A stretch of DNA of 64,000 bases from Nitrospinaceae bacterium (GTDB lineage Bacteria; Nitrospinota; Nitrospinia; Nitrospinales; Nitrospinaceae): the NCBI GenBank assembly GCA_965223665.1, contig OZ245011.1, positions 960,001 to 1,024,000 of the forward strand, given 5' to 3'. The position numbers and the translations under genes are program-made. The stretch's first letter is position 1. Every line of letters starts with the position of its first letter. This document shows, piece after piece, positions 1 through 64,000 of this stretch. Below the pieces are notes generated by a model. It was not told the DNA's origin. It did not search any database and was given only the letters and a program-made list of their open reading frames with translations.

Positions 1-10
1 CTTAAACTTC

Positions 11-718
11 GTGATTTTAAAAATGTTTAGAATATTTTTCGTTACATTTTTCTTATTATGCTTGGTCGGAAGTCCCGTCAGCGCTGGAAATTTAAAAGGG
101 AAAATAAATTTCAGTGGCAACGTTCCCCCTATTCCTATGCATAAAACAGGTAAATTCAGTAAAGCATGTGGGCCAGAAATAGCTGGAGAGGAGCTTCTTG
201 TTGAAAACAAAGGAGTTAAAAATACAGTTCTGTGGTTAACAGGACGGAAGGCCAAAAAAGTTAAGGCTGATCCAAAGGAATATGTTTTGGATCAAAGTAA
301 ATGTCAATATCATCCGCATGTTACCGTTATGGTTAAGGAATCCGAATTATTAATTCGGACAAGTGATCCTATAAATCATAATATACATACTTATTCTTTT
401 GACAATGATCCAATAAATATTATGTTTGTGCCTGGACAGGAACATAGTCAAGAGTTTGAAGAAGCCGAAGTGGTAAAAGTAGAGTGCGATTTGCATTCAT
501 GGATGCATGCCTGGATTGTAGTTACCCCGAATCCACTTAATGCTTTGACCGATAAAGAAGGAAATTATGAAATAAATAATATTCCGCCCGGAAAATATAC
601 TTTAAATATTTGGCACGAGGCTTTCGGAGAAGCTAGTCAAAAAATAGAAATAAACGATGGGGATACTGAGTTTAATTTTGACCTTATTTCTATCAATCCC
701 CAAGTTTCCAAAAAATAA
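11..718 (+). CDS. Secreted cupredoxin-like / carboxypeptidase-regulatory-like domain protein (paralogue 1)
   Basis: N-terminal signal peptide; HNIH ... ECDLHSWM (H...CxxHxxM type-1-Cu-like); C-terminal 'TDKEGNYEINNIPPGKYTLNIWH' prealbumin-like fold motif. True start may be the ATG at 23. Confidence 0.75.
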   Translation: MILKMFRIFFVTFFLLCLVGSPVSAGNLKGKINFSGNVPPIPMHKTGKFSKACGPEIAGEELLVENKGVKNTVLWLTGRKAKKVKADPKEYVLDQSKCQYHPHVTVMVKESELLIRTSDPINHNIHTYSFDNDPINIMFVPGQEHSQEFEEAEVVKVECDLHSWMHAWIVVTPNPLNALTDKEGNYEINNIPPGKYTLNIWHEAFGEASQKIEINDGDTEFNFDLISINPQVSKK

Positions 719-768
719 AATCACGCTTCAAAATAGCGTTCAAACCTGAAATTGGGAGCTACATTTTC

Positions 769-1605
769 ATGAAAAAGTCGATTCATTTATTAATCACTCT
801 ACTTTCTGTACTTGCGTTTAATTTGTTTCAGGAGACAGAGGCTTACCAGGAAGTCGAAGTAAAAAATGGTGGAACTCTTCAAGGTAAAGCAAGTATGTCC
901 GGACAAACGCCCCAACCCAGGGTTTATCATTTAGTGCTATTTCCAAATTTAGACCTCTGTGCAGAAGTGGATACCGATGATGAAATGAACCGAGTTTTAT
1001 TTGATTTTATTTCAGATGATAAAAAAGGTTTAAAAGATGTAGTCATTGCTCTTGAACATGTCGATGCGGGAAAACCTTTTAATAAAAAACCCATTAATAT
1101 TCTTTCAGAAAACTGCAAGTTTTATCCGGATGTAAATATTGTTAGACAAGGGGAATCGTTTTTTGTCGATAATCAAGATGCAGTAATGCACAACAGTCAG
1201 GTATATCAAGCAGAACGCGGAAAGATTATTTTAAACATCCCTATCCCAGCTGAAGAAGTTTCTGATGGGAAAGTAACTTTCCAAAAAGATTATAAAATTT
1301 TTCAAATGATTTGTGGAATGCATGAGTTTATGCAAACCTGGGGATATAGAGTGCAAAACCCTTATTATTTCAAAACGGGAGTCGATGGCAATTTTAAAAT
1401 TGACAATATTCCTCCAGGAGAATACCAAGTAACTGCCTGGCATTATTTAATGAAGCCACAAAAGAAAAAAATAAAAATAGAACCAAACTCTGTTATAAAT
1501 TTAGAATTTAGCTTTAATGGCGATAAGGTAATTCGACCTCTTTATGAAACTATTAAATCGGGTCGAATTAAAAAAGATGCTAGAGTTCCAGGTGGCATTC
1601 ACTAA
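769..1605 (+). CDS. Secreted cupredoxin-like / carboxypeptidase-regulatory-like domain protein (paralogue 2)
   Basis: Signal peptide; MHNSQ ... ICGMHEFM; 'TGVDGNFKIDNIPPGEYQVTAWH'; GGGAG RBS upstream. Confidence 0.75.
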   Translation: MKKSIHLLITLLSVLAFNLFQETEAYQEVEVKNGGTLQGKASMSGQTPQPRVYHLVLFPNLDLCAEVDTDDEMNRVLFDFISDDKKGLKDVVIALEHVDAGKPFNKKPINILSENCKFYPDVNIVRQGESFFVDNQDAVMHNSQVYQAERGKIILNIPIPAEEVSDGKVTFQKDYKIFQMICGMHEFMQTWGYRVQNPYYFKTGVDGNFKIDNIPPGEYQVTAWHYLMKPQKKKIKIEPNSVINLEFSFNGDKVIRPLYETIKSGRIKKDARVPGGIH

Positions 1606-1641
1606 TTATTCTTTTGAACTAAAGTTTATATCTGAGGAAAG

Positions 1642-3552
1642 TTGAAAACACGTAGTATTTCAAACATCTTTTTTACCCTTGTTTGGGCTCTAGTTTTCTA
1701 TTCTTCTGCCTTTGGGTTTCAATCCCCAGGGCCAAATGATCTTCCAGATTCTATTACTTTTCGAAACGAAAAAATCTCCCTTCTAAACCTTAAAAATCCT
1801 CTGAAAGAAAATTCTGCCGACTATTCAAAAAATGTTAAAGAGGGTGGAGAGATATATTTCAAAAACTGTTTTCTTTGTCATGGGGATTTATTGGATGGCA
1901 ATGGCTTATACGGGAAAAGTTTTACTCCTCGACCTGCTGACTTAAGAAAGTTGTGGACTGATCCCCCTAAAAAAGAAAATTATACTTTTTGGCGAATTGT
2001 TAAAGGTGGAAAGGGTTTACCCAACAATTTTGCTCCCTGGAATTCAGCCATGCCCGCTTGGGAAAATGTATTAACGATTGAAGAAATTTGGAAAGTTATT
2101 TTATTTATTTATGAAACAATACAAAATCCCCAAGTTAAAAATCCTCCCAATGAACCTTCCTTAGACAGGGGGAAGGAAGTTTTTCAAACCAAATGCGCTT
2201 ATTGCCATGGAAAGGATGGTAAAGGAAATGGTGTCTCTGCCCCGTTTTCCAGTCCCCGTCCTAGAAATCTTACAAAGGGTCATATCAAATTTCGCACTAC
2301 CCATTTCGGCAAAATTCCAACAGATGAAGATCTTTATAAGGCTTTAACCAGGGGTCTAAATGCCACAACGATGCCCTCTTGGAAACATTTGGGAGATATT
2401 GATATAAAAAGCCTTATCCTGTATTTAAAATCCATTTCTAAAAAATTCCAAAAATTTGTTGACCGTAAAAAGACACATAAAATTGTTTCAATCCCTACTC
2501 CCCCACCATTTGATTTGGAAAGCACCCAAAGAGGCCGAGAATTATTTATAAAAAATTGTTCCGGTTGTCATGGTTTTAAGGGAAGAAGCGATGGCGAATC
2601 TACTAAGAAAATTGTCAATATTGCCTCAGATGCAATTCGTCCAAGAAACCTGACAAAGTCCTGGACTTTTCGTAGAGGACACTCGAGAAAAGATCTTTTT
2701 CTAACTATCCGTACGGGTTTGTCTACTACCGCTATGCCTCGATTTTCAGATAGAGTCCATTCAGATCAAATGATTTGGGATATTGTTAACTATATATCTA
2801 CGTTATCACCCGCAAAGGAACCCAAAACTCGGGAAGAAATCAAGGCAGTAAAATTAGACAAAGACCTTCCTTTAAACCCTGAAGATCCTCAATGGAAATC
2901 GATTTCAGGGAATTATATTCCCCTGGGTGGTCAAATTATTGATTCAGACAAAGCATACTATACAACTGTTGATAGTTTAAGGGTTCAGGCTATATATAAC
3001 GATACTGAAATTGCAATTAAACTAATTTGGGACGATCCAACCTTTGATCCAATACTTAAAAAGACTTCCAAGGTGGTTGAGTCTCCTGCCCCACCCTTAC
3101 CGGAACATTTGCAAGTTGATTCTGATGAAGCACCGCCAGAAGAAGAACCACAACCCCAAGAGATCCCGGATGCCCTATCCTTACAATTCCCTATTTCTAA
3201 CCAAGAAGGAACAAATCTGCCTTATTTTTTGAATGGAGATGAAATTAATCCTGTGACTTTGTGGAAATGGACTTCACAATCATCAGAAGCTCAAAAATTA
3301 ATCGGTAAAGGACTGAACCAGATATCTGATTTATCTTCGAACAGTCAAAAGGTTCAAACTCAAGTGACTTTTCAATATGGGCAATACCAATTAGTAATGA
3401 AAAGAAGTCTTGTTACAGAGACTCCACAAGATGAAACTCAGTTTGGACAAGGAAAATCAATACCGATTGCTTTTAATATCTGGGATGGTAACGAAGGAGA
3501 ATCTGGAACCAAAAAATCCATTTCGAGTTGGTATCTTTTAGTTTTAGAATAA
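1642..3552 (+). CDS. Triheme c-type cytochrome with C-terminal ethylbenzene-dehydrogenase-gamma-like (EB_dh/DOMON) domain
   Basis: Three CxxCH motifs (CFLCH, CAYCH, CSGCH), each followed by a distal Met (AMP/TMP/AMP); C-terminal 'DALSLQFP...PYFLNGD...PVTLWKW...IAFNIWDG...KKSISSW' typical of EB_dh domains; TTG start with GAGGA RBS. Confidence 0.8.
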   Translation: MKTRSISNIFFTLVWALVFYSSAFGFQSPGPNDLPDSITFRNEKISLLNLKNPLKENSADYSKNVKEGGEIYFKNCFLCHGDLLDGNGLYGKSFTPRPADLRKLWTDPPKKENYTFWRIVKGGKGLPNNFAPWNSAMPAWENVLTIEEIWKVILFIYETIQNPQVKNPPNEPSLDRGKEVFQTKCAYCHGKDGKGNGVSAPFSSPRPRNLTKGHIKFRTTHFGKIPTDEDLYKALTRGLNATTMPSWKHLGDIDIKSLILYLKSISKKFQKFVDRKKTHKIVSIPTPPPFDLESTQRGRELFIKNCSGCHGFKGRSDGESTKKIVNIASDAIRPRNLTKSWTFRRGHSRKDLFLTIRTGLSTTAMPRFSDRVHSDQMIWDIVNYISTLSPAKEPKTREEIKAVKLDKDLPLNPEDPQWKSISGNYIPLGGQIIDSDKAYYTTVDSLRVQAIYNDTEIAIKLIWDDPTFDPILKKTSKVVESPAPPLPEHLQVDSDEAPPEEEPQPQEIPDALSLQFPISNQEGTNLPYFLNGDEINPVTLWKWTSQSSEAQKLIGKGLNQISDLSSNSQKVQTQVTFQYGQYQLVMKRSLVTETPQDETQFGQGKSIPIAFNIWDGNEGESGTKKSISSWYLLVLE

Positions 3553-4827
3553 TTAATGCTTTTCTTTTTTAGAAACCGTCACCACACCTGAGAGCTCAGG
3601 GACTTTTAGGGTTGAAAGAAATGCAAGAATATTTTGTATCTCATTGTTACTTAAAATATCCTTAAAATTACCGGGCATGATTGATATTTTTTGAGTCTTA
3701 AATTTTTTTATTTCTGACTTAGGTATACTCAGTTTATTTCCTTCTTTATTTATGATATGGAGTGAAGTATCATCTTCATTTACTTTAATCCCGGTTAAAA
3801 ACTTTCCTTTTTTGGTCAATATCAAAACCGCTTTATAGCCTGCTGTTATTACAGCCTTGGGATTCAAAATTGACTCTAACAAAAACTCTTTTGTTCGAGT
3901 AGTGCCTACAAAACTTAAATCCGGTCCTACCTTACCACCTTCATTTCCAACTTTATGACACTTTGCACAATAAGCATTTCCCTCAGAGTCATAAAACAAC
4001 TTTTTTCCTTCTACCGGATCTCCGTCTTTATCGAAATAAGCTTCCCATTCATCTGGAAAAGATTCAGACTCCAATGAAGCTAAATAAGCAGTAACTGCCC
4101 GATCTTCTACTTCATTTAATCCAATAGTGGGCATTTTAGTATTTGGTTTAATAAATTGAGGATTCCGAATCCATGTGAATAGCCATTCCGGACTATAAAA
4201 AAATCCCGCTCTTGTTAAGTCAGGGCCTACCATTCCCCCTTCATCTTCTACCGAGTGGCAAGCAAAACAACTTTTTTTCTTTCTAAATAGTTTCTCACCT
4301 AATGCAAGTGTCGCATCCTCTTTCCCATATTTGGAATACCACTCCGTAAACTTTTGAATCTCGTCAGAAGTGATCCTGGGAACTCTTGGACGAATTTTGT
4401 TTATTTTTTCAGGTATTATAATAGGGTTGGTAAGGTCTCTAGCCAAAAACCTCACATAAGAGACTAAGGCCCATATTTCCTTTTCGGAAAGAGTATTTCC
4501 AAAAACCGGCATTAAATGAGATTTCTTTACTGCTTTTCCTCCTAAAGAAATAACTCTATATATTTGGGAATTGGTTTTTTTTGAAATGAAATTAAAGTCA
4601 GATAGCTCAGCAGGTTCTTTATCTAAATTATCTGCGTTATAGCCATCAGCATCCCCACTGACCCCATGACAATGTGCGCAATAATGGTTATATAAAGGCT
4701 TTCCTTTTTTAATTAAATCTTTGGGAAATTCTTTAGCGGTAGGAGGCTTATCACCACTTGCCCATACATAATTACAAGGGATGGCAATAAGTAAAATAAA
4801 AAAAGAAGCAAAGAACCTTCTTAACAT
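3553..4827 (-). CDS. Secreted triheme c-type cytochrome
   Basis: Signal peptide; CAHCH, CFACH, CAKCH; 'GPDL' motifs and C-terminal 'SIMP' typical of CxxCH putative heme-binding domains. Confidence 0.85.
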   Translation of the reverse strand: MLRRFFASFFILLIAIPCNYVWASGDKPPTAKEFPKDLIKKGKPLYNHYCAHCHGVSGDADGYNADNLDKEPAELSDFNFISKKTNSQIYRVISLGGKAVKKSHLMPVFGNTLSEKEIWALVSYVRFLARDLTNPIIIPEKINKIRPRVPRITSDEIQKFTEWYSKYGKEDATLALGEKLFRKKKSCFACHSVEDEGGMVGPDLTRAGFFYSPEWLFTWIRNPQFIKPNTKMPTIGLNEVEDRAVTAYLASLESESFPDEWEAYFDKDGDPVEGKKLFYDSEGNAYCAKCHKVGNEGGKVGPDLSFVGTTRTKEFLLESILNPKAVITAGYKAVLILTKKGKFLTGIKVNEDDTSLHIINKEGNKLSIPKSEIKKFKTQKISIMPGNFKDILSNNEIQNILAFLSTLKVPELSGVVTVSKKEKH

Positions 4828-4927
4828 AATTTTAGAGAAATTTCCTTTCCTCAGGATACTAAATTAAAAACTATGTAAAACTCCTATGATAATAACAAAA
4901 TTTGACAGTCCTTAAAATTATTAAAAC

Positions 4928-4962
4928 AAAAAAAAACAAGGGAACCCCTGGGGGTTCCCTTG
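4928..4962 (-). terminator. Rho-independent terminator after multicopper oxidase copy 1
   Basis: Inverted repeat CAAGGGAACCCC/GGGGTTCCCTTG followed on the minus strand by a U-tract. Confidence 0.8.
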
Positions 4963-4983
4963 CCAAAAAAAATACCTAATCGT

Positions 4984-7900
4984 TTATCGATTCATCGACA
5001 AGCGATTATCATCCTCACGAGAAGCAGATTTGAGGCCGTCCGGAGTGGCACCACCCAATGGTAAGATCGATCGATCTCCCTGAGGTAATACCTTAAAGTA
5101 ACCCCACTGACCAGCCTGCTGGTAAGGTGTCCGTGCATTCAACCATAAATACGTGCCTGGTACATGATACGTACCACCTGCACCATTCAGCAAGAATGCC
5201 TGGATGTACTCACCTCCGCCAAACTCTTCAACATCAATCATATCAGAACCTTCCTGGTTCAAATGCCGACGCCACTGATGACCATCCAAATTAAACATTT
5301 GGTTCTGCTCATTATGTGCGCCAAACACATTGATCATTACCTTGTCTCCTGCATGCGCTTTAATTGTCGGCGTTGCAGGATCATTATCCGCAGCAACACA
5401 AGGTGTAAACATATTACCTAATTCACATCCTTCGTCTTCACGGTAAGTCCAAGGTTCTAATCGATAATTTACACCTGTCAATCCTGCTACATTCTGCAGG
5501 TAAGGCATAAAAGACGTACCTAGAATATTGTCTTCATCCTGAAAATATAATGCAAAATCACGATAATTATCGATATGTGCATTTTCAGGATAAGACTTAT
5601 CAATAATCACGTCTGCTTTCCAGGAATTCCCAAGACTGATGTCTTTACCTGTCTCAGGATCTCGATATACAGAACCACGTGGACCAATGATAATTCCACC
5701 AAATAAACCATCACGTACGTTCGTGACCAGGTCACCAAAATCCCAGATTAAACCGGCATTGATGTTGTAATCCGGATGTGCGTAGAACGTGTACGTTTTG
5801 GATTTACCCGGTGCTACCGTTTGATCTCCAGGATTATTACCTACATTAATTCCTTGAGAATCTAACGGATTAAACGCCATGTTGTTCACATGCAGTGAAG
5901 TCTTACCTTTCTTCAAGCGATTGGTCAATTTCACTTTCACACAATCACCAATATTCGCTCGAAGGGTTAACGGATGCGGCATAGCTCCATCATCCGCGGC
6001 TTTCTTGACTTCATCCTCAAGTACAAATACTTTTCCTTCAGGATTCGCTAACAACAACTTTCGCTCAAAGTCCACTTCGATAATATCTTCTGCATTCGGA
6101 TTGAACTTCAAGGCTTTGTTGATCGCTACCACACTAAAGTTCTTGGTAGGTGCACCTTTTGGACATACTTCTTTTTTACTTTGCAAAATACCGCGAGAAC
6201 CTTCTAAGGGTTGCAGGTCTTTTTGGGCTTTATCATAAACCCGTAAAATACCCCAGCTACCTTCAGAAAGATGCGATGTTCGACCATCATAGAACAGATA
6301 ATCACCAGCCATCTGCTGATAACCACCTGCAGTCGTGGCCAAGTCATACCGTTCCGCAATGCCGACATGCAAGGCATTTGTTACACGGGAATCCCGATCA
6401 TAACGCTCAGGCCTAAAACCATGACCGGAAAGAGAAAACATATGAGTTTCGTTCATCATTCCGTGTAACAACCTGAACACAATCGTATCACCCAAATACG
6501 CACTAATTAAAGGAGTATCCGGATCACGATGTGCTTTACTGCTGAACAACTGAGACGCATCACCATTGGCTTTCAATCTAGCGGACAAAGAAGCAGCCCG
6601 GAAATTAAATCCGCCTCCAGTAGTATGCGTTCCACCATTCAAATACGGGAAGGCCACTTCTAACATATCCTTCGGCATTTGAAAGGAGATAGACTGACCC
6701 GCAGCAATCGCATTCTCTCGGCTCAAACCGGGAGGATTACCTTTTGTAACCAATTGCGCTGTATGCGGTACTGTGTCATGCATTTGTACAACGATTTCAC
6801 GGAAACTACCGTTTCGTCCATAAGCAATCGGTTCCGTGCCATGAATGTCAGCAACAGGTCCACTTCGAATGGGTTTTCCTGTTTTTGGATCATGGTAGGT
6901 CGATCCCCAGGGCTCAACAATAGTAGAACCAATTCCACCGTGCGGCCAGGTGGTCGCACCAAATGCATGGTCGTGCCAAAATACCAAACCTAAATCAGCA
7001 TCTACCCACCAGCGATAACGAACGTACTCCGTGCTCACAATTTGTCCTGCTTTATGAGCATGAGTCATGCCTTCGGTAAAAGTGATTTTGTATTTACCGT
7101 CTTTCGCCGGATTCTTATTAGGATCCGGTTCCATCTTTCCAATCCAGCGAGCGTCTTTACCATTCGGCACTTCAATACCCACAATGATATCGGTACCCAC
7201 GTGGAAAGGGGTTGCATGATGAGCCATCTCGATTTCAATGGTCTTATCACCCGGTTTCGTGTCTTTCAACAAATGTGCATTCATCGGAACCGGCATACCT
7301 ACATGATGGCCATTTTTTTGCTTCTTATCAAACTGCCTGTAAGAACGCATGGACTGGTCATAAGAAAATCCAGAAATAACCCCATCCGATGCTTGATTGT
7401 CAAACTGGAAGAAATGAGGATGAATGTTCACCTTAGACATTTGGAAATTGGTGAAATCATCATCATTCCATTCGCTGGTTAGTAATAAATCCACACAATC
7501 ATAAACATTTGCACGAATGACAAGTGGTTCAGCTTTCTTCGGATCTGCTTTTACGGCAGCCATTTCCTCATCAATAACGTAAATCAAACCGTATTTATCG
7601 ATGATGGGCGGCGTTCCTTTATATCCACCCTGAAGTTCAATGGGGGTATTTATGAACACCAGATTATATTGCTTTCGTCCCGCTCCTTCTGGGCACAAAC
7701 TCCAGCGGCCCTGCTCACCAGGTTTAGCTGGGGTACTGTTTTCCATACCAGAACTTGATCTTCCACTTCCGGATTCTGTTTTAGTTATCACGGAATTGTC
7801 AGTCAAATAATGGAACGGCTCTAACCAGGGAGCCCCACCATGATGACGCGCAAAGGGAACTCGCTTCCCAAAATGCGGGGTCATGTGTGGCCACGCTAAC

Positions 7901-9909
7901 TTACCATTCGTCGGATGAAACTGAATCGAATGACGTTTTCCAGGATGGGGAGATTTGTACTTCGCCATCGGATAAGTCGCCTCACGTTCTGATAACGCTC
8001 GATTCTTATCCCAGGCATAATCCCATACCGTTCCGTCATAAGCCAATATTTGACCCTTTTCATCATCCGTATGACCAGGCTTGCCTTGCGGTGGCAACAT
8101 CGATCTTACCCAATCCTTGATGTTCACCACTGGAATCTCCTGATCCCACTTGCTGGCTCCACTGTCTACAATTTTGAACTTCTTGCCGTACCAGTTCATC
8201 GTTTTACCCACTAACTTGTCTGAACTGATACCTTTAGGAATGTAGCCTTTTCGATCCGGTAACTCCTGCAACGGACGCATAACATCAGTACTGCCAAATG
8301 GATAGTTTCCATCCTGCAGAGTGTTGTACACACGCCAGTATCCCCACATACCCGCAACATAGTGATGCGCTACGTGACAATGGAACAGGAAGTCCCCTGC
8401 CAATTTCTGACACAATCCGGATCCACACTCTGTTTCCAGATCCAATACTTCAGCCGGACCAATTACTTCCACGTCTACACGGTCCGTAGTCGTTCGAACC
8501 ACAGGATACTTCACAGGACCGTCATAGGCCGCTGTTATTAAATTCTCAATCCCTGGCTCACGTTTCGGTGAACGAGTCCAACGAATTGAACCTCCATGCG
8601 GATGATGCGAATGGAACACTTCACCGCCACCATGAATTAACCGGAATTTTACCGGATCACCCATGTAAGAACGAGGAATGGTTGTGGGAGCATCCGCAAA
8701 CGTATAAGAACTGTAAGATAAAGATTCATCTTCATAGTGAAACATTTTTTCTTGAACTGCCAAATTGTTAATTCCAAAGGGTTCACTACGATAGTTCATC
8801 GCACGTGCTGAAGGACGATACGCATCAGTTTGTGGATCCCGTTGTGGAATCATTTCTCCGTGACGGTTCAAAGGACGAAAAGATTCATCCCCAACTTCAT
8901 GGTAAAATAAAGCAAATTCCCGAAAATCTTTTGCTTGGTCATTTGCGATCATAGCCATCCAGCCATTTTCGAGCGGACCACCGGTCCAAGGATCTAAATA
9001 ATATGATCCTCGTGGTTCAACAATGAAGGCACCAATCAAACCTAATGCAGATGGATCACGACCTGCGTGACTAATAATCAGGTGGGATCCCTCTTGTTCA
9101 TCTACCGGTATAAACCATTCAAAATTCTGGGATTCTCCAGATGGCACAATGGCCCCTTTAGATACCGCAGTATTGGGCAAACCTGAATCGCTAATGATCA
9201 TCGCAGAACCATTAACCTGAAATCCTGCGTCTTCATCCTCTAATTGGTTCGTAAATTTAATTCGAACACAATCCCCTTGATTTGCACGGATAACCATCGG
9301 TTGGATTGCATCCCCCTGCAAACCCGTGGAAACTACGCCAGGATCCAGTTCGTCTTCCCGAGCCGCAGCATTAGCTGCCTCATCTTTACGAACCTGCTCA
9401 ATGTCCTTTGTCAAAACATACATATAACCTGGGAAGTAATCTCCCCATTGGTTCAATGCAATTTCAACATTAATAGCGGAAACATCATAGGACTTGGTAG
9501 GAGCTCCAGCCGGACAATGACCACCTTTGAAAACCTTGTCAGAGGCTTCGGAAGGCCCTAACAAGTATCCCTGCTGTAGCTGATGTGCCGCCCATGAATC
9601 GTGAAATACGCCTCCGGCTGAGGCAGGGCTGGCATGTTCTTTCAACTTTCCTTTCAAGCGGTCCATCAAAGAACGAAAGGTCTTATTCAATCGATCCTGA
9701 TCCCCTTGTTTTCCCTCCATCATCTCTTCGTAGTTGATTTGATTTTCCAACTTCTCCAACCACGCTGGACGATCTACCGCTGAATGCGAGTTATGCATTT
9801 GGTTGGCATAAACCGGGTATGCAACCAAACTCAAAACAAGCAAAACAAAAATGCCGGTAACCAATGGTGTTACCCCATTTTGTTTGCGGCCACTCAATTG
9901 ATAATGCAT
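4984..9909 (-). CDS. Giant six-domain multicopper oxidase (MnxG-like), copy 1
   Basis: Sec-type signal; HSHHPH, HCHVAHHYVAGM, NIHPH and WHDH copper motifs; three-fold internal repeat; AGGAGG RBS. Confidence 0.88.
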   Translation of the reverse strand: MHYQLSGRKQNGVTPLVTGIFVLLVLSLVAYPVYANQMHNSHSAVDRPAWLEKLENQINYEEMMEGKQGDQDRLNKTFRSLMDRLKGKLKEHASPASAGGVFHDSWAAHQLQQGYLLGPSEASDKVFKGGHCPAGAPTKSYDVSAINVEIALNQWGDYFPGYMYVLTKDIEQVRKDEAANAAAREDELDPGVVSTGLQGDAIQPMVIRANQGDCVRIKFTNQLEDEDAGFQVNGSAMIISDSGLPNTAVSKGAIVPSGESQNFEWFIPVDEQEGSHLIISHAGRDPSALGLIGAFIVEPRGSYYLDPWTGGPLENGWMAMIANDQAKDFREFALFYHEVGDESFRPLNRHGEMIPQRDPQTDAYRPSARAMNYRSEPFGINNLAVQEKMFHYEDESLSYSSYTFADAPTTIPRSYMGDPVKFRLIHGGGEVFHSHHPHGGSIRWTRSPKREPGIENLITAAYDGPVKYPVVRTTTDRVDVEVIGPAEVLDLETECGSGLCQKLAGDFLFHCHVAHHYVAGMWGYWRVYNTLQDGNYPFGSTDVMRPLQELPDRKGYIPKGISSDKLVGKTMNWYGKKFKIVDSGASKWDQEIPVVNIKDWVRSMLPPQGKPGHTDDEKGQILAYDGTVWDYAWDKNRALSEREATYPMAKYKSPHPGKRHSIQFHPTNGKLAWPHMTPHFGKRVPFARHHGGAPWLEPFHYLTDNSVITKTESGSGRSSSGMENSTPAKPGEQGRWSLCPEGAGRKQYNLVFINTPIELQGGYKGTPPIIDKYGLIYVIDEEMAAVKADPKKAEPLVIRANVYDCVDLLLTSEWNDDDFTNFQMSKVNIHPHFFQFDNQASDGVISGFSYDQSMRSYRQFDKKQKNGHHVGMPVPMNAHLLKDTKPGDKTIEIEMAHHATPFHVGTDIIVGIEVPNGKDARWIGKMEPDPNKNPAKDGKYKITFTEGMTHAHKAGQIVSTEYVRYRWWVDADLGLVFWHDHAFGATTWPHGGIGSTIVEPWGSTYHDPKTGKPIRSGPVADIHGTEPIAYGRNGSFREIVVQMHDTVPHTAQLVTKGNPPGLSRENAIAAGQSISFQMPKDMLEVAFPYLNGGTHTTGGGFNFRAASLSARLKANGDASQLFSSKAHRDPDTPLISAYLGDTIVFRLLHGMMNETHMFSLSGHGFRPERYDRDSRVTNALHVGIAERYDLATTAGGYQQMAGDYLFYDGRTSHLSEGSWGILRVYDKAQKDLQPLEGSRGILQSKKEVCPKGAPTKNFSVVAINKALKFNPNAEDIIEVDFERKLLLANPEGKVFVLEDEVKKAADDGAMPHPLTLRANIGDCVKVKLTNRLKKGKTSLHVNNMAFNPLDSQGINVGNNPGDQTVAPGKSKTYTFYAHPDYNINAGLIWDFGDLVTNVRDGLFGGIIIGPRGSVYRDPETGKDISLGNSWKADVIIDKSYPENAHIDNYRDFALYFQDEDNILGTSFMPYLQNVAGLTGVNYRLEPWTYREDEGCELGNMFTPCVAADNDPATPTIKAHAGDKVMINVFGAHNEQNQMFNLDGHQWRRHLNQEGSDMIDVEEFGGGEYIQAFLLNGAGGTYHVPGTYLWLNARTPYQQAGQWGYFKVLPQGDRSILPLGGATPDGLKSASREDDNRLSMNR
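4995..9780. repeat. Long direct repeat unit A (~4.8 kb); partner at ~12601-17386
   Basis: Colinear near-identical DNA at offset 7606 (shadow ORFs start at 5879/13485, 8298/15904, 9244/16850). Confidence 0.9.
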
Positions 9910-10218
9910 AAGCTTTCCTCCTGTTTGAACTGTTGTGGCATTAAATTTTGAGATAGCCCCTAGGCCTTAAAATAAAGTTATGCTCATAAAACCAATAACT
10001 TAGATAAAGTCCTATAAGCATTCCCACATTAGGTTTCCAAAAGTACGGAAAAAATGGGAATTACGTTTAAAAAATAAGACCTCAAATATCTGATTTTATT
10101 CCCTAAATATTTAATATTTTTGATTAGAATATCTGGGGAAAAAGAGGTAGAAAAAATTTAATTCTAATTAAAAAAAAGAAGTGAATTTGGAGGGGCATTA
10201 CTAAATAAAAACAGGAAC

Positions 10219-10770
10219 TTAGAATTCTCCAGTTTTTTTAAGTTCTTTTTTTAAAAAAACTTTACCGCGAGCAATTCGGGACATTACGGTTCCAATAGGC
10301 AAACCTAAAGAGTTGGCAATTTCTTTGTAAGGCATTCTTTCAAAGTAAAACATTTCAATGGGCCTTCTAAGGCGTTCATCCAATTTAGCTAAAACTTCTC
10401 GTAATTTTTTCTTGGATTCATGGGCGACAAAATCCTTTTCTACATTTGTGGCACCACTCAATTGATTACTTACAATATCAAATTCAACGCCTTTCCATTT
10501 TTTACCTTTTTCTATTTCTTTTAAAAATAGGTTTTTAAGGATTGCAAACAACCAGTTTTTCGACTTCTCTATATCTTTCAACTGAGAAAAGTTTTTTATC
10601 GCATAATAAAAGGTTTCTTGGGTTAGATCCTCAGCATCATGTTGTTTTTTAGCCAATCGGCAAGCACATCTGAAAATCAGGTCCACATGCGGGAGCAAAT
10701 GTTCCTTAATGCCCTCCCGATGTGCATCTTCAATATGTTCCTTTAATTTTCCATCTAAATTAATATTCAC
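10219..10770 (-). CDS. ECF-family RNA polymerase sigma factor
   Basis: Region 2 'DAEDLTQETF...WLFAIL' and region 4 'YKEIANSLGLPIGTVMSRIARG'. Confidence 0.9.
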   Translation of the reverse strand: MNINLDGKLKEHIEDAHREGIKEHLLPHVDLIFRCACRLAKKQHDAEDLTQETFYYAIKNFSQLKDIEKSKNWLFAILKNLFLKEIEKGKKWKGVEFDIVSNQLSGATNVEKDFVAHESKKKLREVLAKLDERLRRPIEMFYFERMPYKEIANSLGLPIGTVMSRIARGKVFLKKELKKTGEF

Positions 10771-11041
10771 TAAATAATTAAACTCGACATTTAACCTAAA
10801 AAATTAAGGGATTTTCTTAATTGAAATTACCTAAATAATAACTAAATTTAATTTTCTTTAAAAGTAAATTAAACGTAATTAATAAAGTATTAAAAAAAGA
10901 CATTAAGGTTTTGTGAAAATAATTGGAATTTTTTTCTTCCACAAAAGGTCTAAAAATAAAATTATATAAATCATAAAAAAAATGAATCCTGCTTAAAAGT
11001 AGGACATCTTATCCTAAATAATTAAGAAATATACCTAAAGT

Positions 11042-11533
11042 ATGGAAGAACAAAAACAAATTCTGGATCAAGAAATTTGGGAAATTTCCCTTAGAATTGA
11101 AAGAGATGGAAGAGCTTTTTATAAGGAACTTGAAAAGCTAATTGATGAACCCACCTTAAAAAGCTTTATTCATCAAATGGCTAATGAAGAGTCTAAACAC
11201 ATAAAGCTTTGCAAATCCATGCTAGAAAAGAAAAAAGGCAAGGTTTACGGTTGGGAAGACAAGCAGGATGTCAAAGAATTCATTAATTCCCAATTTCAAA
11301 CTGACATTTTCCCTAAGTTAAACCAGATAAAAGAGTTTTCTTCGAAGTTAGAAAATTTGCAAAAAGCTTTTGAATTTGCGCTGGAAGCTGAAAAAGTCTC
11401 AGCCGAGTTTTATGCTTTATTAGGTGAATACTGTGAAGACTTTGAAGCTAAAACCACTTTAGCCCTTTTAGAACAAGCTGAACAAGACCATATCAAACAA
11501 GTAATTGAAATCAGAAATAAATTCCCTTCCTAA
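11042..11533 (+). CDS. Ferritin-like / rubrerythrin-family diiron protein
   Basis: Duplicated E...FY...ExxH motifs (ERDGRAFY/EESKH; EKVSAEFY/EQDH); no rubredoxin domain. Confidence 0.8.
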   Translation: MEEQKQILDQEIWEISLRIERDGRAFYKELEKLIDEPTLKSFIHQMANEESKHIKLCKSMLEKKKGKVYGWEDKQDVKEFINSQFQTDIFPKLNQIKEFSSKLENLQKAFEFALEAEKVSAEFYALLGEYCEDFEAKTTLALLEQAEQDHIKQVIEIRNKFPS

Positions 11534-11563
11534 TTACTCCCAAATCCTTTCTAATATTCCACC

Positions 11564-11603
11564 AAAAAAAAACAGCACCGGGTCTTTAAGAACCCGATGC
11601 TGT
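11564..11603 (-). terminator. Rho-independent terminator between convergent genes
   Basis: ACAGCACCGGGT/ACCCGATGCTGT stem with an A9 run (U-tract on minus strand). Confidence 0.7.
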
Positions 11604-11619
11604 AATAAATTACCCTTAC

Positions 11620-12438
11620 TTACTTAACAGCTAACTCAAAGTTTTGTTTAGCATCTGCACCACCAGCAACCGTCACTTCAGAAGTAACTTCGCCAATATA
11701 AGGATGCCATGCCGTTACTTTGTATTTACCAGCAGGAATGTTATCAATTTTAAAAGACCCATCCGCGCCAGTCACAGCATAATATGGATTCCATACTATT
11801 CGAGCATCCGCTTCCATGAAGTTATGCTGATCACACTGTAAGAAAAAATGCTTATCTTTTTTCTTTTTAAAACGCTTGAAACTTTTGGTCACGTCCGCAA
11901 CATCACCTTTACTTGGCAATGGCTTATTGAACAATGTTTTTCGGTTTGCACCTACAACCGAATATCCATGAGGATTATGAAGAATATCAGGGTCATGGTT
12001 TGTGATTGTCAATAATCCTTCTTTCATACCTTTAGGGGTTTTGCGAACAATGGATACTTTAGGAAAAATATCGCAGGTTTTGAAATCAAAATTATTGGTT
12101 GCTGTATCCCATTTTTTACCCTTTTCAATATTTTCAATGAATACCACGGTACCATTGAGTTTTCCCCCAGGAGCTACAACTTTTACTCGTGGACGAATTC
12201 CACCTTCTTTAGTATCTGGGTGGGTTGAGCAAAACTCAGAATTTTTTCCTTTATTCAAATCTTCCATGATTGGTGCTGGTGGATCTCCTTTTAAGGTAAC
12301 CGCCCCGCTGATAGACCCTCCACCACTAACATCGCCTTCTTCATACTTAGCTTTTTTAGCAAAAGCCGCAGTACTAAATCCAATGGCAACGCAGATAACT
12401 AAAAAACCAAATAGTACTTTTTTAATCATCCCACACAT
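11620..12438 (-). CDS. Secreted cupredoxin-like / carboxypeptidase-regulatory-like domain protein (paralogue 3)
   Basis: Signal peptide (likely start ATG 12429 after AAGGAG); LHNPH ... QCDQHNFM; 'TGADGSFKIDNIPAGKYKVTAWHP'. Confidence 0.78.
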   Translation of the reverse strand: MCGMIKKVLFGFLVICVAIGFSTAAFAKKAKYEEGDVSGGGSISGAVTLKGDPPAPIMEDLNKGKNSEFCSTHPDTKEGGIRPRVKVVAPGGKLNGTVVFIENIEKGKKWDTATNNFDFKTCDIFPKVSIVRKTPKGMKEGLLTITNHDPDILHNPHGYSVVGANRKTLFNKPLPSKGDVADVTKSFKRFKKKKDKHFFLQCDQHNFMEADARIVWNPYYAVTGADGSFKIDNIPAGKYKVTAWHPYIGEVTSEVTVAGGADAKQNFELAVK

Positions 12439-12520
12439 CTCCTTCCAAACAATGATTTATGAAAATTGTCACACCAAAGTGAAACATTAGAAAACATTTT
12501 AAATAAAAGGACTCCTTTAT

Positions 12521-12563
12521 AAAAATAAAACAAAGGGGCCTCCCTCACTTCAAGAGGCCCCTT
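12521..12563 (-). terminator. Hairpin/terminator after multicopper oxidase copy 2
   Basis: AAGGGGCCTC/GAGGCCCCTT inverted repeat followed by an interrupted U-rich tract on the minus strand. Confidence 0.6.
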
Positions 12564-12592
12564 ATAAACAATTTTTTAATACGGATCAACTA

Positions 12593-15500
12593 TTATTTCA
12601 TCGACAAGCGATTATCATCCGCACGAGAAGCAGATTTGAGGCCGTCCGGAGTGGCACCACCCAATGGTAAGATCGATCGATCTCCCTGAGGTAATACCTT
12701 TAAATAACCCCACTGACCAGCCTGCTGGTAAGGTGTCCGTGCATTCAACCATAAATACGTGCCTGGTACATGATACGTACCGCCTGCACCTTTTAGCAAG
12801 AATGCCTGGATGTACTCACCTCCGCCAAACTCTTCAACATCAATCATATCAGAACCTTCCTGGTTCAAATGCCGACGCCACTGATGACCATCCAAATTAA
12901 ACATTTGGTTCTGCTCATTATGTACGCCAAACACATTGATCATTACCTTGTCTCCTGCATGCGCTTTCAATGTCGGCGTTGCAGGCTCATTATCCGCAGC
13001 AACACAAGGTGTAAATATATTACCTAATTCACATCCTTCGTCTTCACGGTAAGTCCAAGGTTCTAATCGATAATTTACACCTGTCAATCCTGCTACATTC
13101 TGCAGGTAAGGCATAAATGAGGTACCAATGATATTGTCTTCATCCTGAAAATATAATGCAAAATCACGATAATTATCGATATGTGCATTTTCAGGATAAG
13201 ACTTATCAATGATCACGTCTGCTTTCCAGGAATTCCCAAGACTGATGTCTTTACCTGTCTCAGGATCTCGGTATACAGAACCACGTGGACCAATGATAAT
13301 TCCACCATACAAACCATCACGTACGTTCGTGACCAGGTCACCAAAATCCCAGATTAAACCGGCATTGATGTTGTAATCCGGATGTGCGTAGAACGTGTAC
13401 GTTTTGGATTTACCCGGTGCTACCGTTTGATCTCCAGGATTATTACCTACATTAATTCCTTGAGAATCTAACGGATTAAACGCCATGTTGTTCACATGCA
13501 GTGAAGTCTTACCTTTCTTCAAGCGATTGGTCAATTTCACTTTCACACAATCACCAATATTCGCTCGAAGGGTTAACGGATGCGGCATAGCTCCATCATC
13601 CGCGGCTTTCTTGACTTCATCCTCAAGTACAAATACTTTTCCTTCAGGATTCGCTAACAACAACTTTCGCTCAAAGTCCACTTCGATAATATCTTCTGCA
13701 TTCGGATTGAACTTCAAGGCTTTGTTGATCGCTACCACACTAAAGTTCTTGGTAGGTGCACCTTTTGGACATACTTCTTTCTTATTAGGGAGAATACCGC
13801 GAGTTCCCTCCAAAGGCTTCAGGTCTTTTTGGGCTTTATCATAAACCCGTAAAATACCCCAGCTACCTTCAGAAAGATGCGATGTTCGACCATCATAGAA
13901 CAGATAATCACCAGCCATCTGCTGATAACCACCTGCAGTCGTGGCCATATCATAACGCTCTGCGATACCTATATGAATTGCATTAGTCACACGGGAATCT
14001 CGATCATAACGTTCTGGACGATATCCATGACCTGATAAAACAAAGGTATGAGTTTCGTTCATCATTCCGTGTAACAACCTGAACACAACCGTATCTCCAA
14101 GATACGCTCTCACTAAAGGAGTATCCGGGTCTCGGTGTGCTTTACTGCTGAATAACTGAGACGCATCTGCATTAGCCTTCAACCTTGTAGCCAAGGAAGC
14201 AGCCCGGAAATTAAATCCGCCTCCAGTAGTATGCGTTCCACCATTCAAATACGGGAAGGCCACTTCTAACATATCCTTCGGCATTTGAAAGGAGATAGAC
14301 TGACCCGCAGCAATCGCATTCTCTCGGCTCAAACCGGGAGGATTACCTTGAGTCACTAATTGTGCTGTGTGCGGTACTGTGTCATGCAACTGCACAACGA
14401 TTTCACGGAAACTACCGTTTCGTCCATAAGCAATCGGTTCCGTGCCATGAATGTCAGCAACAGGTCCACTTCGAATGGGTTTTCCTGTTTTTGGATCATG
14501 GTAGGTCGACCCCCAGGGCTCAACAATAGTGGAACCAATTCCGCCGTGCGGCCAGGTGGTCGCACCAAATGCATGGTCATGCCAGAACACAAGTCCCACA
14601 TCAGCATCCACCCACCAGCGATAACGAACATACTCAGCCGTTACAATTTGACCGGCCTTATGAGCATGAGTCATGCCTTCGGTAAAAGTGATTTTGTATT
14701 TACCGTCTTTCGCCGGATTCTTATTAGGATCCGGTTCCATCTTTCCAATCCAGCGAGCGTCTTTACCATTCGGCACTTCAATACCAACGATAATATCTGC
14801 ACCTACATGGAAAGGATTTGCATGATGAGCCATCTCGATTTCAATGGTCTTATCACCCGGTTTCGTGTCTTTCAACAAATGTGCATTCATCGGAACCGGC
14901 ATACCTACATGATGGCCATTCTTTTCTTTCTTGGTAAATTGCTTATAAGAACGCATGGACTGGTCATAAGAAAATCCAGAAATAACCCCATCCGATGCCT
15001 GGTTATCAAACTGGAAGAAATGAGGATGAATGTTCACCTTAGACATTTGGAAATTGGTGAAATCATCATCATTCCATTCACTGGATAAAAGCACATCCAC
15101 ACAGTCATATACATTAGCTCTAATAACTAACGGATAGGCTTTCTTCGGATCTGCTTTTACGGCCGCCATTTCCTCATCAATAACGTAAATCAAACCGTAT
15201 TTATCGATGATAGGGGGACTTCCTTTATAACCACCCTGAAGTTCAATGGGTGTATTGATGAAATGCAAATTATACTGCTTTCGACCAGCACCTGGAGGAC
15301 AAAGACTCCAGCGACCCTGTTCACCAGGCTTCGCAGGCGAACTGTTTTCCATTGTCGCATCGGAGCGTCCACTACCGGATTCAGTCGAAGTAATAATTTT
15401 ATTATCACTTAAATAATGAAATGGTTCTAACCAGGGAGCTCCACCATGATGACGCGCAAAGGGAACTCGCTTCCCAAAATGCGGGGTCATGTGTGGCCAC

Positions 15501-17506
15501 GCTAACTTACCATTCGTCGGATGAAACTGAATCGAATGACGTTTTCCAGGATGGGGAGATTTGTACTTCGCCATCGGATAAGTCGCCTCACGTTCTGATA
15601 ACGCTCGATTCTTATCCCAGGCATAATCCCATACCGTTCCGTCATAAGCCAATATTTGACCCTTTTCATCATCCGTATGACCAGGCTTGCCTTGCGGTGG
15701 CAACATCGATCTTACCCAATCCTTGATGTTCACCACTGGAATCTCCTGATCCCACTTGCTGGCTCCACTGTCTACAATTTTGAACTTCTTGCCGTACCAG
15801 TTCATCGTTTTACCCACTAACTTGTCTGAACTGATACCTTTAGGAATGTAGCCTTTTCGATCCGGTAACTCCTGCAACGGACGCATAACATCAGTACTGC
15901 CAAATGGATAGTTTCCATCCTGCAGAGTGTTGTACACACGCCAGTATCCCCACATACCCGCAACATAGTGATGCGCTACGTGACAATGGAACAGGAAGTC
16001 CCCTGCCAATTTCTGACACAATCCGGATCCACACTCTGTTTCCAGATCCAATACTTCAGCCGGACCAATTACTTCCACGTCTACACGGTCCGTAGTCGTT
16101 CGAACCACAGGATACTTCACAGGACCGTCATAGGCCGCTGTTATTAAATTCTCAATCCCTGGCTCACGTTTCGGTGAACGAGTCCAACGAATGGTTCCTC
16201 CATGCGGATGATGCGAATGGAACACTTCACCGCCACCATGAATTAACCGAAATTTAGCTGGATCGCCCATGTAAGAACGAGGAATGGTTGTGGGAACATC
16301 CGCAAACGTATAAGAACTGTATGCTAAAGATTCATCTTCATAGTGAAACATTTTTTCTTGAACTGCCAAATTGTTAATTCCAAAGGGTTCACTACGATAG
16401 TTCATCGCACGTGCTGAAGGACGATACGCATCGGTTTGTGGATCCCGTTGTGGAATCATTTCTCCGTGACGGTTCAAAGGACGAAAAGATTCATCCCCAA
16501 CTTCATGATAGAAAAGATTAAATTCACGGAAATCTTTAGCATCATCATTTGCGATCATGGCCATCCAGCCACTCGCAAGTGGTCCACCAGTCCATGGATC
16601 TAAATAATATGATCCTCGTGGTTCAACAATGAAGGCACCAATCAAACCTAATGCGGATGGATCACGACCTGCGTGACTCAAAATTAAATGCGCACCTTCT
16701 TGTTCATCAATCGGAATAAACCATTCAAAATTTTGTGTCTCACCAGATGGAACATTAGCTCCCTTAGAGGCAGCAGTATCAGGCAAACCTGAATCGCTAA
16801 TGATCATCGCAGAACCATTAACCTGGAATCCTGCGTCTTCATCCTCTAATTGGTTCGTAAATTTAATTCGAACACAATCCCCTTGATTGGCACGAATTAC
16901 CAATGGTTGAATCGTATCCCCCTGCAAACCCGTGGAAACTACGCCAGGATCCAGTTCGTCTTCCCGAGCCGCAGCATTGGCCTCTTCATCTTTACGAACC
17001 TGTTCAATGTCCTTTGTCAAAACATACATATAACCTGGGAAGTAATCTCCCCATTGGTTCAATGTGATTTCAACATTGATAGCTGAGATATCGTAAGTTT
17101 TGGTTGGAACTCCAGCCGGGCAATGACCACCCTTAAAAACCTTGTCAGAGGCTTCGGAAGGCCCTAACAAGTATCCCTGCTGTAGCTGATGCGCTGCCCA
17201 TGAATCGTGAAATCCACCTCCGGCTGAGGCAGGGCTGGCATGTTCTTTCAACTTTCCTTTCAAGCGGTCCATCAAAGAACGAAAGGTCTTATTCAATCGA
17301 TCCTGATCCCCTTGTTTTCCCTCCATCATCTCTTCGTAGTTGATTTGATTTTCCAACTTCTCCAACCACGCTGGACGATCTGCTGCCGACCCATGCTTAT
17401 GCATACTCGATGCCGCATACGCCGGAATTACTCCTAACCCAAAGGTTAGTACTAGAGCAATAAATTGCCCCATCCATTTTTTGTTACCAGCCATTTGAAC
17501 CTCCAT
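12593..17506 (-). CDS. Giant six-domain multicopper oxidase (MnxG-like), copy 2
   Basis: Same copper motifs as copy 1; different signal peptide; likely start ATG at 17494 (GGAGG RBS 5 nt upstream). Confidence 0.88.
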   Translation of the reverse strand: MEVQMAGNKKWMGQFIALVLTFGLGVIPAYAASSMHKHGSAADRPAWLEKLENQINYEEMMEGKQGDQDRLNKTFRSLMDRLKGKLKEHASPASAGGGFHDSWAAHQLQQGYLLGPSEASDKVFKGGHCPAGVPTKTYDISAINVEITLNQWGDYFPGYMYVLTKDIEQVRKDEEANAAAREDELDPGVVSTGLQGDTIQPLVIRANQGDCVRIKFTNQLEDEDAGFQVNGSAMIISDSGLPDTAASKGANVPSGETQNFEWFIPIDEQEGAHLILSHAGRDPSALGLIGAFIVEPRGSYYLDPWTGGPLASGWMAMIANDDAKDFREFNLFYHEVGDESFRPLNRHGEMIPQRDPQTDAYRPSARAMNYRSEPFGINNLAVQEKMFHYEDESLAYSSYTFADVPTTIPRSYMGDPAKFRLIHGGGEVFHSHHPHGGTIRWTRSPKREPGIENLITAAYDGPVKYPVVRTTTDRVDVEVIGPAEVLDLETECGSGLCQKLAGDFLFHCHVAHHYVAGMWGYWRVYNTLQDGNYPFGSTDVMRPLQELPDRKGYIPKGISSDKLVGKTMNWYGKKFKIVDSGASKWDQEIPVVNIKDWVRSMLPPQGKPGHTDDEKGQILAYDGTVWDYAWDKNRALSEREATYPMAKYKSPHPGKRHSIQFHPTNGKLAWPHMTPHFGKRVPFARHHGGAPWLEPFHYLSDNKIITSTESGSGRSDATMENSSPAKPGEQGRWSLCPPGAGRKQYNLHFINTPIELQGGYKGSPPIIDKYGLIYVIDEEMAAVKADPKKAYPLVIRANVYDCVDVLLSSEWNDDDFTNFQMSKVNIHPHFFQFDNQASDGVISGFSYDQSMRSYKQFTKKEKNGHHVGMPVPMNAHLLKDTKPGDKTIEIEMAHHANPFHVGADIIVGIEVPNGKDARWIGKMEPDPNKNPAKDGKYKITFTEGMTHAHKAGQIVTAEYVRYRWWVDADVGLVFWHDHAFGATTWPHGGIGSTIVEPWGSTYHDPKTGKPIRSGPVADIHGTEPIAYGRNGSFREIVVQLHDTVPHTAQLVTQGNPPGLSRENAIAAGQSISFQMPKDMLEVAFPYLNGGTHTTGGGFNFRAASLATRLKANADASQLFSSKAHRDPDTPLVRAYLGDTVVFRLLHGMMNETHTFVLSGHGYRPERYDRDSRVTNAIHIGIAERYDMATTAGGYQQMAGDYLFYDGRTSHLSEGSWGILRVYDKAQKDLKPLEGTRGILPNKKEVCPKGAPTKNFSVVAINKALKFNPNAEDIIEVDFERKLLLANPEGKVFVLEDEVKKAADDGAMPHPLTLRANIGDCVKVKLTNRLKKGKTSLHVNNMAFNPLDSQGINVGNNPGDQTVAPGKSKTYTFYAHPDYNINAGLIWDFGDLVTNVRDGLYGGIIIGPRGSVYRDPETGKDISLGNSWKADVIIDKSYPENAHIDNYRDFALYFQDEDNIIGTSFMPYLQNVAGLTGVNYRLEPWTYREDEGCELGNIFTPCVAADNEPATPTLKAHAGDKVMINVFGVHNEQNQMFNLDGHQWRRHLNQEGSDMIDVEEFGGGEYIQAFLLKGAGGTYHVPGTYLWLNARTPYQQAGQWGYLKVLPQGDRSILPLGGATPDGLKSASRADDNRLSMK
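12601..17386. repeat. Long direct repeat unit B; partner at ~4995-9780
   Basis: Colinear with unit A at constant offset 7606. Confidence 0.9.
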
Positions 17507-17617
17507 AGATTTTTTGGCTAAAAAAAAAATTGGGCTGTAAACAAAAACTCCAAAACACTAAAAGTTTTCGTCTACAATTAAATATGATTAATTCATAACT
17601 GAACTAAATCCTTATAA

Positions 17618-18985
17618 TTATTTATTCGGTGCCAGACTTAATAAAAGGGACTCCTCTCCCCGTTCTATTCTGACGTTAAGATTCTCCTGATTTAATTGGG
17701 TCAATATTTCATCGACTTCATTTTTTTTCGATATTTTCTTGCCATTTATATATTTGATAATATCCCCTTCTTTTAATCCCCCTCTTTCGGCGGAACTTTC
17801 AGGAAATACTTGAACAACAATCACACCAATTGTTTCTTGAGTTTTAAATTTTTCAACCAAACCCGGATCTATATTAGCTAACTGGGCTCCCAGAGAAGTA
17901 ACAGCGTTTCTTTGAATAGCTGCAATTTGGTTTTTTGGATTTTCTTTCTTTCCCAATTTGACCGAAACGGTTTTTATTTCACCTTTTCTTAAAATATCAA
18001 TTTGAACGGATTGCCCCGGGGAAATATTTCCAATCAGCTTAATCATGGAGCCTGGGGAGTTTACCTTAATCCCACCGATTTTTAAAATGATATCTCCAAT
18101 TTTAATCCCAGCATTTGAAGCAGGTTGATCCTTAAATACTGAATTGACTAATACACCTTCTTTCGAATCTATATTATCCCTTTTGGCAATATTTTCAGGA
18201 ATAAAGTCGATCCCAACCCCCAACCAACCCCTTTGCACTTCTCCGGTTTCAATTATCTGGTTTGAAACGTTTCTTACAACATTTGAAGGAATCGAAAACC
18301 CAATACTTTGGGCATAATGAATAATGGCGGTATTTATCCCAATAATTTCGCCTCGAATATTTAAAAGGGGTCCGCCACTGTTTCCCGGGTTAATGGATGC
18401 ATCAGTTTGAATAAAATCTTCATACCTTGAAATATTAATATTTTCCCTGTTCAAACCACTTATTACACCCATACTTAAAGTATCGTGAAGTCCATAGGGA
18501 TTTCCTATTGCAACAACCAACTGTCCTACTTTCAATTTTGAAGAATCGCCCAACTTTACCTGGGGTAATGGATCTTCTGAATCAACCTTTATAACAGCTA
18601 AATCTGTCTCTTCATCGCTACCTAAAACACGGCCAATCAATTCTTTTCCCTTATATAAAGTTACGAGAATCTTTTCAGCCTTTTTTACAACGTGACTGTT
18701 GGTAACGATATAACCATTACGCCCATCAATAATAACCCCGGCACCCGCATTTGTTGAACGGCCCTTAGGGGTCTCTCCCTGCTTAAGAATTGACGGGGAA
18801 GGTGGAACATAGGGTGAAATATTAACTACAGCTGGTAACGTATGCTCAGCAAGACCCACCAATCCGATTTCTATTTCTTCTAAAATCTTTAGCCCGTTTG
18901 CCGAGTGTTCCGCAAAAGAACGAGAGGACAACATGGACAGGACCAGGACCCCAAGAAATGCAAAAAGAAATTTTCGGCAACTCAT
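17618..18985 (-). CDS. degP: DegP/DegQ (HtrA) periplasmic serine protease with two PDZ domains
   Basis: TNSHV, TDLAV and INPGNSGGPL catalytic motifs; two PDZ domains; signal peptide. Confidence 0.9.
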   Translation of the reverse strand: MSCRKFLFAFLGVLVLSMLSSRSFAEHSANGLKILEEIEIGLVGLAEHTLPAVVNISPYVPPSPSILKQGETPKGRSTNAGAGVIIDGRNGYIVTNSHVVKKAEKILVTLYKGKELIGRVLGSDEETDLAVIKVDSEDPLPQVKLGDSSKLKVGQLVVAIGNPYGLHDTLSMGVISGLNRENINISRYEDFIQTDASINPGNSGGPLLNIRGEIIGINTAIIHYAQSIGFSIPSNVVRNVSNQIIETGEVQRGWLGVGIDFIPENIAKRDNIDSKEGVLVNSVFKDQPASNAGIKIGDIILKIGGIKVNSPGSMIKLIGNISPGQSVQIDILRKGEIKTVSVKLGKKENPKNQIAAIQRNAVTSLGAQLANIDPGLVEKFKTQETIGVIVVQVFPESSAERGGLKEGDIIKYINGKKISKKNEVDEILTQLNQENLNVRIERGEESLLLSLAPNK

Positions 18986-19394
18986 GTGCTATTTTTTACC
19001 TTATAATTTCAAGCTGTGAGGCTATTCTATTCCTTACAACTTTAAGAAGCAAAAGCAAATTTTACCGATTTAAGTTAAATCTGTTTCAGGACAATAATTA
19101 CAGACTTAAGGCCCATTAAAAACCCAAAAAATATTTATAGTTTCCTGATAATAAAACAACCTGTTTAGTCGCTATTTAATTTTAAGACCAAATAAACCAA
19201 TAAGTTAATTTAAGGAATTTAACCCTAAGCGACCAGAAAACTTGACTTTTCTCGGTTTTAAAAGCCCCTTTATATATAAAGTTTTTAAAATTATGTCAAG
19301 GGAAAAATCGGACTTGAAAACCCTCTTAATCCTTGATAAACAAGCAGTATGCTGCCTCAATCCTCTTTAAGCAATCTACTTTATTAGGTTAATT

Positions 19395-20096
19395 ATGGAT
19401 TTAAATATAAATTGGGAGAAATTTGAAGGTCAGACGGCTTCAGAAATAATGGAATGGTCGTTGATCCAATTTAAAAATAAAATTGGAATTGCTTCAAGCT
19501 TTGGACTTGAGGACATGGTTTTAATTGATATGGCCTCTAAAATCAGTAAAGATTTCATTGTGTTTACTTTAGATACAGGTCGACTCCATGAAGAAACGTA
19601 CCAAATTATGGAGCGCACCCGGTCAAAATATGGAATAAATCTTCAAACTTATTTTCCAAAAAGGGAAGCTGTCGAAAAATTAACCAGAGAAAAGGGATTT
19701 TATTCATTTAAAGAAAGTATCGAAAATAGAAAAGAATGCTGTTTTATTAGAAAAGTGGAACCTTTGGGCCGAGCTTTAACCGGCTTAGAAGCTTGGATCA
19801 CCGGTTTAAGAAGAGAACAAAGCGTAACAAGAATAGATGCCACCAAAGTTGGAGAAGACAAAGATCACCCTCCGTTAATCAAAATTAACCCTCTGGCGGA
19901 TTGGACCGAAACCCAAGTTAAAACCTATCTTGAAAAAAACAATGTGCCCATTAATGCACTCCACGCAAAAAACTATCCTAGTATTGGTTGTGCCCCTTGT
20001 ACCCGTCCCATTTTGGAAGGGGAAGATATTAGGGCTGGGAGATGGTGGTGGGAAAACCCGGAAAATAAAGAATGTGGATTACATCGTCCCCGATAG
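19395..20096 (+). CDS. cysH: Adenylylsulfate (APS)/PAPS reductase, 4Fe-4S type
   Basis: LDTG, ECCxxRKVEPL, SIGCAPCT, RAGRW and C-terminal ECGLH. Confidence 0.92.
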   Translation: MDLNINWEKFEGQTASEIMEWSLIQFKNKIGIASSFGLEDMVLIDMASKISKDFIVFTLDTGRLHEETYQIMERTRSKYGINLQTYFPKREAVEKLTREKGFYSFKESIENRKECCFIRKVEPLGRALTGLEAWITGLRREQSVTRIDATKVGEDKDHPPLIKINPLADWTETQVKTYLEKNNVPINALHAKNYPSIGCAPCTRPILEGEDIRAGRWWWENPENKECGLHRPR

Positions 20097-20135
20097 ATCA
20101 ATCAACTACCATAATTGGAATAATAATTTTAAAGG

Positions 20136-20852
20136 TTATTTACCTTTTAAAACTGGAGTTGGTGAAACGATTTCAGAAAACTTTTGATTTTGCCTCAAAA
20201 TATGGATCAACGTTGGAACCAATAACAATGCAATTTGCCAGGCCTTTTTTATTCCTTTCCACCCACTCTCATTTTTTTCTTTCTCTAGTTTATCCAACAT
20301 AAACCTTTCAACCTCCAGACAAATATGCGGAATTAATTGAAATGACCAAACCCCTAAATTTAAAATTGCTTCTGTTTTTGCCCTTCCCCCAGGATTTTTA
20401 ATAAAATTTAATTTTTTAATGGATTGAAAAATTTGTTTGGGCTGAGTGGTCTTAATAAAAAGGGTAGACATAAAAAACATATCCACAATTAAAAGAGAAG
20501 ATCGAAAAGCTTCTTTAAAACCCTCCTCGGAAATTTCAAAGGGGATAAAATCTAATGTCTGGATTGGCAGCCCTGGAGTAAAAAATAAGGAACATATAAA
20601 AATAATTGCCAGGAACCAACGGATTGAATACAAAAGTTGTCCAAAAATTTTAAAACTCAAACTGGCAATCCAGCAACCCCACAAACAAATACCAGCCAAA
20701 CAAATTAATAGGATAATACTTCCATTTGAGACACAAATAAAAAACAAAAAAATAAAAAACCATTTTTGGCTTACGGGTAATTGATGCAATAAAGATTGTC
20801 CCGATTGATAGCCGTGGTCAAAAATGGTTCGAGTTAAAAAAATATTTTTCAT
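20136..20852 (-). CDS. EcfT/CbiQ-like transmembrane protein (degenerate)
   Basis: 'GQSLLHQLPVSQK' N-terminal motif, several TM helices, 'TTQP', 'LLVP'; canonical ARG motifs missing. Confidence 0.65.
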   Translation of the reverse strand: MKNIFLTRTIFDHGYQSGQSLLHQLPVSQKWFFIFLFFICVSNGSIILLICLAGICLWGCWIASLSFKIFGQLLYSIRWFLAIIFICSLFFTPGLPIQTLDFIPFEISEEGFKEAFRSSLLIVDMFFMSTLFIKTTQPKQIFQSIKKLNFIKNPGGRAKTEAILNLGVWSFQLIPHICLEVERFMLDKLEKEKNESGWKGIKKAWQIALLLVPTLIHILRQNQKFSEIVSPTPVLKGK

Positions 20853-20891
20853 TACAAAGAAAAGAATTTAATTCAATAAAATCCCAAAAGC

Positions 20892-21563
20892 ATGTATTTT
20901 GTTTTCATGCAAACTAATTCTGATCCTCTTATATTAGAAAAAGTAAAGAATTTTTCAAAATCCTTTTTTAAGGACGACCCCACAGGCCATGATTGGTGGC
21001 ATGTCCATAGGGTATGGAAAACCGCTTGCATAATTTGCGATGCTGAAGGCGCAAACCGAATTACCGTAGAAATTGCAGCCCTTCTCCACGATGTCTCTGA
21101 CTGGAAACTTTCTAATGAAAGTGAGGAAAAAGGTTTAATCAAAATCCATCAACTCTTGAAGGAAGATCTCCCCAAAAAGCACATTGAAAATATATGCGAT
21201 ATCATCTCAAAAGTTTCTTTTAGGGGAGCCAAAGTTCCCACACCCATGGAATCGTTGGAGGGAAAAATAGTTCAGGATTCAGATCGATTGGATGCCATGG
21301 GAGCAGTAGGAATAGCTAGAGCTTTTGCATATGGCGGAAACAAAGGCAGATCCATTTGGGATCCTAATCTACCGCCAGTTTTGCATGAAAACTTTGAAGA
21401 TTATAAAAAAAACAAAGGTCCCAGCATCAACCATTTTTATGAAAAACTGTTGTTGCTGAAAGACCGAATGAATACTGAGACTGGAAAAAAATTGGCAGAA
21501 AAACGGCATCAATTTATGAAAAGTTATTTAGACCAATTTTTTTCAGAATGTGAAGGATCTTAG
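20892..21563 (+). CDS. HD-domain phosphohydrolase (YedJ/YpgQ-like)
   Basis: GHDWWHVHRV, ALLHD, VQDSDRLDAMGAVGIAR, HFYEKLL. Confidence 0.88.
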   Translation: MYFVFMQTNSDPLILEKVKNFSKSFFKDDPTGHDWWHVHRVWKTACIICDAEGANRITVEIAALLHDVSDWKLSNESEEKGLIKIHQLLKEDLPKKHIENICDIISKVSFRGAKVPTPMESLEGKIVQDSDRLDAMGAVGIARAFAYGGNKGRSIWDPNLPPVLHENFEDYKKNKGPSINHFYEKLLLLKDRMNTETGKKLAEKRHQFMKSYLDQFFSECEGS

Positions 21564-22377
21564 AATGTTAGAAGCAAGCGCAAAATTAATTAAAAATGCA
21601 AAACGGGTTCTAATTCTTACCAGTGCTGGTATGAGTGCAGATTCCAATATTCCCACATTTCGTGATAAAGATGGTTATTGGCGAAACTTTCCCCCTTTTA
21701 AGAAAAAAAATTTAGAAGCCCAAGATTTGGCAAGTCCTTGGGCTTTTCGAAATGAATTAGCTCATGCATGGGCTTTTTATGAATGGAGAAGGCGTAATGC
21801 CAATGAAAACAAACCTCATGAAGGTTATCACATTTTGAATCGCTGGATGGATGAACTATTTGAAGATTCCTTTATCCACACAACGAATACAGATGGGTAT
21901 CATATCCGATCTGGCTGTCCCGAAGCTAAAGTAATGGAAGTCCATGGCTCCATGTGGAGACTCCAGTGTTTAGATACATGTTCAGAAGAATTTTGGAAGG
22001 ATGATTCTGTACCCTTGTGCAATTTAAACATCGAAACCATGGAAGCCTCGGATTTTCCCCCTTGCAAAAATTGTCAAGAAATTGCTCGACCTCACATTCT
22101 AATGTTTGGAGATTTTGAATATACCGGTCACCCGGAACAAGATAAAAACTTTGCCAACTTTGTGAAAAGTCCTGTCGATTTGATTTTATTAATTGGAAGT
22201 TCCGGAGCAGTACCTACTAATGATTACATCGCCCTTCAATTCAAACAAAGTGGGATCCCGGTCATTAATATAAACTTAGACCCTAGAGCTAATGGGATTG
22301 TTAACACAGAATATCTAATCACAATGAAAGGGTTAGAAGCATTTCAAAAACTAGATGCAGAAATCAAAAGTATCTAG
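21550..22377 (+). CDS. Sir2-family NAD-dependent deacylase
   Basis: TSAGMSADSNIPTFR, TNTDG, EVHGS, two CxxC-type Zn sites, RPHILMFG, IGSS. Confidence 0.85.
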   Translation: MKDLRMLEASAKLIKNAKRVLILTSAGMSADSNIPTFRDKDGYWRNFPPFKKKNLEAQDLASPWAFRNELAHAWAFYEWRRRNANENKPHEGYHILNRWMDELFEDSFIHTTNTDGYHIRSGCPEAKVMEVHGSMWRLQCLDTCSEEFWKDDSVPLCNLNIETMEASDFPPCKNCQEIARPHILMFGDFEYTGHPEQDKNFANFVKSPVDLILLIGSSGAVPTNDYIALQFKQSGIPVININLDPRANGIVNTEYLITMKGLEAFQKLDAEIKSI

Positions 22378-23357
22378 CGCACCAAAACTATTTTTCCAAA
22401 ATATCCATGCTTTTCCATTTCCTGGTGAGCATTTTGTACGTCCTCAAATGCAAATGTTTTTGCCACAGGAATGTGAGTTTCATCCACTATAGGCATTAAG
22501 TCCTTCCAGACTCTTTGCAAATCACTGGGCTTCTGCAAACTATGAAGCACAACATATCCTTTAATTGAATTTTGATTAAATAAAAAAGAAGATGGAACGG
22601 TAAATTTATCATCCGAAAGAAAACCATAACAAAGATAGGTACCTTGGGAATTCAGGAGTGAAATCAGTTCGGTAGCGGTTTTTCCACTTATGGGGTCAAA
22701 AATATAATCTATTCCTTTACCTCTAGTCTTTTTATTTATTTCATCTTTTAACTTATTCGAGTCTTCTGCAACAACCGCATCAACTCCTAAACCTGAAATA
22801 TAAGGTCTCATATTTTCTGATCGGGTGGTAGAAATAACCCGGAGACCTTTAATTTTCCCTAATTGACTAGCCGCAATTCCAACTGCACCTGTGGAGGCCG
22901 TAACAACCAAAATGCCGGACTCAGGTAACGGGGCACAATTAATCAAAGCATCATATGCCGTCAACCAAGCCACAGGTAATGCGGCTGCATCGGAAAATCG
23001 TAATTGACTGGGAATAGGTAATACTTTATTTTCACTGACAACTATTTTTTCGGAATAAGTCCCCTGAGAAGGAACACTATAAGCATCAAAATCCAAAACA
23101 GATACTCGTTCTCCCGGACAAATATTTTTAACTTCAGGCCCAACTTCCTCTACAATTCCAGCACCTTCAGCGCCTAACACAAATCCTTCACCAAACTCTA
23201 ACGGCCAATCCCCTTTCCGGATCATTATTTCAGACCAATTCAATCCAATAGATTTAAGATCAATAAGAACTTCATCAAACTTTGGTGAGGGGTCAGGACA
23301 TTCAATGAATTCCAATACCTCAGGATTTCCAGTACTTTTAATAACAATTTTTTGCAT
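22374..23357 (-). CDS. MDR-family NADPH:quinone oxidoreductase-like protein
   Basis: GroES-like 'GLN...G.E.AG', 'AAALP', 'TASTGAVG', C-terminal 'GKIVL'. Confidence 0.85.
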   Translation of the reverse strand: MQKIVIKSTGNPEVLEFIECPDPSPKFDEVLIDLKSIGLNWSEIMIRKGDWPLEFGEGFVLGAEGAGIVEEVGPEVKNICPGERVSVLDFDAYSVPSQGTYSEKIVVSENKVLPIPSQLRFSDAAALPVAWLTAYDALINCAPLPESGILVVTASTGAVGIAASQLGKIKGLRVISTTRSENMRPYISGLGVDAVVAEDSNKLKDEINKKTRGKGIDYIFDPISGKTATELISLLNSQGTYLCYGFLSDDKFTVPSSFLFNQNSIKGYVVLHSLQKPSDLQRVWKDLMPIVDETHIPVAKTFAFEDVQNAHQEMEKHGYFGKIVLVR

Positions 23358-23509
23358 AATCGTCCTCCTTAAACTTTAACAGGAGCAATTAACTAAAAAA
23401 ACTTTACTCTTTCCAGAGCAAGTTAAAATATAGTATTCTTGGGCCTAAAACAATTTGTAATTCACTCAAGTCAATCATTAATGCGCTTTCCCCAAGAAGG
23501 AGAAAAAAA

Positions 23510-24148
23510 ATGCGCTTTTTATTTTTATCCATATTTTTCTTTTTCGGTTGGACCACCCAGGTACTTGCAGTTTGTTCAAAAGACGATGTTTGTAAAATGT
23601 TAAATAAGAAAATGGGGCACTTTGACATTTTAAATCAGTGCCCAAACGCTGGTCCACTTTTGAAAGAGTGCAGAAAAGTATCTAAAAATAAACTTAAAAG
23701 TTTATTACCACCTCAATTTGTCGCAAACGATAATGGGACCATAACGGATACTTCCAATAAATTAATGTGGATTAAAACGGGAATATTAAAGAAACACTCT
23801 CTTAAAACCGCAAAACAATTTGCCGAAGGTTACAGTTTGGATGAAATTGTAGGTTGGAGAGTACCCACTCTCCCTGAATTAAAAACTCTCCTTTATTCAA
23901 AGCGTGTAAAAAACTCAAGCGGCCAAAAGTCCTGGATTCATCCTTTATTTGATGACGGACGTGGTCATTATTATTGGTCATCCACTACTTGTGAAGAGGT
24001 TTCAGAAATAGAGGACCGTTACCAAAAAAAAATATGCCAGCAAGGTCCAGGTGGTGCTTGGTTAATTCACTTTAATTTGGGGGCAATTTTTTGGCATTAC
24101 GTAGACAATGAGCATTATTTTGTCTGGCTAGTCCGGAATTTAGAATAA
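23510..24148 (+). CDS. Secreted DUF1566 (Lcl C-terminal) domain protein
   Basis: 'NDNGTITDTSNKLMW', 'WRVPTLPELKTL', 'YWSST', 'VWLVR'; signal peptide. Confidence 0.8.
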   Translation: MRFLFLSIFFFFGWTTQVLAVCSKDDVCKMLNKKMGHFDILNQCPNAGPLLKECRKVSKNKLKSLLPPQFVANDNGTITDTSNKLMWIKTGILKKHSLKTAKQFAEGYSLDEIVGWRVPTLPELKTLLYSKRVKNSSGQKSWIHPLFDDGRGHYYWSSTTCEEVSEIEDRYQKKICQQGPGGAWLIHFNLGAIFWHYVDNEHYFVWLVRNLE

Positions 24149-24328
24149 CCCACTGTTTTCAATTTAATTTTCCTGTTTTAATAATTCCCTCATTCCAAAA
24201 CGGATTTTTAATTATTAATCAATTTGAATCCCTTCCCCTTCCCTACCATCTAAAATTTTATATTGTTCTTTCTTAAGTTTATTCATGTGAACATCTCTTT
24301 AACAACCCAATGGGTGTAGGAGGAAACC

Positions 24329-24733
24329 ATGGCAGAATTGATGGAAGAAATTGGAGAACATATGAGTTCTCCTGTAATGAGGGTTGATTCCGAATCTACC
24401 GTTCAAGAAGCAGCAATTTTAATGGAAACCAACCATGTAGGTTCTTTAATAGTTGAAAAATTCGGGGATGATGTAGGAATCGTTACAGAAAAAGATCTAA
24501 TGAAAAAGGTAGTTGCAAAAGGGGAAAACCTGGAAGAAGTTATCGTCGAAGATATCATGACGAAGCCTATTCTTTCCATGGATCGTTATTTACCTATTGA
24601 AGAAGCTAATATTTTCATGCAGAAAAATAAAATTAGACATTTAGCAATCACCGAAGAAGATAAAATAGTCGGGATCCTTTCAATAAGTGATTTAGTTGCT
24701 TTTTATACCCAAGACTTTCGAATGCAGGAATAA
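24329..24733 (+). CDS. Stand-alone CBS-pair protein
   Basis: Two CBS repeats (GIVTEKDL; GILSISDL); AGGAGG RBS. Confidence 0.88.
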   Translation: MAELMEEIGEHMSSPVMRVDSESTVQEAAILMETNHVGSLIVEKFGDDVGIVTEKDLMKKVVAKGENLEEVIVEDIMTKPILSMDRYLPIEEANIFMQKNKIRHLAITEEDKIVGILSISDLVAFYTQDFRMQE

Positions 24734-24741
24734 ATTAGAAT

Positions 24742-26229
24742 TTGAAAACCTTAAAAACTCTTAGTTTTAAAAATCATTTTTTTCAAATAGGAGGTGAATT
24801 CTATCAACTTAAAAATCCAGTTCCCGTCGCAGATCCTTCTTTAATTTGTTTTAGCTCGGAAGTTGCTCGAAAGATGGGTATTAACCCCGATGAATTTCTG
24901 GGCAGGGATATACTTAATTATTTATCAGGGAACAAGCTCATTCCCAATACTAAACCATTAGCAATGGTTTATTCTGGTCATCAATTCGGAGTTTATAATC
25001 CCCAACTTGGGGATGGCAGAGGATTGCTCCTGGGAGATTTCTTTAATGAGGAAGGCGACAAATGGGATCTTTATTTAAAAGGATCGGGGCAAACTCGTTT
25101 TTGCAGGGGATTTGATGGCCGGGCAACATTAAAATCTTCAATTCGTGAATTTTTAGCTGGTGAAGCTTTAGCAGGGTTAGGCGTTCCAACGACAAGGGCT
25201 TTGGCAGTTATAGCCATTGGTGAGCTTGTATATCGGGAACTTCCTGAGCCTGCGGCAATCCTGTCTCGTGTGGCCAAAACTCACGTACGCTTTGGAAACT
25301 TTGAATATTTTCACTACAACAATCAACCAGAAAAAATCACACTGCTTTTTGATCATATAATAGAATGCTATTTTCCTCACCTTTCAAATCATCCCGTAAA
25401 ATACCAGGAATTATTCAAGAATATCATTGAGAAAACTGCATATTTAATTGCTTGTTGGCAATCAGTAGGGTTTACGCACGGAGTGATGAATACAGATAAT
25501 ATGTCTATCCTGGGGGAAACCTTCGATTTTGGACCTTATGCATTTATAGACAAATTCAACCCAACTTTTACACCTAACCATTCAGATACACACGGCCGCT
25601 ATGCCTATGGGCACCAACCAGAAATCGGTTATTGGAATTTAGGAAAACTAGGGGAAACTTTGGGTCACCTTATTCCACCGGAAAATCGCAAAAAGGAATT
25701 AGAAGAATATAAAAAATTATTCAACTCCTACCATTTAAAACTAATGGGCAAAAAACTTGGTTTAAGGATTATCGATGTCGAGTTAGATACATTAATTACG
25801 GAATTATTTAAACTACTTTTTAATCACAAACCTGATTTCACTAATTTTTTTAGAAAATTAGGTACACATCGGACTGGAGGGTTGGAGGAATTGAAAATAT
25901 TTTTTCATAATAATCCCAAAGAATTTGATGACTGGTTAAAAGAATATGAAAAATTGCTTCGTCGAGAAAATATTTCGCCTGAAGAACAAAAAGCCCGCAT
26001 GAATTCAGCAAATCCAAAGTTTATTTTAAGAAATTATCTTATTCAAGGAGCGCTTGATAAAGCATTAAAAGAGTCTGACTTTTCGGAAATTGAACGTTTA
26101 CAAATTTTAATGCGATACCCCTTCCATGAACGACATGAGATATTTAATAAACACAATATAAATCCAGACTTATATAGCTTAGATACCCCTGATTCATTTC
26201 TAGGGATGCAAACGAGTTGCTCAGCTTAG
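24742..26229 (+). CDS. selO: Protein adenylyltransferase SelO (YdiU)
   Basis: YSGHQFG...LGDGRG, LKGSG, HGVMNTDN, DFGP, NPKFILRNY, C-terminal SCSA. Confidence 0.92.
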   Translation: MKTLKTLSFKNHFFQIGGEFYQLKNPVPVADPSLICFSSEVARKMGINPDEFLGRDILNYLSGNKLIPNTKPLAMVYSGHQFGVYNPQLGDGRGLLLGDFFNEEGDKWDLYLKGSGQTRFCRGFDGRATLKSSIREFLAGEALAGLGVPTTRALAVIAIGELVYRELPEPAAILSRVAKTHVRFGNFEYFHYNNQPEKITLLFDHIIECYFPHLSNHPVKYQELFKNIIEKTAYLIACWQSVGFTHGVMNTDNMSILGETFDFGPYAFIDKFNPTFTPNHSDTHGRYAYGHQPEIGYWNLGKLGETLGHLIPPENRKKELEEYKKLFNSYHLKLMGKKLGLRIIDVELDTLITELFKLLFNHKPDFTNFFRKLGTHRTGGLEELKIFFHNNPKEFDDWLKEYEKLLRRENISPEEQKARMNSANPKFILRNYLIQGALDKALKESDFSEIERLQILMRYPFHERHEIFNKHNINPDLYSLDTPDSFLGMQTSCSA

Positions 26230-26345
26230 TATTTCTCAATATTTGAATTTAATTTCTGAGGGCATTTCTCATCACTAATTTTTTGAAATTTCAAAATTTT
26301 TATTCCACAATAGAGTGAATAATTTAAAAGAAAGGAAATTTTATT

Positions 26346-26579
26346 ATGTTATTCCTGGAAGCTGAGGTAACTCGAACCTCAGTCCCCCCCAACAAAGCAG
26401 ATACAGAACGTGAAATAGCCATTTGGATTTTTGATTCTGAAAATGAGATTGAATTAACTATGAATTTAGAAGATTTTCAAAAACATAATATCCAGGCGGG
26501 AGATAAATTTTCGATTAAAATTGAGAAGAGGCCAGATTTTGATTCTATGGCTCGTGAATTATTTAAAGAAGGAAAATAA
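26346..26579 (+). CDS. Small hypothetical protein
   Basis: 77-aa ORF with AAGGA RBS filling an intergenic gap. Confidence 0.6.
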   Translation: MLFLEAEVTRTSVPPNKADTEREIAIWIFDSENEIELTMNLEDFQKHNIQAGDKFSIKIEKRPDFDSMARELFKEGK

Positions 26580-26646
26580 TTAATTAAAGCTTTACCTCAC
26601 AAAATATAAAAATTATAAACGTTTCCATTTTCTAATAAATTTCTCC

Positions 26647-27675
26647 GTGCCTTTCCTACAAAAATCCCTTAAACAAATTGGTGAGTTTGGTCTTATATCT
26701 AAGTTTCAAACCAATTTAAAATATCATTCGCCTCAAGTTATTCAGGGGATAGGAGATGATTGTGCGATTTATGAAACCAGTCCTCGAAAAGTGCAGGTAA
26801 TTACTACTGATGCTTTAGTAGAAAACATACACTTTTCTTTAAAAACCACTACGGCTGGAAACCTGGGAAAAAAGTCCTTAGCCGTTAATGTAAGTGATAT
26901 TGCCGCAATGGGGGCAATCCCCAAAGTTGCGGTTATTTCATTAGCCATCCCAAAAAATATTTCTCCCAGATTTCTAAAAGAATTTTATTCAGGTATAAAT
27001 ACTCTGTGTAAAAAGTACAAAATTGAATTAGTCGGTGGAGACACTGTCGGATCGAAAAATTCATTTTTTATCAACCTAACCCTTATTGGCGAGGCCTCCA
27101 AACAACGACTTTTTACCCGTAAGGGCGCACAACCTGGGGACGGAATTTTTGTTACTGGAAGTTTAGGAGATTCTACCCTTGGATTAAAAATTATCCAATC
27201 ACCGAAAAAAAAATGGAGAGGTCCTGTGGATCTCAGAAATAGGTTGGTAAAAAAACATTTGGTACCAATCCCAAGACTTAATGAATCGATAAACCTCGCC
27301 AATTCAAAATTAAAAGTTTCTTCTATGATAGATATTAGCGATGGTCTTTCACAGGATTTAGGTCATATTTTGAAGACAAACAAGGTGGGTGCAATAATTC
27401 ATACCCACCGAATCCCAAAAAGTAGAAATTTTAAAAATTTTTGCAATTTCAATAATTTAGATAGTACTTCCTTAGCTATTACAGGAGGTGAAGACTATGA
27501 ATTATTATTTACATTAAAGCAGGAAGATGTTAAAAAAGTAAATGAGTCTTTTGTTCCAGTTGGTTCACCTGTGACTCTTATTGGGGAGATCACGAAAGAT
27601 AAAAAGCTACGTTTGATTGACCATAAAGGACAATTATTCACTCCCCAAAAACCAAATGGATTTTCACATTTTTAA
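26647..27675 (+). CDS. thiL: Thiamine-monophosphate kinase
   Basis: GEFGLI, GIGDDCA, NVSDIAAMG, GGDT, DISDGL, GGEDYEL. Confidence 0.93.
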   Translation: MPFLQKSLKQIGEFGLISKFQTNLKYHSPQVIQGIGDDCAIYETSPRKVQVITTDALVENIHFSLKTTTAGNLGKKSLAVNVSDIAAMGAIPKVAVISLAIPKNISPRFLKEFYSGINTLCKKYKIELVGGDTVGSKNSFFINLTLIGEASKQRLFTRKGAQPGDGIFVTGSLGDSTLGLKIIQSPKKKWRGPVDLRNRLVKKHLVPIPRLNESINLANSKLKVSSMIDISDGLSQDLGHILKTNKVGAIIHTHRIPKSRNFKNFCNFNNLDSTSLAITGGEDYELLFTLKQEDVKKVNESFVPVGSPVTLIGEITKDKKLRLIDHKGQLFTPQKPNGFSHF

Positions 27676-27760
27676 GTTTTTTTGTTTTGGGAAATTCACA
27701 ACAAAAGTGTTGATATATTTTTTGGTACAGGTTCCAACATTTCTGAGGTTCCATTAGCCG

Positions 27761-29062
27761 TTGGACGACTCGATAATACCACGGTCCATTATATTTTTTA
27801 TTCTTTTGGGTTTTTCAGCTTTTTTTGCTGCATGCGAAGCTGCATTTTTTTCATTGAATTCAGCTCAACTCGCATCTTTAAAAGAAAAAAAGGGGCAGAC
27901 CGGACAGTTGATTTGTCAACTGCTTGAAAAACCAAGGCAATTACTCATAACAATTTATATTGGAAATGAGTTAGTTAACATTGCCATTTCCGCAATTGCT
28001 ACCTCAATAGCATTAATTCTATTTGGAAATGTGGGTTTAGCCATTGCCATTGGTATCGGCACATTTCTCATTTTATTGTTTGGAGAAATCCTTCCTAAAT
28101 CCTTTTCCATAAATCATGCAGAAGGCTTTGCTCTATTTGCTGCCAGACCTTTACGATATTTTTCTAATATAGTTCAGCCCATTCAACAACTCTTCAGCAA
28201 TTTGACCGAAAAAATTCTTTCCAAATTTGGAATTAGTCTCCTAAAAAAAGAAAATATTATTAGCGGCGACGAATTTAAAACTATGGTTGTTAAAGGAGCT
28301 GATGAAGGTGCTATTGACGAAGAGGAACGTGAACTAATACACAATGTAATGGAATTTGGGGAGAAAACAGTTGGCGATGTCATGACTCCCAAAATCGACA
28401 TGTTCACTTTAAACGTCAATGACAAAATGGAGGATATCTTACCAAAAGTTCTTGAAAACTTTTACGCAAGAGTTCCTGTATATGATAATGATGGGGAAAC
28501 CATTGCAGGAGTTTTATTAACAAAAAATTTGAATCGATATCGCCACATTCCAAGCGAAAAATTTAATCTAAAAAGTGTTCTTCAACCCCCTATTTCTGTT
28601 CCAGCATCCAAGAAAATTAAGGAAATTTTAAATGATTTTAAAAAATTAAAACGTCACATGGCTATCGTCTTGGATGAATATGGAAGTATTGCCGGACTGG
28701 TCACTCTTGAGGATGTTCTTGAAGAAGTTGTTGGAGAAATTGACAGTGAAACCCGAATCGAGGAAAGCCCATTAATTAAATTAAGTGAAAAACGTTATAG
28801 ACTGAAAGGAAATTATAGTATTTCTGAATTTAATGAAAACTTTCAACACAATCTCCCCAATGGTGACATTACGACTATTGGAGGATTTGTATTTGGTTTA
28901 TTCGGGCGAATTCCGCGATCAGGGGAAACCATAAGTTTTGAAAATTTCAAATTTCGTGTTGAAAAAATGAAAGGAGCAAGAATAGTAAGTCTTCACCTCA
29001 CCCTATCTTCTGAAAAACCAGCAGAACCTTTAGATTTTCCTAAGGAGGCTTCACAAAACTAA
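27761..29062 (+). CDS. CNNM/CorC (hemolysin-family) transporter, DUF21-CBS-CorC
   Basis: SAFFAACE, GNELVNI, FGEILPK, VLDEYG...TLED. Confidence 0.9.
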   Translation: MDDSIIPRSIIFFILLGFSAFFAACEAAFFSLNSAQLASLKEKKGQTGQLICQLLEKPRQLLITIYIGNELVNIAISAIATSIALILFGNVGLAIAIGIGTFLILLFGEILPKSFSINHAEGFALFAARPLRYFSNIVQPIQQLFSNLTEKILSKFGISLLKKENIISGDEFKTMVVKGADEGAIDEEERELIHNVMEFGEKTVGDVMTPKIDMFTLNVNDKMEDILPKVLENFYARVPVYDNDGETIAGVLLTKNLNRYRHIPSEKFNLKSVLQPPISVPASKKIKEILNDFKKLKRHMAIVLDEYGSIAGLVTLEDVLEEVVGEIDSETRIEESPLIKLSEKRYRLKGNYSISEFNENFQHNLPNGDITTIGGFVFGLFGRIPRSGETISFENFKFRVEKMKGARIVSLHLTLSSEKPAEPLDFPKEASQN

Positions 29063-30426
29063 TGGAATTAGGAACGACACTCATTTTGGTTTTTGTCTTC
29101 ATATTGATGGAGGCATTTTTTTCTGGGTGTGAAATTGGAATGATCGGAGTGAACCGCTTTAAAATGGATCAACTCGCTGCAGAAGGAAAAAATTCTGCAA
29201 AGTTAATTTTAAATCTTTTAAAAGATCCAGAAAAACTTTTTACAACCACCTCTCTTGGGACAAATTTAGCAGTTGTAAGTTCCACTGCGGTTTTTACAGG
29301 ATACATGGTGGGACATTTTGGAAAATGGGGAGACCTGGTTTCTATGCTCATCATCTCACCCTTTATTCTCTTTGGTGGTGAGATTATTCCGAAAATTATT
29401 TTTCAAAATCGTGCTGATTCCATAATGTTGACGTTAGTCCACCCCTTAAACTTTTTTTGTAAAACTCTTTCCCCATTAATTTCTTTTTTTACAGCAATTT
29501 CTAATTTTATCCGTAAAAAAGTTTTTAGAGAGACCGATCCTTCTAGTGCACCTGCCTTAAGTCGAGAGCTAATTCGCTTTATCACCAAGCCTGAATCTGA
29601 AACTTCTGAATTGGATGATGAAGAAAAGGAAATGATCTCTAAAATTTTTCATTTTGGAGAACTCTCCGTTGAACAGTTTATGGTTCCGCTTGTCCAAATA
29701 TATGCGATAAGCGATACTGCAACAATTATCGAAGCAAATAAAATTAGCAATGATTCAGGTTACTCTCGTTTACCTGTATTCCATGAACGCATGTTTAACC
29801 TTATAGGAATATTAAACACTTTCGATTTACTAAATGTTCCAGAGGATGAAACGCCTATCACTGATCTAATCCGACCAGCTTATTACGTTCCCCCCAATAA
29901 AAAACTGGATGATTTATTAAAAGAACTTCAACAAAGAGGACTTCATATGGCAGTGGTGGTAGATGAATATGGTGGATGTATCGGTATTATTACTGTTGAG
30001 GATCTTTTAGAACAAATTGTGGGTGAAATCGAAGATGAATACGATAAACCTGAAAAAGGTTATGAAACCTATGATGAGGGTTACTTAATTGACGGAGACA
30101 CGGAAGTTTCCACTCTTAATGAAGAACTGGGCTTAGAACTTCCAACAGGAGATTATGATACTGTTGCAGGACTAATGATTTGTGAATTAGAAAAAATACC
30201 GGGTGCCGGAGAACAGGTCACCCTCAATGGATTTCGCCTTACGGTAAAAGACGCCAGTAAACGAAAAATAAATACTGTGATATTAAGAAAAATTCTTTCT
30301 GATCAAAATGAAGAAGAGACGGAAAACGGAAAACCATCCTCTCAAACTCCGATAGAAAAATTAAACGGAAACGGTAATCTTTTAAATAAACCCGAGGACA
30401 AACCTGCCGAACAAGCTCCTTCTTAA
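29062..30426 (+). CDS. Second CNNM/CorC transporter
   Basis: [26 protein letters not shown]...TVEDLLE; TAATG overlap with the previous gene. Confidence 0.9.
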
Positions 30427-30452
30427 ATAATTAAATTATTGTCAATCTATTT

Positions 30453-31175
30453 TTAGAGAGAGTGGATTTTTCCTAATTCTTGATAAGCTTCTTGAATTTG
30501 CAAAAATTTAATATGTGCTTCTTCTGCCATGTCTTGCCCTAAGTGAGAGACTTTGTCGGGATGATATTGAGCCGCTAGTTTCCAATAGGCTTTTTTAATA
30601 TCAGCAGCGGGAGAATTAGCAGAGATTCCCAAAATAGAATATGGGGTGGACAATTGGTTCAAAGAGTATCTCTCGCGAATTCTATCGTGGTCTTCAATAG
30701 AAATGTTTAATAATCTGGCCACCTCATTTATTCTTTCTTGCAGATCATTATCTAAAGAATTTTCTACCAATATAATCTGATAGACCAAAGCAAGTAATAA
30801 AGAACGATATCGATGGTGAGAAGAGGATTTATATTTTTCTATAACAGGTTGAAGGGGTGGGTTAGCTTTTAGAGTTTCACGAATAACATGATTTATGGAT
30901 TCCAAATCTTTAGCTGAATAGTTTAAATTATTTGTAAAAAACCTATAAATAACCTCCACTTCACCTGCTGTGATTTGACTTTTTAAATTCGCAAATTGAG
31001 TTAATACCACCACAATGCAGGTGCCGAATACGGATTCGTTTTCTATGCCAGGTAAACCCTTTCTAATTAAGTTTCTGACTTTTTTAGTAGCAAAATGCTG
31101 GGCAGCACCTCCCACAATTGCTCCAAAGGGTCCTCCACGCAAAAATCCTAAACCTGCACCCAGTAACCAAGACAT
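30453..31175 (-). CDS. djlA: DjlA-like co-chaperone (TerB-like + C-terminal J domain)
   Basis: N-terminal 'GAGLGFLRGGPFGAIVG' anchor; J domain 'YSILG...IKKAY...YHPDKV'. Confidence 0.82.
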   Translation of the reverse strand: MSWLLGAGLGFLRGGPFGAIVGGAAQHFATKKVRNLIRKGLPGIENESVFGTCIVVVLTQFANLKSQITAGEVEVIYRFFTNNLNYSAKDLESINHVIRETLKANPPLQPVIEKYKSSSHHRYRSLLLALVYQIILVENSLDNDLQERINEVARLLNISIEDHDRIRERYSLNQLSTPYSILGISANSPAADIKKAYWKLAAQYHPDKVSHLGQDMAEEAHIKFLQIQEAYQELGKIHSL

Positions 31176-31311
31176 AAGTAGGCTAAATCCTTAAAATTTA
31201 ATACTCAATTTGTAAATAATATACCATAGACTTCTATAAAAAAAATTTGAAGAATTTGTTGAAATTTGGGTTGAGAAAATATACTCTTTTACCCATTTTC
31301 GGTCCAACGAA

Positions 31312-31611
31312 ATGGGGGACAAAATGATTAAACATATAGTTATGTTTAAATTAGCACAAAATACATCGGAGAATATCAATACAATCGTTTCGGCTTTACG
31401 GGGAATGGAAGGACGGATTGAAACTTTGAAGCATATTGAAGTTGGTGTCAATATCCGCGAATCTGACCGGTCTTTCGATGTTGTTCTTACCACCCATTTC
31501 GAAGACCAAAAGGGATTAGATATTTATATAAATCATGATGTTCATAAACCTGTAGTGGAAACTGTCCGAAGCCTATGTCAAAAGTCAGTAGTTGTTGATT
31601 ATGAAATTTAA
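31312..31611 (+). CDS. Dabb-family stress-responsive A/B barrel protein
   Basis: MIKHIVMFK ... Y.NH..H ... VVDY. Confidence 0.85.
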   Translation: MGDKMIKHIVMFKLAQNTSENINTIVSALRGMEGRIETLKHIEVGVNIRESDRSFDVVLTTHFEDQKGLDIYINHDVHKPVVETVRSLCQKSVVVDYEI

Positions 31612-31675
31612 TTTAAAAGGTAAGTTGACAAAGTCCAACTAAAGTTTTGAATCCTATAGGCTGGGTTTGATATTG

Positions 31676-31684
31676 TGCTATAAT
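31676..31684 (+). promoter_or_regulatory. Extended -10 sigma70 promoter upstream of dksA
   Basis: TGCTATAAT matches TGnTATAAT exactly. Confidence 0.5.
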
Positions 31685-31863
31685 CCCTCTAGTGTTAATC
31701 TAATAAGCACTTTATTTTTAACTATTTACTAGAAAGTTTAAATAAGCTAGAATTAACCGCTGGTTTTTTAGAGTAAGCTTGTTTTCTTTATTTTAACCCT
31801 GACCATTCATTTGGTTTTTCGAATACTGGATTATACCTTTCCATCCAAACAGGAGATTCAGTA

Positions 31864-32595
31864 GTGCCACCAAAAAAGAAAACTTCAAAAAAGAAGAAAA
31901 AGTCTGTTAAAGAAAAAGCTATCACCAAGAAAAAATCCTCATCTAAAGCGAAAGCTCGGTTAAAAGCTAATACTACTGCTAAAGGTAAAAAGAAAGTGAC
32001 TACAAAGAAAAAAGTAAAGGCAAAAGCTAAGAAAAAGGTTGTCAGCAAAAAAAAGGCACCAACCGCTAAGGCAAAAAAAGCAGTTAAGAAATCCGTAAGT
32101 AAGAAAGCCACGAAAAAAGCCACTTCCAAAAATGTGGCGAAGGCGACCAAGGCTAAGGTCAAGAAGTCAAAAGCCAAAAAAGTCCCTAAGAAACCTCAAG
32201 AGGAAGAAATTGAAACGCCACCCGTTCCCAAAATAACTGGCCCAGTTTTGGCTGACCCGCAACTCCAAAAAATTAAGGACATTCTTGTTCAGAGCCGTTC
32301 AAGGCTCTTGAAAATGTTACAATCCTCTCGTGAGGTTGAACAGAATGTAGATGATATTACATTTAGTAATGAAATTGATTTAGCCTCAAGCTTGGAAGGT
32401 AGAGAAATGGCTTTTCAACTATCCAGCCGTGAACGCAATGAACTAAAAATGGTGGAAGAAGCCCTTCTCAGGATAGATAAAGGCAGCTATGGAATTTGTG
32501 AAACCTGCTCGAAAAGAATAGGATTGAAACGTCTTCAAATAATGCCTCTCACTCCGCTATGTATTGAGTGTCAGTCTAATTTAGAAGTGAGTTAA
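31864..32595 (+). CDS. dksA: DksA/TraR-family transcription factor with Lys/Ala-rich N-terminal extension
   Basis: Coiled coil with NEIDLA tip; 'ALLRIDKGSYGICETC...RL...P...CIEC' zinc finger; AGGAG RBS, GTG start. Confidence 0.85.
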   Translation: MPPKKKTSKKKKKSVKEKAITKKKSSSKAKARLKANTTAKGKKKVTTKKKVKAKAKKKVVSKKKAPTAKAKKAVKKSVSKKATKKATSKNVAKATKAKVKKSKAKKVPKKPQEEEIETPPVPKITGPVLADPQLQKIKDILVQSRSRLLKMLQSSREVEQNVDDITFSNEIDLASSLEGREMAFQLSSRERNELKMVEEALLRIDKGSYGICETCSKRIGLKRLQIMPLTPLCIECQSNLEVS

Positions 32596-32603
32596 TAAAT
32601 GAT

Positions 32604-32637
32604 AAAAAAGCCATTAGTGTTACCTAATGGCTTTTTT
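32604..32637. terminator. Bidirectional rho-independent terminator
   Basis: AAAAAAGCCATTAG/CTAATGGCTTTTTT between convergent genes. Confidence 0.8.
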
Positions 32638-32639
32638 CC

Positions 32640-33212
32640 TTAGTTAAAATGAAATCTGGCACCTAGGTTAAACTGGTGACCACCCAGTTCCACACTGGCT
32701 CCCCAGTTCGGATCCGAAGTTCCCAAATACCGGTACTCTGTGAACGCAGTTACAACAGGATTAATTAAATAACTACCACCAACTATTAACTGGTAAGCAA
32801 ATATTGTATCGTCCACACTTCCTCCTCCACTCAATTCAGCATTTGCAAAACCAAGCCCAAATCCTACATAACCTTCAATATTTGGGTTAAAAGTGTGATC
32901 ATAATATCCATTGGCCATAAAACTTAAAATTGAAACATCACCTGAAGCAGGTGCCGAACCACCTGGACCCTGGACGGTATCTATATCATTCATACTGTAT
33001 CCAACCTCACCCTCAGCCCGCAAATTTCCAAAGTCATAACCAAAGGCACCTCCGACAACATAGCCTAAGTCATATGTAAACTCTAGAGGGGAATTACCTA
33101 TCTCTGAGTCAGATAATAGACTCAATCCACCGCGAATCGATACATAAGGTTGGGCGCTAACAGAATTAATAAAGCAAAAACTTGCAATAAGAATAACAGC
33201 GATTCTTTTCAT
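32640..33212 (-). CDS. Eight-stranded outer-membrane beta-barrel protein (OmpW/Opacity-like)
   Basis: Signal peptide; 'GYDFGNLRAEGE', 'MANGYYD', 'FAYQ', 'YRY'; C-terminal aromatic motif. Confidence 0.82.
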   Translation of the reverse strand: MKRIAVILIASFCFINSVSAQPYVSIRGGLSLLSDSEIGNSPLEFTYDLGYVVGGAFGYDFGNLRAEGEVGYSMNDIDTVQGPGGSAPASGDVSILSFMANGYYDHTFNPNIEGYVGFGLGFANAELSGGGSVDDTIFAYQLIVGGSYLINPVVTAFTEYRYLGTSDPNWGASVELGGHQFNLGARFHFN

Positions 33213-33529
33213 TTTTCCTCCCGAAAACTAACTTATTCAATCAACAACAACTACCCTATTTTGTCTAACAATTTAAATTAGCGAATAATATCAAAATAAA
33301 TTTTTAATTCAATACTTTTTCTTTGCTATTCAAAATATTTTTGGAGAAAAATTTTTTAATCAAAATACAAAACTTATTTGTTATAAATTAATCCGATATA
33401 GAAATTTAGAATTTTTTTTCTAGTTTGATAAAGGAGGGATTTGGGGTGGGAATAAATCAATATTTTCAGGGACTTAATGAACACCGCTCAATTAAACCGT
33501 TTAAGGAATTTCGAAGTTTAAAAAATATT

Positions 33530-36097
33530 TTACTTCCCATGACATTTTTTAAACTTTTTTCCACTTCCACAAGGACAAGGATCGTTCCGACCTACTTTTT
33601 TCTCTTCTCTTTTCACAGGAGTTGTTTTTTGTTCTTCATCTCCGCTCCCACGATGCTCCATGACTTGCTGTTTTTCTCGAGCCATAATAGTTTCAATCGC
33701 ACTGATCGCTTCCGGATTGACTTGCATTTTATACATGAACGCGCAGATATCCTCTTTCATCTGAAAATTCATGTTTCTAAATAGATCAAATCCTTCTTTC
33801 TTATATTCAGTCAAAGGGTTCTTTTGCGCATAACCTCTTAAACCTATGCCTTCTTTAAGGTGATCCATTGCCAAAAGATGTTCTCTCCACAAATTATCCA
33901 AAATTCGGAGCATCCACATCTTTTCTAGTGGTCTAAGAATTTCAGTTCCTAATTCCTTTTCCTTTTGGTCATATTTTTCTACAGTTGCATCGATTAAAAT
34001 ATCTAAAAGCTTTTGCCCATTGGTATTTTCTAAAGGAAGTGTAAGGTTATCTCCAATTTTTAGTTCCTTATCTTCATTTTTTTGGACAGCAATATCAAAT
34101 ATTCTATCCATATATTCGTGAAGCAAATCAATATCCCATTCCTCTGGGTATATTTCTTCGTGGGCAAGCTCATTTACCTTTTCTTCTAAAACCTCATCCA
34201 CCATTTCGTAAAGGATTTCTTTTTGATTTTCTCCCGTCAAAATATTCCGACGTAAAGCATAAATCACTTCACGCTGCTTATTCATTACATCATCATATTC
34301 AAGTAAATGTTTTCGAATATCGAAATTATGCGCTTCTACTTTTCTTTGAGCATTTTCAACAGCTTTCGAAACCATCGTATGCTCTATCGGCTGCCCATTT
34401 TCCATTCCCATTTTTGCCATTAAACCGGAAATTTTATCTGAGCCAAAAATTCTTAATAGATCATCCTCTAGAGAAAGATAAAACCGGGATGACCCAGTGT
34501 CCCCTTGCCTTCCGGATCGTCCTCTTAGCTGATTATCAATACGTCGGCTTTCATGACGTTCCGTACCTAAAATATGAAGACCACCCAATTCCGGGACGCC
34601 ATCTCCGAGCACAATATCGGTTCCCCTTCCGGCCATATTGGTAGCAATGGTAACGGCCTTTTGTTGACCTGCCTCAGCAATAATTTCTGCTTCTTTTTCA
34701 TGGTGCTTAGCATTCAAAACATTATGTTTAACCCCAAATTTCTTAAGATGGCGACTCAGTTTTTCAGATTTTTCAATGGAAATTGTTCCCACCAATACCG
34801 GCCTTCCAGATTGATAGCACTCCCTGATTTCCTCAAGGATTGCATCAAATTTTTCCAATTCAGTTCGGTAAATAAAATCCGGCCTATCATCTCGGATCAT
34901 TGGCTTATTAGTTGGTATTACCAAAACTTCTAATCCATAAGTGGATTGAAATTCCTCGGCTTCGGTATCGGCGGTACCAGTCATACCGGCTAGCTTGTTA
35001 TACATTCGGAAATAATTCTGGAAGGTAATACTTGCTAAAGTTTGATTTTCATTTTCTATATCCACTCCCTCTTTGGCTTCTAATGCTTGATGCAAACCAT
35101 CACTGTATCGACGGCCAGCCATCATACGACCCGTAAACTCATCAATGATTACCACCTTGCCCTCTTTAACTACATAATCGACCTCATTTTTAAACAGAGC
35201 ATGCGCTTTTAATGATTGATTTACATGATGCAGGGTTTCGATTTGGGTAGGATCATAGAGGTTTTCGACATTTAAAAGTTTTTCTACTGCTGATATTCCT
35301 TCTTCATTCAGGGAAACGGACCGCGCTTTTTCATCAACAGTAAAGTGTTGCTCTTTTTTTAATTTCGGGATAATACTATTTACAGAATAATATTTATCAG
35401 TAGATTCTTCGGCTGGCCCTGAAATTATAAGCGGAGTTCGGGCTTCATCAATTAAAATACTATCCACTTCATCCACGATCGCAAAGTTTAATTCACGTTG
35501 CACATAATCTTCAGCTGCAAATTTCATATTATCGCGCAAATAGTCAAAACCAAACTCATTATTAGTTCCATAAGTCACATCACTATCATATGCTTCTTTG
35601 CGCTCTTCCTCAGACATATCATGGTAAATATTCCCTACTGTAAGACCTAGAAACTTATAAATTTTTCCCATCCACTCACTATCCCGTCTTGCCAGATACT
35701 CATTCACCGTAACTACATGAACGCCTTTTCCTGTTAAGGCATTGAGGTAAACCGGCAGGGTTGCAACCAATGTTTTTCCTTCACCGGTTTTCATTTCTGA
35801 AATTTTTCCTTCGTGAAGAGTCACTCCTCCTAAAATTTGAACATCAAAATGGCGCATTTCCAGGGTCCTGATACTTGCTTCACGAACCACGGCAAAAGCT
35901 TCAGGGAGTAAATCCTCCAATGATTCTCCCCCTTTTAATCTTTCCTTAAACTCAGTGGTTTTTGAGCGAAGTTCCTCATCCGATAATTTTTGAATGCTGC
36001 TTTCAAAATCATTAACCCGGTCTACATAATTCTGTATCCGTTTCAGTTCCCTATCATTTTGGGTACCAATTATCTTTTTTATTAAACCAAATACCAT
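33530..36097 (-). CDS. secA: Preprotein translocase ATPase SecA
   Basis: [43 protein letters not shown] '[18 protein letters not shown]'. Confidence 0.98.
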
Positions 36098-36328
36098 GTG
36101 TTCAGCCTCAATTTCCTAATGAGCTTAAAATTTATTGAAAGAATTAAAACTTAGACATTCAGTGATTTATTTGGCGTGTGATTGAGGAAATGAATACCTA
36201 ACAAACAATCTTAGAGAAGTATATCAAAATTTTGTATTCCAGTAACCAATGAATCGGAATATTATTTTTTTTAATTTGCAGACGAGAAATAGATTAACTT
36301 GGGAATTACGTTTTCGAAGGATTTGTAC

Positions 36329-37258
36329 TTATTCTTCCAAAATATAATTTTTAGGGTTTACGGGAATGCCATTCACAATAACTTCATAATGAACATGAGG
36401 GCCAGTACTACGGCCAGTATTCCCAACCAGAGCAATGGTTTGACCACGCTTAACACTGTCACCTACATTGACTAAATTCTTGGAGTTATGACCATACCGA
36501 GTAATTACTCCATAGCCATGATCTATTTCAATCATGTTGCCATATCCATGCTCTCTTCCAGAGACTATAACTTTCCCATCAGCGGTAGAATGAATTTCTG
36601 AACCCATACGGGCAGCAATGTCTAATCCTTCATGCTTTTCAGGTAAACCTGTGAATGGTGACTTTCGGAAACCAAAATTCGAAGTTACCCAGCCTCGGGT
36701 TGGCCAAATGGCAGGTGTGGAAATAAGAAGAGATTGTTGATTCTTTAAAAATTCATCCAATTCTTGAAAACTGATTTGGCGCATTTTTACTTGGTTGGTC
36801 AGAACATTCAGATCGCCGGACAACCGATCAACCATAGACTGAGATTCTTTCTCTAGGGAGGTTGTAAAGCTCTGTGAGGATAAACCATAGGGTCCTCCGA
36901 CACCCCAGTTGCCTTCATCAGCATTGGACGATTTTTCCAGTGCCGTTATAACTCTTAATTTTTTCTCGAACCGCTCCAGGCGAGACATCTCAGTTTCAAA
37001 ATTTCGTACCTGCTGACGAAATCTTTCAATCTGTACTTTTTGAATTTTCCCCTCTCGGCGCAATTCAGCAACTTCAACCTGGTCATCACGAAACTGGAGA
37101 TATTCTTTGGTAAAATATACAGAAGAACTGACAAAGGTAATAAATAGAACAAGGAAAGAAATTAAACCTACTTTTACCGCTTTTTTTGAAAGTTGGATCC
37201 TTTTTGGCGTACCGGTGGAACCCGGAAACAGGACAAACGTATAGACTTCCTTTTTCAC
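36329..37258 (-). CDS. M23-family peptidoglycan endopeptidase with N-terminal anchor and coiled coil
   Basis: HEGLD, YGH, STGPHVHYEV. Confidence 0.9.
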   Translation of the reverse strand: MKKEVYTFVLFPGSTGTPKRIQLSKKAVKVGLISFLVLFITFVSSSVYFTKEYLQFRDDQVEVAELRREGKIQKVQIERFRQQVRNFETEMSRLERFEKKLRVITALEKSSNADEGNWGVGGPYGLSSQSFTTSLEKESQSMVDRLSGDLNVLTNQVKMRQISFQELDEFLKNQQSLLISTPAIWPTRGWVTSNFGFRKSPFTGLPEKHEGLDIAARMGSEIHSTADGKVIVSGREHGYGNMIEIDHGYGVITRYGHNSKNLVNVGDSVKRGQTIALVGNTGRSTGPHVHYEVIVNGIPVNPKNYILEE

Positions 37259-37329
37259 CTCTCCTCCTTCTTGAGAACTAGATGCAAAAACCCTTGTTCA
37301 GTATCCCCCCTGATCTTAGGTTTAAAATC

Positions 37330-37358
37330 AGATTACTTATAACTTACTATATTGTCAA
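37330..37358 (-). promoter_or_regulatory. Sigma70 promoter for the M23 peptidase gene
   Basis: Minus strand TTGACA-N17-TAATCT. Confidence 0.55.
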
Positions 37359-37434
37359 GGTTTATTTGATTTTCGGATATTCCGATAAACGTATTTTGGA
37401 CTTCTGAATTTCTTGTAAATCCAATTGGTTTTTC

Positions 37435-38343
37435 TTATTTTAGAATGGATTTTTCCTGTAATTTTTGGAGTTTTTCCCTCGCTTGGATATGTTGAGGACT
37501 CAGTTTCAAAACTTTCTGATAGTATTCTTCGGCTTTAAGAAATTCTTCCTTTTCCTCATACAAAACTCCAAGGCTAAATAATCCAGACACTTCTCCAGGT
37601 AAATGATGGATTTCCTTGTAAACTTTAATCATATCAATATTTTTATCAATAGTCCCTTCGATATCTCCTTTTACATACAATTGGAAACTTTCCTGTCTTA
37701 ATTTTTCTGCATAAATTTTCCCATAACCCCTTGCTAAAGTTTTGTTTCCCAATCTTAAATGTTCTTGAAGTTCTTCTACAAATCGATCAGGTTTTCCTAT
37801 TTGGGCATAAATATGATTCAAATTTCTAATAAAAATCAATTCAGAAGGATTAATTTGTATGGCATGTTGTACTTGTTCTACGGCTTTCTCAACCTCCTTC
37901 AATCTTATGAAAACCGCACCTAAAGTATTCCTGGCCAAACCATTGGCAGAGTCTAATTCTATCGATTGAATTAAATAGTTTTTAGCCTGAATATTATTAT
38001 CGCTTAGGTAGGCGGTAAACCCTAATCCGTATAATGCAGGAGAAGACTTAGGATACTTAACTAATAATTCCTTAAAAAACTTATTAGCCTCACCCAACTT
38101 TTCCATGGCCTTATAGGATCGGACAATCCCTCGAGCCGCGTAACTATTCCTTGGTTGCTCGTTCAATAGCTGATTAAAAAGTTTGAGAGCTTTATCTGGT
38201 TGTTTTCGAAATAGAAAAAAATTTGCCTTTTCTTCAATGGAAATATTCTGAGGATTTATATGGACAGTCGGAGAATCTTGCCCCCAAACTGGAATTGACC
38301 CAAATAACATACAAATTATTAATACCAAGGCTCTAACAAACAA
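37435..38343 (-). CDS. Secreted tetratricopeptide-repeat protein
   Basis: Signal peptide; repeated TPR patterns (ALYGLG, ARNTLG, LFSLG...A..YY). Confidence 0.82.
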   Translation of the reverse strand: MFVRALVLIICMLFGSIPVWGQDSPTVHINPQNISIEEKANFFLFRKQPDKALKLFNQLLNEQPRNSYAARGIVRSYKAMEKLGEANKFFKELLVKYPKSSPALYGLGFTAYLSDNNIQAKNYLIQSIELDSANGLARNTLGAVFIRLKEVEKAVEQVQHAIQINPSELIFIRNLNHIYAQIGKPDRFVEELQEHLRLGNKTLARGYGKIYAEKLRQESFQLYVKGDIEGTIDKNIDMIKVYKEIHHLPGEVSGLFSLGVLYEEKEEFLKAEEYYQKVLKLSPQHIQAREKLQKLQEKSILK

Positions 38344-38377
38344 TTTTTATCCGAATAAAAATTTTTAATTATAGCAA

Positions 38378-39769
38378 TTAAATGACTATATCTTCCGGTG
38401 GAGGAGGTTCTTCATGTTGAGCAAGATTTTCAAACCGAGTGTACTCTTTTAAAAAAGCTAACTTTATATCTCCTATTGGGCCATTTCTTTGTTTACGGAT
38501 TAATATTTCGGCTTTACCGGCATCAGGCGTGTCTTGATTGTATACTTCATCACGATAAATAAAAGCAACCACATCGGCGTCCTGCTCAATAGAACCCGAT
38601 TCCCGAAGATCCGATAGCATGGGCCGCTTATCTGTTCGGCTTTCAACTGCCCTGCTTAATTGTGAAAGCGCAATGACCGGAACATTGAGTTCTTTAGCAA
38701 GACCTTTCAGTCCTCTGGATATTTCTGATATTTCCAATTGTCGACTTTCTATACTCTTTCCTCCATGCATTAGTTGAAGATAATCAATAACAATTAATCC
38801 AACCGAGTGTTCCGCTTTTAAACGTCGAGAGCGTGCGCGAACATCCAAAGTACCCAATTGTGGACTGTCATCGATATAAATCGGTGCTTCAGATATTTTT
38901 CCGGCTGCTGCCGTCAAACTTGGCCAATCCGTGCTGGAAAGATACCCTGTCCGTAATTTAACCGAGCTTACCCTCGCTTCAGAACAAAGCATTCTAATAC
39001 CTAACTGTTCTTTGGACATTTCCAAACTAAATATTGCGGTAGGAATATTTCGACGGCTGGCCGCAAATCGAGCAATATCCAGCGCAAAACTTGTCTTACC
39101 CATACTAGGACGTCCCGCAATTATTATTAAATCCGAGGGCTGAAGACCTGAAGTGATTTGATCTAGTTCTGCAAACCCAGTTTCAACTCCCGTTACCAGA
39201 CCAGGTTTTTCGAATAGTTTTTCAATAGAATCAAAACTACTTTTGACAATCTCATTGATACTATAAAATGTTCTTTTGGTTCTCTTCTCAGAGATATCAA
39301 AAATCGCTCTTTCTGCCTTATCCAATATGATATCTGCATCTTCATTATCTTCATAACCGCTTGTTACAATCTCCGTTGCGGTTTGGATAAGGTCTCTTAA
39401 AATTTTCTTTTCACGTATTATCTTTGCATGGTAAGTAATAGCTGCAGATGTGGGAACCAAACTAACCAAATCATCTAAGTAATTTAAACCTCCCACATCA
39501 TCCAACTCATTTTCTTTTTGAAGTTTGTCCGCAACCGTTAAGGGATCGATGGCCTCATCTAATTCAAAAAGCCTTTGCATGGCAAGATAAATTTTCCGAT
39601 TGGCTGTCTTATAAAAATCATCCACTTGGATGATTTCCAAAGAACGAGCGAAGGCCTCATTAGAACCTAAACATGATCCAATGACATACTGTTCGGCTTC
39701 CTCGCTGTAAGGAGGGAGTTTTCTTAATGATATTTCTGAAACACTTGGCATGGCGAGAACCCCTATCAA
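38378..39769 (-). CDS. dnaB: Replicative DNA helicase
   Basis: AGRPSMGKT, IDYLQLM, LSQLSR, DLRESGSIEQDAD, KQRNGP; likely start ATG 39751. Confidence 0.97.
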   Translation of the reverse strand: MIGVLAMPSVSEISLRKLPPYSEEAEQYVIGSCLGSNEAFARSLEIIQVDDFYKTANRKIYLAMQRLFELDEAIDPLTVADKLQKENELDDVGGLNYLDDLVSLVPTSAAITYHAKIIREKKILRDLIQTATEIVTSGYEDNEDADIILDKAERAIFDISEKRTKRTFYSINEIVKSSFDSIEKLFEKPGLVTGVETGFAELDQITSGLQPSDLIIIAGRPSMGKTSFALDIARFAASRRNIPTAIFSLEMSKEQLGIRMLCSEARVSSVKLRTGYLSSTDWPSLTAAAGKISEAPIYIDDSPQLGTLDVRARSRRLKAEHSVGLIVIDYLQLMHGGKSIESRQLEISEISRGLKGLAKELNVPVIALSQLSRAVESRTDKRPMLSDLRESGSIEQDADVVAFIYRDEVYNQDTPDAGKAEILIRKQRNGPIGDIKLAFLKEYTRFENLAQHEEPPPPEDIVI

Positions 39770-39802
39770 CCCCTGAAAGGGGGAACACCTTAATAGAATG
39801 TT

Positions 39803-40339
39803 TTATTCTGATTTAGATTCGTTTGTTTCGGTTTTTTCTTTCGCTTCTTCACCTTCCGCTTTTTCAGCATCCGAAGCTTCAACAACTGGTTCTGGGTTTT
39901 CCGCAGCTACAGTCAAATTAATTTCGGCAATTACTTCAGGATGCAGTTTAACTGGAACTTTGAAATCACCCAATGCTTTTATGGGTTCAGCCAATTGAAT
40001 TTTTCTTCGGTCAATTTCAATCCCTTTATCCTTTAATAAGTCTCCAATTTCCTGTGAGGTAACAGATCCAAAAAGTTTTCCCTGGTCTCCAACCTTCTTT
40101 TTCACAGAAAGAGAAACTGAGGCAATTTGATCTGCTATGGTTTGCGCATCTCCCTGAAGTTTTTTTAATTTCCTCTGGACAATACTTTTCTGATGGTTGA
40201 ATTGCTTTAAGTTCTTTGGGGTTGCTAATATAGCTTTTCCTTGAGGAATCAAATAGTTCCTTCCATAACCATCTTTAACAGTCACTTCGTCTCCAACTGT
40301 TCCCAATTTTTCTATATCTTCCGTTAATAAAATCCTCAT
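39803..40339 (-). CDS. rplI: 50S ribosomal protein L9 with acidic C-terminal tail
   Basis: GYGRNYLIP, GKLFGSVT. Confidence 0.96.
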   Translation of the reverse strand: MRILLTEDIEKLGTVGDEVTVKDGYGRNYLIPQGKAILATPKNLKQFNHQKSIVQRKLKKLQGDAQTIADQIASVSLSVKKKVGDQGKLFGSVTSQEIGDLLKDKGIEIDRRKIQLAEPIKALGDFKVPVKLHPEVIAEINLTVAAENPEPVVEASDAEKAEGEEAKEKTETNESKSE

Positions 40340-40372
40340 GAAACTATTAGCTCCTTAAATAAAATTCTTTAT

Positions 40373-41326
40373 CTATTCTGGTACATTTGGAATTGAAGGG
40401 CGGACTTTTCGAAAATCTCCCCAAATATCAAATAATCCCAAACCAATTATCATTATTATGAATAAAGGCTGCGTCAAAACTATAATAAAAAACAAAACCC
40501 ATAAAGCCTTATGGATACCCTTACTCCTTAAAAAGGATATACTGACTGAAACTCCCTGAATAAAATAAAATGCTGAAAAGATAATTAGAAAATTTAGCGC
40601 AACCGTCTCAATTGCTGGCACACCTATAAAAAATGACCCTGCTGCTAAAATAAAAACCCATACCCAAGAATCCGGGATGTTCCATTGAGTTAAATTTACT
40701 GAATTAACATCATCACTTGAGTAAAAACGTGACCAAATTCCTTTAAACAATAAATAATTCATTAAAGCAACTAAGAGCGACCCTACTGCAATTAATCCCG
40801 GGAGGGCTTTTGCCAAAACTTGAGAAACTTTATCTCTGTAATCACGAAGTTCATCGATTACATTTGGCGACTCATTTGCTTTTTCTAATTTTTCTATATA
40901 CTTCTCAATTTCGTCATGAAATTGTTTTTCTAAAAACTTACCAGGAGTACCCTCGTTACCGGTAATCATGATAAACATAAAAGCTATTGATAAAACTGAA
41001 GAAGCTAAAGCCCCATAAAAAACGGTTTTCTCAAATTCAAACCTTAGTCGAATGGTTTCCGCCATTACTATAGCCATCACTGCATATTCAATAAAAAATA
41101 TGATGGCCTCGGGTGCTCCAACTAATCCCAAAAGCATAAAAAAAACTACCAATACTGACAATAACCCCATTACTTTTCCCCTTTGCAAATAAATAAGAAT
41201 TAAAGGCAAAGGGGTTAGCATTTCTGCTAATACTCCCAATTGGGGAATAACTAACGCTAAGAAAAAAATCCCAAGAAGAATTCCATAGGGAATTAAAACA
41301 TTCTTAACAGGATTTGGCTCGGGCAA
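40373..41326 (-). CDS. YybS/DUF2232 membrane protein
   Basis: Multi-TM, 'QG' and 'GLFDIWGDFR' motifs; conserved position between rpsR and rplI. Confidence 0.82.
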   Translation of the reverse strand: MPEPNPVKNVLIPYGILLGIFFLALVIPQLGVLAEMLTPLPLILIYLQRGKVMGLLSVLVVFFMLLGLVGAPEAIIFFIEYAVMAIVMAETIRLRFEFEKTVFYGALASSVLSIAFMFIMITGNEGTPGKFLEKQFHDEIEKYIEKLEKANESPNVIDELRDYRDKVSQVLAKALPGLIAVGSLLVALMNYLLFKGIWSRFYSSDDVNSVNLTQWNIPDSWVWVFILAAGSFFIGVPAIETVALNFLIIFSAFYFIQGVSVSISFLRSKGIHKALWVLFFIIVLTQPLFIIMIIGLGLFDIWGDFRKVRPSIPNVPE

Positions 41327-41328
41327 AA

Positions 41329-41562
41329 TCAGTGCTCAACAGTAAAAGGCAATAATGCAATATTCCGTGCTCTTTTGATAGCTTCTGTTAATTGTCGTTG
41401 ATGTCGGGCGCAATTCCCTGAAATACGAGAAGGTACAATTTTTCCCCGTTCTGAAATCAACGGTTTCAATAGTTTTACATCATAAAAATCGATATGGTCA
41501 ATTTTTTCTACACAAAAACGGCAAATTTTATGAGAGAAAAAACTTCTTTTTTTCTGTGTCAT
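41329..41562 (-). CDS. rpsR: 30S ribosomal protein S18 (Zn-binding type)
   Basis: CRFC ... SERGKI ... CARHQR ... ARNIALLPF. Confidence 0.96.
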
Positions 41563-41588
41563 AGATCCTCAATATAATTTTCTTTAAA

Positions 41589-41999
41589 TTAAAACGGTAG
41601 ATCATCTTTGGGAGGCATATCTCCCATGGCCTGGGAACCGCTAGATTCATCCATTGAACCTTTCCCTCCCCCCGGTTTACCTAAAAATTGAACAGTATTC
41701 GCTACCACGTCAAGTTTATTTCTTCTTTGGCCATCATCAGTTTCCCATGAGCGAAACTGAAGTCGACCTTCAATAAAAACAGGGCTTCCCTTATGCAAAT
41801 ATTCAGCACAGTTTTCCCCCTGTTTACCCCATGCTGAAATATCCACATAACATACTTCATCTTTCCAATCATCACCCTGTTTAAACTTACGATTCACTGC
41901 CAATCCAAAACTGGCAACTGCAGCGCCACTTGGGGTAAAACGCAATTCCGGATCTCGAGTTAAATTTCCCATAAGTAAGACTTTATTGAAGCTGGCCAT
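41589..41999 (-). CDS. ssb: Single-stranded DNA-binding protein
   Basis: NKVLLMGNLTRDPELR, EGRL, C-terminal DDLPF. Confidence 0.96.
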   Translation of the reverse strand: MASFNKVLLMGNLTRDPELRFTPSGAAVASFGLAVNRKFKQGDDWKDEVCYVDISAWGKQGENCAEYLHKGSPVFIEGRLQFRSWETDDGQRRNKLDVVANTVQFLGKPGGGKGSMDESSGSQAMGDMPPKDDLPF

Positions 42000-42030
42000 A
42001 TTAATTATTCCTACAAGAGACTTTTATAAA

Positions 42031-42471
42031 CTAATCTTCTGTTGCTACAGAAGATTTATCATCCTCATTAGATGGGGAACTCTTTTCCGATGCATTTGAT
42101 TCTTCATTTGAAGAAGCTGATGAATTATCTGTTTCTTCTGCTTTTTCCTCGGCTTCTCCTTTTTCCATCTCACGCGCCCATGCTTTTCCATCTAACCGAA
42201 TCACTAAATATTTGATTATAAGGTCAAAGAGTTGATAGTCTTTTTCCAAGGACGCAATATTTGCAGGATTACATGTGTGATAGATATTTAAATAATATCC
42301 AAATTTATTTTTCTTAACTCTATAGGCAAGACGTTTTTTGCCCCATTTATCAACTCGATGAGATTCTCCTTCATATTTTTTAAAAAAGGAATTTATCTTT
42401 TCTTGAGCCTGGTCAACTTGGCTTTCATCGAGGTCGGGTTTAAGAATAATTACAGATTGGTAATTACGCAA
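42031..42471 (-). CDS. rpsF: 30S ribosomal protein S6
   Basis: WGKKRLAY, GYY; TTG start; first gene of rpsF-ssb-rpsR. Confidence 0.94.
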   Translation of the reverse strand: MRNYQSVIILKPDLDESQVDQAQEKINSFFKKYEGESHRVDKWGKKRLAYRVKKNKFGYYLNIYHTCNPANIASLEKDYQLFDLIIKYLVIRLDGKAWAREMEKGEAEEKAEETDNSSASSNEESNASEKSSPSNEDDKSSVATED

Positions 42472-42476
42472 TAGAT

Positions 42477-42522
42477 CCTCCTCTTGGGTTAAATAGCCCT
42501 AATGAATCATTAGAGCGAGGGG
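42477..42522 (-). ncRNA. S6:S18-type ribosomal protein leader (cis-regulatory RNA)
   Basis: Minus strand CCCCTC-GCTCTAATG-ATT-CATTAGGGC-TATTTAA-CCCA-AGAGGAGG: anti-SD arm, inner hairpin, unpaired CCC, SD. Confidence 0.7.
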
Positions 42523-42540
42523 TGAAAAAATATATTAAAA

Positions 42541-43773
42541 GTGAGAATGATTGCATATATGATATTTAAAATCAAGGAAAAATGGGATGCATCATTTACC
42601 GGGAATCAACCTGTGCAAAAAACTTTCCTAACAAAATTATTTGTCCTAACGGGGTTTATATTTATTTTTAGCTCCTGCGACTTTAAAATTCCTCCCAAAC
42701 CTCCTGATGCCTTTTATAGATTCAATAAATTAAAAGTGGGTTTAGGCCCGATGTATGTGATTTCTGAAAAATTGAATTCGGATGATTTTTTGGATTTAAT
42801 TGTTGCAAACTCTAAAGACCATTCGATTTCTATTTTCTTTGGAAAAGGGGATGGTACATTTGTTTCAAAACCCAAAATAAAAGTTCCTCTTGAACCTACA
42901 GCCATCGCCACTGGAGATTTAAATAAAGATGGCCTCAATGATATTGTTATAAATTCTCGAGGAACCAATTCTTATGTGGCTTTAATGGGAAAAGGAGAGA
43001 ATAGTTTTTTTCCACCAAAGTCCTTTCCAACGGGCCAAGTTCCCTTGTTTATAATTTTGAATGATTTTAATAAAGACAACAATCTTGACATAGCAGTTAC
43101 ACTTACCTTTGATAAAATGGAAATCCATTTAGGGAAAGGAGATGGAACGTTTAAAAAAGGAGAAACTTATAGAACCGGATCAAGAAGTTTTTCGGGAGTA
43201 TCAGGTGACTATAATCAAGATGGAAATCAAGATATTGCCTTAGCTTGTAGCAGCAGCAACGCGAGCTCAATTCGAATTTATTTGGGACGGGGAGACGGAA
43301 CCTTTAAATCCCCTCAAAGGGTAGCAGTTAATTTACGTCCCATGACTTTAATCCAGAAGGATATGAATTCAGACGGAATGTTAGATTTATTAACTGCGAC
43401 TAACAAAGGGGATAACCTTTTTTTACTTATCTCAAAGGGAGACGGAACCTTTAAAAATGAAATCCCTTTTTCGGGTGGGGGCGGACCCATGGCTTTAGCC
43501 GCCGAAGACTTTGATGATGATGGCCTTGTAGATGTAGTCGTTTCGAATTCCCGAAGTAGCTCTTTTTCGTTTATCGCAAGAAATCCCAATGGCAGTTTTA
43601 GGTTTCCAGTGAGAGACTACGTCACCGGGGGAACGCCATTAAGTTTGTCCAGCGGAGATTTTAACAATGACGGAATGAAGGATCTGGCAGTTTCAAGCAA
43701 TACGGACGGAACGGTAGAAATATTTATGAGAAGAAGAGTTTTTAAGAAAAACAACGCGTCCTTAGTTAGGTGA
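42541..43773 (+). CDS. FG-GAP/VCBS-repeat beta-propeller lipoprotein
   Basis: About seven 'D(F/L)NxDGxxD(L/I)...GxGDGTF' repeats; lipobox-like FSSC; true start probably downstream (GTG ~42613). Confidence 0.82.
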   Translation: MRMIAYMIFKIKEKWDASFTGNQPVQKTFLTKLFVLTGFIFIFSSCDFKIPPKPPDAFYRFNKLKVGLGPMYVISEKLNSDDFLDLIVANSKDHSISIFFGKGDGTFVSKPKIKVPLEPTAIATGDLNKDGLNDIVINSRGTNSYVALMGKGENSFFPPKSFPTGQVPLFIILNDFNKDNNLDIAVTLTFDKMEIHLGKGDGTFKKGETYRTGSRSFSGVSGDYNQDGNQDIALACSSSNASSIRIYLGRGDGTFKSPQRVAVNLRPMTLIQKDMNSDGMLDLLTATNKGDNLFLLISKGDGTFKNEIPFSGGGGPMALAAEDFDDDGLVDVVVSNSRSSSFSFIARNPNGSFRFPVRDYVTGGTPLSLSSGDFNNDGMKDLAVSSNTDGTVEIFMRRRVFKKNNASLVR

Positions 43774-45909
43774 GAATTCAGGTACAAAAGAAAGCTTTTT
43801 CCATTTATTAAAATAATAATTTATTTCCCCTCCTTTGGTGGGATAAATTTTGAAATACTTTTCATTTCCTTCCTCGTCTCTTTCTACAATAACAATTTTT
43901 TTATCTAATAATTTTGTAGCTTTTCCTACATACAAAAATGTATATGGCTGATCCTTTGCAATTAAGCGATGTAATTCCCGAGTCATTTCAATTTGTTTCA
44001 ACCGGTCATATTCTTGCCTTATGGAAATGATTAATTTATCCGCTTCAGGATTTTCATATCCAACAAAGTTCAATTGATTAGGATTGGTTTGCGAAGAATG
44101 CCATAATTGATACATATCAGGATCCGGACCAGTGGCCCATCCTAAAATAAGGGCATCGAATTTAAGAGCATTTACAAAATCTTTTAGAAATACTGCCCAT
44201 TCAAATAATTGAGTATTGCATTTGATTCCAATTCCTCGCCAATTATTTTGAACTATGGTCATAATATCTTTGCGAATTGAATTCCCACTATTGGTAATTA
44301 GGTTAAATTCAAATATCTTCCCATCTTTTTCTAACCAGCCTTTCTTATTTTTCTTCCATCCTTCTTTATTAAGTAACTTTAGAGCCGCCTCAGGATTATA
44401 AGGAAGGGGCTTGACCTCATGGTCGTACCAGTCCAACACCTTAGCAAATGGACCTGTCACCCGTTCTCCCTCATTGTATAAAACATGTTGAATGATCTGA
44501 TTCACATTCACAGCCATCCCCAATGCTTTTCGAACTTCCCTTGACTTAAACAGCGGATTCCTTAAGTTATAACCGATATATGAATAACTAAACCCTACAG
44601 TAGAAAAACTTTGGTATTTGGGTTCTTTTCTAAGCCTGGCTACCTGATGAGGTTGTACATCATAATCATCTGAGCCTCCTGAATAAAACTCCATCTCTCG
44701 AGTTAAGGCATCAGGAATGATCCTCATAACATACTCAGAATATTCTGGTGGACTTTCCCAATAATCTTCATTTCTTTTAAGGTTAATAGAAACATCCCCA
44801 ACCCATTCCTGAAAAATAAAAGGGCCCGTTCCAATTGGGTTTCTATTAAAATTACTATCACGTATGGACAAGTTTTCTATTTTCTCAGATGAAAGATTAT
44901 TGAGAGAAGCCTCTTTCAATAGTTGTTTTTCATTCAATAAATGTTCTGGGAGTATTCCCATGGTCCAAACATTAATAGCTGGAGAAAAGAGGCGCTTATA
45001 AACAATCTTCAGCTTGTGTAGACCAATTATCTTCACATATTTGATAGGTTCAAAATCAGAAGTTCGAGGAGAAGCATTTTTTGGATTCATAATTGCTTCA
45101 TATGTAAAAAGAACATCTCCAGAATCAAATTCATGACCATCATGAAACTTAATACCTTTTCTTAAATAAAAAACAATAATTGGATTGTGCTCAATTACCG
45201 GAAGAATATTTGAATAGTGGTTAACAAGACTATTAATTTTCCCTGGGTTTTCGGCTTTAATAAAATTTGCATATGGAAAACTTTCAAAGTATTTTTTTCC
45301 CAATAGTTTTTGGATAGGAAGAAAAAAGTTTGGATCTACTTTTTTGAGCTTAAATTTTAATCGGATAGGACTTGTTAATTGATATTTTATTTCCTCCATT
45401 ACCACACGGCCATTTTGTTTAACCGGATTTCTCTCTTCATCTAGTTTTGCTGAATTAATAGAACTCTGAACATTCTTTGCTGATATCACCTTGGCGGATT
45501 GAATGTTTTCTATCCATTCTTTTTCATGGGATAAGTTCTCATTAAAAAAATCCACCCAATCTTTTGGTGAATTCAATACCCTACCATTTATGGAATAATT
45601 TGGTAATAATGTTAAATAGGCTTCTTCATATATTTTCCATTTCCTGGCTAAGCGACCGCGGAGAGCCAATTGATCGTCATAATCCAATAATCCTTCAAAC
45701 ACTAAGTTGTTGATTGTACTGCTTGAAGTATCAGCTGCTAAAATTGGGTTAAGTATTTGAGCATCTCCACCGGAGGATTCTATAAACTTAATTAGTCGCC
45801 CTGGGTTGCCTTTACCCTGGTTATCATAAGTAGGCACCCAAAAAAACGATTGAAGTAAAACAACAATAATTAAAACAGGCAATAATATTAAAATTCGTTT
45901 TGTCCACAT
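43762..45909 (-). CDS. ABC transporter substrate-binding protein, family 5 (peptide/nickel), with large insertion
   Basis: LNPIL, 'LRKGIKFHDG...DVLFTY', PIGTGPF, VRKAL, 'YQLWHSSQ...NFVGY'. Confidence 0.87.
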   Translation of the reverse strand: MWTKRILILLPVLIIVVLLQSFFWVPTYDNQGKGNPGRLIKFIESSGGDAQILNPILAADTSSSTINNLVFEGLLDYDDQLALRGRLARKWKIYEEAYLTLLPNYSINGRVLNSPKDWVDFFNENLSHEKEWIENIQSAKVISAKNVQSSINSAKLDEERNPVKQNGRVVMEEIKYQLTSPIRLKFKLKKVDPNFFLPIQKLLGKKYFESFPYANFIKAENPGKINSLVNHYSNILPVIEHNPIIVFYLRKGIKFHDGHEFDSGDVLFTYEAIMNPKNASPRTSDFEPIKYVKIIGLHKLKIVYKRLFSPAINVWTMGILPEHLLNEKQLLKEASLNNLSSEKIENLSIRDSNFNRNPIGTGPFIFQEWVGDVSINLKRNEDYWESPPEYSEYVMRIIPDALTREMEFYSGGSDDYDVQPHQVARLRKEPKYQSFSTVGFSYSYIGYNLRNPLFKSREVRKALGMAVNVNQIIQHVLYNEGERVTGPFAKVLDWYDHEVKPLPYNPEAALKLLNKEGWKKNKKGWLEKDGKIFEFNLITNSGNSIRKDIMTIVQNNWRGIGIKCNTQLFEWAVFLKDFVNALKFDALILGWATGPDPDMYQLWHSSQTNPNQLNFVGYENPEADKLIISIRQEYDRLKQIEMTRELHRLIAKDQPYTFLYVGKATKLLDKKIVIVERDEEGNEKYFKIYPTKGGEINYYFNKWKKLSFVPEFSPN

Positions 45910-46085
45910 GGATTCAATAGTATCAAATTCAAAGATTTCTAAAAACTCTTGATTCCTGAGAAATTAGATGCTATTCCTAATTAACCAAGGCTTAAAGGAG
46001 AATTTCCCTTTCCAGGCAAATTACTTGACAAAGCTTTAGAAACGTTATATTACAACAGCCTTTAAGTTAAGACATATTGTATTAT

Positions 46086-46162
<77 letters not shown>

Positions 46163-46200
46163 ATACAGAAAATCTCAGACATTCAGCCTGCAAATTGGCT

Positions 46201-46229
46201 TTGAAAATTTAAATTTCTTTTTCTATAAT
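46201..46229 (+). promoter_or_regulatory. Sigma70 promoter for ferredoxin gene
   Basis: TTGAAA-N17-TATAAT. Confidence 0.6.
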
Positions 46230-46400
46230 GCGGACCGGTTTTTTGGTTTCTGGTTTTCGATTGATTTAATTTATGTGCCTCGTTACCTGAGGCCGATAGG
46301 CTTAAAACTAATTCATTCCCAAAAAGTCAATTCTACAAATTGAATTTAATAATAGTTGTATAGTAATTTTTTATTAAAACTTTATGTAAGGAAAAGAATA

Positions 46401-46739
46401 ATGGCAACAATTATCACAGATGAATGCATCAATTGCGGAGTATGTGAACCTGAGTGCCCCAATGCAGCCATCGATGATGGTACAAAGGGCGGTATTGATT
46501 TTTACTACATTGACCCTGATCTCTGTACTGAATGTGTTGGGTTCCATGGGGAAGAAGCATGTCAGGAAGTTTGTCCGGTTGACTGTTGTATCCCTGATGA
46601 GGATCGAAAAGAAACGGAAGAAGAGTTGTTAGAAAAAGCTAAAGGAATTCATCCAGATCAAACCTTTCCTACTGTGGACGAATTAACGGCTGAAACTTCC
46701 TTATTCAGAAATCCAGATAGAAAAAACGCAAATCTTTAA
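46401..46739 (+). CDS. 2[4Fe-4S] ferredoxin (YfhL/Alvin-like)
   Basis: CINCGVCEPECP and CTECVG(x6)CQEVCPVDCC; start at ATG 46401 (MATIITDEC) after AAGGA. Confidence 0.9.
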   Translation: MATIITDECINCGVCEPECPNAAIDDGTKGGIDFYYIDPDLCTECVGFHGEEACQEVCPVDCCIPDEDRKETEEELLEKAKGIHPDQTFPTVDELTAETSLFRNPDRKNANL

Positions 46740-46754
46740 TTATTATTTTCTGAT

Positions 46755-46792
46755 CGGCCTGGAGAACAATAGTTCTCCAGGCCGTTTTTTTT
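46755..46792 (+). terminator. Rho-independent terminator
   Basis: CGGCCTGGAGAAC/GTTCTCCAGGCCG followed by T8. Confidence 0.9.
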
Positions 46793-46804
46793 GAAGTCAT
46801 ATTT

Positions 46805-47011
46805 ATGAAAGAATTATTTTTCAAAATTAGTGGAAATATCTGGAATGAAGAAACCAACTTTAAAGATGAATTTCAAATTTTCGTAAAGGGAATTGATAAC
46901 AATCATGCAGTAATGATCGCCAAAGACTATTTGAGAAAAAATGCTCCTTCAGCAGATGGGAAACTTTCTGGGAAAATCATTATTGAAAAAGTAGAAGAAA
47001 GAGGAATCTAA
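46805..47011 (+). CDS. Small hypothetical protein
   Basis: 68-aa ORF with protein-like composition in an intergenic gap. Confidence 0.5.
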   Translation: MKELFFKISGNIWNEETNFKDEFQIFVKGIDNNHAVMIAKDYLRKNAPSADGKLSGKIIIEKVEERGI

Positions 47012-47023
47012 ATATTTTTTGCC

Positions 47024-47281
47024 CTATAACTCTTCCAAATCCAAAAATAATATATGCTGAATTCCCTTCCAAACAAACCTCAAAAGATCTTCCAATACAA
47101 CTAGAGAAACCAATCCTAAAATTATCATTAGAAAAATTCCAATAATTTTTCGATCAGGCCGGTTTTTATCAAGAAAACTCCAAGGTAAGATTCCAAAAAC
47201 CATATCCAATGAAACCCAAATCATGACTCCAAAAATTAATATGGAAAAAATCCATGGGCTCAATTGCGAAATATCTGACAC
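47024..47281 (-). CDS. Small two-TM membrane protein
   Basis: Two hydrophobic segments; follows the hspQ-like gene. Confidence 0.5.
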   Translation of the reverse strand: MSDISQLSPWIFSILIFGVMIWVSLDMVFGILPWSFLDKNRPDRKIIGIFLMIILGLVSLVVLEDLLRFVWKGIQHILFLDLEEL

Positions 47282-47299
47282 AAATGGTTTCCGAAAAAA

Positions 47300-47542
47300 C
47301 TAGTTCCAAATAGCTGTGTTTAGTTCCAGATTACACTCAGCTACATAACGAAGGCCTTTTTGACCATGAATTTGAACATGATACCAAGGTTTATCTTTTG
47401 GAGGACGGCTATTAGCCATTTTTTGATACCACTCTTCACTCATTTTGAATTTTGGATCTACTCCCAAAACAACACCATAATAATCAAATTGTTTATGGTG
47501 TATGCATTGACCAATACAAAATTTTGATTTAAATTTTTTCAT
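47300..47542 (-). CDS. hspQ: HspQ/YccV-like hemimethylated-DNA-binding domain protein (short)
   Basis: KFCIGQ.IHH..F.Y.GVV..VDP ... PWYHV ... YVAE.NL. Confidence 0.78.
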   Translation of the reverse strand: MKKFKSKFCIGQCIHHKQFDYYGVVLGVDPKFKMSEEWYQKMANSRPPKDKPWYHVQIHGQKGLRYVAECNLELNTAIWN

Positions 47543-47608
47543 TTATAAAATATTTAAAAGTTTCAAATAAAATAAGTGTTTTAATTTTTCAATTCAGACA
47601 GATCGTAT

Positions 47609-48448
47609 TTATTCCATAAAAATGCTAACTGCGTCGTCTACATTTTGAACCACTTTTTCCTTTATTTCATCTAAAGCTTTGTCCGAAAGGTTTACAATTT
47701 CCAAAACTTTCGAATCAATAACAGGAGGAATAACTTCACCATTATTTCCTATTTCTAATTCATGTGCAATAGAATCGGCGTAATTCAAAATACAGGCCTC
47801 AAGTATACAATCCTTAGCCATAAGAGGATAAGGATGATTCCTGACAACTTCGACTAGACCTACGGGCAATTTCCAACCCGCTAACAAAGTTCCACCTACC
47901 TCAGCATGGTCAAACCCCAAAACATCCTTCTCAACCACATGTAGTGGTGCTTTTTCATCTCTTACTCTTTCCAAAATTCCTTTTGAATTTTCAGGAAATT
48001 TCTGGAGCAAAACTAAACTTCCAATATCCTGAAGCATTCCTGCGACATAAATTCTCTCTAAATGACGATCGCCTCTATACTCGGAAATTAATTTTGCCGT
48101 AATTCCAACGCCAATACAATGCAACCAATAGGATTCCATATTCATCAAATCCCGGGGAACACCTTTAAATTTACTTGTTACAACCATTGCTAAGGTTAAG
48201 TCCATTAACTGATTCATTCCTACAATATTCAGGGCGTGACTCAGCGTGTCAATTCTGGATGGATAACCATAAAAAGGACTGTTCACAATTTTCAATAAAC
48301 GCGCAGACAAAGAGGTGTCTGAGCTAATAATTTTTGCAAAATCCTCAAAAGAACTTTCAGGATCGTCCATTTTATCCTGGAGTTGATAATATAAAATAGG
48401 TGGAGAGCCAACCCAGGTCCCCACCACATCACTTAGTTGAAGGGCCAT
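47609..48448 (-). CDS. HDOD-domain protein
   Basis: 'D..LSARLLKIVNSPFYG', 'W.H', 'GMLQDIG', 'GFDHAEVG..L...WKLP'. Confidence 0.88.
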   Translation of the reverse strand: MALQLSDVVGTWVGSPPILYYQLQDKMDDPESSFEDFAKIISSDTSLSARLLKIVNSPFYGYPSRIDTLSHALNIVGMNQLMDLTLAMVVTSKFKGVPRDLMNMESYWLHCIGVGITAKLISEYRGDRHLERIYVAGMLQDIGSLVLLQKFPENSKGILERVRDEKAPLHVVEKDVLGFDHAEVGGTLLAGWKLPVGLVEVVRNHPYPLMAKDCILEACILNYADSIAHELEIGNNGEVIPPVIDSKVLEIVNLSDKALDEIKEKVVQNVDDAVSIFME

Positions 48449-48593
48449 TTTTTTCTTGCCAATTGATGAAAAATTAATAAGCTACGCTTTTAAATTCAAG
48501 TTCTTACTACTATTATAAGATCATTTTCAAATAATCCGAGTTAATTATTTTTAATATTAGAGATTTTTACTTGTAAAACTGTGAAAGGTTGGC

Positions 48594-48800
48594 ATGGACA
48601 AATTAGAGCTGGTTCAACGAGTATTGAGGTTTAGTACACGTATTCGGGAATGGTGCGAAAATAAACATTCAATCTACTTTGATGATTTTGACAATGAAAA
48701 TGTAAATGACTATGAAGAAAATGGATTAGGGCCACTCGCCGATGCAATAATTGAAGAAGGTTTAGAAGAGAATATTATAGACAATGAGGACTTATCTTAA
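48594..48800 (+). CDS. Small acidic hypothetical protein
   Basis: 68-aa ORF with AAGG RBS. Confidence 0.55.
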   Translation: MDKLELVQRVLRFSTRIREWCENKHSIYFDDFDNENVNDYEENGLGPLADAIIEEGLEENIIDNEDLS

Positions 48801-49053
48801 ATTTTTTAAAATCAAAATCATTGTTAAAAGTCATCTTAACACCCCAAAAATTCGAACTGGTGGATTTTATTTTCCCACTATAATTATATTTAGCTTTGCT
48901 TTCGGTTGGAAATCATATCCCCTGCCCCCTTATCATTTAAACTTACGTTAATTTATCCAGGAACTATGAATTATTTTTTAAAAATAGTTTTTTTCTCCTT
49001 ATACTAGAAATACGACAATATTATTTTCCATAATAAACAATTTTGAGGATTAA

Positions 49054-49452
49054 ATGGACGCTATTAAATTTTACATGGAAGAGTCCCTGGTAACTATCCC
49101 CCCTGAAAAAAGCACGTTGGAAGCGGCACAAAAAATGGCTGCATCAAAAATTGGTTCCCTGTTAGTTATGGATAATAATAAATACATTGGAATGATAACT
49201 GAAACAGATTTAACAAGAAAAATAATTGCTGGTGGTCTCAATCCAAAAGAAACACCTGTTGCCGTAATTATGTCCAGGCCCCTGGTAAGTTTAGATTGCG
49301 AAAAAACAATGCCAAATGCATTTGTTACTATGAGAAAACATAACGTAAGGCATATAACCGTCACACAGAATAAAAAAATTATTGGAATTCTTTCCATGAA
49401 GGATTTTGCCAACTATTTTAATTCAAAATTTGCTGACAAACAGCCCCATTAA
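49054..49452 (+). CDS. Stand-alone CBS-pair protein
   Basis: GMITETDL and GILSMKDF CBS motifs; GAGGA RBS. Confidence 0.88.
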   Translation: MDAIKFYMEESLVTIPPEKSTLEAAQKMAASKIGSLLVMDNNKYIGMITETDLTRKIIAGGLNPKETPVAVIMSRPLVSLDCEKTMPNAFVTMRKHNVRHITVTQNKKIIGILSMKDFANYFNSKFADKQPH

Positions 49453-49613
49453 GCTTCACCTCATCAATGTAATTCTAATCTTTGAATTTTGCACTTCAAA
49501 ACAAATCAACAAAAACCCTCCAGAGTTTGATTCGCTTTCCACTATCGCTTAACCTGTAAGTATCAAAAAAAAATAAAACCCATAGTTATAATTCAGAGCA
49601 GAAAGGAATATGA

Positions 49614-50198
49614 ATGGGTACCGCCACTCTAATAATTTTTGGAATATTGTTATTTGGTTCACTTGCCATTGTAGGCTATTTTATTACAATTTATAATGGA
49701 CTCATTTCTCTTAAAGAAAACATAAAAAAATCCTGGGCAAACATAGATGTAATCTTAAAACAAAGACATGATGAACTTCCAAAACTAGTGTCAGTTTGCG
49801 AAAGCTTTGCTGAATTTGAAAAAGGTGTTTTGGAACGATTAATGAAAGCTAGAGAAAAGTACTTCAAAGCTCGTGGGGTCGGGAAAAAGTCAGAAGCCAG
49901 CAATGAAATCAGCACTGCACTCCAAGGAATATTTGCTTTGGCCGAGAATTATCCTGATTTAAAAACAAATCAAAATTTCATGCAACTTCAAAATCGCATT
50001 TCACACCTTGAAGAAACCCTGGCAGATCGAAGAGAATTCTATAATGACAGCGTCAATAATTACAATATTAGGATCAAGCAAATTCCAGATATTTTTATAG
50101 CTAATATGTTGAGCTATAAAGACGAAGAAATGTTTAAAGTAAATGAAGAGGAACGCAAAGACGTTGATATTAATATTAAAATTCCTAAGCTAGTTTAA
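49614..50198 (+). CDS. lemA: LemA family protein
   Basis: N-terminal TM, YN.L, W.NID..L..R.D, E.YPDLK, R..YN..V..YN. Confidence 0.92.
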   Translation: MGTATLIIFGILLFGSLAIVGYFITIYNGLISLKENIKKSWANIDVILKQRHDELPKLVSVCESFAEFEKGVLERLMKAREKYFKARGVGKKSEASNEISTALQGIFALAENYPDLKTNQNFMQLQNRISHLEETLADRREFYNDSVNNYNIRIKQIPDIFIANMLSYKDEEMFKVNEEERKDVDINIKIPKLV

Positions 50199-50235
50199 GG
50201 AAAGATAAAAGAATATATAACTGGGGAGCAGACCT

Positions 50236-51204
50236 GTGCAAATTGACGGAAACAGCGTAATAATGGCTTGTATGGGAGCAGGTGCAGGTATTTATTGGTT
50301 CTTTAACGGATTTAAGGAATTAAAATCCAAACGAATAATTCAAAACATTCCTACTTCAAAAATAAATACAGGGGCAGTAGGAACCAATGTTGAAATTAAG
50401 GGACGAATCATTTCTGAAGCTGGCAAGCTTAAAACCGCCCCTATAAGTGGGATCCCTTGTGTTATCTATTCTCTGGAAATTCAAAAATTAAAAAGAAATA
50501 AAAATTCTTCGTCCTGGATTAAGATCGATCAATTCTATTCTGATAAGGCTTTCTATGTTGATGACAAGAGTGGTGCCACTGCCTTAGTATATTTGGATGG
50601 CGCAAAGATTTCTAGAAAAGGTGAATTGAAAAAGTATAGAATTCATTCACGACAATTTTCAACCATGCCCTCCCGATTAAAAGAATCGTTAAATAATAAT
50701 ATTAAAAAATTGAAAAAGTTTAAATATTTCAACGATCCCTCCTGGTACCACTATGGAGAGTATCGTTTTCGTGAGTGGTGTTTTAAAGCTGGAGAAGAGT
50801 TATATGTCCTAGGGCATGCACAATCAGGATTAAAACAATTAAAACGAAAAAAAATAAAATTCAATACATTTTTAAGAGCAAAAAAATTGATAGAGAAAAA
50901 CCCGGAGCTTCAATCCAAATATGATACGAATAAGGATGGCTCTTTAGATCCTATCGAGTTGGAGCATGGAGCTAAAATACTAGCCAAAGATTTGTCGGAA
51001 AAATACAGTCCAAAAAAATTAGAAGAACTTCTTCCTAAAACCAAATTAATTTTTAAACGTTTAAAAGGACAGCCTTTTCACATAAGTAATATGCGGGAAG
51101 AGGAATTGGTAAAACAGTTAACTTTTATTTCTACATTAAAAATATGGGGTGGTCCAGCGTTGGCAATTGCATGTTCCATTTATCTTTTTTTCACCTTTTC
51201 CTGA
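50236..51204 (+). CDS. GIDE-like (LemA-associated) membrane protein with EF-hand-like loop
   Basis: TM at both ends; 'IQNIPTSKI...G..VEIKG', 'APISG.PC', 'FYVDD.SG', 'YRFRE...GEELYVLG'; DTNKDGSLDPIE. Confidence 0.65.
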   Translation: MQIDGNSVIMACMGAGAGIYWFFNGFKELKSKRIIQNIPTSKINTGAVGTNVEIKGRIISEAGKLKTAPISGIPCVIYSLEIQKLKRNKNSSSWIKIDQFYSDKAFYVDDKSGATALVYLDGAKISRKGELKKYRIHSRQFSTMPSRLKESLNNNIKKLKKFKYFNDPSWYHYGEYRFREWCFKAGEELYVLGHAQSGLKQLKRKKIKFNTFLRAKKLIEKNPELQSKYDTNKDGSLDPIELEHGAKILAKDLSEKYSPKKLEELLPKTKLIFKRLKGQPFHISNMREEELVKQLTFISTLKIWGGPALAIACSIYLFFTFS

Positions 51205-51222
51205 ATATTTTTTACCGGTCAT

Positions 51223-51990
51223 TTACACTAACTCCCCCTTTTGCCTCAATCTATAAAACATAAAAACGGAAAAACAAAGAACAAATATTCCTATGAATTG
51301 CGACGTAGAAAGTAGCTCAGGAACAGCAAAACCACGATCATCCCCCCTATAAAACTCTATAATAAATCTACCTATAGAATATAAAATGCCATAAGTCCAA
51401 AATATTTGACCATCAAAACTTTTTCTTTTCCTCAGCCAAATTAAAATACCGAAAATTATCAAGGCATTTAAAGATAAATATATCTGAGTAGGATGAAGCG
51501 CAACATTTAATGGAGCCAATGATTTTGGATCCGTAAAAGTGATTCCCCATGGCAAATCAGTCCGCACCCCATAACAACAACCGGCAAAATAACACCCCCA
51601 TCGACCTATGGCCTGGCCAATTGCTAATGAAGGAGCAAATATATCTCCAACTTTCCAAACAGGGAGTTTATGTTTGACGACAAAATAAAAAGCTACTCCA
51701 AAAGCACCAATTAGCCCCCCGTAAAAGACCAACCCACCTTTCCAAAACTTCAAAATTTCTACCGGGTTTTCAGAAAAATATCGATATTCAACAATGATGT
51801 ATAAAATGCGACCCCCCAGCAAAGCCGCAATCAAAATGTAGAAGCTGAGGTCAAGTATTTTTTGTGGGTCCAACCCTTCTTCTTTTCCCTGACGTCCGGC
51901 CAAATAAATTCCCACAAAAAATCCGGTGGCGACAAGTAACCCATAAGTGAAAATTTTAACAAAACCAAATTCCAATAGAATGGGATGCAT
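51223..51990 (-). CDS. lgt: Prolipoprotein diacylglyceryl transferase
   Basis: GGRI.Y, GGLVFYGG, GRWGC..AGCCYG, HPTQ.Y, RF.IEF.R. Confidence 0.95.
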   Translation of the reverse strand: MHPILLEFGFVKIFTYGLLVATGFFVGIYLAGRQGKEEGLDPQKILDLSFYILIAALLGGRILYIIVEYRYFSENPVEILKFWKGGLVFYGGLIGAFGVAFYFVVKHKLPVWKVGDIFAPSLAIGQAIGRWGCYFAGCCYGVRTDLPWGITFTDPKSLAPLNVALHPTQIYLSLNALIIFGILIWLRKRKSFDGQIFWTYGILYSIGRFIIEFYRGDDRGFAVPELLSTSQFIGIFVLCFSVFMFYRLRQKGELV

Positions 51991-52009
51991 AATATTCAGA
52001 GAAAAGAAG

Positions 52010-52537
52010 TTATTCTATATTTGGAGGAGAATCCAAATTTTTTTGAGCGGATTTACTCGATTTTCTTTCATGTTTAAACAAGTCTATAAACATAAAAGCT
52101 ACACCAATTGATATGCAGGAGTCTGCAATATTAAAAGCCGGCCATTGAAAGTCTTTGTAAAAAAATTGAATCCAATCCACTACTTCCTTATAAACAATTC
52201 TATCAATGAGATTACCAATAGCTCCACTAAAAATCAAAATCAAACCCCAATGCACTAACTTTCGGTGGCGTGGTGCTTGGTGAAAAAATAACATTATCGC
52301 CGCAATAGCTACCATTGAAACCCCCACAAATACCCAACTTTTCATATCGGAGTCATAATCCGCAAAAATACCAAATGCTACTCCAGGGTTTCGAATATGT
52401 GTTAAAGCAAAAAAATTATTTACTACAATAATTGCATGGTTGAATGGAATATGGTTTGTAACAAGGAATTTTGTAAATTGATCTAAAAAGATCAAAATAT
52501 TGGAAACAAAAAAGAGAACAAAGTATTTATTTTTCAA
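52010..52537 (-). CDS. lspA: Lipoprotein signal peptidase II
   Basis: DQ.TK, N.G.AFG, GAIGNLIDR, V.D, FNIADS. Confidence 0.95.
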   Translation of the reverse strand: MKNKYFVLFFVSNILIFLDQFTKFLVTNHIPFNHAIIVVNNFFALTHIRNPGVAFGIFADYDSDMKSWVFVGVSMVAIAAIMLFFHQAPRHRKLVHWGLILIFSGAIGNLIDRIVYKEVVDWIQFFYKDFQWPAFNIADSCISIGVAFMFIDLFKHERKSSKSAQKNLDSPPNIE

Positions 52538-52543
52538 AGAAAT

Positions 52544-55342
52544 TCAAGCCTTTGCTGATTCAAGGTTCGTGACACAACGGGAGCAAATAGATGCGTGATC
52601 TGGATGAGAATCCTTGGCCTCAAAATAATTCCAACAACGTTCACATTTTTCTCCTGGAGCTGGGTACACGGAGATTTCCAAACCTGGAATGGTTTCACTA
52701 TTATAAACACTCTTTTCTTCACTTAAACTATCGACTAATTCCGCCCCAGAAACTATAAAAATAAATTTGAGTTGATGAGTTTCCTCACTTAGGACCGTGT
52801 AGTAATTATTTGGAAGTTTTATTTTCACTAACGCATCCAATGAATGCCCAATAATTTTTTCCTGCCTTTTTAGTTCTAAAGCTTTACTCACTTCACTTTT
52901 TAATACAATAATTTTTTCCCATTTATCTATTAAATCCTCTTTGAATGAAACATCCGTTAAATCAGGAAATTTTTCTAAATGGACACTTTTCTCATTACCT
53001 GTCCTTCCAGGCATATAGGCCCACACCTCTTCGGAAGTAAAACTTAAAACAGGTGCCATCATTTGAACCATACCTGTCAAAAGTTTATACATTGCAGTTT
53101 GACCTGATCGACGCTGCTTAGAATTTCTTGGAAACGTATAAAGACGGTCTTTCAAAATATCTAAATAAAATGCACTTAAATCCACGACACAAAAATTATA
53201 AAAAGTATGATAAAAAACATGAAACTCAAACTCTTCAAAGGCCTTTACTATTCTTTCAAACACTTTTTTAAAGCGATACAAAATAAATTGATCAATTTCC
53301 TCCAGTTCGTCAAAGAGTAAAGAGTCATTTGAAGGATCAAAGTCATTTAAATTTCCTAGTAAAAACCGAAACGTATTTCGAATTTTTCGATAAGCTTCAG
53401 TAAGTCGTTTTAATATTTCATGGGAAATGCGAATGTCTTCCCTATAATTTTCTGAAGCCACCCATAGCCGCAGAATTTCAGCACCATATTGGTCAATAAT
53501 TTTCTGAGGAGCGATTACATTTCCGGAAGACTTTGACATTTTTTTACCCTTACCATCTACCACATAGCCATGAGTTAGTACGGCTTTATAAGGTGCTGAA
53601 CCTCGGGTTCCAACGGATTCAAGTAATGAACTATGAAACCACCCTCGATGCTGGTCACTACCTTCCAAATATAAGTCTGCTGGCCATTGCAACTGAGGAT
53701 CTTCTTCAATCACAGCAGCATGACTCACTCCGGAATCAAACCAAACATCAAGAATGTCCATTTCCTTTTTAAATTCCTGACTACCACAAACGCATTTCGT
53801 CCCATCCGGCAAAAGCTCACGAACTTCTTTTTCAAACCAAAAATCAGCTCCATGCTCTTCTACCAACTTCACAATGTGCTTAAAAATTTTATCAGAACAT
53901 AATTGTTCTCCACATTGTTCGCAGGAAAAAACAGTAATGGGAACTCCCCAGGCACGTTGTCGGGAAACGCACCAATCCGGGCGGTTTTCTACCATACTGT
54001 AAATTCGCTCTTTTCCCCAATCCGGGATCCAACGGGTCTTGTTAATTTCTTCAAGAGACTTAGATCGAAGATCTCCCTTATCCATGGGAATAAACCATTG
54101 TGCTGTTGCGCGAAAAATAATGGGCTGGCGACACCGCCAACAATGAGGATAAGAATGCACTAATTCGCTGTCATGAATTAAAAAATTTCCTTCTCTTAAT
54201 TTTTCGATAATTTCCGGATTGGCCTTGGTAACAAACATACCAGAAAAGTGCTCCACCTCTGGCTTAAACACTCCCTTATCATCAACGGGATTATAAGTTT
54301 CTAAACCATATTTTTGACCCACTACGTAATCCTCTTGGCCGTGACCCGGAGCAGTATGGACACAGCCGGTACCCTGCTCCAAGGTGACATGGTCACCTAA
54401 AATGACCTTAGAATCTCTTTCAATGAAAGGATGACGACATATAATATTTTCTAAATCTTTTCCTGAACACTTTCCAATAATTTTATAATCATCAACTTCC
54501 CATTCTAAAACTAAAGCAGGTAGCCTTTCTTCAGCAACTACCCAGTATTCATTTTGAATCTCAACAGCAACATATTGAAACTCAGGATGCACACACACTG
54601 CTAAATTTGCCGGCAAAGTCCAAGGAGTCGTTGTCCAAATCACAAAATGAACTTTTTTAGAATCAACCCCGCTTATCTGGTTTTCCCAACCCGAAACCAC
54701 AGGGAATTTCACATAAATAGAGGAAGATTTATGATTTCCATATTCCACCTCGGCTTCCGCTAAAGCTGTCATACAATTTGTACACCAATGTACCGGTTTT
54801 AAACCCTTATATACATTACCCGATTGAACAAACTTTCCAAATTCTCGAACAATGGTGGCTTCATACTCATAGTCCATCGTGAGATAAGGCTTATCCCAAT
54901 CGGCAAACACACCCAGCCGTTTAAATTCTTCTTTCTGAATATCAACAAATTTTGCAGCGTAATCTCTACATAACTTTCGAATTTCCGTTTTAGAAAAATC
55001 TTTCTTTTTGGATTTCAGGTCTTTTCCGACCTGATGCTCAATAGGTAAACCATGGCAATCCCATCCAGGAATAAATGTGGCGTCATAACCTTTCATACTC
55101 ATGATTTTGACAACAAAATCCTTTAGTATTTTATTTAATGCATGTCCCATATGGATATGCCCATTGGCATAGGGAGGTCCATCATGGAAGACATACTTTG
55201 GCCTCCCCCTGGAATGGTTTCTAATTAATTCATAGACTCCTTCCGTTTCCCATTTTTTCAACATCTCGGGTTCTTTTTTCACGAGATTTGCTTTCATTGG
55301 GAAATCAGTCTTTGGTAAATTTAGAGTTTCTTTATAATCCAT
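52544..55342 (-). CDS. ileS: Isoleucine--tRNA ligase (type 1)
   Basis: HDGPPYANG.IHMGH, WTTTPWTLPAN, KMSKS, C-terminal CERC...CSRC. Confidence 0.98.
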   Translation of the reverse strand: MDYKETLNLPKTDFPMKANLVKKEPEMLKKWETEGVYELIRNHSRGRPKYVFHDGPPYANGHIHMGHALNKILKDFVVKIMSMKGYDATFIPGWDCHGLPIEHQVGKDLKSKKKDFSKTEIRKLCRDYAAKFVDIQKEEFKRLGVFADWDKPYLTMDYEYEATIVREFGKFVQSGNVYKGLKPVHWCTNCMTALAEAEVEYGNHKSSSIYVKFPVVSGWENQISGVDSKKVHFVIWTTTPWTLPANLAVCVHPEFQYVAVEIQNEYWVVAEERLPALVLEWEVDDYKIIGKCSGKDLENIICRHPFIERDSKVILGDHVTLEQGTGCVHTAPGHGQEDYVVGQKYGLETYNPVDDKGVFKPEVEHFSGMFVTKANPEIIEKLREGNFLIHDSELVHSYPHCWRCRQPIIFRATAQWFIPMDKGDLRSKSLEEINKTRWIPDWGKERIYSMVENRPDWCVSRQRAWGVPITVFSCEQCGEQLCSDKIFKHIVKLVEEHGADFWFEKEVRELLPDGTKCVCGSQEFKKEMDILDVWFDSGVSHAAVIEEDPQLQWPADLYLEGSDQHRGWFHSSLLESVGTRGSAPYKAVLTHGYVVDGKGKKMSKSSGNVIAPQKIIDQYGAEILRLWVASENYREDIRISHEILKRLTEAYRKIRNTFRFLLGNLNDFDPSNDSLLFDELEEIDQFILYRFKKVFERIVKAFEEFEFHVFYHTFYNFCVVDLSAFYLDILKDRLYTFPRNSKQRRSGQTAMYKLLTGMVQMMAPVLSFTSEEVWAYMPGRTGNEKSVHLEKFPDLTDVSFKEDLIDKWEKIIVLKSEVSKALELKRQEKIIGHSLDALVKIKLPNNYYTVLSEETHQLKFIFIVSGAELVDSLSEEKSVYNSETIPGLEISVYPAPGEKCERCWNYFEAKDSHPDHASICSRCVTNLESAKA

Positions 55343-55375
55343 TTGATTAACTAAGGAGCTGGTAAAGGGTTTATA

Positions 55376-56365
55376 TTATTTTAATTTCATTACAGATTTG
55401 GCTTTATCCATCGTACGTTTCGCTACTCGACTAGCTTTTTCTGTTCCTACTGCAAATATTTCTTCTACTTCCTTAGGTTTCGCAGCAATCTCGCGTCTTC
55501 GCTCCAATTGAGGTCCCATTACCTCAAGCATGGATTCGGATAATTTCTTTTTACAATCTCCGCATCCAATCGCCGCCGTTCGACAATCGCGATCTATCTC
55601 CTGTTGCATTTCTTCAGAAGAAAAAAGTTTATGAAAAGGAAATAGATTACATACATCCGGATCACCCGGATCATTCCGTCTGGCCCTTGCTGGATCAGTA
55701 AGCATAGATTGAATTTTCTTTTTTATTTCTTTTTCCGAGTCAGAAAGGTAAATGGAATTATTATAACTCTTACTCATTTTTCTACCATCGATCCCATTTA
55801 ATTTGGGAGTTTCAGAAATTTTTGCTTCGGGTTCAATAAAAACATTTTTCTTATAAAACCCATTAAATCGGCGAACAATTTCTCGAGAAATTTCTAAATG
55901 AGGTGCTTGATCAATTCCAACTGGCACATAATGAGCATTGTAGAGAACGATATCCGCCGTTTGTAAAATGGGATACCCTAAAAACCCATAAGTACACATA
56001 TCTACGGTTTTTATTTCTTGCTGCTTTTCCTTGTATGTAGGATTCCTCTCCAACCAGGGAACCGGAACAATCATGGACAATATCAAATGCAATTCTGCAT
56101 GCTCCGGGATCTCACTCTGAACAAACAAAGTACACTTTTCGGGATCCAGACCGGAACTTAACCAATCCACAGCCACTTCAAAAGAGTACTCCTTAATGTA
56201 CTTGGGGTCCTGATACAATGTAGTTAAAGAATGCCAATCTGCAATACAGTAAAAACACTCGTACTCATCCTGCAGGGAAACCCAATTTTGTAAGGCTCCA
56301 AAATAATTGCCTAAATGCAACCTACCTGAGGGCTGCATCCCACTTAAAATTCTTTTTTTAGCCAT
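55376..56365 (-). CDS. trpS: Tryptophan--tRNA ligase
   Basis: SGMQPSG.LHLGNY, YP.LQ.ADI, VPVG.DQ, KMSKS; start at ATG 56365 (MAKKRILSG). Confidence 0.96.
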   Translation of the reverse strand: MAKKRILSGMQPSGRLHLGNYFGALQNWVSLQDEYECFYCIADWHSLTTLYQDPKYIKEYSFEVAVDWLSSGLDPEKCTLFVQSEIPEHAELHLILSMIVPVPWLERNPTYKEKQQEIKTVDMCTYGFLGYPILQTADIVLYNAHYVPVGIDQAPHLEISREIVRRFNGFYKKNVFIEPEAKISETPKLNGIDGRKMSKSYNNSIYLSDSEKEIKKKIQSMLTDPARARRNDPGDPDVCNLFPFHKLFSSEEMQQEIDRDCRTAAIGCGDCKKKLSESMLEVMGPQLERRREIAAKPKEVEEIFAVGTEKASRVAKRTMDKAKSVMKLK

Positions 56366-56387
56366 GTACTTTTCCATCCCCAGAGGC

Positions 56388-57044
56388 TTATAACAAACCA
56401 CCTTTAAAAATCTCCCTTATTAAAGGGAACGTTTCTTGAGTGAAAAACTCTATCATAAACGATAAGGGAATTCTAAGGATACTTATCAATATTTTGGTAT
56501 TTGCAAAATAGTCCATTAGAAAAATTCCCAACAACAGCACTCCCATATATCGATCAAAATAATTTAACTTTTGAGCAGTAGTGGGAGAAACCATACCCTT
56601 TAAAACACTCGAACCATCCAGGGGAAAAATAGGCAACATATTAAAAATGGCTAATGCGCTATTTACATATACTCCTAAAGCAAAGATAAAAAAGAGAATT
56701 GGTTGTTCTTCTATATTGATCAAACGAAGAAAAAACCCGCAAAAAAGTGCTAGCACAAAATTTGAAGCCGGCCCTGCCATAGCAACGTACATCATGTCTC
56801 TTTGGGGATTTTGAAAATTTCTGGGATCCACAGGGACAGGTTTTGCCCAACCAAAACCCAAAAAGTAAAAAGAAATCGCTCCAAGAAAATCAAGATGTTT
56901 AAGTGGATTAAAGGTTAAACGTCCCAGCAATTTGGCAGTATTATCGCCCAAGTAATAAGCAGCCCTTCCATGTGAGTACTCATGGACGGTCAATGAAAAT
57001 ACAATAATGGAAGTAAAAATTATATAAAACTGTATTGGGTTCAA
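56388..57044 (-). CDS. Site-2 protease (M50 family, YdcA-like)
   Basis: HEYSH, GWAKPVP, AGPASN, NMLPIFPLDG. Confidence 0.9.
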   Translation of the reverse strand: MNPIQFYIIFTSIIVFSLTVHEYSHGRAAYYLGDNTAKLLGRLTFNPLKHLDFLGAISFYFLGFGWAKPVPVDPRNFQNPQRDMMYVAMAGPASNFVLALFCGFFLRLINIEEQPILFFIFALGVYVNSALAIFNMLPIFPLDGSSVLKGMVSPTTAQKLNYFDRYMGVLLLGIFLMDYFANTKILISILRIPLSFMIEFFTQETFPLIREIFKGGLL

Positions 57045-57488
57045 TTGTTCCTCTTAATTGGAATAAATTCACAGAAGGGACTAGGGAATGGAGGGCCATT
57101 TTCCAAAAAATCACAACTTCTATTACTTAATTTTATCTCATTTCATTTTTTTTCCCAAACCAAACTCTGGGAAATTATCTTTACCTCTGAAAAAGACCCT
57201 CAAAATTGGAAAATTTACTTAATTTATTCCTCTCTAAGAAAAGCCACTATAAATTTTTTGGTAGAAGAAGGTCAATTTACATACCGAAATTTATTGAAAT
57301 ATGTTAATATAATCAACAGGTTGGATATTTTTACTTAAGCTCCATCTAAACATTTCTACCTAGCTCATAAGGTGACTTAGTAAATAAACTTGCTCGCGGG
57401 GATTTATATTCCTTCAAACTAAATCTCATAATATTCTCCAACGAATTTTAGAATATTAAAATTTTTCGTAATCCCCATCCTACAAAAT

Positions 57489-58796
57489 ATGGATTCAACA
57501 ATAATCAATTCGTCGCTCGATATTTTTTCTGATTTTTGGCAAAACATCACACAAATATTCTCGGGAATAAAGGACGATCCATTTGCATTCCTCCATTCTA
57601 TTATTAATAGTCCCGCATGGGTTCTTATTGGAGGATTAATATTAGCTTCATTTATCATTTTCTTTTTCCAAAGAAAAAAAAGAAAAAGTTTGCAAAAAAA
57701 GCGAATGGAAGAACTAAGTGAAGCCTTACAAGATGATCAGGATTACGAAGCCTCTGCATTAACTTATTCCGAAAATGCAAATGAAGACTCGCTAATGGAA
57801 GAATTGAAAGATCAGCTTGAGATCACTGAAGAATCGAATGAAAACATTGGCCCAGCAGGACCCGAAATCGAGATCCTCGAAAATTCTTCAGCCAATATTG
57901 AAGAGGAATTAAAAGAATTAGACCAAAATCTCCAGGATGAAGATGATGTTTTCAAACAAATAGAGGGCTTGGACTCTGAAAACCAAATATCTTCCTCAGA
58001 AAACTTTCAATACGATGCGGAACAAGCACTGGAAAACCTCTTAATTGACGAATCTAACGTTACGGAAGAACCTGTCACGACCAATGGAGAAACTCTTTCA
58101 GACTCTGAGGAATCCGCATTAGAATCGGAAAAACTGGAAGTTCCCACCTCTTCCATTGAATCCAATTATGATAATCAAGACAGTGAATCCATTGAACAAA
58201 CAGTCTCTGCCAAAAATCCGGAACTTCTTTCTACAGAAACAGATTCTGAAATAGAAAACGAGAAAAAGCCTCCCCCCATACAACCAACAATAAAAACTAA
58301 AGAACCTTTTTTCTTGTCTCTAGAATTCTTAGTAGAAGAACCCAGTCACTCAAAAAACACAATTATTTCCCCCAACTCGAATTCCGATGAAAAAAATGAC
58401 TCCCTGACAGATTTGGGAGATTTAAACCAAAAAATTGAGAAAACGATTCAGTATTTCCACAAAGAGGTAATAACGGAAAATACATCAAAGGAGAATAAAC
58501 CTCTGGTTCTTAATGCTCAAGATATGGTCTCAAATTATTCTTCTGAAATTGATATCGATTTAAAGGATCAAATTCAAAAGTTTGGAAGTTTATTGGAAAA
58601 ACAAATTCTTGACTCAGGAAAAAACAAAAATCTTTCCATTAGGGATGATTCTCAAAACAAATCCAACCCGCCTTTAGAATTCGATGCGTCTGATAAAAAT
58701 TTTATTAATACAAATACAAAAAATAAAAAAACCATTTCATTAGATACATTAGAATCATTACTATTCACCCTTAGAAAAAAAGAAACGAGCACATGA
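57489..58796 (+). CDS. Membrane-anchored acidic, low-complexity hypothetical protein
   Basis: Single TM followed by a basic stop-transfer (RKKRK) and a long E/D/S/N-rich region; ATGA overlap with the next gene. Confidence 0.65.
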   Translation: MDSTIINSSLDIFSDFWQNITQIFSGIKDDPFAFLHSIINSPAWVLIGGLILASFIIFFFQRKKRKSLQKKRMEELSEALQDDQDYEASALTYSENANEDSLMEELKDQLEITEESNENIGPAGPEIEILENSSANIEEELKELDQNLQDEDDVFKQIEGLDSENQISSSENFQYDAEQALENLLIDESNVTEEPVTTNGETLSDSEESALESEKLEVPTSSIESNYDNQDSESIEQTVSAKNPELLSTETDSEIENEKKPPPIQPTIKTKEPFFLSLEFLVEEPSHSKNTIISPNSNSDEKNDSLTDLGDLNQKIEKTIQYFHKEVITENTSKENKPLVLNAQDMVSNYSSEIDIDLKDQIQKFGSLLEKQILDSGKNKNLSIRDDSQNKSNPPLEFDASDKNFINTNTKNKKTISLDTLESLLFTLRKKETST

Positions 58797-59770
58797 CATC
58801 AACCCCAAAAATAATAACCATTGGTGGCGGAAAAGGTGGTGTGGGCAAAAGTATATTGGCCACAAACCTATCTATTGCTCTGGCTATCATGGGTCAAAAA
58901 ATAGTTTTAATGGATGGAGATTTTGGTGCTTCCAATCTCCATGCACTTCTGGGGTTGTGTAATCCACCTAATGGGTTTCAAGATTTAATTAATAAAAGTG
59001 AAACAGATCCCAATTCATTGCTTATTGAAACAGGAGTAGCAAATTTAAGGTTCTTAAGTGGAGCAGGAGATTTTCCTGGTAGTGGTGATATCAATTTAAA
59101 AAATCAAAATCGGCTTGTAAGTTTAATAAAAAACCTAAGCGCAGAAACCATAATTATAGATTTAGGACCCGGAATGAATTTTCAGGTTATAGATTTTTTC
59201 AATCTGGGTCATGAACAAATTGTTGTCTCCACGCCAGAAATAACTTCTATAATGAATACTTTTGGTTTTATAAAATCCGCACTATTTAGAAAGATTGGCC
59301 AAGTTTTTAAAGGAAACTCAGAAATTCAAAACCTGCTGGATATTACACGCAATCCTAATGTCTCAGAAGAATGCTATAAAATTGAGGAGTTTAAATCTAA
59401 GGTTCAGGAAATACAACCGGATTCCTTAGAAGAATTGGAAAAGTTAATTTCTGATTTTCAAATTGGACTGGTAATAAACCGCGTTCAAACTAAAAAAGAT
59501 ATTTTTATGGGCGATCACTTAATTGAGCTTGCCAAAAAATTTCTTGGGATTAAAGTCCAATATTTAGGTTATGTGATTGAAAGCGATCATGTTCGAAGTT
59601 CTGTCGGTGAAATGATACCTTTTTTAATTAAAGATCCTCAAAGCCCACCCTCTAAAAATTTGCAGCAAGTTATTAGCTCTGTGACTGGCTCAGAAGTTCA
59701 TCTCATTAAGAAAGATGGTACCATTTTTGTTTCTAAACAAATCCAGCTTCCCACCGGTTGGAGTCAGTAA
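58793..59770 (+). CDS. MinD/FlhG (ParA-superfamily) ATPase
   Basis: Deviant Walker A GGKGGVGKS, DGDFG..NL, IIDLG.G, TPE.TS. Confidence 0.88.
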   Translation: MTSTPKIITIGGGKGGVGKSILATNLSIALAIMGQKIVLMDGDFGASNLHALLGLCNPPNGFQDLINKSETDPNSLLIETGVANLRFLSGAGDFPGSGDINLKNQNRLVSLIKNLSAETIIIDLGPGMNFQVIDFFNLGHEQIVVSTPEITSIMNTFGFIKSALFRKIGQVFKGNSEIQNLLDITRNPNVSEECYKIEEFKSKVQEIQPDSLEELEKLISDFQIGLVINRVQTKKDIFMGDHLIELAKKFLGIKVQYLGYVIESDHVRSSVGEMIPFLIKDPQSPPSKNLQQVISSVTGSEVHLIKKDGTIFVSKQIQLPTGWSQ

Positions 59771-59820
59771 TTTTATTTTTTTCCAATAAAGTATAAAATA
59801 ATAGCTTCTATTAACTTTTC

Positions 59821-61215
59821 TTGGTTGCGTGGGTGCAAATAAAAACAAAAACTTATTTAAAAAATCTTTTAAAACTCGCACAAAAGAATTCAGAGGTTTT
59901 ATATGTTGTAGGAGGAACCTTACGAAACCAATATTTAAAACTTCCCTTCGAAGATTATGATTTTACTGGGATCAATGCACCTGAAATTGCAAATTCATTT
60001 GCGGAATCTCTAAAGCTGCCTCTTGTTAAATTGGATGACACTCCAAATCGTGAGACATTTCGGGTAGTAATTGTTAAAAATCTATTTTTTGATTTTTGTC
60101 GTCTACAGGGCTGTAACATTGAGGAAGATTTAAGCCAGAGAGATTTTTCAATAAATGCAATGGCTCAGCCCTTAGATCAGTTTATCCAAGGTTCTTCAAG
60201 TTTAATTGATAATTACAATGGATTAAATGATCTTAAAAATAAAACCATCAGAGTATTATCAAAAAATTCCTTTAAAGAAGACCCGCTTCGGATGCTCCGA
60301 GCTGTTAGGTTTACCGCCACATTAAATTTTTCAATAGAACCCGAAACCTTCTCACAAATAAAAAGTTTAAACAAAAATCTGCAATCTGTTGCAAACGAAA
60401 GAGTCACCTCAGAATTATTAAAAATCCTGGGATCTAATAATTCCCAATTTGCGCATTTACTTACATCGGGTATCGCAACTTCCATACTGCCCGAATTAAA
60501 TGATTCCGTTTTTAAAGAAAACCAATTAATCTCTTCAAAAAAAGAGCCCTCCCCTTTTATACAATATCTGGAATTCCTGGAACAATTATTAAACCAACCG
60601 AGCATTTATTTTAATAGGTTTTCGAATAACCTGAGCAAAGCTTTAACAGTTCAAAATAACCGGTATTTGATAAAAATGGCTGGATTGCTTACCCCCATAG
60701 AGTTGTCTTCTACGGTTCAAAAAACCTCCATTTTTCAGGTGAGAAAATCTTCTAAAATACTATCTGCTCTTAAACGACTAAAATGGAGCAACGATCATCA
60801 AAGTTTCATCGATAAAACACTTCATTTCTATCATTACCTATTAAAAAACTTTGAAACCTTCTTCATGACTCCATTAATGGAAACTCAGGTCTACCAATTA
60901 ATAAAGCAAAGTGGGGACGCCTTCTTGCCATCAATTTTTCTGTTAATTGCCGATCGAATGACCAAGAAAAATGTTTCCTCAAACTTAAAAAGTTCTACTG
61001 AAACAATTATGGAATTTTATTTTGAAACATTTTTACCTCGTCAAAACCAAAATCCCCTTTTAAATGGAGAAACTTTAATAAATAAATTTCATTTAGAACC
61101 ATCACCCAAATTCAAAATAATAATTGATCAAATTGAGGAGGCCAGAGTTCTAGGAAAAATTTCTACTAAAGAGGAAGCAGAATCTCTTGCTCGTGCTATA
61201 ATCAATTCTCAATAA
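59821..61215 (+). CDS. Class II tRNA nucleotidyltransferase (probably CC-adding)
   Basis: VGG.LR, DYD, EEDL..RDFSINAMA, EDPLRMLRA.RF, ERV..EL; short loop between motifs A and B. Confidence 0.8.
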   Translation: MVAWVQIKTKTYLKNLLKLAQKNSEVLYVVGGTLRNQYLKLPFEDYDFTGINAPEIANSFAESLKLPLVKLDDTPNRETFRVVIVKNLFFDFCRLQGCNIEEDLSQRDFSINAMAQPLDQFIQGSSSLIDNYNGLNDLKNKTIRVLSKNSFKEDPLRMLRAVRFTATLNFSIEPETFSQIKSLNKNLQSVANERVTSELLKILGSNNSQFAHLLTSGIATSILPELNDSVFKENQLISSKKEPSPFIQYLEFLEQLLNQPSIYFNRFSNNLSKALTVQNNRYLIKMAGLLTPIELSSTVQKTSIFQVRKSSKILSALKRLKWSNDHQSFIDKTLHFYHYLLKNFETFFMTPLMETQVYQLIKQSGDAFLPSIFLLIADRMTKKNVSSNLKSSTETIMEFYFETFLPRQNQNPLLNGETLINKFHLEPSPKFKIIIDQIEEARVLGKISTKEEAESLARAIINSQ

Positions 61216-61230
61216 TGGAATGGACAAAAA

Positions 61231-61884
61231 ATGAAATATAAAAATACCTTTTGGTTGGATAAAAAAATAATTTTAGGTGAAGGGGAAATTGATTCTGAAA
61301 AACCCATTAAAATATTAATTGGTTTTCACGGGGCTGATTCCACTCCCGAGAATATTTTAGTTCATGGAAACAAACTAAATCTTAGCAATACAATAACCGT
61401 TTATCCTGAAGGGCCTATTGAAGCAAATGAAGGTTCCTGGAGTTGGTGGCTAGATGGCCCTGGACAAAAAAATTCCATTGTTGAATTTATAGATTTCACC
61501 TCCCAAATAATTGATGAAGCTAATAATTATGTAAAGAAAAACCATTCTCCCCGAAATATCCGAACATGCTTATGGGGATTTTCCCAGGGAGCCGCTGCCT
61601 CACTTGTTTATACTTTAATGGGAAAGCATTCTTTATTCAAAGTGGCTTCTATCTGTGGGTTTTTGCCGGAGTTACCCGATGATAAGGAAAAAAATCCGGA
61701 AAACTCCACAATCCTAGGAATTTTTGGAACAAACGATGAAATAATCCCTTCATTTTTAGCGGACCATGCTCTTGAAGAAATGAAAAACCAAGGGCATGAT
61801 TTAACCATTAAAGAAACTTCCCAAAGTCATGAAATAAATTCAGATAATATTTTTGATATGACTTCTTTTTTTAACTCTGGTTGA
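61231..61884 (+). CDS. Alpha/beta hydrolase (phospholipase/carboxylesterase family)
   Basis: FHG, GFSQG nucleophile elbow, G.ND..IP, SHEI. Confidence 0.85.
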   Translation: MKYKNTFWLDKKIILGEGEIDSEKPIKILIGFHGADSTPENILVHGNKLNLSNTITVYPEGPIEANEGSWSWWLDGPGQKNSIVEFIDFTSQIIDEANNYVKKNHSPRNIRTCLWGFSQGAAASLVYTLMGKHSLFKVASICGFLPELPDDKEKNPENSTILGIFGTNDEIIPSFLADHALEEMKNQGHDLTIKETSQSHEINSDNIFDMTSFFNSG

Positions 61885-61912
61885 ATCCCCTTCTTATCAA
61901 CTCTAATTTTAA

Positions 61913-61940
61913 TTGACAACATAACCCCGTTTGGTACTAT
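61913..61940 (+). promoter_or_regulatory. Sigma70 promoter preceding riboswitch
   Basis: TTGACA-N16-TACTAT immediately 5' of the riboswitch. Confidence 0.5.
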
Positions 61941-61956
61941 TTAAAAAATTTGAACT

Positions 61957-62110
61957 TTTGTTCAGGTGTATGGAAAGACGGTGAAATTCCGTCACGGGTC
62001 CGCCGCTGTAACCGAGGACGAAACCTGCGATTGACCACTGAATATATTCTATATTTGGGAAGGTGCAGGAATTAGATTGATTCGGAAGTCAGAAAGCCTG
62101 TCTGAACAAA
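61957..62110 (+). ncRNA. Cobalamin riboswitch
   Basis: P1 TTTGTTCAGG/TCTGAACAAA; ACGGTGAAATTCCGT T-loop; GCCGCTGTAA; CCACTG...GGGAAGG; B12-box-like AGTCAGAAAGCCTG; upstream of Btu-type genes. Confidence 0.9.
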
Positions 62111-62212
62111 CTTCACACACTCTCCGGTTCCTGAGAGGTGAAGGAAATAAATATACTCTTTCCTAAGGAAAGATGGATTTAGGCCTTCCAGGAAACCGGG
62201 AAATATAATCTA

Positions 62213-63163
62213 ATGAAAAGCCTAATTGCATCTTTCGTCCATAAACTAACATTTAGAAATAAAAACTACCCTTCCTCAATTAGGTTCTCTTTTTTTATTA
62301 AGAACTCTTATTTATTTTCATTACTGATAATAATTTTTTCCAATTCATCTTTGGTATTGGCGAGCCCTCCTTTTCCACAAAGAATAATCTCCATGTCTCC
62401 ATCTATTACAGAGATATTATTTGAAATTGGTGCAGGTGACCGAGTTGTAGGTGTAACCAATTTTTGCTCTTATCCCAAAGAAGCCTGCGAATTGCCAAAA
62501 ATCGGTGGGCTTTTAAACCCAAGTAAAGAAATTTGGATCCAATTACAACCAGATTTAATCATCCTCCAAAAAGGTAGTCAAAAATTAGAAAGAGATGCTC
62601 ATCGCTTAAACTTAAATACTCTTTCAGTATCTATGGGAAGCATCAATGATATTTTAGATTCCATCCACACCATAGGAAAAAGTTTAGGAAATGAAAGTAA
62701 TGCTAAGCAACTTGTGAAAAGGTTAAAATCAGGTATTAAAGATTTTAAAAATCGGTTAGCAAATACAAACCCTAAATCTGTTCTATTAATATTAGGAGAT
62801 TCAGCAGATCCTCAAAAAGACCTTTATGCAGCAGGGAGTCAAACCTTTTTAAGTCAATTATTGGAACTCGCTGGAGGAAAAAATGTTATCGACGATCCAT
62901 TGGCAGAATATCCAAAAGTATCTAAGGAGTTTATTATTCAAAAGTCGCCTGAAGTGATTATTGAAGCTGGTCCAAAATCAAACCTGTCTGGAAAAGAAAA
63001 AATTATTCGACTAGACCAATGGAACTTATTTACTACTATTCGCGCGGTTAAAAACAAAAATATACATTTTATTGGAGCAGATTATATTTTAATTCCCGGA
63101 CCCCGGTTATTAAAAATAATTGAACATTTTGCTAAAGCCATTCATCCCGAGCTATTCCAATGA
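62213..63163 (+). CDS. btuF: Cobalamin ABC transporter substrate-binding protein (BtuF-like)
   Basis: RIISMSPSITEILF, VVGV...C.YP, PGPR; riboswitch context. Confidence 0.85.
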   Translation: MKSLIASFVHKLTFRNKNYPSSIRFSFFIKNSYLFSLLIIIFSNSSLVLASPPFPQRIISMSPSITEILFEIGAGDRVVGVTNFCSYPKEACELPKIGGLLNPSKEIWIQLQPDLIILQKGSQKLERDAHRLNLNTLSVSMGSINDILDSIHTIGKSLGNESNAKQLVKRLKSGIKDFKNRLANTNPKSVLLILGDSADPQKDLYAAGSQTFLSQLLELAGGKNVIDDPLAEYPKVSKEFIIQKSPEVIIEAGPKSNLSGKEKIIRLDQWNLFTTIRAVKNKNIHFIGADYILIPGPRLLKIIEHFAKAIHPELFQ

Positions 63164-63975
63164 AGACTTCTAAACAAAGCTCAATTGCTTGTTCAAAACC
63201 ATTATTTAAATTAAATAATATTTCATTTTCCTATTCAAAGTTCCCTGTTCTTAAGAACATTTATTTAAACATACAGGAAAAAGAATTTACGGCCATTATT
63301 GGTCCTAATGGATCGGGGAAATCTACTTTGCTTAAGCTTTTTGGCGGAATTCTAAGTACGGGTCCCAACAAAATATATTTTAAAGGCCAGGATATTACCA
63401 AAATAAAGAGAAAGTCTCTCGCTACTTCTATTTCCTGGATTCCTCAAGACCATTCCATGCCATTTTCTTTTAAGGTAATGGAAATAGTCATGATGGGTCG
63501 ACACCCATATCTGCCACCATTAGCTTTTGAATCAGACCATGACAATCAAATTGCACAAAATGCATTAAAACTTACGGACACTCTTCAATTCCATAATAAA
63601 AGTTTTAATCAAATTAGTGGTGGAGAAAAACAAAGGGTTCTTTTAGCCAGCGCCATTGCACAAGAGCCTGAAATAATGCTCTTGGACGAACCAACATCTG
63701 CATTGGACTTAAAATATCAAATCCAAATATTAAATATTTTAAAACTACTCAACGAAACCAAAAACACATCATTAATTTTGGCCATGCATGATTTGCATTT
63801 GGCATCCAAATTTTGCAAGCGTCTGATCCTATTAAAAAATGGAGAAATATTTGCAGATGGAACTCCTCAAAATGTTTTAAAAAAAGAAATCTTAGAAAAA
63901 GTTTATGAAGTAGAAATAGATTTAATTACAAATTTGGAGGATGGGAGCATATTGGTTTCTCCAAAATCATCATAA
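63160..63975 (+). CDS. Cobalamin/iron-complex ABC transporter ATP-binding protein
   Basis: GPNGSGKST, ISGGEKQR, LLDEPT, MHDL. Confidence 0.9.
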   Translation: MKTSKQSSIACSKPLFKLNNISFSYSKFPVLKNIYLNIQEKEFTAIIGPNGSGKSTLLKLFGGILSTGPNKIYFKGQDITKIKRKSLATSISWIPQDHSMPFSFKVMEIVMMGRHPYLPPLAFESDHDNQIAQNALKLTDTLQFHNKSFNQISGGEKQRVLLASAIAQEPEIMLLDEPTSALDLKYQIQILNILKLLNETKNTSLILAMHDLHLASKFCKRLILLKNGEIFADGTPQNVLKKEILEKVYEVEIDLITNLEDGSILVSPKSS

Positions 63976-64000
63976 TGAATAAATTAGGCCAAATAAATAC
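63975..64000 (+). CDS. Start of next operon gene (truncated by window; likely the permease)
   Basis: TAATG stop/start overlap; identity inferred only from operon logic. Confidence 0.3.

What the first reader, a model, noticed from the sequence alone, without database searches (positions are those of the whole stretch)
11..18985. Candidate periplasmic copper-heme redox system: two giant multicopper oxidases, three cupredoxin-like partners, two triheme cytochromes, ECF sigma and DegP
Seen: eight of the ten genes in 11-18985 encode exported proteins (the ECF sigma and ferritin-like protein are the exceptions), and seven of those carry Cu or heme-c motifs. Known: large six-domain MCOs of the MnxG type oxidise Mn(II) with accessory proteins, and MCOs couple four one-electron oxidations to O2 reduction. 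Inference: the set looks like one electron-transfer chain in which multiheme cytochromes feed T1-copper carriers that feed an O2-reducing MCO. Possible roles are a periplasmic non-proton-pumping oxidase or O2 sink, a metal (Mn/Fe/Cu) oxidase, or an N-oxide-handling module in a probable nitrite oxidiser. I know of no characterised system with this composition, and the substrate is unknown.
Basis: partly seen in the sequence, partly recalled or inferred. Interest (0 to 1): 0.82.

Follow-up and report, generated by a model that had tools for sequence, protein, structure and literature searches.

The report
Twin copper oxidases of Nitrospinales
This is a marine nitrite-oxidising bacterium's version of a gene cluster noted in 2013 but apparently never assayed: two near-identical copies of a giant oxygen-reducing copper enzyme, the second apparently switched on by its own stress sigma factor, beside small blue-copper and haem proteins that are only partly tied to it.

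Summary
The ten genes and their motifs are real. The host is a Nitrospinales bacterium with nxrABC and no haem-copper oxidase. The cluster is in print (Lücker 2013: 'possible manganese oxidase', alt_NxrC4), and this scan met it four times before. It is not one operon but three modules. (1) DegP-oxidase-cupredoxin: the oxidase-cupredoxin link also holds in Nitrospirota-type loci (5 of 5). (2) Ferritin-like gene, ECF sigma and a second oxidase copy: an ECF-type promoter precedes this copy in 18 of 18 gaps and 0 of 21 DegP-oxidase gaps; copies evolve in concert. (3) CupA-CupB-trihaem cytochrome: adjacent in 12 of 19 genomes, absent from Nitrospirota-type loci. All ten copper ligands are invariant in 111 of 111 homologues. 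A published supplement shows the likely Nitrospira marina orthologue rising from 14 to 1,885 copies per cell at low O2. Best reading: an inducible, non-proton-pumping periplasmic O2 reductase fed by blue-copper carriers (0.38). Mn/Fe oxidase (0.32) and NO oxidase (0.15) remain open. No interaction or activity was shown.

The parts
12593..17506 (-). MCO1: six-domain MnxG-like multicopper oxidase, 1637 aa, DegP-linked copy. T1 H430/C508/H513/M518; T2 H433/H827; T3 H435/H507/H509/H829/H976/H978; T1 sites of domains 4 and 6 degenerate
4984..9909 (-). MCO2: second copy, 1641 aa, 94% identical to MCO1, behind an ECF-type promoter
17618..18985 (-). DegP/HtrA protease with two PDZ domains and intact His/Asp/Ser motifs; upstream of one oxidase copy in Nitrospinales only; probably a periplasmic folding or quality-control factor (inferred)
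11620..12438 (-). CupC: amicyanin-like type 1 copper domain (H154, C202, H205, M208) inside a CarboxypepD_reg beta-sandwich; basic (pI 9.2); follows the DegP-linked oxidase in 16 of 17 loci
769..1605 (+). CupB: same family (H141, C182, H185, M188); in 73 of 77 Nitrospinales genomes; a homologue with the same CGMHEFM motif follows the oxidase directly in Nitrospirota-type loci
11..718 (+). CupA: same family (H123, C159, H162, M165), first gene of the cupA-cupB-cyt636 unit
1642..3552 (+). Trihaem c cytochrome plus EB_dh domain, corresponding to alt_NxrC4 of N. gracilis; Met-to-Asn at the NxrC haem b position; single-copy orthologue in 49 of 51 genomes
3553..4827 (-). Trihaem c cytochrome (TIGR02603 domain) with three conserved Met-Pro motifs; optional neighbour (9 of 22 locus sets)
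10219..10770 (-). ECF sigma factor; present exactly when a second oxidase copy is present in 16 of 16 near-closed genomes; no anti-sigma gene beside it
11042..11533 (+). Cytoplasmic ferritin-like (rubrerythrin-domain) protein with two ExxH motifs, divergent from the ECF gene
10077..10102 (-). ECF-type promoter GGAATA-N16-GGTC(T) in front of MCO2
10925..10950 (+). Second match to the same pattern, facing the ferritin-like gene (relatives carry a ferritin-facing copy overlapping the sigma-70-like site in 11 of 18 cases)
10835..10862 (-). Sigma-70-like site TTTAAA-N16-TATTAT in front of the ECF gene, found in 14 of 18 loci (no shuffle control was run for this count)
12533..12563 (-). Intrinsic terminator-like hairpin between MCO1 and cupC
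4935..4964 (-). Intrinsic terminator-like hairpin between MCO2 and cyt424
11572..11603 (-). Terminator-like hairpin after cupC, between cupC and the convergent ferritin-like gene

Best explanation
The oxidase is a Sec-exported periplasmic enzyme with one working type 1 copper (domain 2) and a trinuclear cluster between domains 2 and 3. It takes four single electrons and reduces O2 to water (shown: ligand set and fold; the chemistry follows from established MCO biochemistry). Its most likely donors are the amicyanin-like Cup proteins, charged from the high-potential haem c pool of nitrite oxidation, for example through the CupB-cyt636 (alt_NxrC4) pair (inferred). [quoted passage not shown] It would be a protective electron and O2 sink, raised under O2 limitation or envelope stress, and not the cell's energy-conserving terminal oxidase. 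One copy is tied to DegP; a second, interchangeable copy adds dosage under an ECF sigma factor together with a ferritin-like protein (promoter pattern shown, regulation inferred).
For: Ten Cu ligands invariant in 111 of 111 full-length homologues. Cup proteins keep His/Cys/His/Met in 20 of 20 sequences at 21-60% identity, and the profile hits a blue copper protein (E 5e-4) and, weakly, amicyanin. A cup gene follows the oxidase in 16 of 17 DegP-linked Nitrospinales loci, in 5 of 5 Nitrospirota-type loci with downstream sequence and, by annotation and size, behind both N. moscoviensis copies. Oxidase and cupB share a range: 67 and 73 of 77 Nitrospinales genomes, 0 of 15 genomes of other orders. 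Anammox bacteria share the NXR accessory cluster but lack the oxidase (PMC3578206 passage). Two of 91 long distant relatives fuse the oxidase to a di-haem CCP/MauG domain and four carry a CxxHxxM motif. The likely N. marina orthologue is the most significant low-O2 protein (16-fold by spectral counts; 14 to 1,885 copies per cell from one peptide). Nitrospinae 'MnxG' peptides correlate negatively with O2 in the Pacific (r = -0.47). N. moscoviensis transcribes its copies at apparent ranks 19 and 53 during nitrite oxidation.
Against: Terminator-like hairpins follow 39 of 48 oxidase 3' ends, including between oxidase and cup. The N. marina neighbour is not co-induced. Cytochromes are not linked outside Nitrospinales and are separated in four genomes. 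G000 has further cup paralogues elsewhere, two beside or fused to haem c proteins, so Cup proteins may be general carriers. An uncoupled O2 sink competes with respiration exactly when O2 is scarce, and laccases usually have modest O2 affinity (recalled). The closest characterised relative is a manganese oxidase. The two-phylum pattern amounts to two lineages, probably joined by gene transfer (PMC3578206), so it is not many independent events.
Confidence: 0.38

Rival explanations
1. A MnxG-like metal oxidase, Mn(II) or Fe(II) rather than Cu(I). It oxidises reduced metal in the periplasm for detoxification, uptake or Mn(III)-based defence against reactive oxygen (the reading of Lücker 2013). The Cup proteins serve copper handling or are independent carriers.
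For: Best sequence and fold match is Bacillus MnxG (E 1.5e-94; Z 31.2), with the same motif order. A nearly invariant H388-x-E390-D391-E392 stretch aligns with MnxG's DSEEVHHD stretch. The second copy shares its promoter pattern with a ferritin-like gene. SOD and KatG rise with it in N. marina. Ca. Manganitrophaceae encode two MCOs each, and one homologue is named from Manganitrophus (63% identity, P0072). Cytochrome c maturation is needed for Mn oxidation in Pseudomonas (review passage).
Against: Only 21-27% structural-alignment identity to MnxG; NCBIfam MnxG model 111-116 bits against a cut-off of 3100. No ORF of 90 aa or more that could be MnxE/F or SCO1 lies in the locus. In N. marina the varied factor was O2. 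The authors who mapped it in the ocean state that Mn oxidation is unconfirmed. The acidic loop is modelled with low confidence.
Confidence: 0.32
2. An NO oxidase. It turns NirK-derived NO back into nitrite with O2 as acceptor, protecting respiration and returning substrate when O2 is low.
For: G000 has two NirK genes over the family cut-off and no PF00115 protein (that NorB falls in this family is recalled). norBC is absent from all Nitrospinota analysed in PMC10839748. Nitrospira inopinata controls NO tightly without NO reductase. The two-domain MCO gene ncgA of Nitrosomonas lies in the nirK cluster and rises 2.6-fold under O2 limitation. Ceruloplasmin, the next fold match, is reported as an NO oxidase (recalled; search listing only).
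Against: No nirK gene lies in the window locus, and I did not test the other loci for it. No direct evidence. It does not explain the conserved cup neighbour.
Confidence: 0.15
3. The missing main or high-affinity terminal oxidase of Nitrospinales.
For: A haem-copper oxidase was found in only 11 of 77 Nitrospinales genomes and not in G000, the oxidase in 67 of 77. Three papers state that the terminal oxidase of these bacteria is unidentified or unconfirmed.
Against: A soluble periplasmic enzyme cannot build a proton gradient with periplasmic NXR (inference). A membrane bd-like oxidase is as widespread (71 of 77, mostly 88-98% identical) and is the published candidate. N. marina holds only about 14 copies per cell in air.
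Confidence: 0.06

Closest known systems
Nitrospina gracilis 3/211 locus NITGRv1_620035-620040 and the Nitrospira defluvii orthologue (Lücker et al. 2013, PMC3578206; passages and supplement rows read)
   Same: Same genes in the same order as far as the table lists them: APS reductase 620035, multicopper oxidase 620037 (1634 aa, 'possible manganese oxidase', 55% to N. defluvii), alt_NxrC4 620040 (642 aa, three haem c). The N. gracilis protein is 82% identical to MCO1 (P0018).
   Different: The table lists one oxidase. The tandem second copy, the ECF and ferritin-like module and its promoter are not in the passages I saw. The haem b ligand position of alt_NxrC4 is Asn here.
Bacillus sp. PL-12 MnxG / Mnx complex (PDB 9bxa; described through review PMC13689576)
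   Same: Six cupredoxin domains, T1 in domain 2, trinuclear site between domains 2 and 3, degenerate sites in domains 4 and 6; best fold match.
   Different: 21-27% identity; about 400 residues longer, with an N-terminal extension and an insertion in domain 3; no MnxE/F-sized gene in the locus; periplasmic, not exosporium; neighbours are blue-copper proteins; activity untested.
Pseudomonas MnxG (NCBIfam NF041487) and McoA
   Same: Large Sec-exported MCO of a Gram-negative bacterium; genetic link to c-type cytochromes reported.
   Different: Far below the family cut-off; no SCO1/SenC or MnxS1S2R genes in the locus.
Nitrosomonas europaea NcgABC / blue copper oxidase (PDB 3g5w)
   Same: An MCO of a nitrifier, of unresolved role, transcribed more under O2 limitation; clustered with small c cytochromes (recalled).
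   Different: Two-domain enzyme, encoded with nirK; 14% identity in the fold search.
Ceruloplasmin
   Same: Six-domain MCO fold (Z 21.8).
   Different: Permuted domain order, one T1 site here, 11-17% identity.

Membership tests
Multicopper oxidase (O2-reducing) | T1 His-Cys-His(-Met) plus eight His of the trinuclear cluster in four motifs | tested here: met
   T1 H430, C508, H513, M518 and cluster H433, H435, H507, H509, H827, H829, H976, H978 plus the shared motif context are invariant in 111 of 111; aligned with MnxG
Multicopper oxidase (O2-reducing) | Measured four-electron reduction of O2 | not testable with these tools
   No assay found in print
MnxG-type six-domain MCO | Six domains with the T1 motifs (domain 2) before the HxH motifs (domain 3) | tested here: met
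MnxG equivalog NF041487 | Score at or above the curated cut-off (3100 bits) | tested here: not met
   110.6 and 115.8 bits
Bacillus Mnx system | MnxE/MnxF accessory genes beside mnxG | tested here: inconclusive
   No small forward ORF of 90 aa or more in the gaps of 111-309 bp around either oxidase; the genome was not searched with MnxE/F sequences
Bacillus Mnx system | Mn(II) to MnO2 oxidation | not testable with these tools
   PMC9477243 states it is unconfirmed
Type 1 blue copper protein (amicyanin-like) | His plus Cys-x2-His-x2-Met ligand set | tested here: met
   Invariant in 20 of 20 diverse members and 34 of 34 CupC domains
Type 1 blue copper protein (amicyanin-like) | Cupredoxin fold | tested here: inconclusive
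alt_NxrC / DMSO reductase type II haem b subunit | EB_dh domain | tested here: met
   PF09459 62 bits, cut-off 33.3
alt_NxrC / DMSO reductase type II haem b subunit | Met and Lys haem b ligands (positions recalled, read off the genome's NxrC) | tested here: not met
   Lys kept, Met replaced by Asn in 12 of 12 orthologues
ECF sigma regulon | Bipartite GGAA-type promoter before the target gene | tested here: met
   18 of 18 against shuffle mean 0.36; held-out 6 of 7 and 4 of 4; 0 of 21 and 0 of 17 in DegP-linked gaps
ECF sigma regulon | Recognition of that promoter by this sigma factor | not testable with these tools
   Indirect only: ECF and second copy co-occur in 16 of 16 near-closed genomes
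Energy-conserving terminal oxidase | Membrane-integral, charge-separating catalytic subunit | tested here: not met
   No hydrophobic segment beyond the N-terminus in any of the ten proteins

The most novel reading that the evidence does not exclude
Nitrite oxidisers of two phyla carry an unrecognised soluble respiratory branch in the periplasm: a MnxG-derived oxidase that no longer handles manganese but drains electrons from blue-copper carriers of the nitrite-oxidation chain (or oxidises NO) to O2, amplified about a hundredfold at low O2. The abundant 'Nitrospinae MnxG' of ocean oxyclines would then report O2 or NO stress of nitrite oxidisers and not Mn cycling, and would be a sink of O2 and nitrite uncoupled from growth.
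Probability: 0.4. Interest if true: 0.82.

Novelty: new variant of a known kind. Interest (0 to 1): 0.52.

Why it matters
This protein is the second most abundant Nitrospinae oxidoreductase in Pacific metaproteomes (PMC9477243) and is conserved at 57-65% identity between two phyla of nitrifiers, yet its function rests on a 2013 homology guess. How Nitrospinaceae handle O2 without a haem-copper oxidase is an open question stated in three papers. The result narrows the test: one enzyme, three candidate donors (Cup carriers, reduced metal, NO), a defined promoter and sigma factor, and a low-O2 induction that sits in a supplement whose main text never names the protein. If it oxidises Mn it couples marine N and Mn cycles; if it drains the nitrite chain or removes NO it changes how nitrite oxidation at oxyclines is read. 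The locus itself is not new.

Tried and rejected
Structure without an alignment gave pLDDT 32 and was discarded. The Atlas search for the domain 3 insertion was not available. No RNA holder was listed for the stretch. Contigs of two runs from one sample cover all 30 bins, but none spans the tandem pair. Rfam found nothing in 1-20000. Single-sequence PDB searches with CupC and its alignment found no cupredoxin; only the diverse profile did. My first NxrB probe had no positive control and is disregarded. The repeat showed a 90%-identical NxrB fragment in G034, so the lack of NxrA in genus g9 (0 of 4) is probably an assembly gap and I do not use it as evidence that the oxidase occurs without NXR. 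NxrA was found in only 44 of 77 Nitrospinales genomes, so strict co-occurrence could not be tested. No FNR-like box was found upstream of five Nitrospirota-type oxidases, although L143 has a CRP/FNR-family gene beside it. The promoter pattern alone is not enriched in the window (11 matches, 12.3 expected); its weight comes from position across loci. The weight-matrix score on its own training sites is circular, and genome-wide hits were not assigned to genes because that script returned nothing. The tree is the quick one; the careful search did not return. HMMs of Cup, cytochrome and DegP families found no fusion in 149 distant relatives. Nitrospirota genomes could not be searched as a group; six metagenome loci and two supplements stand in. 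The Mnx cryo-EM paper is not held, so Mn-binding residues were not compared. PMC8387239 and PMC13374858 passages added nothing. Rejected: one operon (terminators, opposed strands); the oxidase as the main terminal oxidase; assembly duplication.
Full report
What is there. The span holds ten genes as described. Pfam and NCBIfam give two multicopper oxidases, two trihaem c cytochromes, an ECF sigma factor, a rubrerythrin-domain protein, a DegP protease and three proteins recognised only as CarboxypepD_reg beta-sandwiches. Named homologues of the oxidase come from Nitrospinota at 74-95% identity and from Nitrospirota at 57-65%. The genome has nxrABC, a bd-like oxidase, two nirK genes and no PF00115 haem-copper oxidase.

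The oxidases. MCO1 and MCO2 are 94% identical. In 111 full-length sequences (109 of the 120 listed hits, those over 1580 aa, plus the two window proteins) the type 1 ligands H430, C508, H513, M518 and the cluster histidines H433, H435, H507, H509, H827, H829, H976, H978 are invariant. Internal alignments show three two-domain repeats; the T1 cysteine is lost in domains 4 and 6. A model of residues 123-1233 (pLDDT 76) matches Bacillus MnxG best (Z 31.2, rmsd 3.3, 725 residues), with ceruloplasmin and factor V at Z 21-22. It scores 111-116 bits against the MnxG equivalog cut-off of 3100. So it works like a MnxG-type MCO in architecture but is not a member of that equivalog. At the 50% cluster level the family is one cluster; the next full-length relatives lie at 46% or less and, where named, come from Planctomycetota, Anaerolineae and Nitriliruptorales (ten proteins looked up).

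The small partners. The three unnamed proteins keep His, Cys, His, Met and one further Cys pair in 20 of 20 family members at 21-60% identity. A profile hits a blue copper protein at E 4.7e-4 and amicyanin weakly. They are most likely amicyanin-like T1 domains set into a beta-sandwich; the fold was not modelled. Both cytochromes have three CxxCH; Met-Pro motifs follow them (cyt424, cyt636 read), suggesting His/Met haems (inference). Cyt636 corresponds to alt_NxrC4 of N. gracilis, but has Asn where the genome's NxrC has Met in 12 of 12 orthologues, so its haem b is doubtful.

One system or several. Neighbourhoods of up to 40 kb were compared in 22 locus sets from 19 genomes. DegP precedes an oxidase in 17 sets, and cupC follows in 16 of these. 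Cyt636 is close in 12 of 19 genomes; it lies 17, 61, 77 and 380 kb from the nearest oxidase in G034, G025, G030 and G039 and is unresolved in three. It always travels with cupB where both were mapped. As a control, cysH sits beside degP in 17 of 17 sets, so gene order here is conserved regardless of function. Six metagenome loci of the Nitrospirota-type protein give the stronger test: 5 of 5 with downstream sequence have a cupB-like gene with the same CGMHEFM motif directly behind the oxidase, 4 of 4 with room have a second cup gene, and none has a CxxCH protein or a match to DegP, the ECF or the ferritin-like gene. Only L142 carries a source name (Nitrospira sp., through P0115). Both N. moscoviensis copies are followed by two exported proteins of 278-309 aa, two of them annotated as carboxypeptidase regulatory-like (supplement rows). 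Terminator-like hairpins follow MCO1, cupC and MCO2 and 39 of 48 oxidase ends examined, some of them duplicates of the same locus. The cross-phylum core is therefore oxidase plus cupredoxin; CupB bridges it to the cytochrome; the rest is modular.

The second copy. In a tree of 27 Nitrospinales copies and four outgroups, copies group by lineage and not by position (9 label changes for DegP-linked, 7 for ECF-linked, no fewer than shuffles; quick tree), although the tandem layout is shared by three families. Concerted evolution of an old duplication is the simplest reading; repeated independent duplication is not excluded. All 18 ECF-oxidase gaps contain GGAAT(A/T)-N16-18-(A/G)TC on the coding strand (shuffle mean 0.36, maximum 3), 0 of 21 DegP-oxidase gaps do, and 11 of 18 regions upstream of the ECF carry it on the strand facing the ferritin-like gene. 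The pattern was read from those 18. In held-out loci it occurs in 6 of 7 ECF-linked copies, 4 of 4 second copies of genus g9, where the ECF gene is not adjacent, 2 of 3 short unassigned loci, 0 of 17 DegP-linked copies (partly the same genomes as before) and 0 of 5 Nitrospirota-type loci. Among 16 genomes in at most 10 contigs, seven have both the ECF and a second copy and nine have neither; among fragmented genomes G015 and G066 have two oxidase matches and no ECF match. Kin are not independent.

Range. In 92 genomes of the phylum, 77 of them Nitrospinales, the oxidase was found in 67 of 77 and 0 of 15 others, cupB in 73 and 0, the bd-like oxidase in 71 and 12, a haem-copper oxidase in 11 and 8, NxrA in 44 and 3, the latter at 42-62% identity.

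What is in print. PMC3578206 (passages and supplement rows) describes the oxidase as a possible Mn oxidase for defence against reactive oxygen, conserved with Nitrospira and absent from Kuenenia. PMC9477243 (passages) finds it the second most abundant Nitrospinae oxidoreductase, r = -0.47 with O2, correlated with NxrA in the north and KatG in the south, function unconfirmed. PMC8115632 (passages, supplement 3 whole, supplement 4 part 1 and searched rows): the main text has no occurrence of 'multicopper', 'multi-copper' or 'MCO', but a 1627-aa multicopper oxidase heads the low-O2 list (16-fold, adjusted p 1.6e-18) and rises from 14 to 1,885 copies per cell by one labelled peptide, against about 10,000-14,000 for NxrA; its 306-aa neighbour changes 1.5-fold, not significantly. 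Orthology is inferred from length, neighbour and a peptide matching a family member at 7 of 10 positions, not from a full alignment. PMC6606698 (passages and supplement rows): two copies at what I read as expression ranks 19 and 53, with the cup-like genes 4- to 9-fold lower. PMC10839748, PMC13768755 and PMC8026999 (passages) favour the bd-like CydAA' as terminal oxidase, call it unconfirmed, and do not contain the word 'multicopper'; their supplements were not read. PMC9040806 (passages) notes two MCOs in each Manganitrophaceae genome. PMC13689576 (passages) summarises Mnx. PMC6478695 and PMC6967387 (passages) bear on NO. Searches turned up no assay of this enzyme and no mention of the ECF module; subscription journals are not covered.

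How it most likely works. Shown: a complete O2-reducing copper set, conserved blue-copper neighbours in two phyla, a separate promoter for the second copy, and no membrane anchor. From the literature: strong induction at low O2 in one likely orthologue, high expression in another. Inferred: electrons reach the T1 site from reduced Cup proteins, themselves charged by c-type cytochromes of the nitrite-oxidation pool; the reaction makes no proton gradient and serves as a protective sink. I give this 0.38. A metal oxidase with a role against reactive oxygen is nearly as likely (0.32): the nearest characterised relative oxidises Mn, an acidic histidine loop is conserved, and the co-regulated gene is ferritin-like. 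An NO oxidase (0.15) would fit cells that have NirK and no NO reductase. A role as the main terminal oxidase is unlikely (0.06).

Verdict. The single-chain reading is partly right: the oxidase-cupredoxin link is real, the cytochromes are a neighbouring module that may feed it, and the ECF-ferritin-second copy unit is regulatory. The locus is known and was met before by this scan, but its function is open and now testable in a few assays. Interest 0.52.

Noticed in passing
P0121 (2500 aa, Planctomycetota by a cluster member's name) and P0126 (Anaerolineae): The closest full-length relative outside the family (46%) carries DUF3347 at the N-terminus and, after a hydrophobic stretch, a di-haem CCP/MauG domain; P0126 also fuses the oxidase to CCP/MauG and to Ig-like repeats.
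   Followed up: partly
window 14620-14950 (MCO1 residues about 855-960): A roughly 100-residue beta-rich insertion in domain 3 with invariant M873, H900 and H949; possibly an extra metal or docking site. No assignment was obtained.
   Followed up: partly
window 17140-17410 (MCO1 residues about 33-125): An N-terminal extension absent from MnxG, partly conserved across both phyla (W47, E58, M79, H89); left out of the model.
   Followed up: no
L001:4691-6064 (G000:C1 about 944691-946064): A TPR-fused fourth Cup-family protein 14 kb upstream with Leu in place of the axial Met (CNLHPFL); it is the best match of the second Nitrospirota-type cup gene.
   Followed up: partly
G000:C1:2625829-2626635 and 2884330-2886126: Two further CupC paralogues (66% and 75%), one beside a monohaem cytochrome gene and one fused to a haem c domain.
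   Followed up: no
L001:19233-19721 (-): A redoxin gene (CxxC) divergent from cupA, conserved in 11 locus sets, followed by an ABC-type export cluster.
   Followed up: no
L143:8898-9614: A CRP/FNR-family regulator with an N-terminal Cys cluster directly upstream of a Nitrospirota-type oxidase.
   Followed up: partly
L076 and G053, G049: Three tandem oxidase copies with repeated cupC-ECF units in L076 and three matches on one contig of G053; G049 and G002 hold broken copies.
   Followed up: no
L080, L100, L109, L117, L120, L130: Short contigs with 78-85% identical oxidases in genome bins of unrelated phyla, probably mis-binned Nitrospinales DNA.
   Followed up: no
window 19395-64000: Ordinary genes among those scanned: cysH, CbiQ-like, HD protein, SelO, DksA-type, DnaB, LemA, IleRS, TrpRS-type synthetase, tRNA nucleotidyltransferase, ABC transporters; 57489-58796 has no Pfam match.
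   Followed up: no
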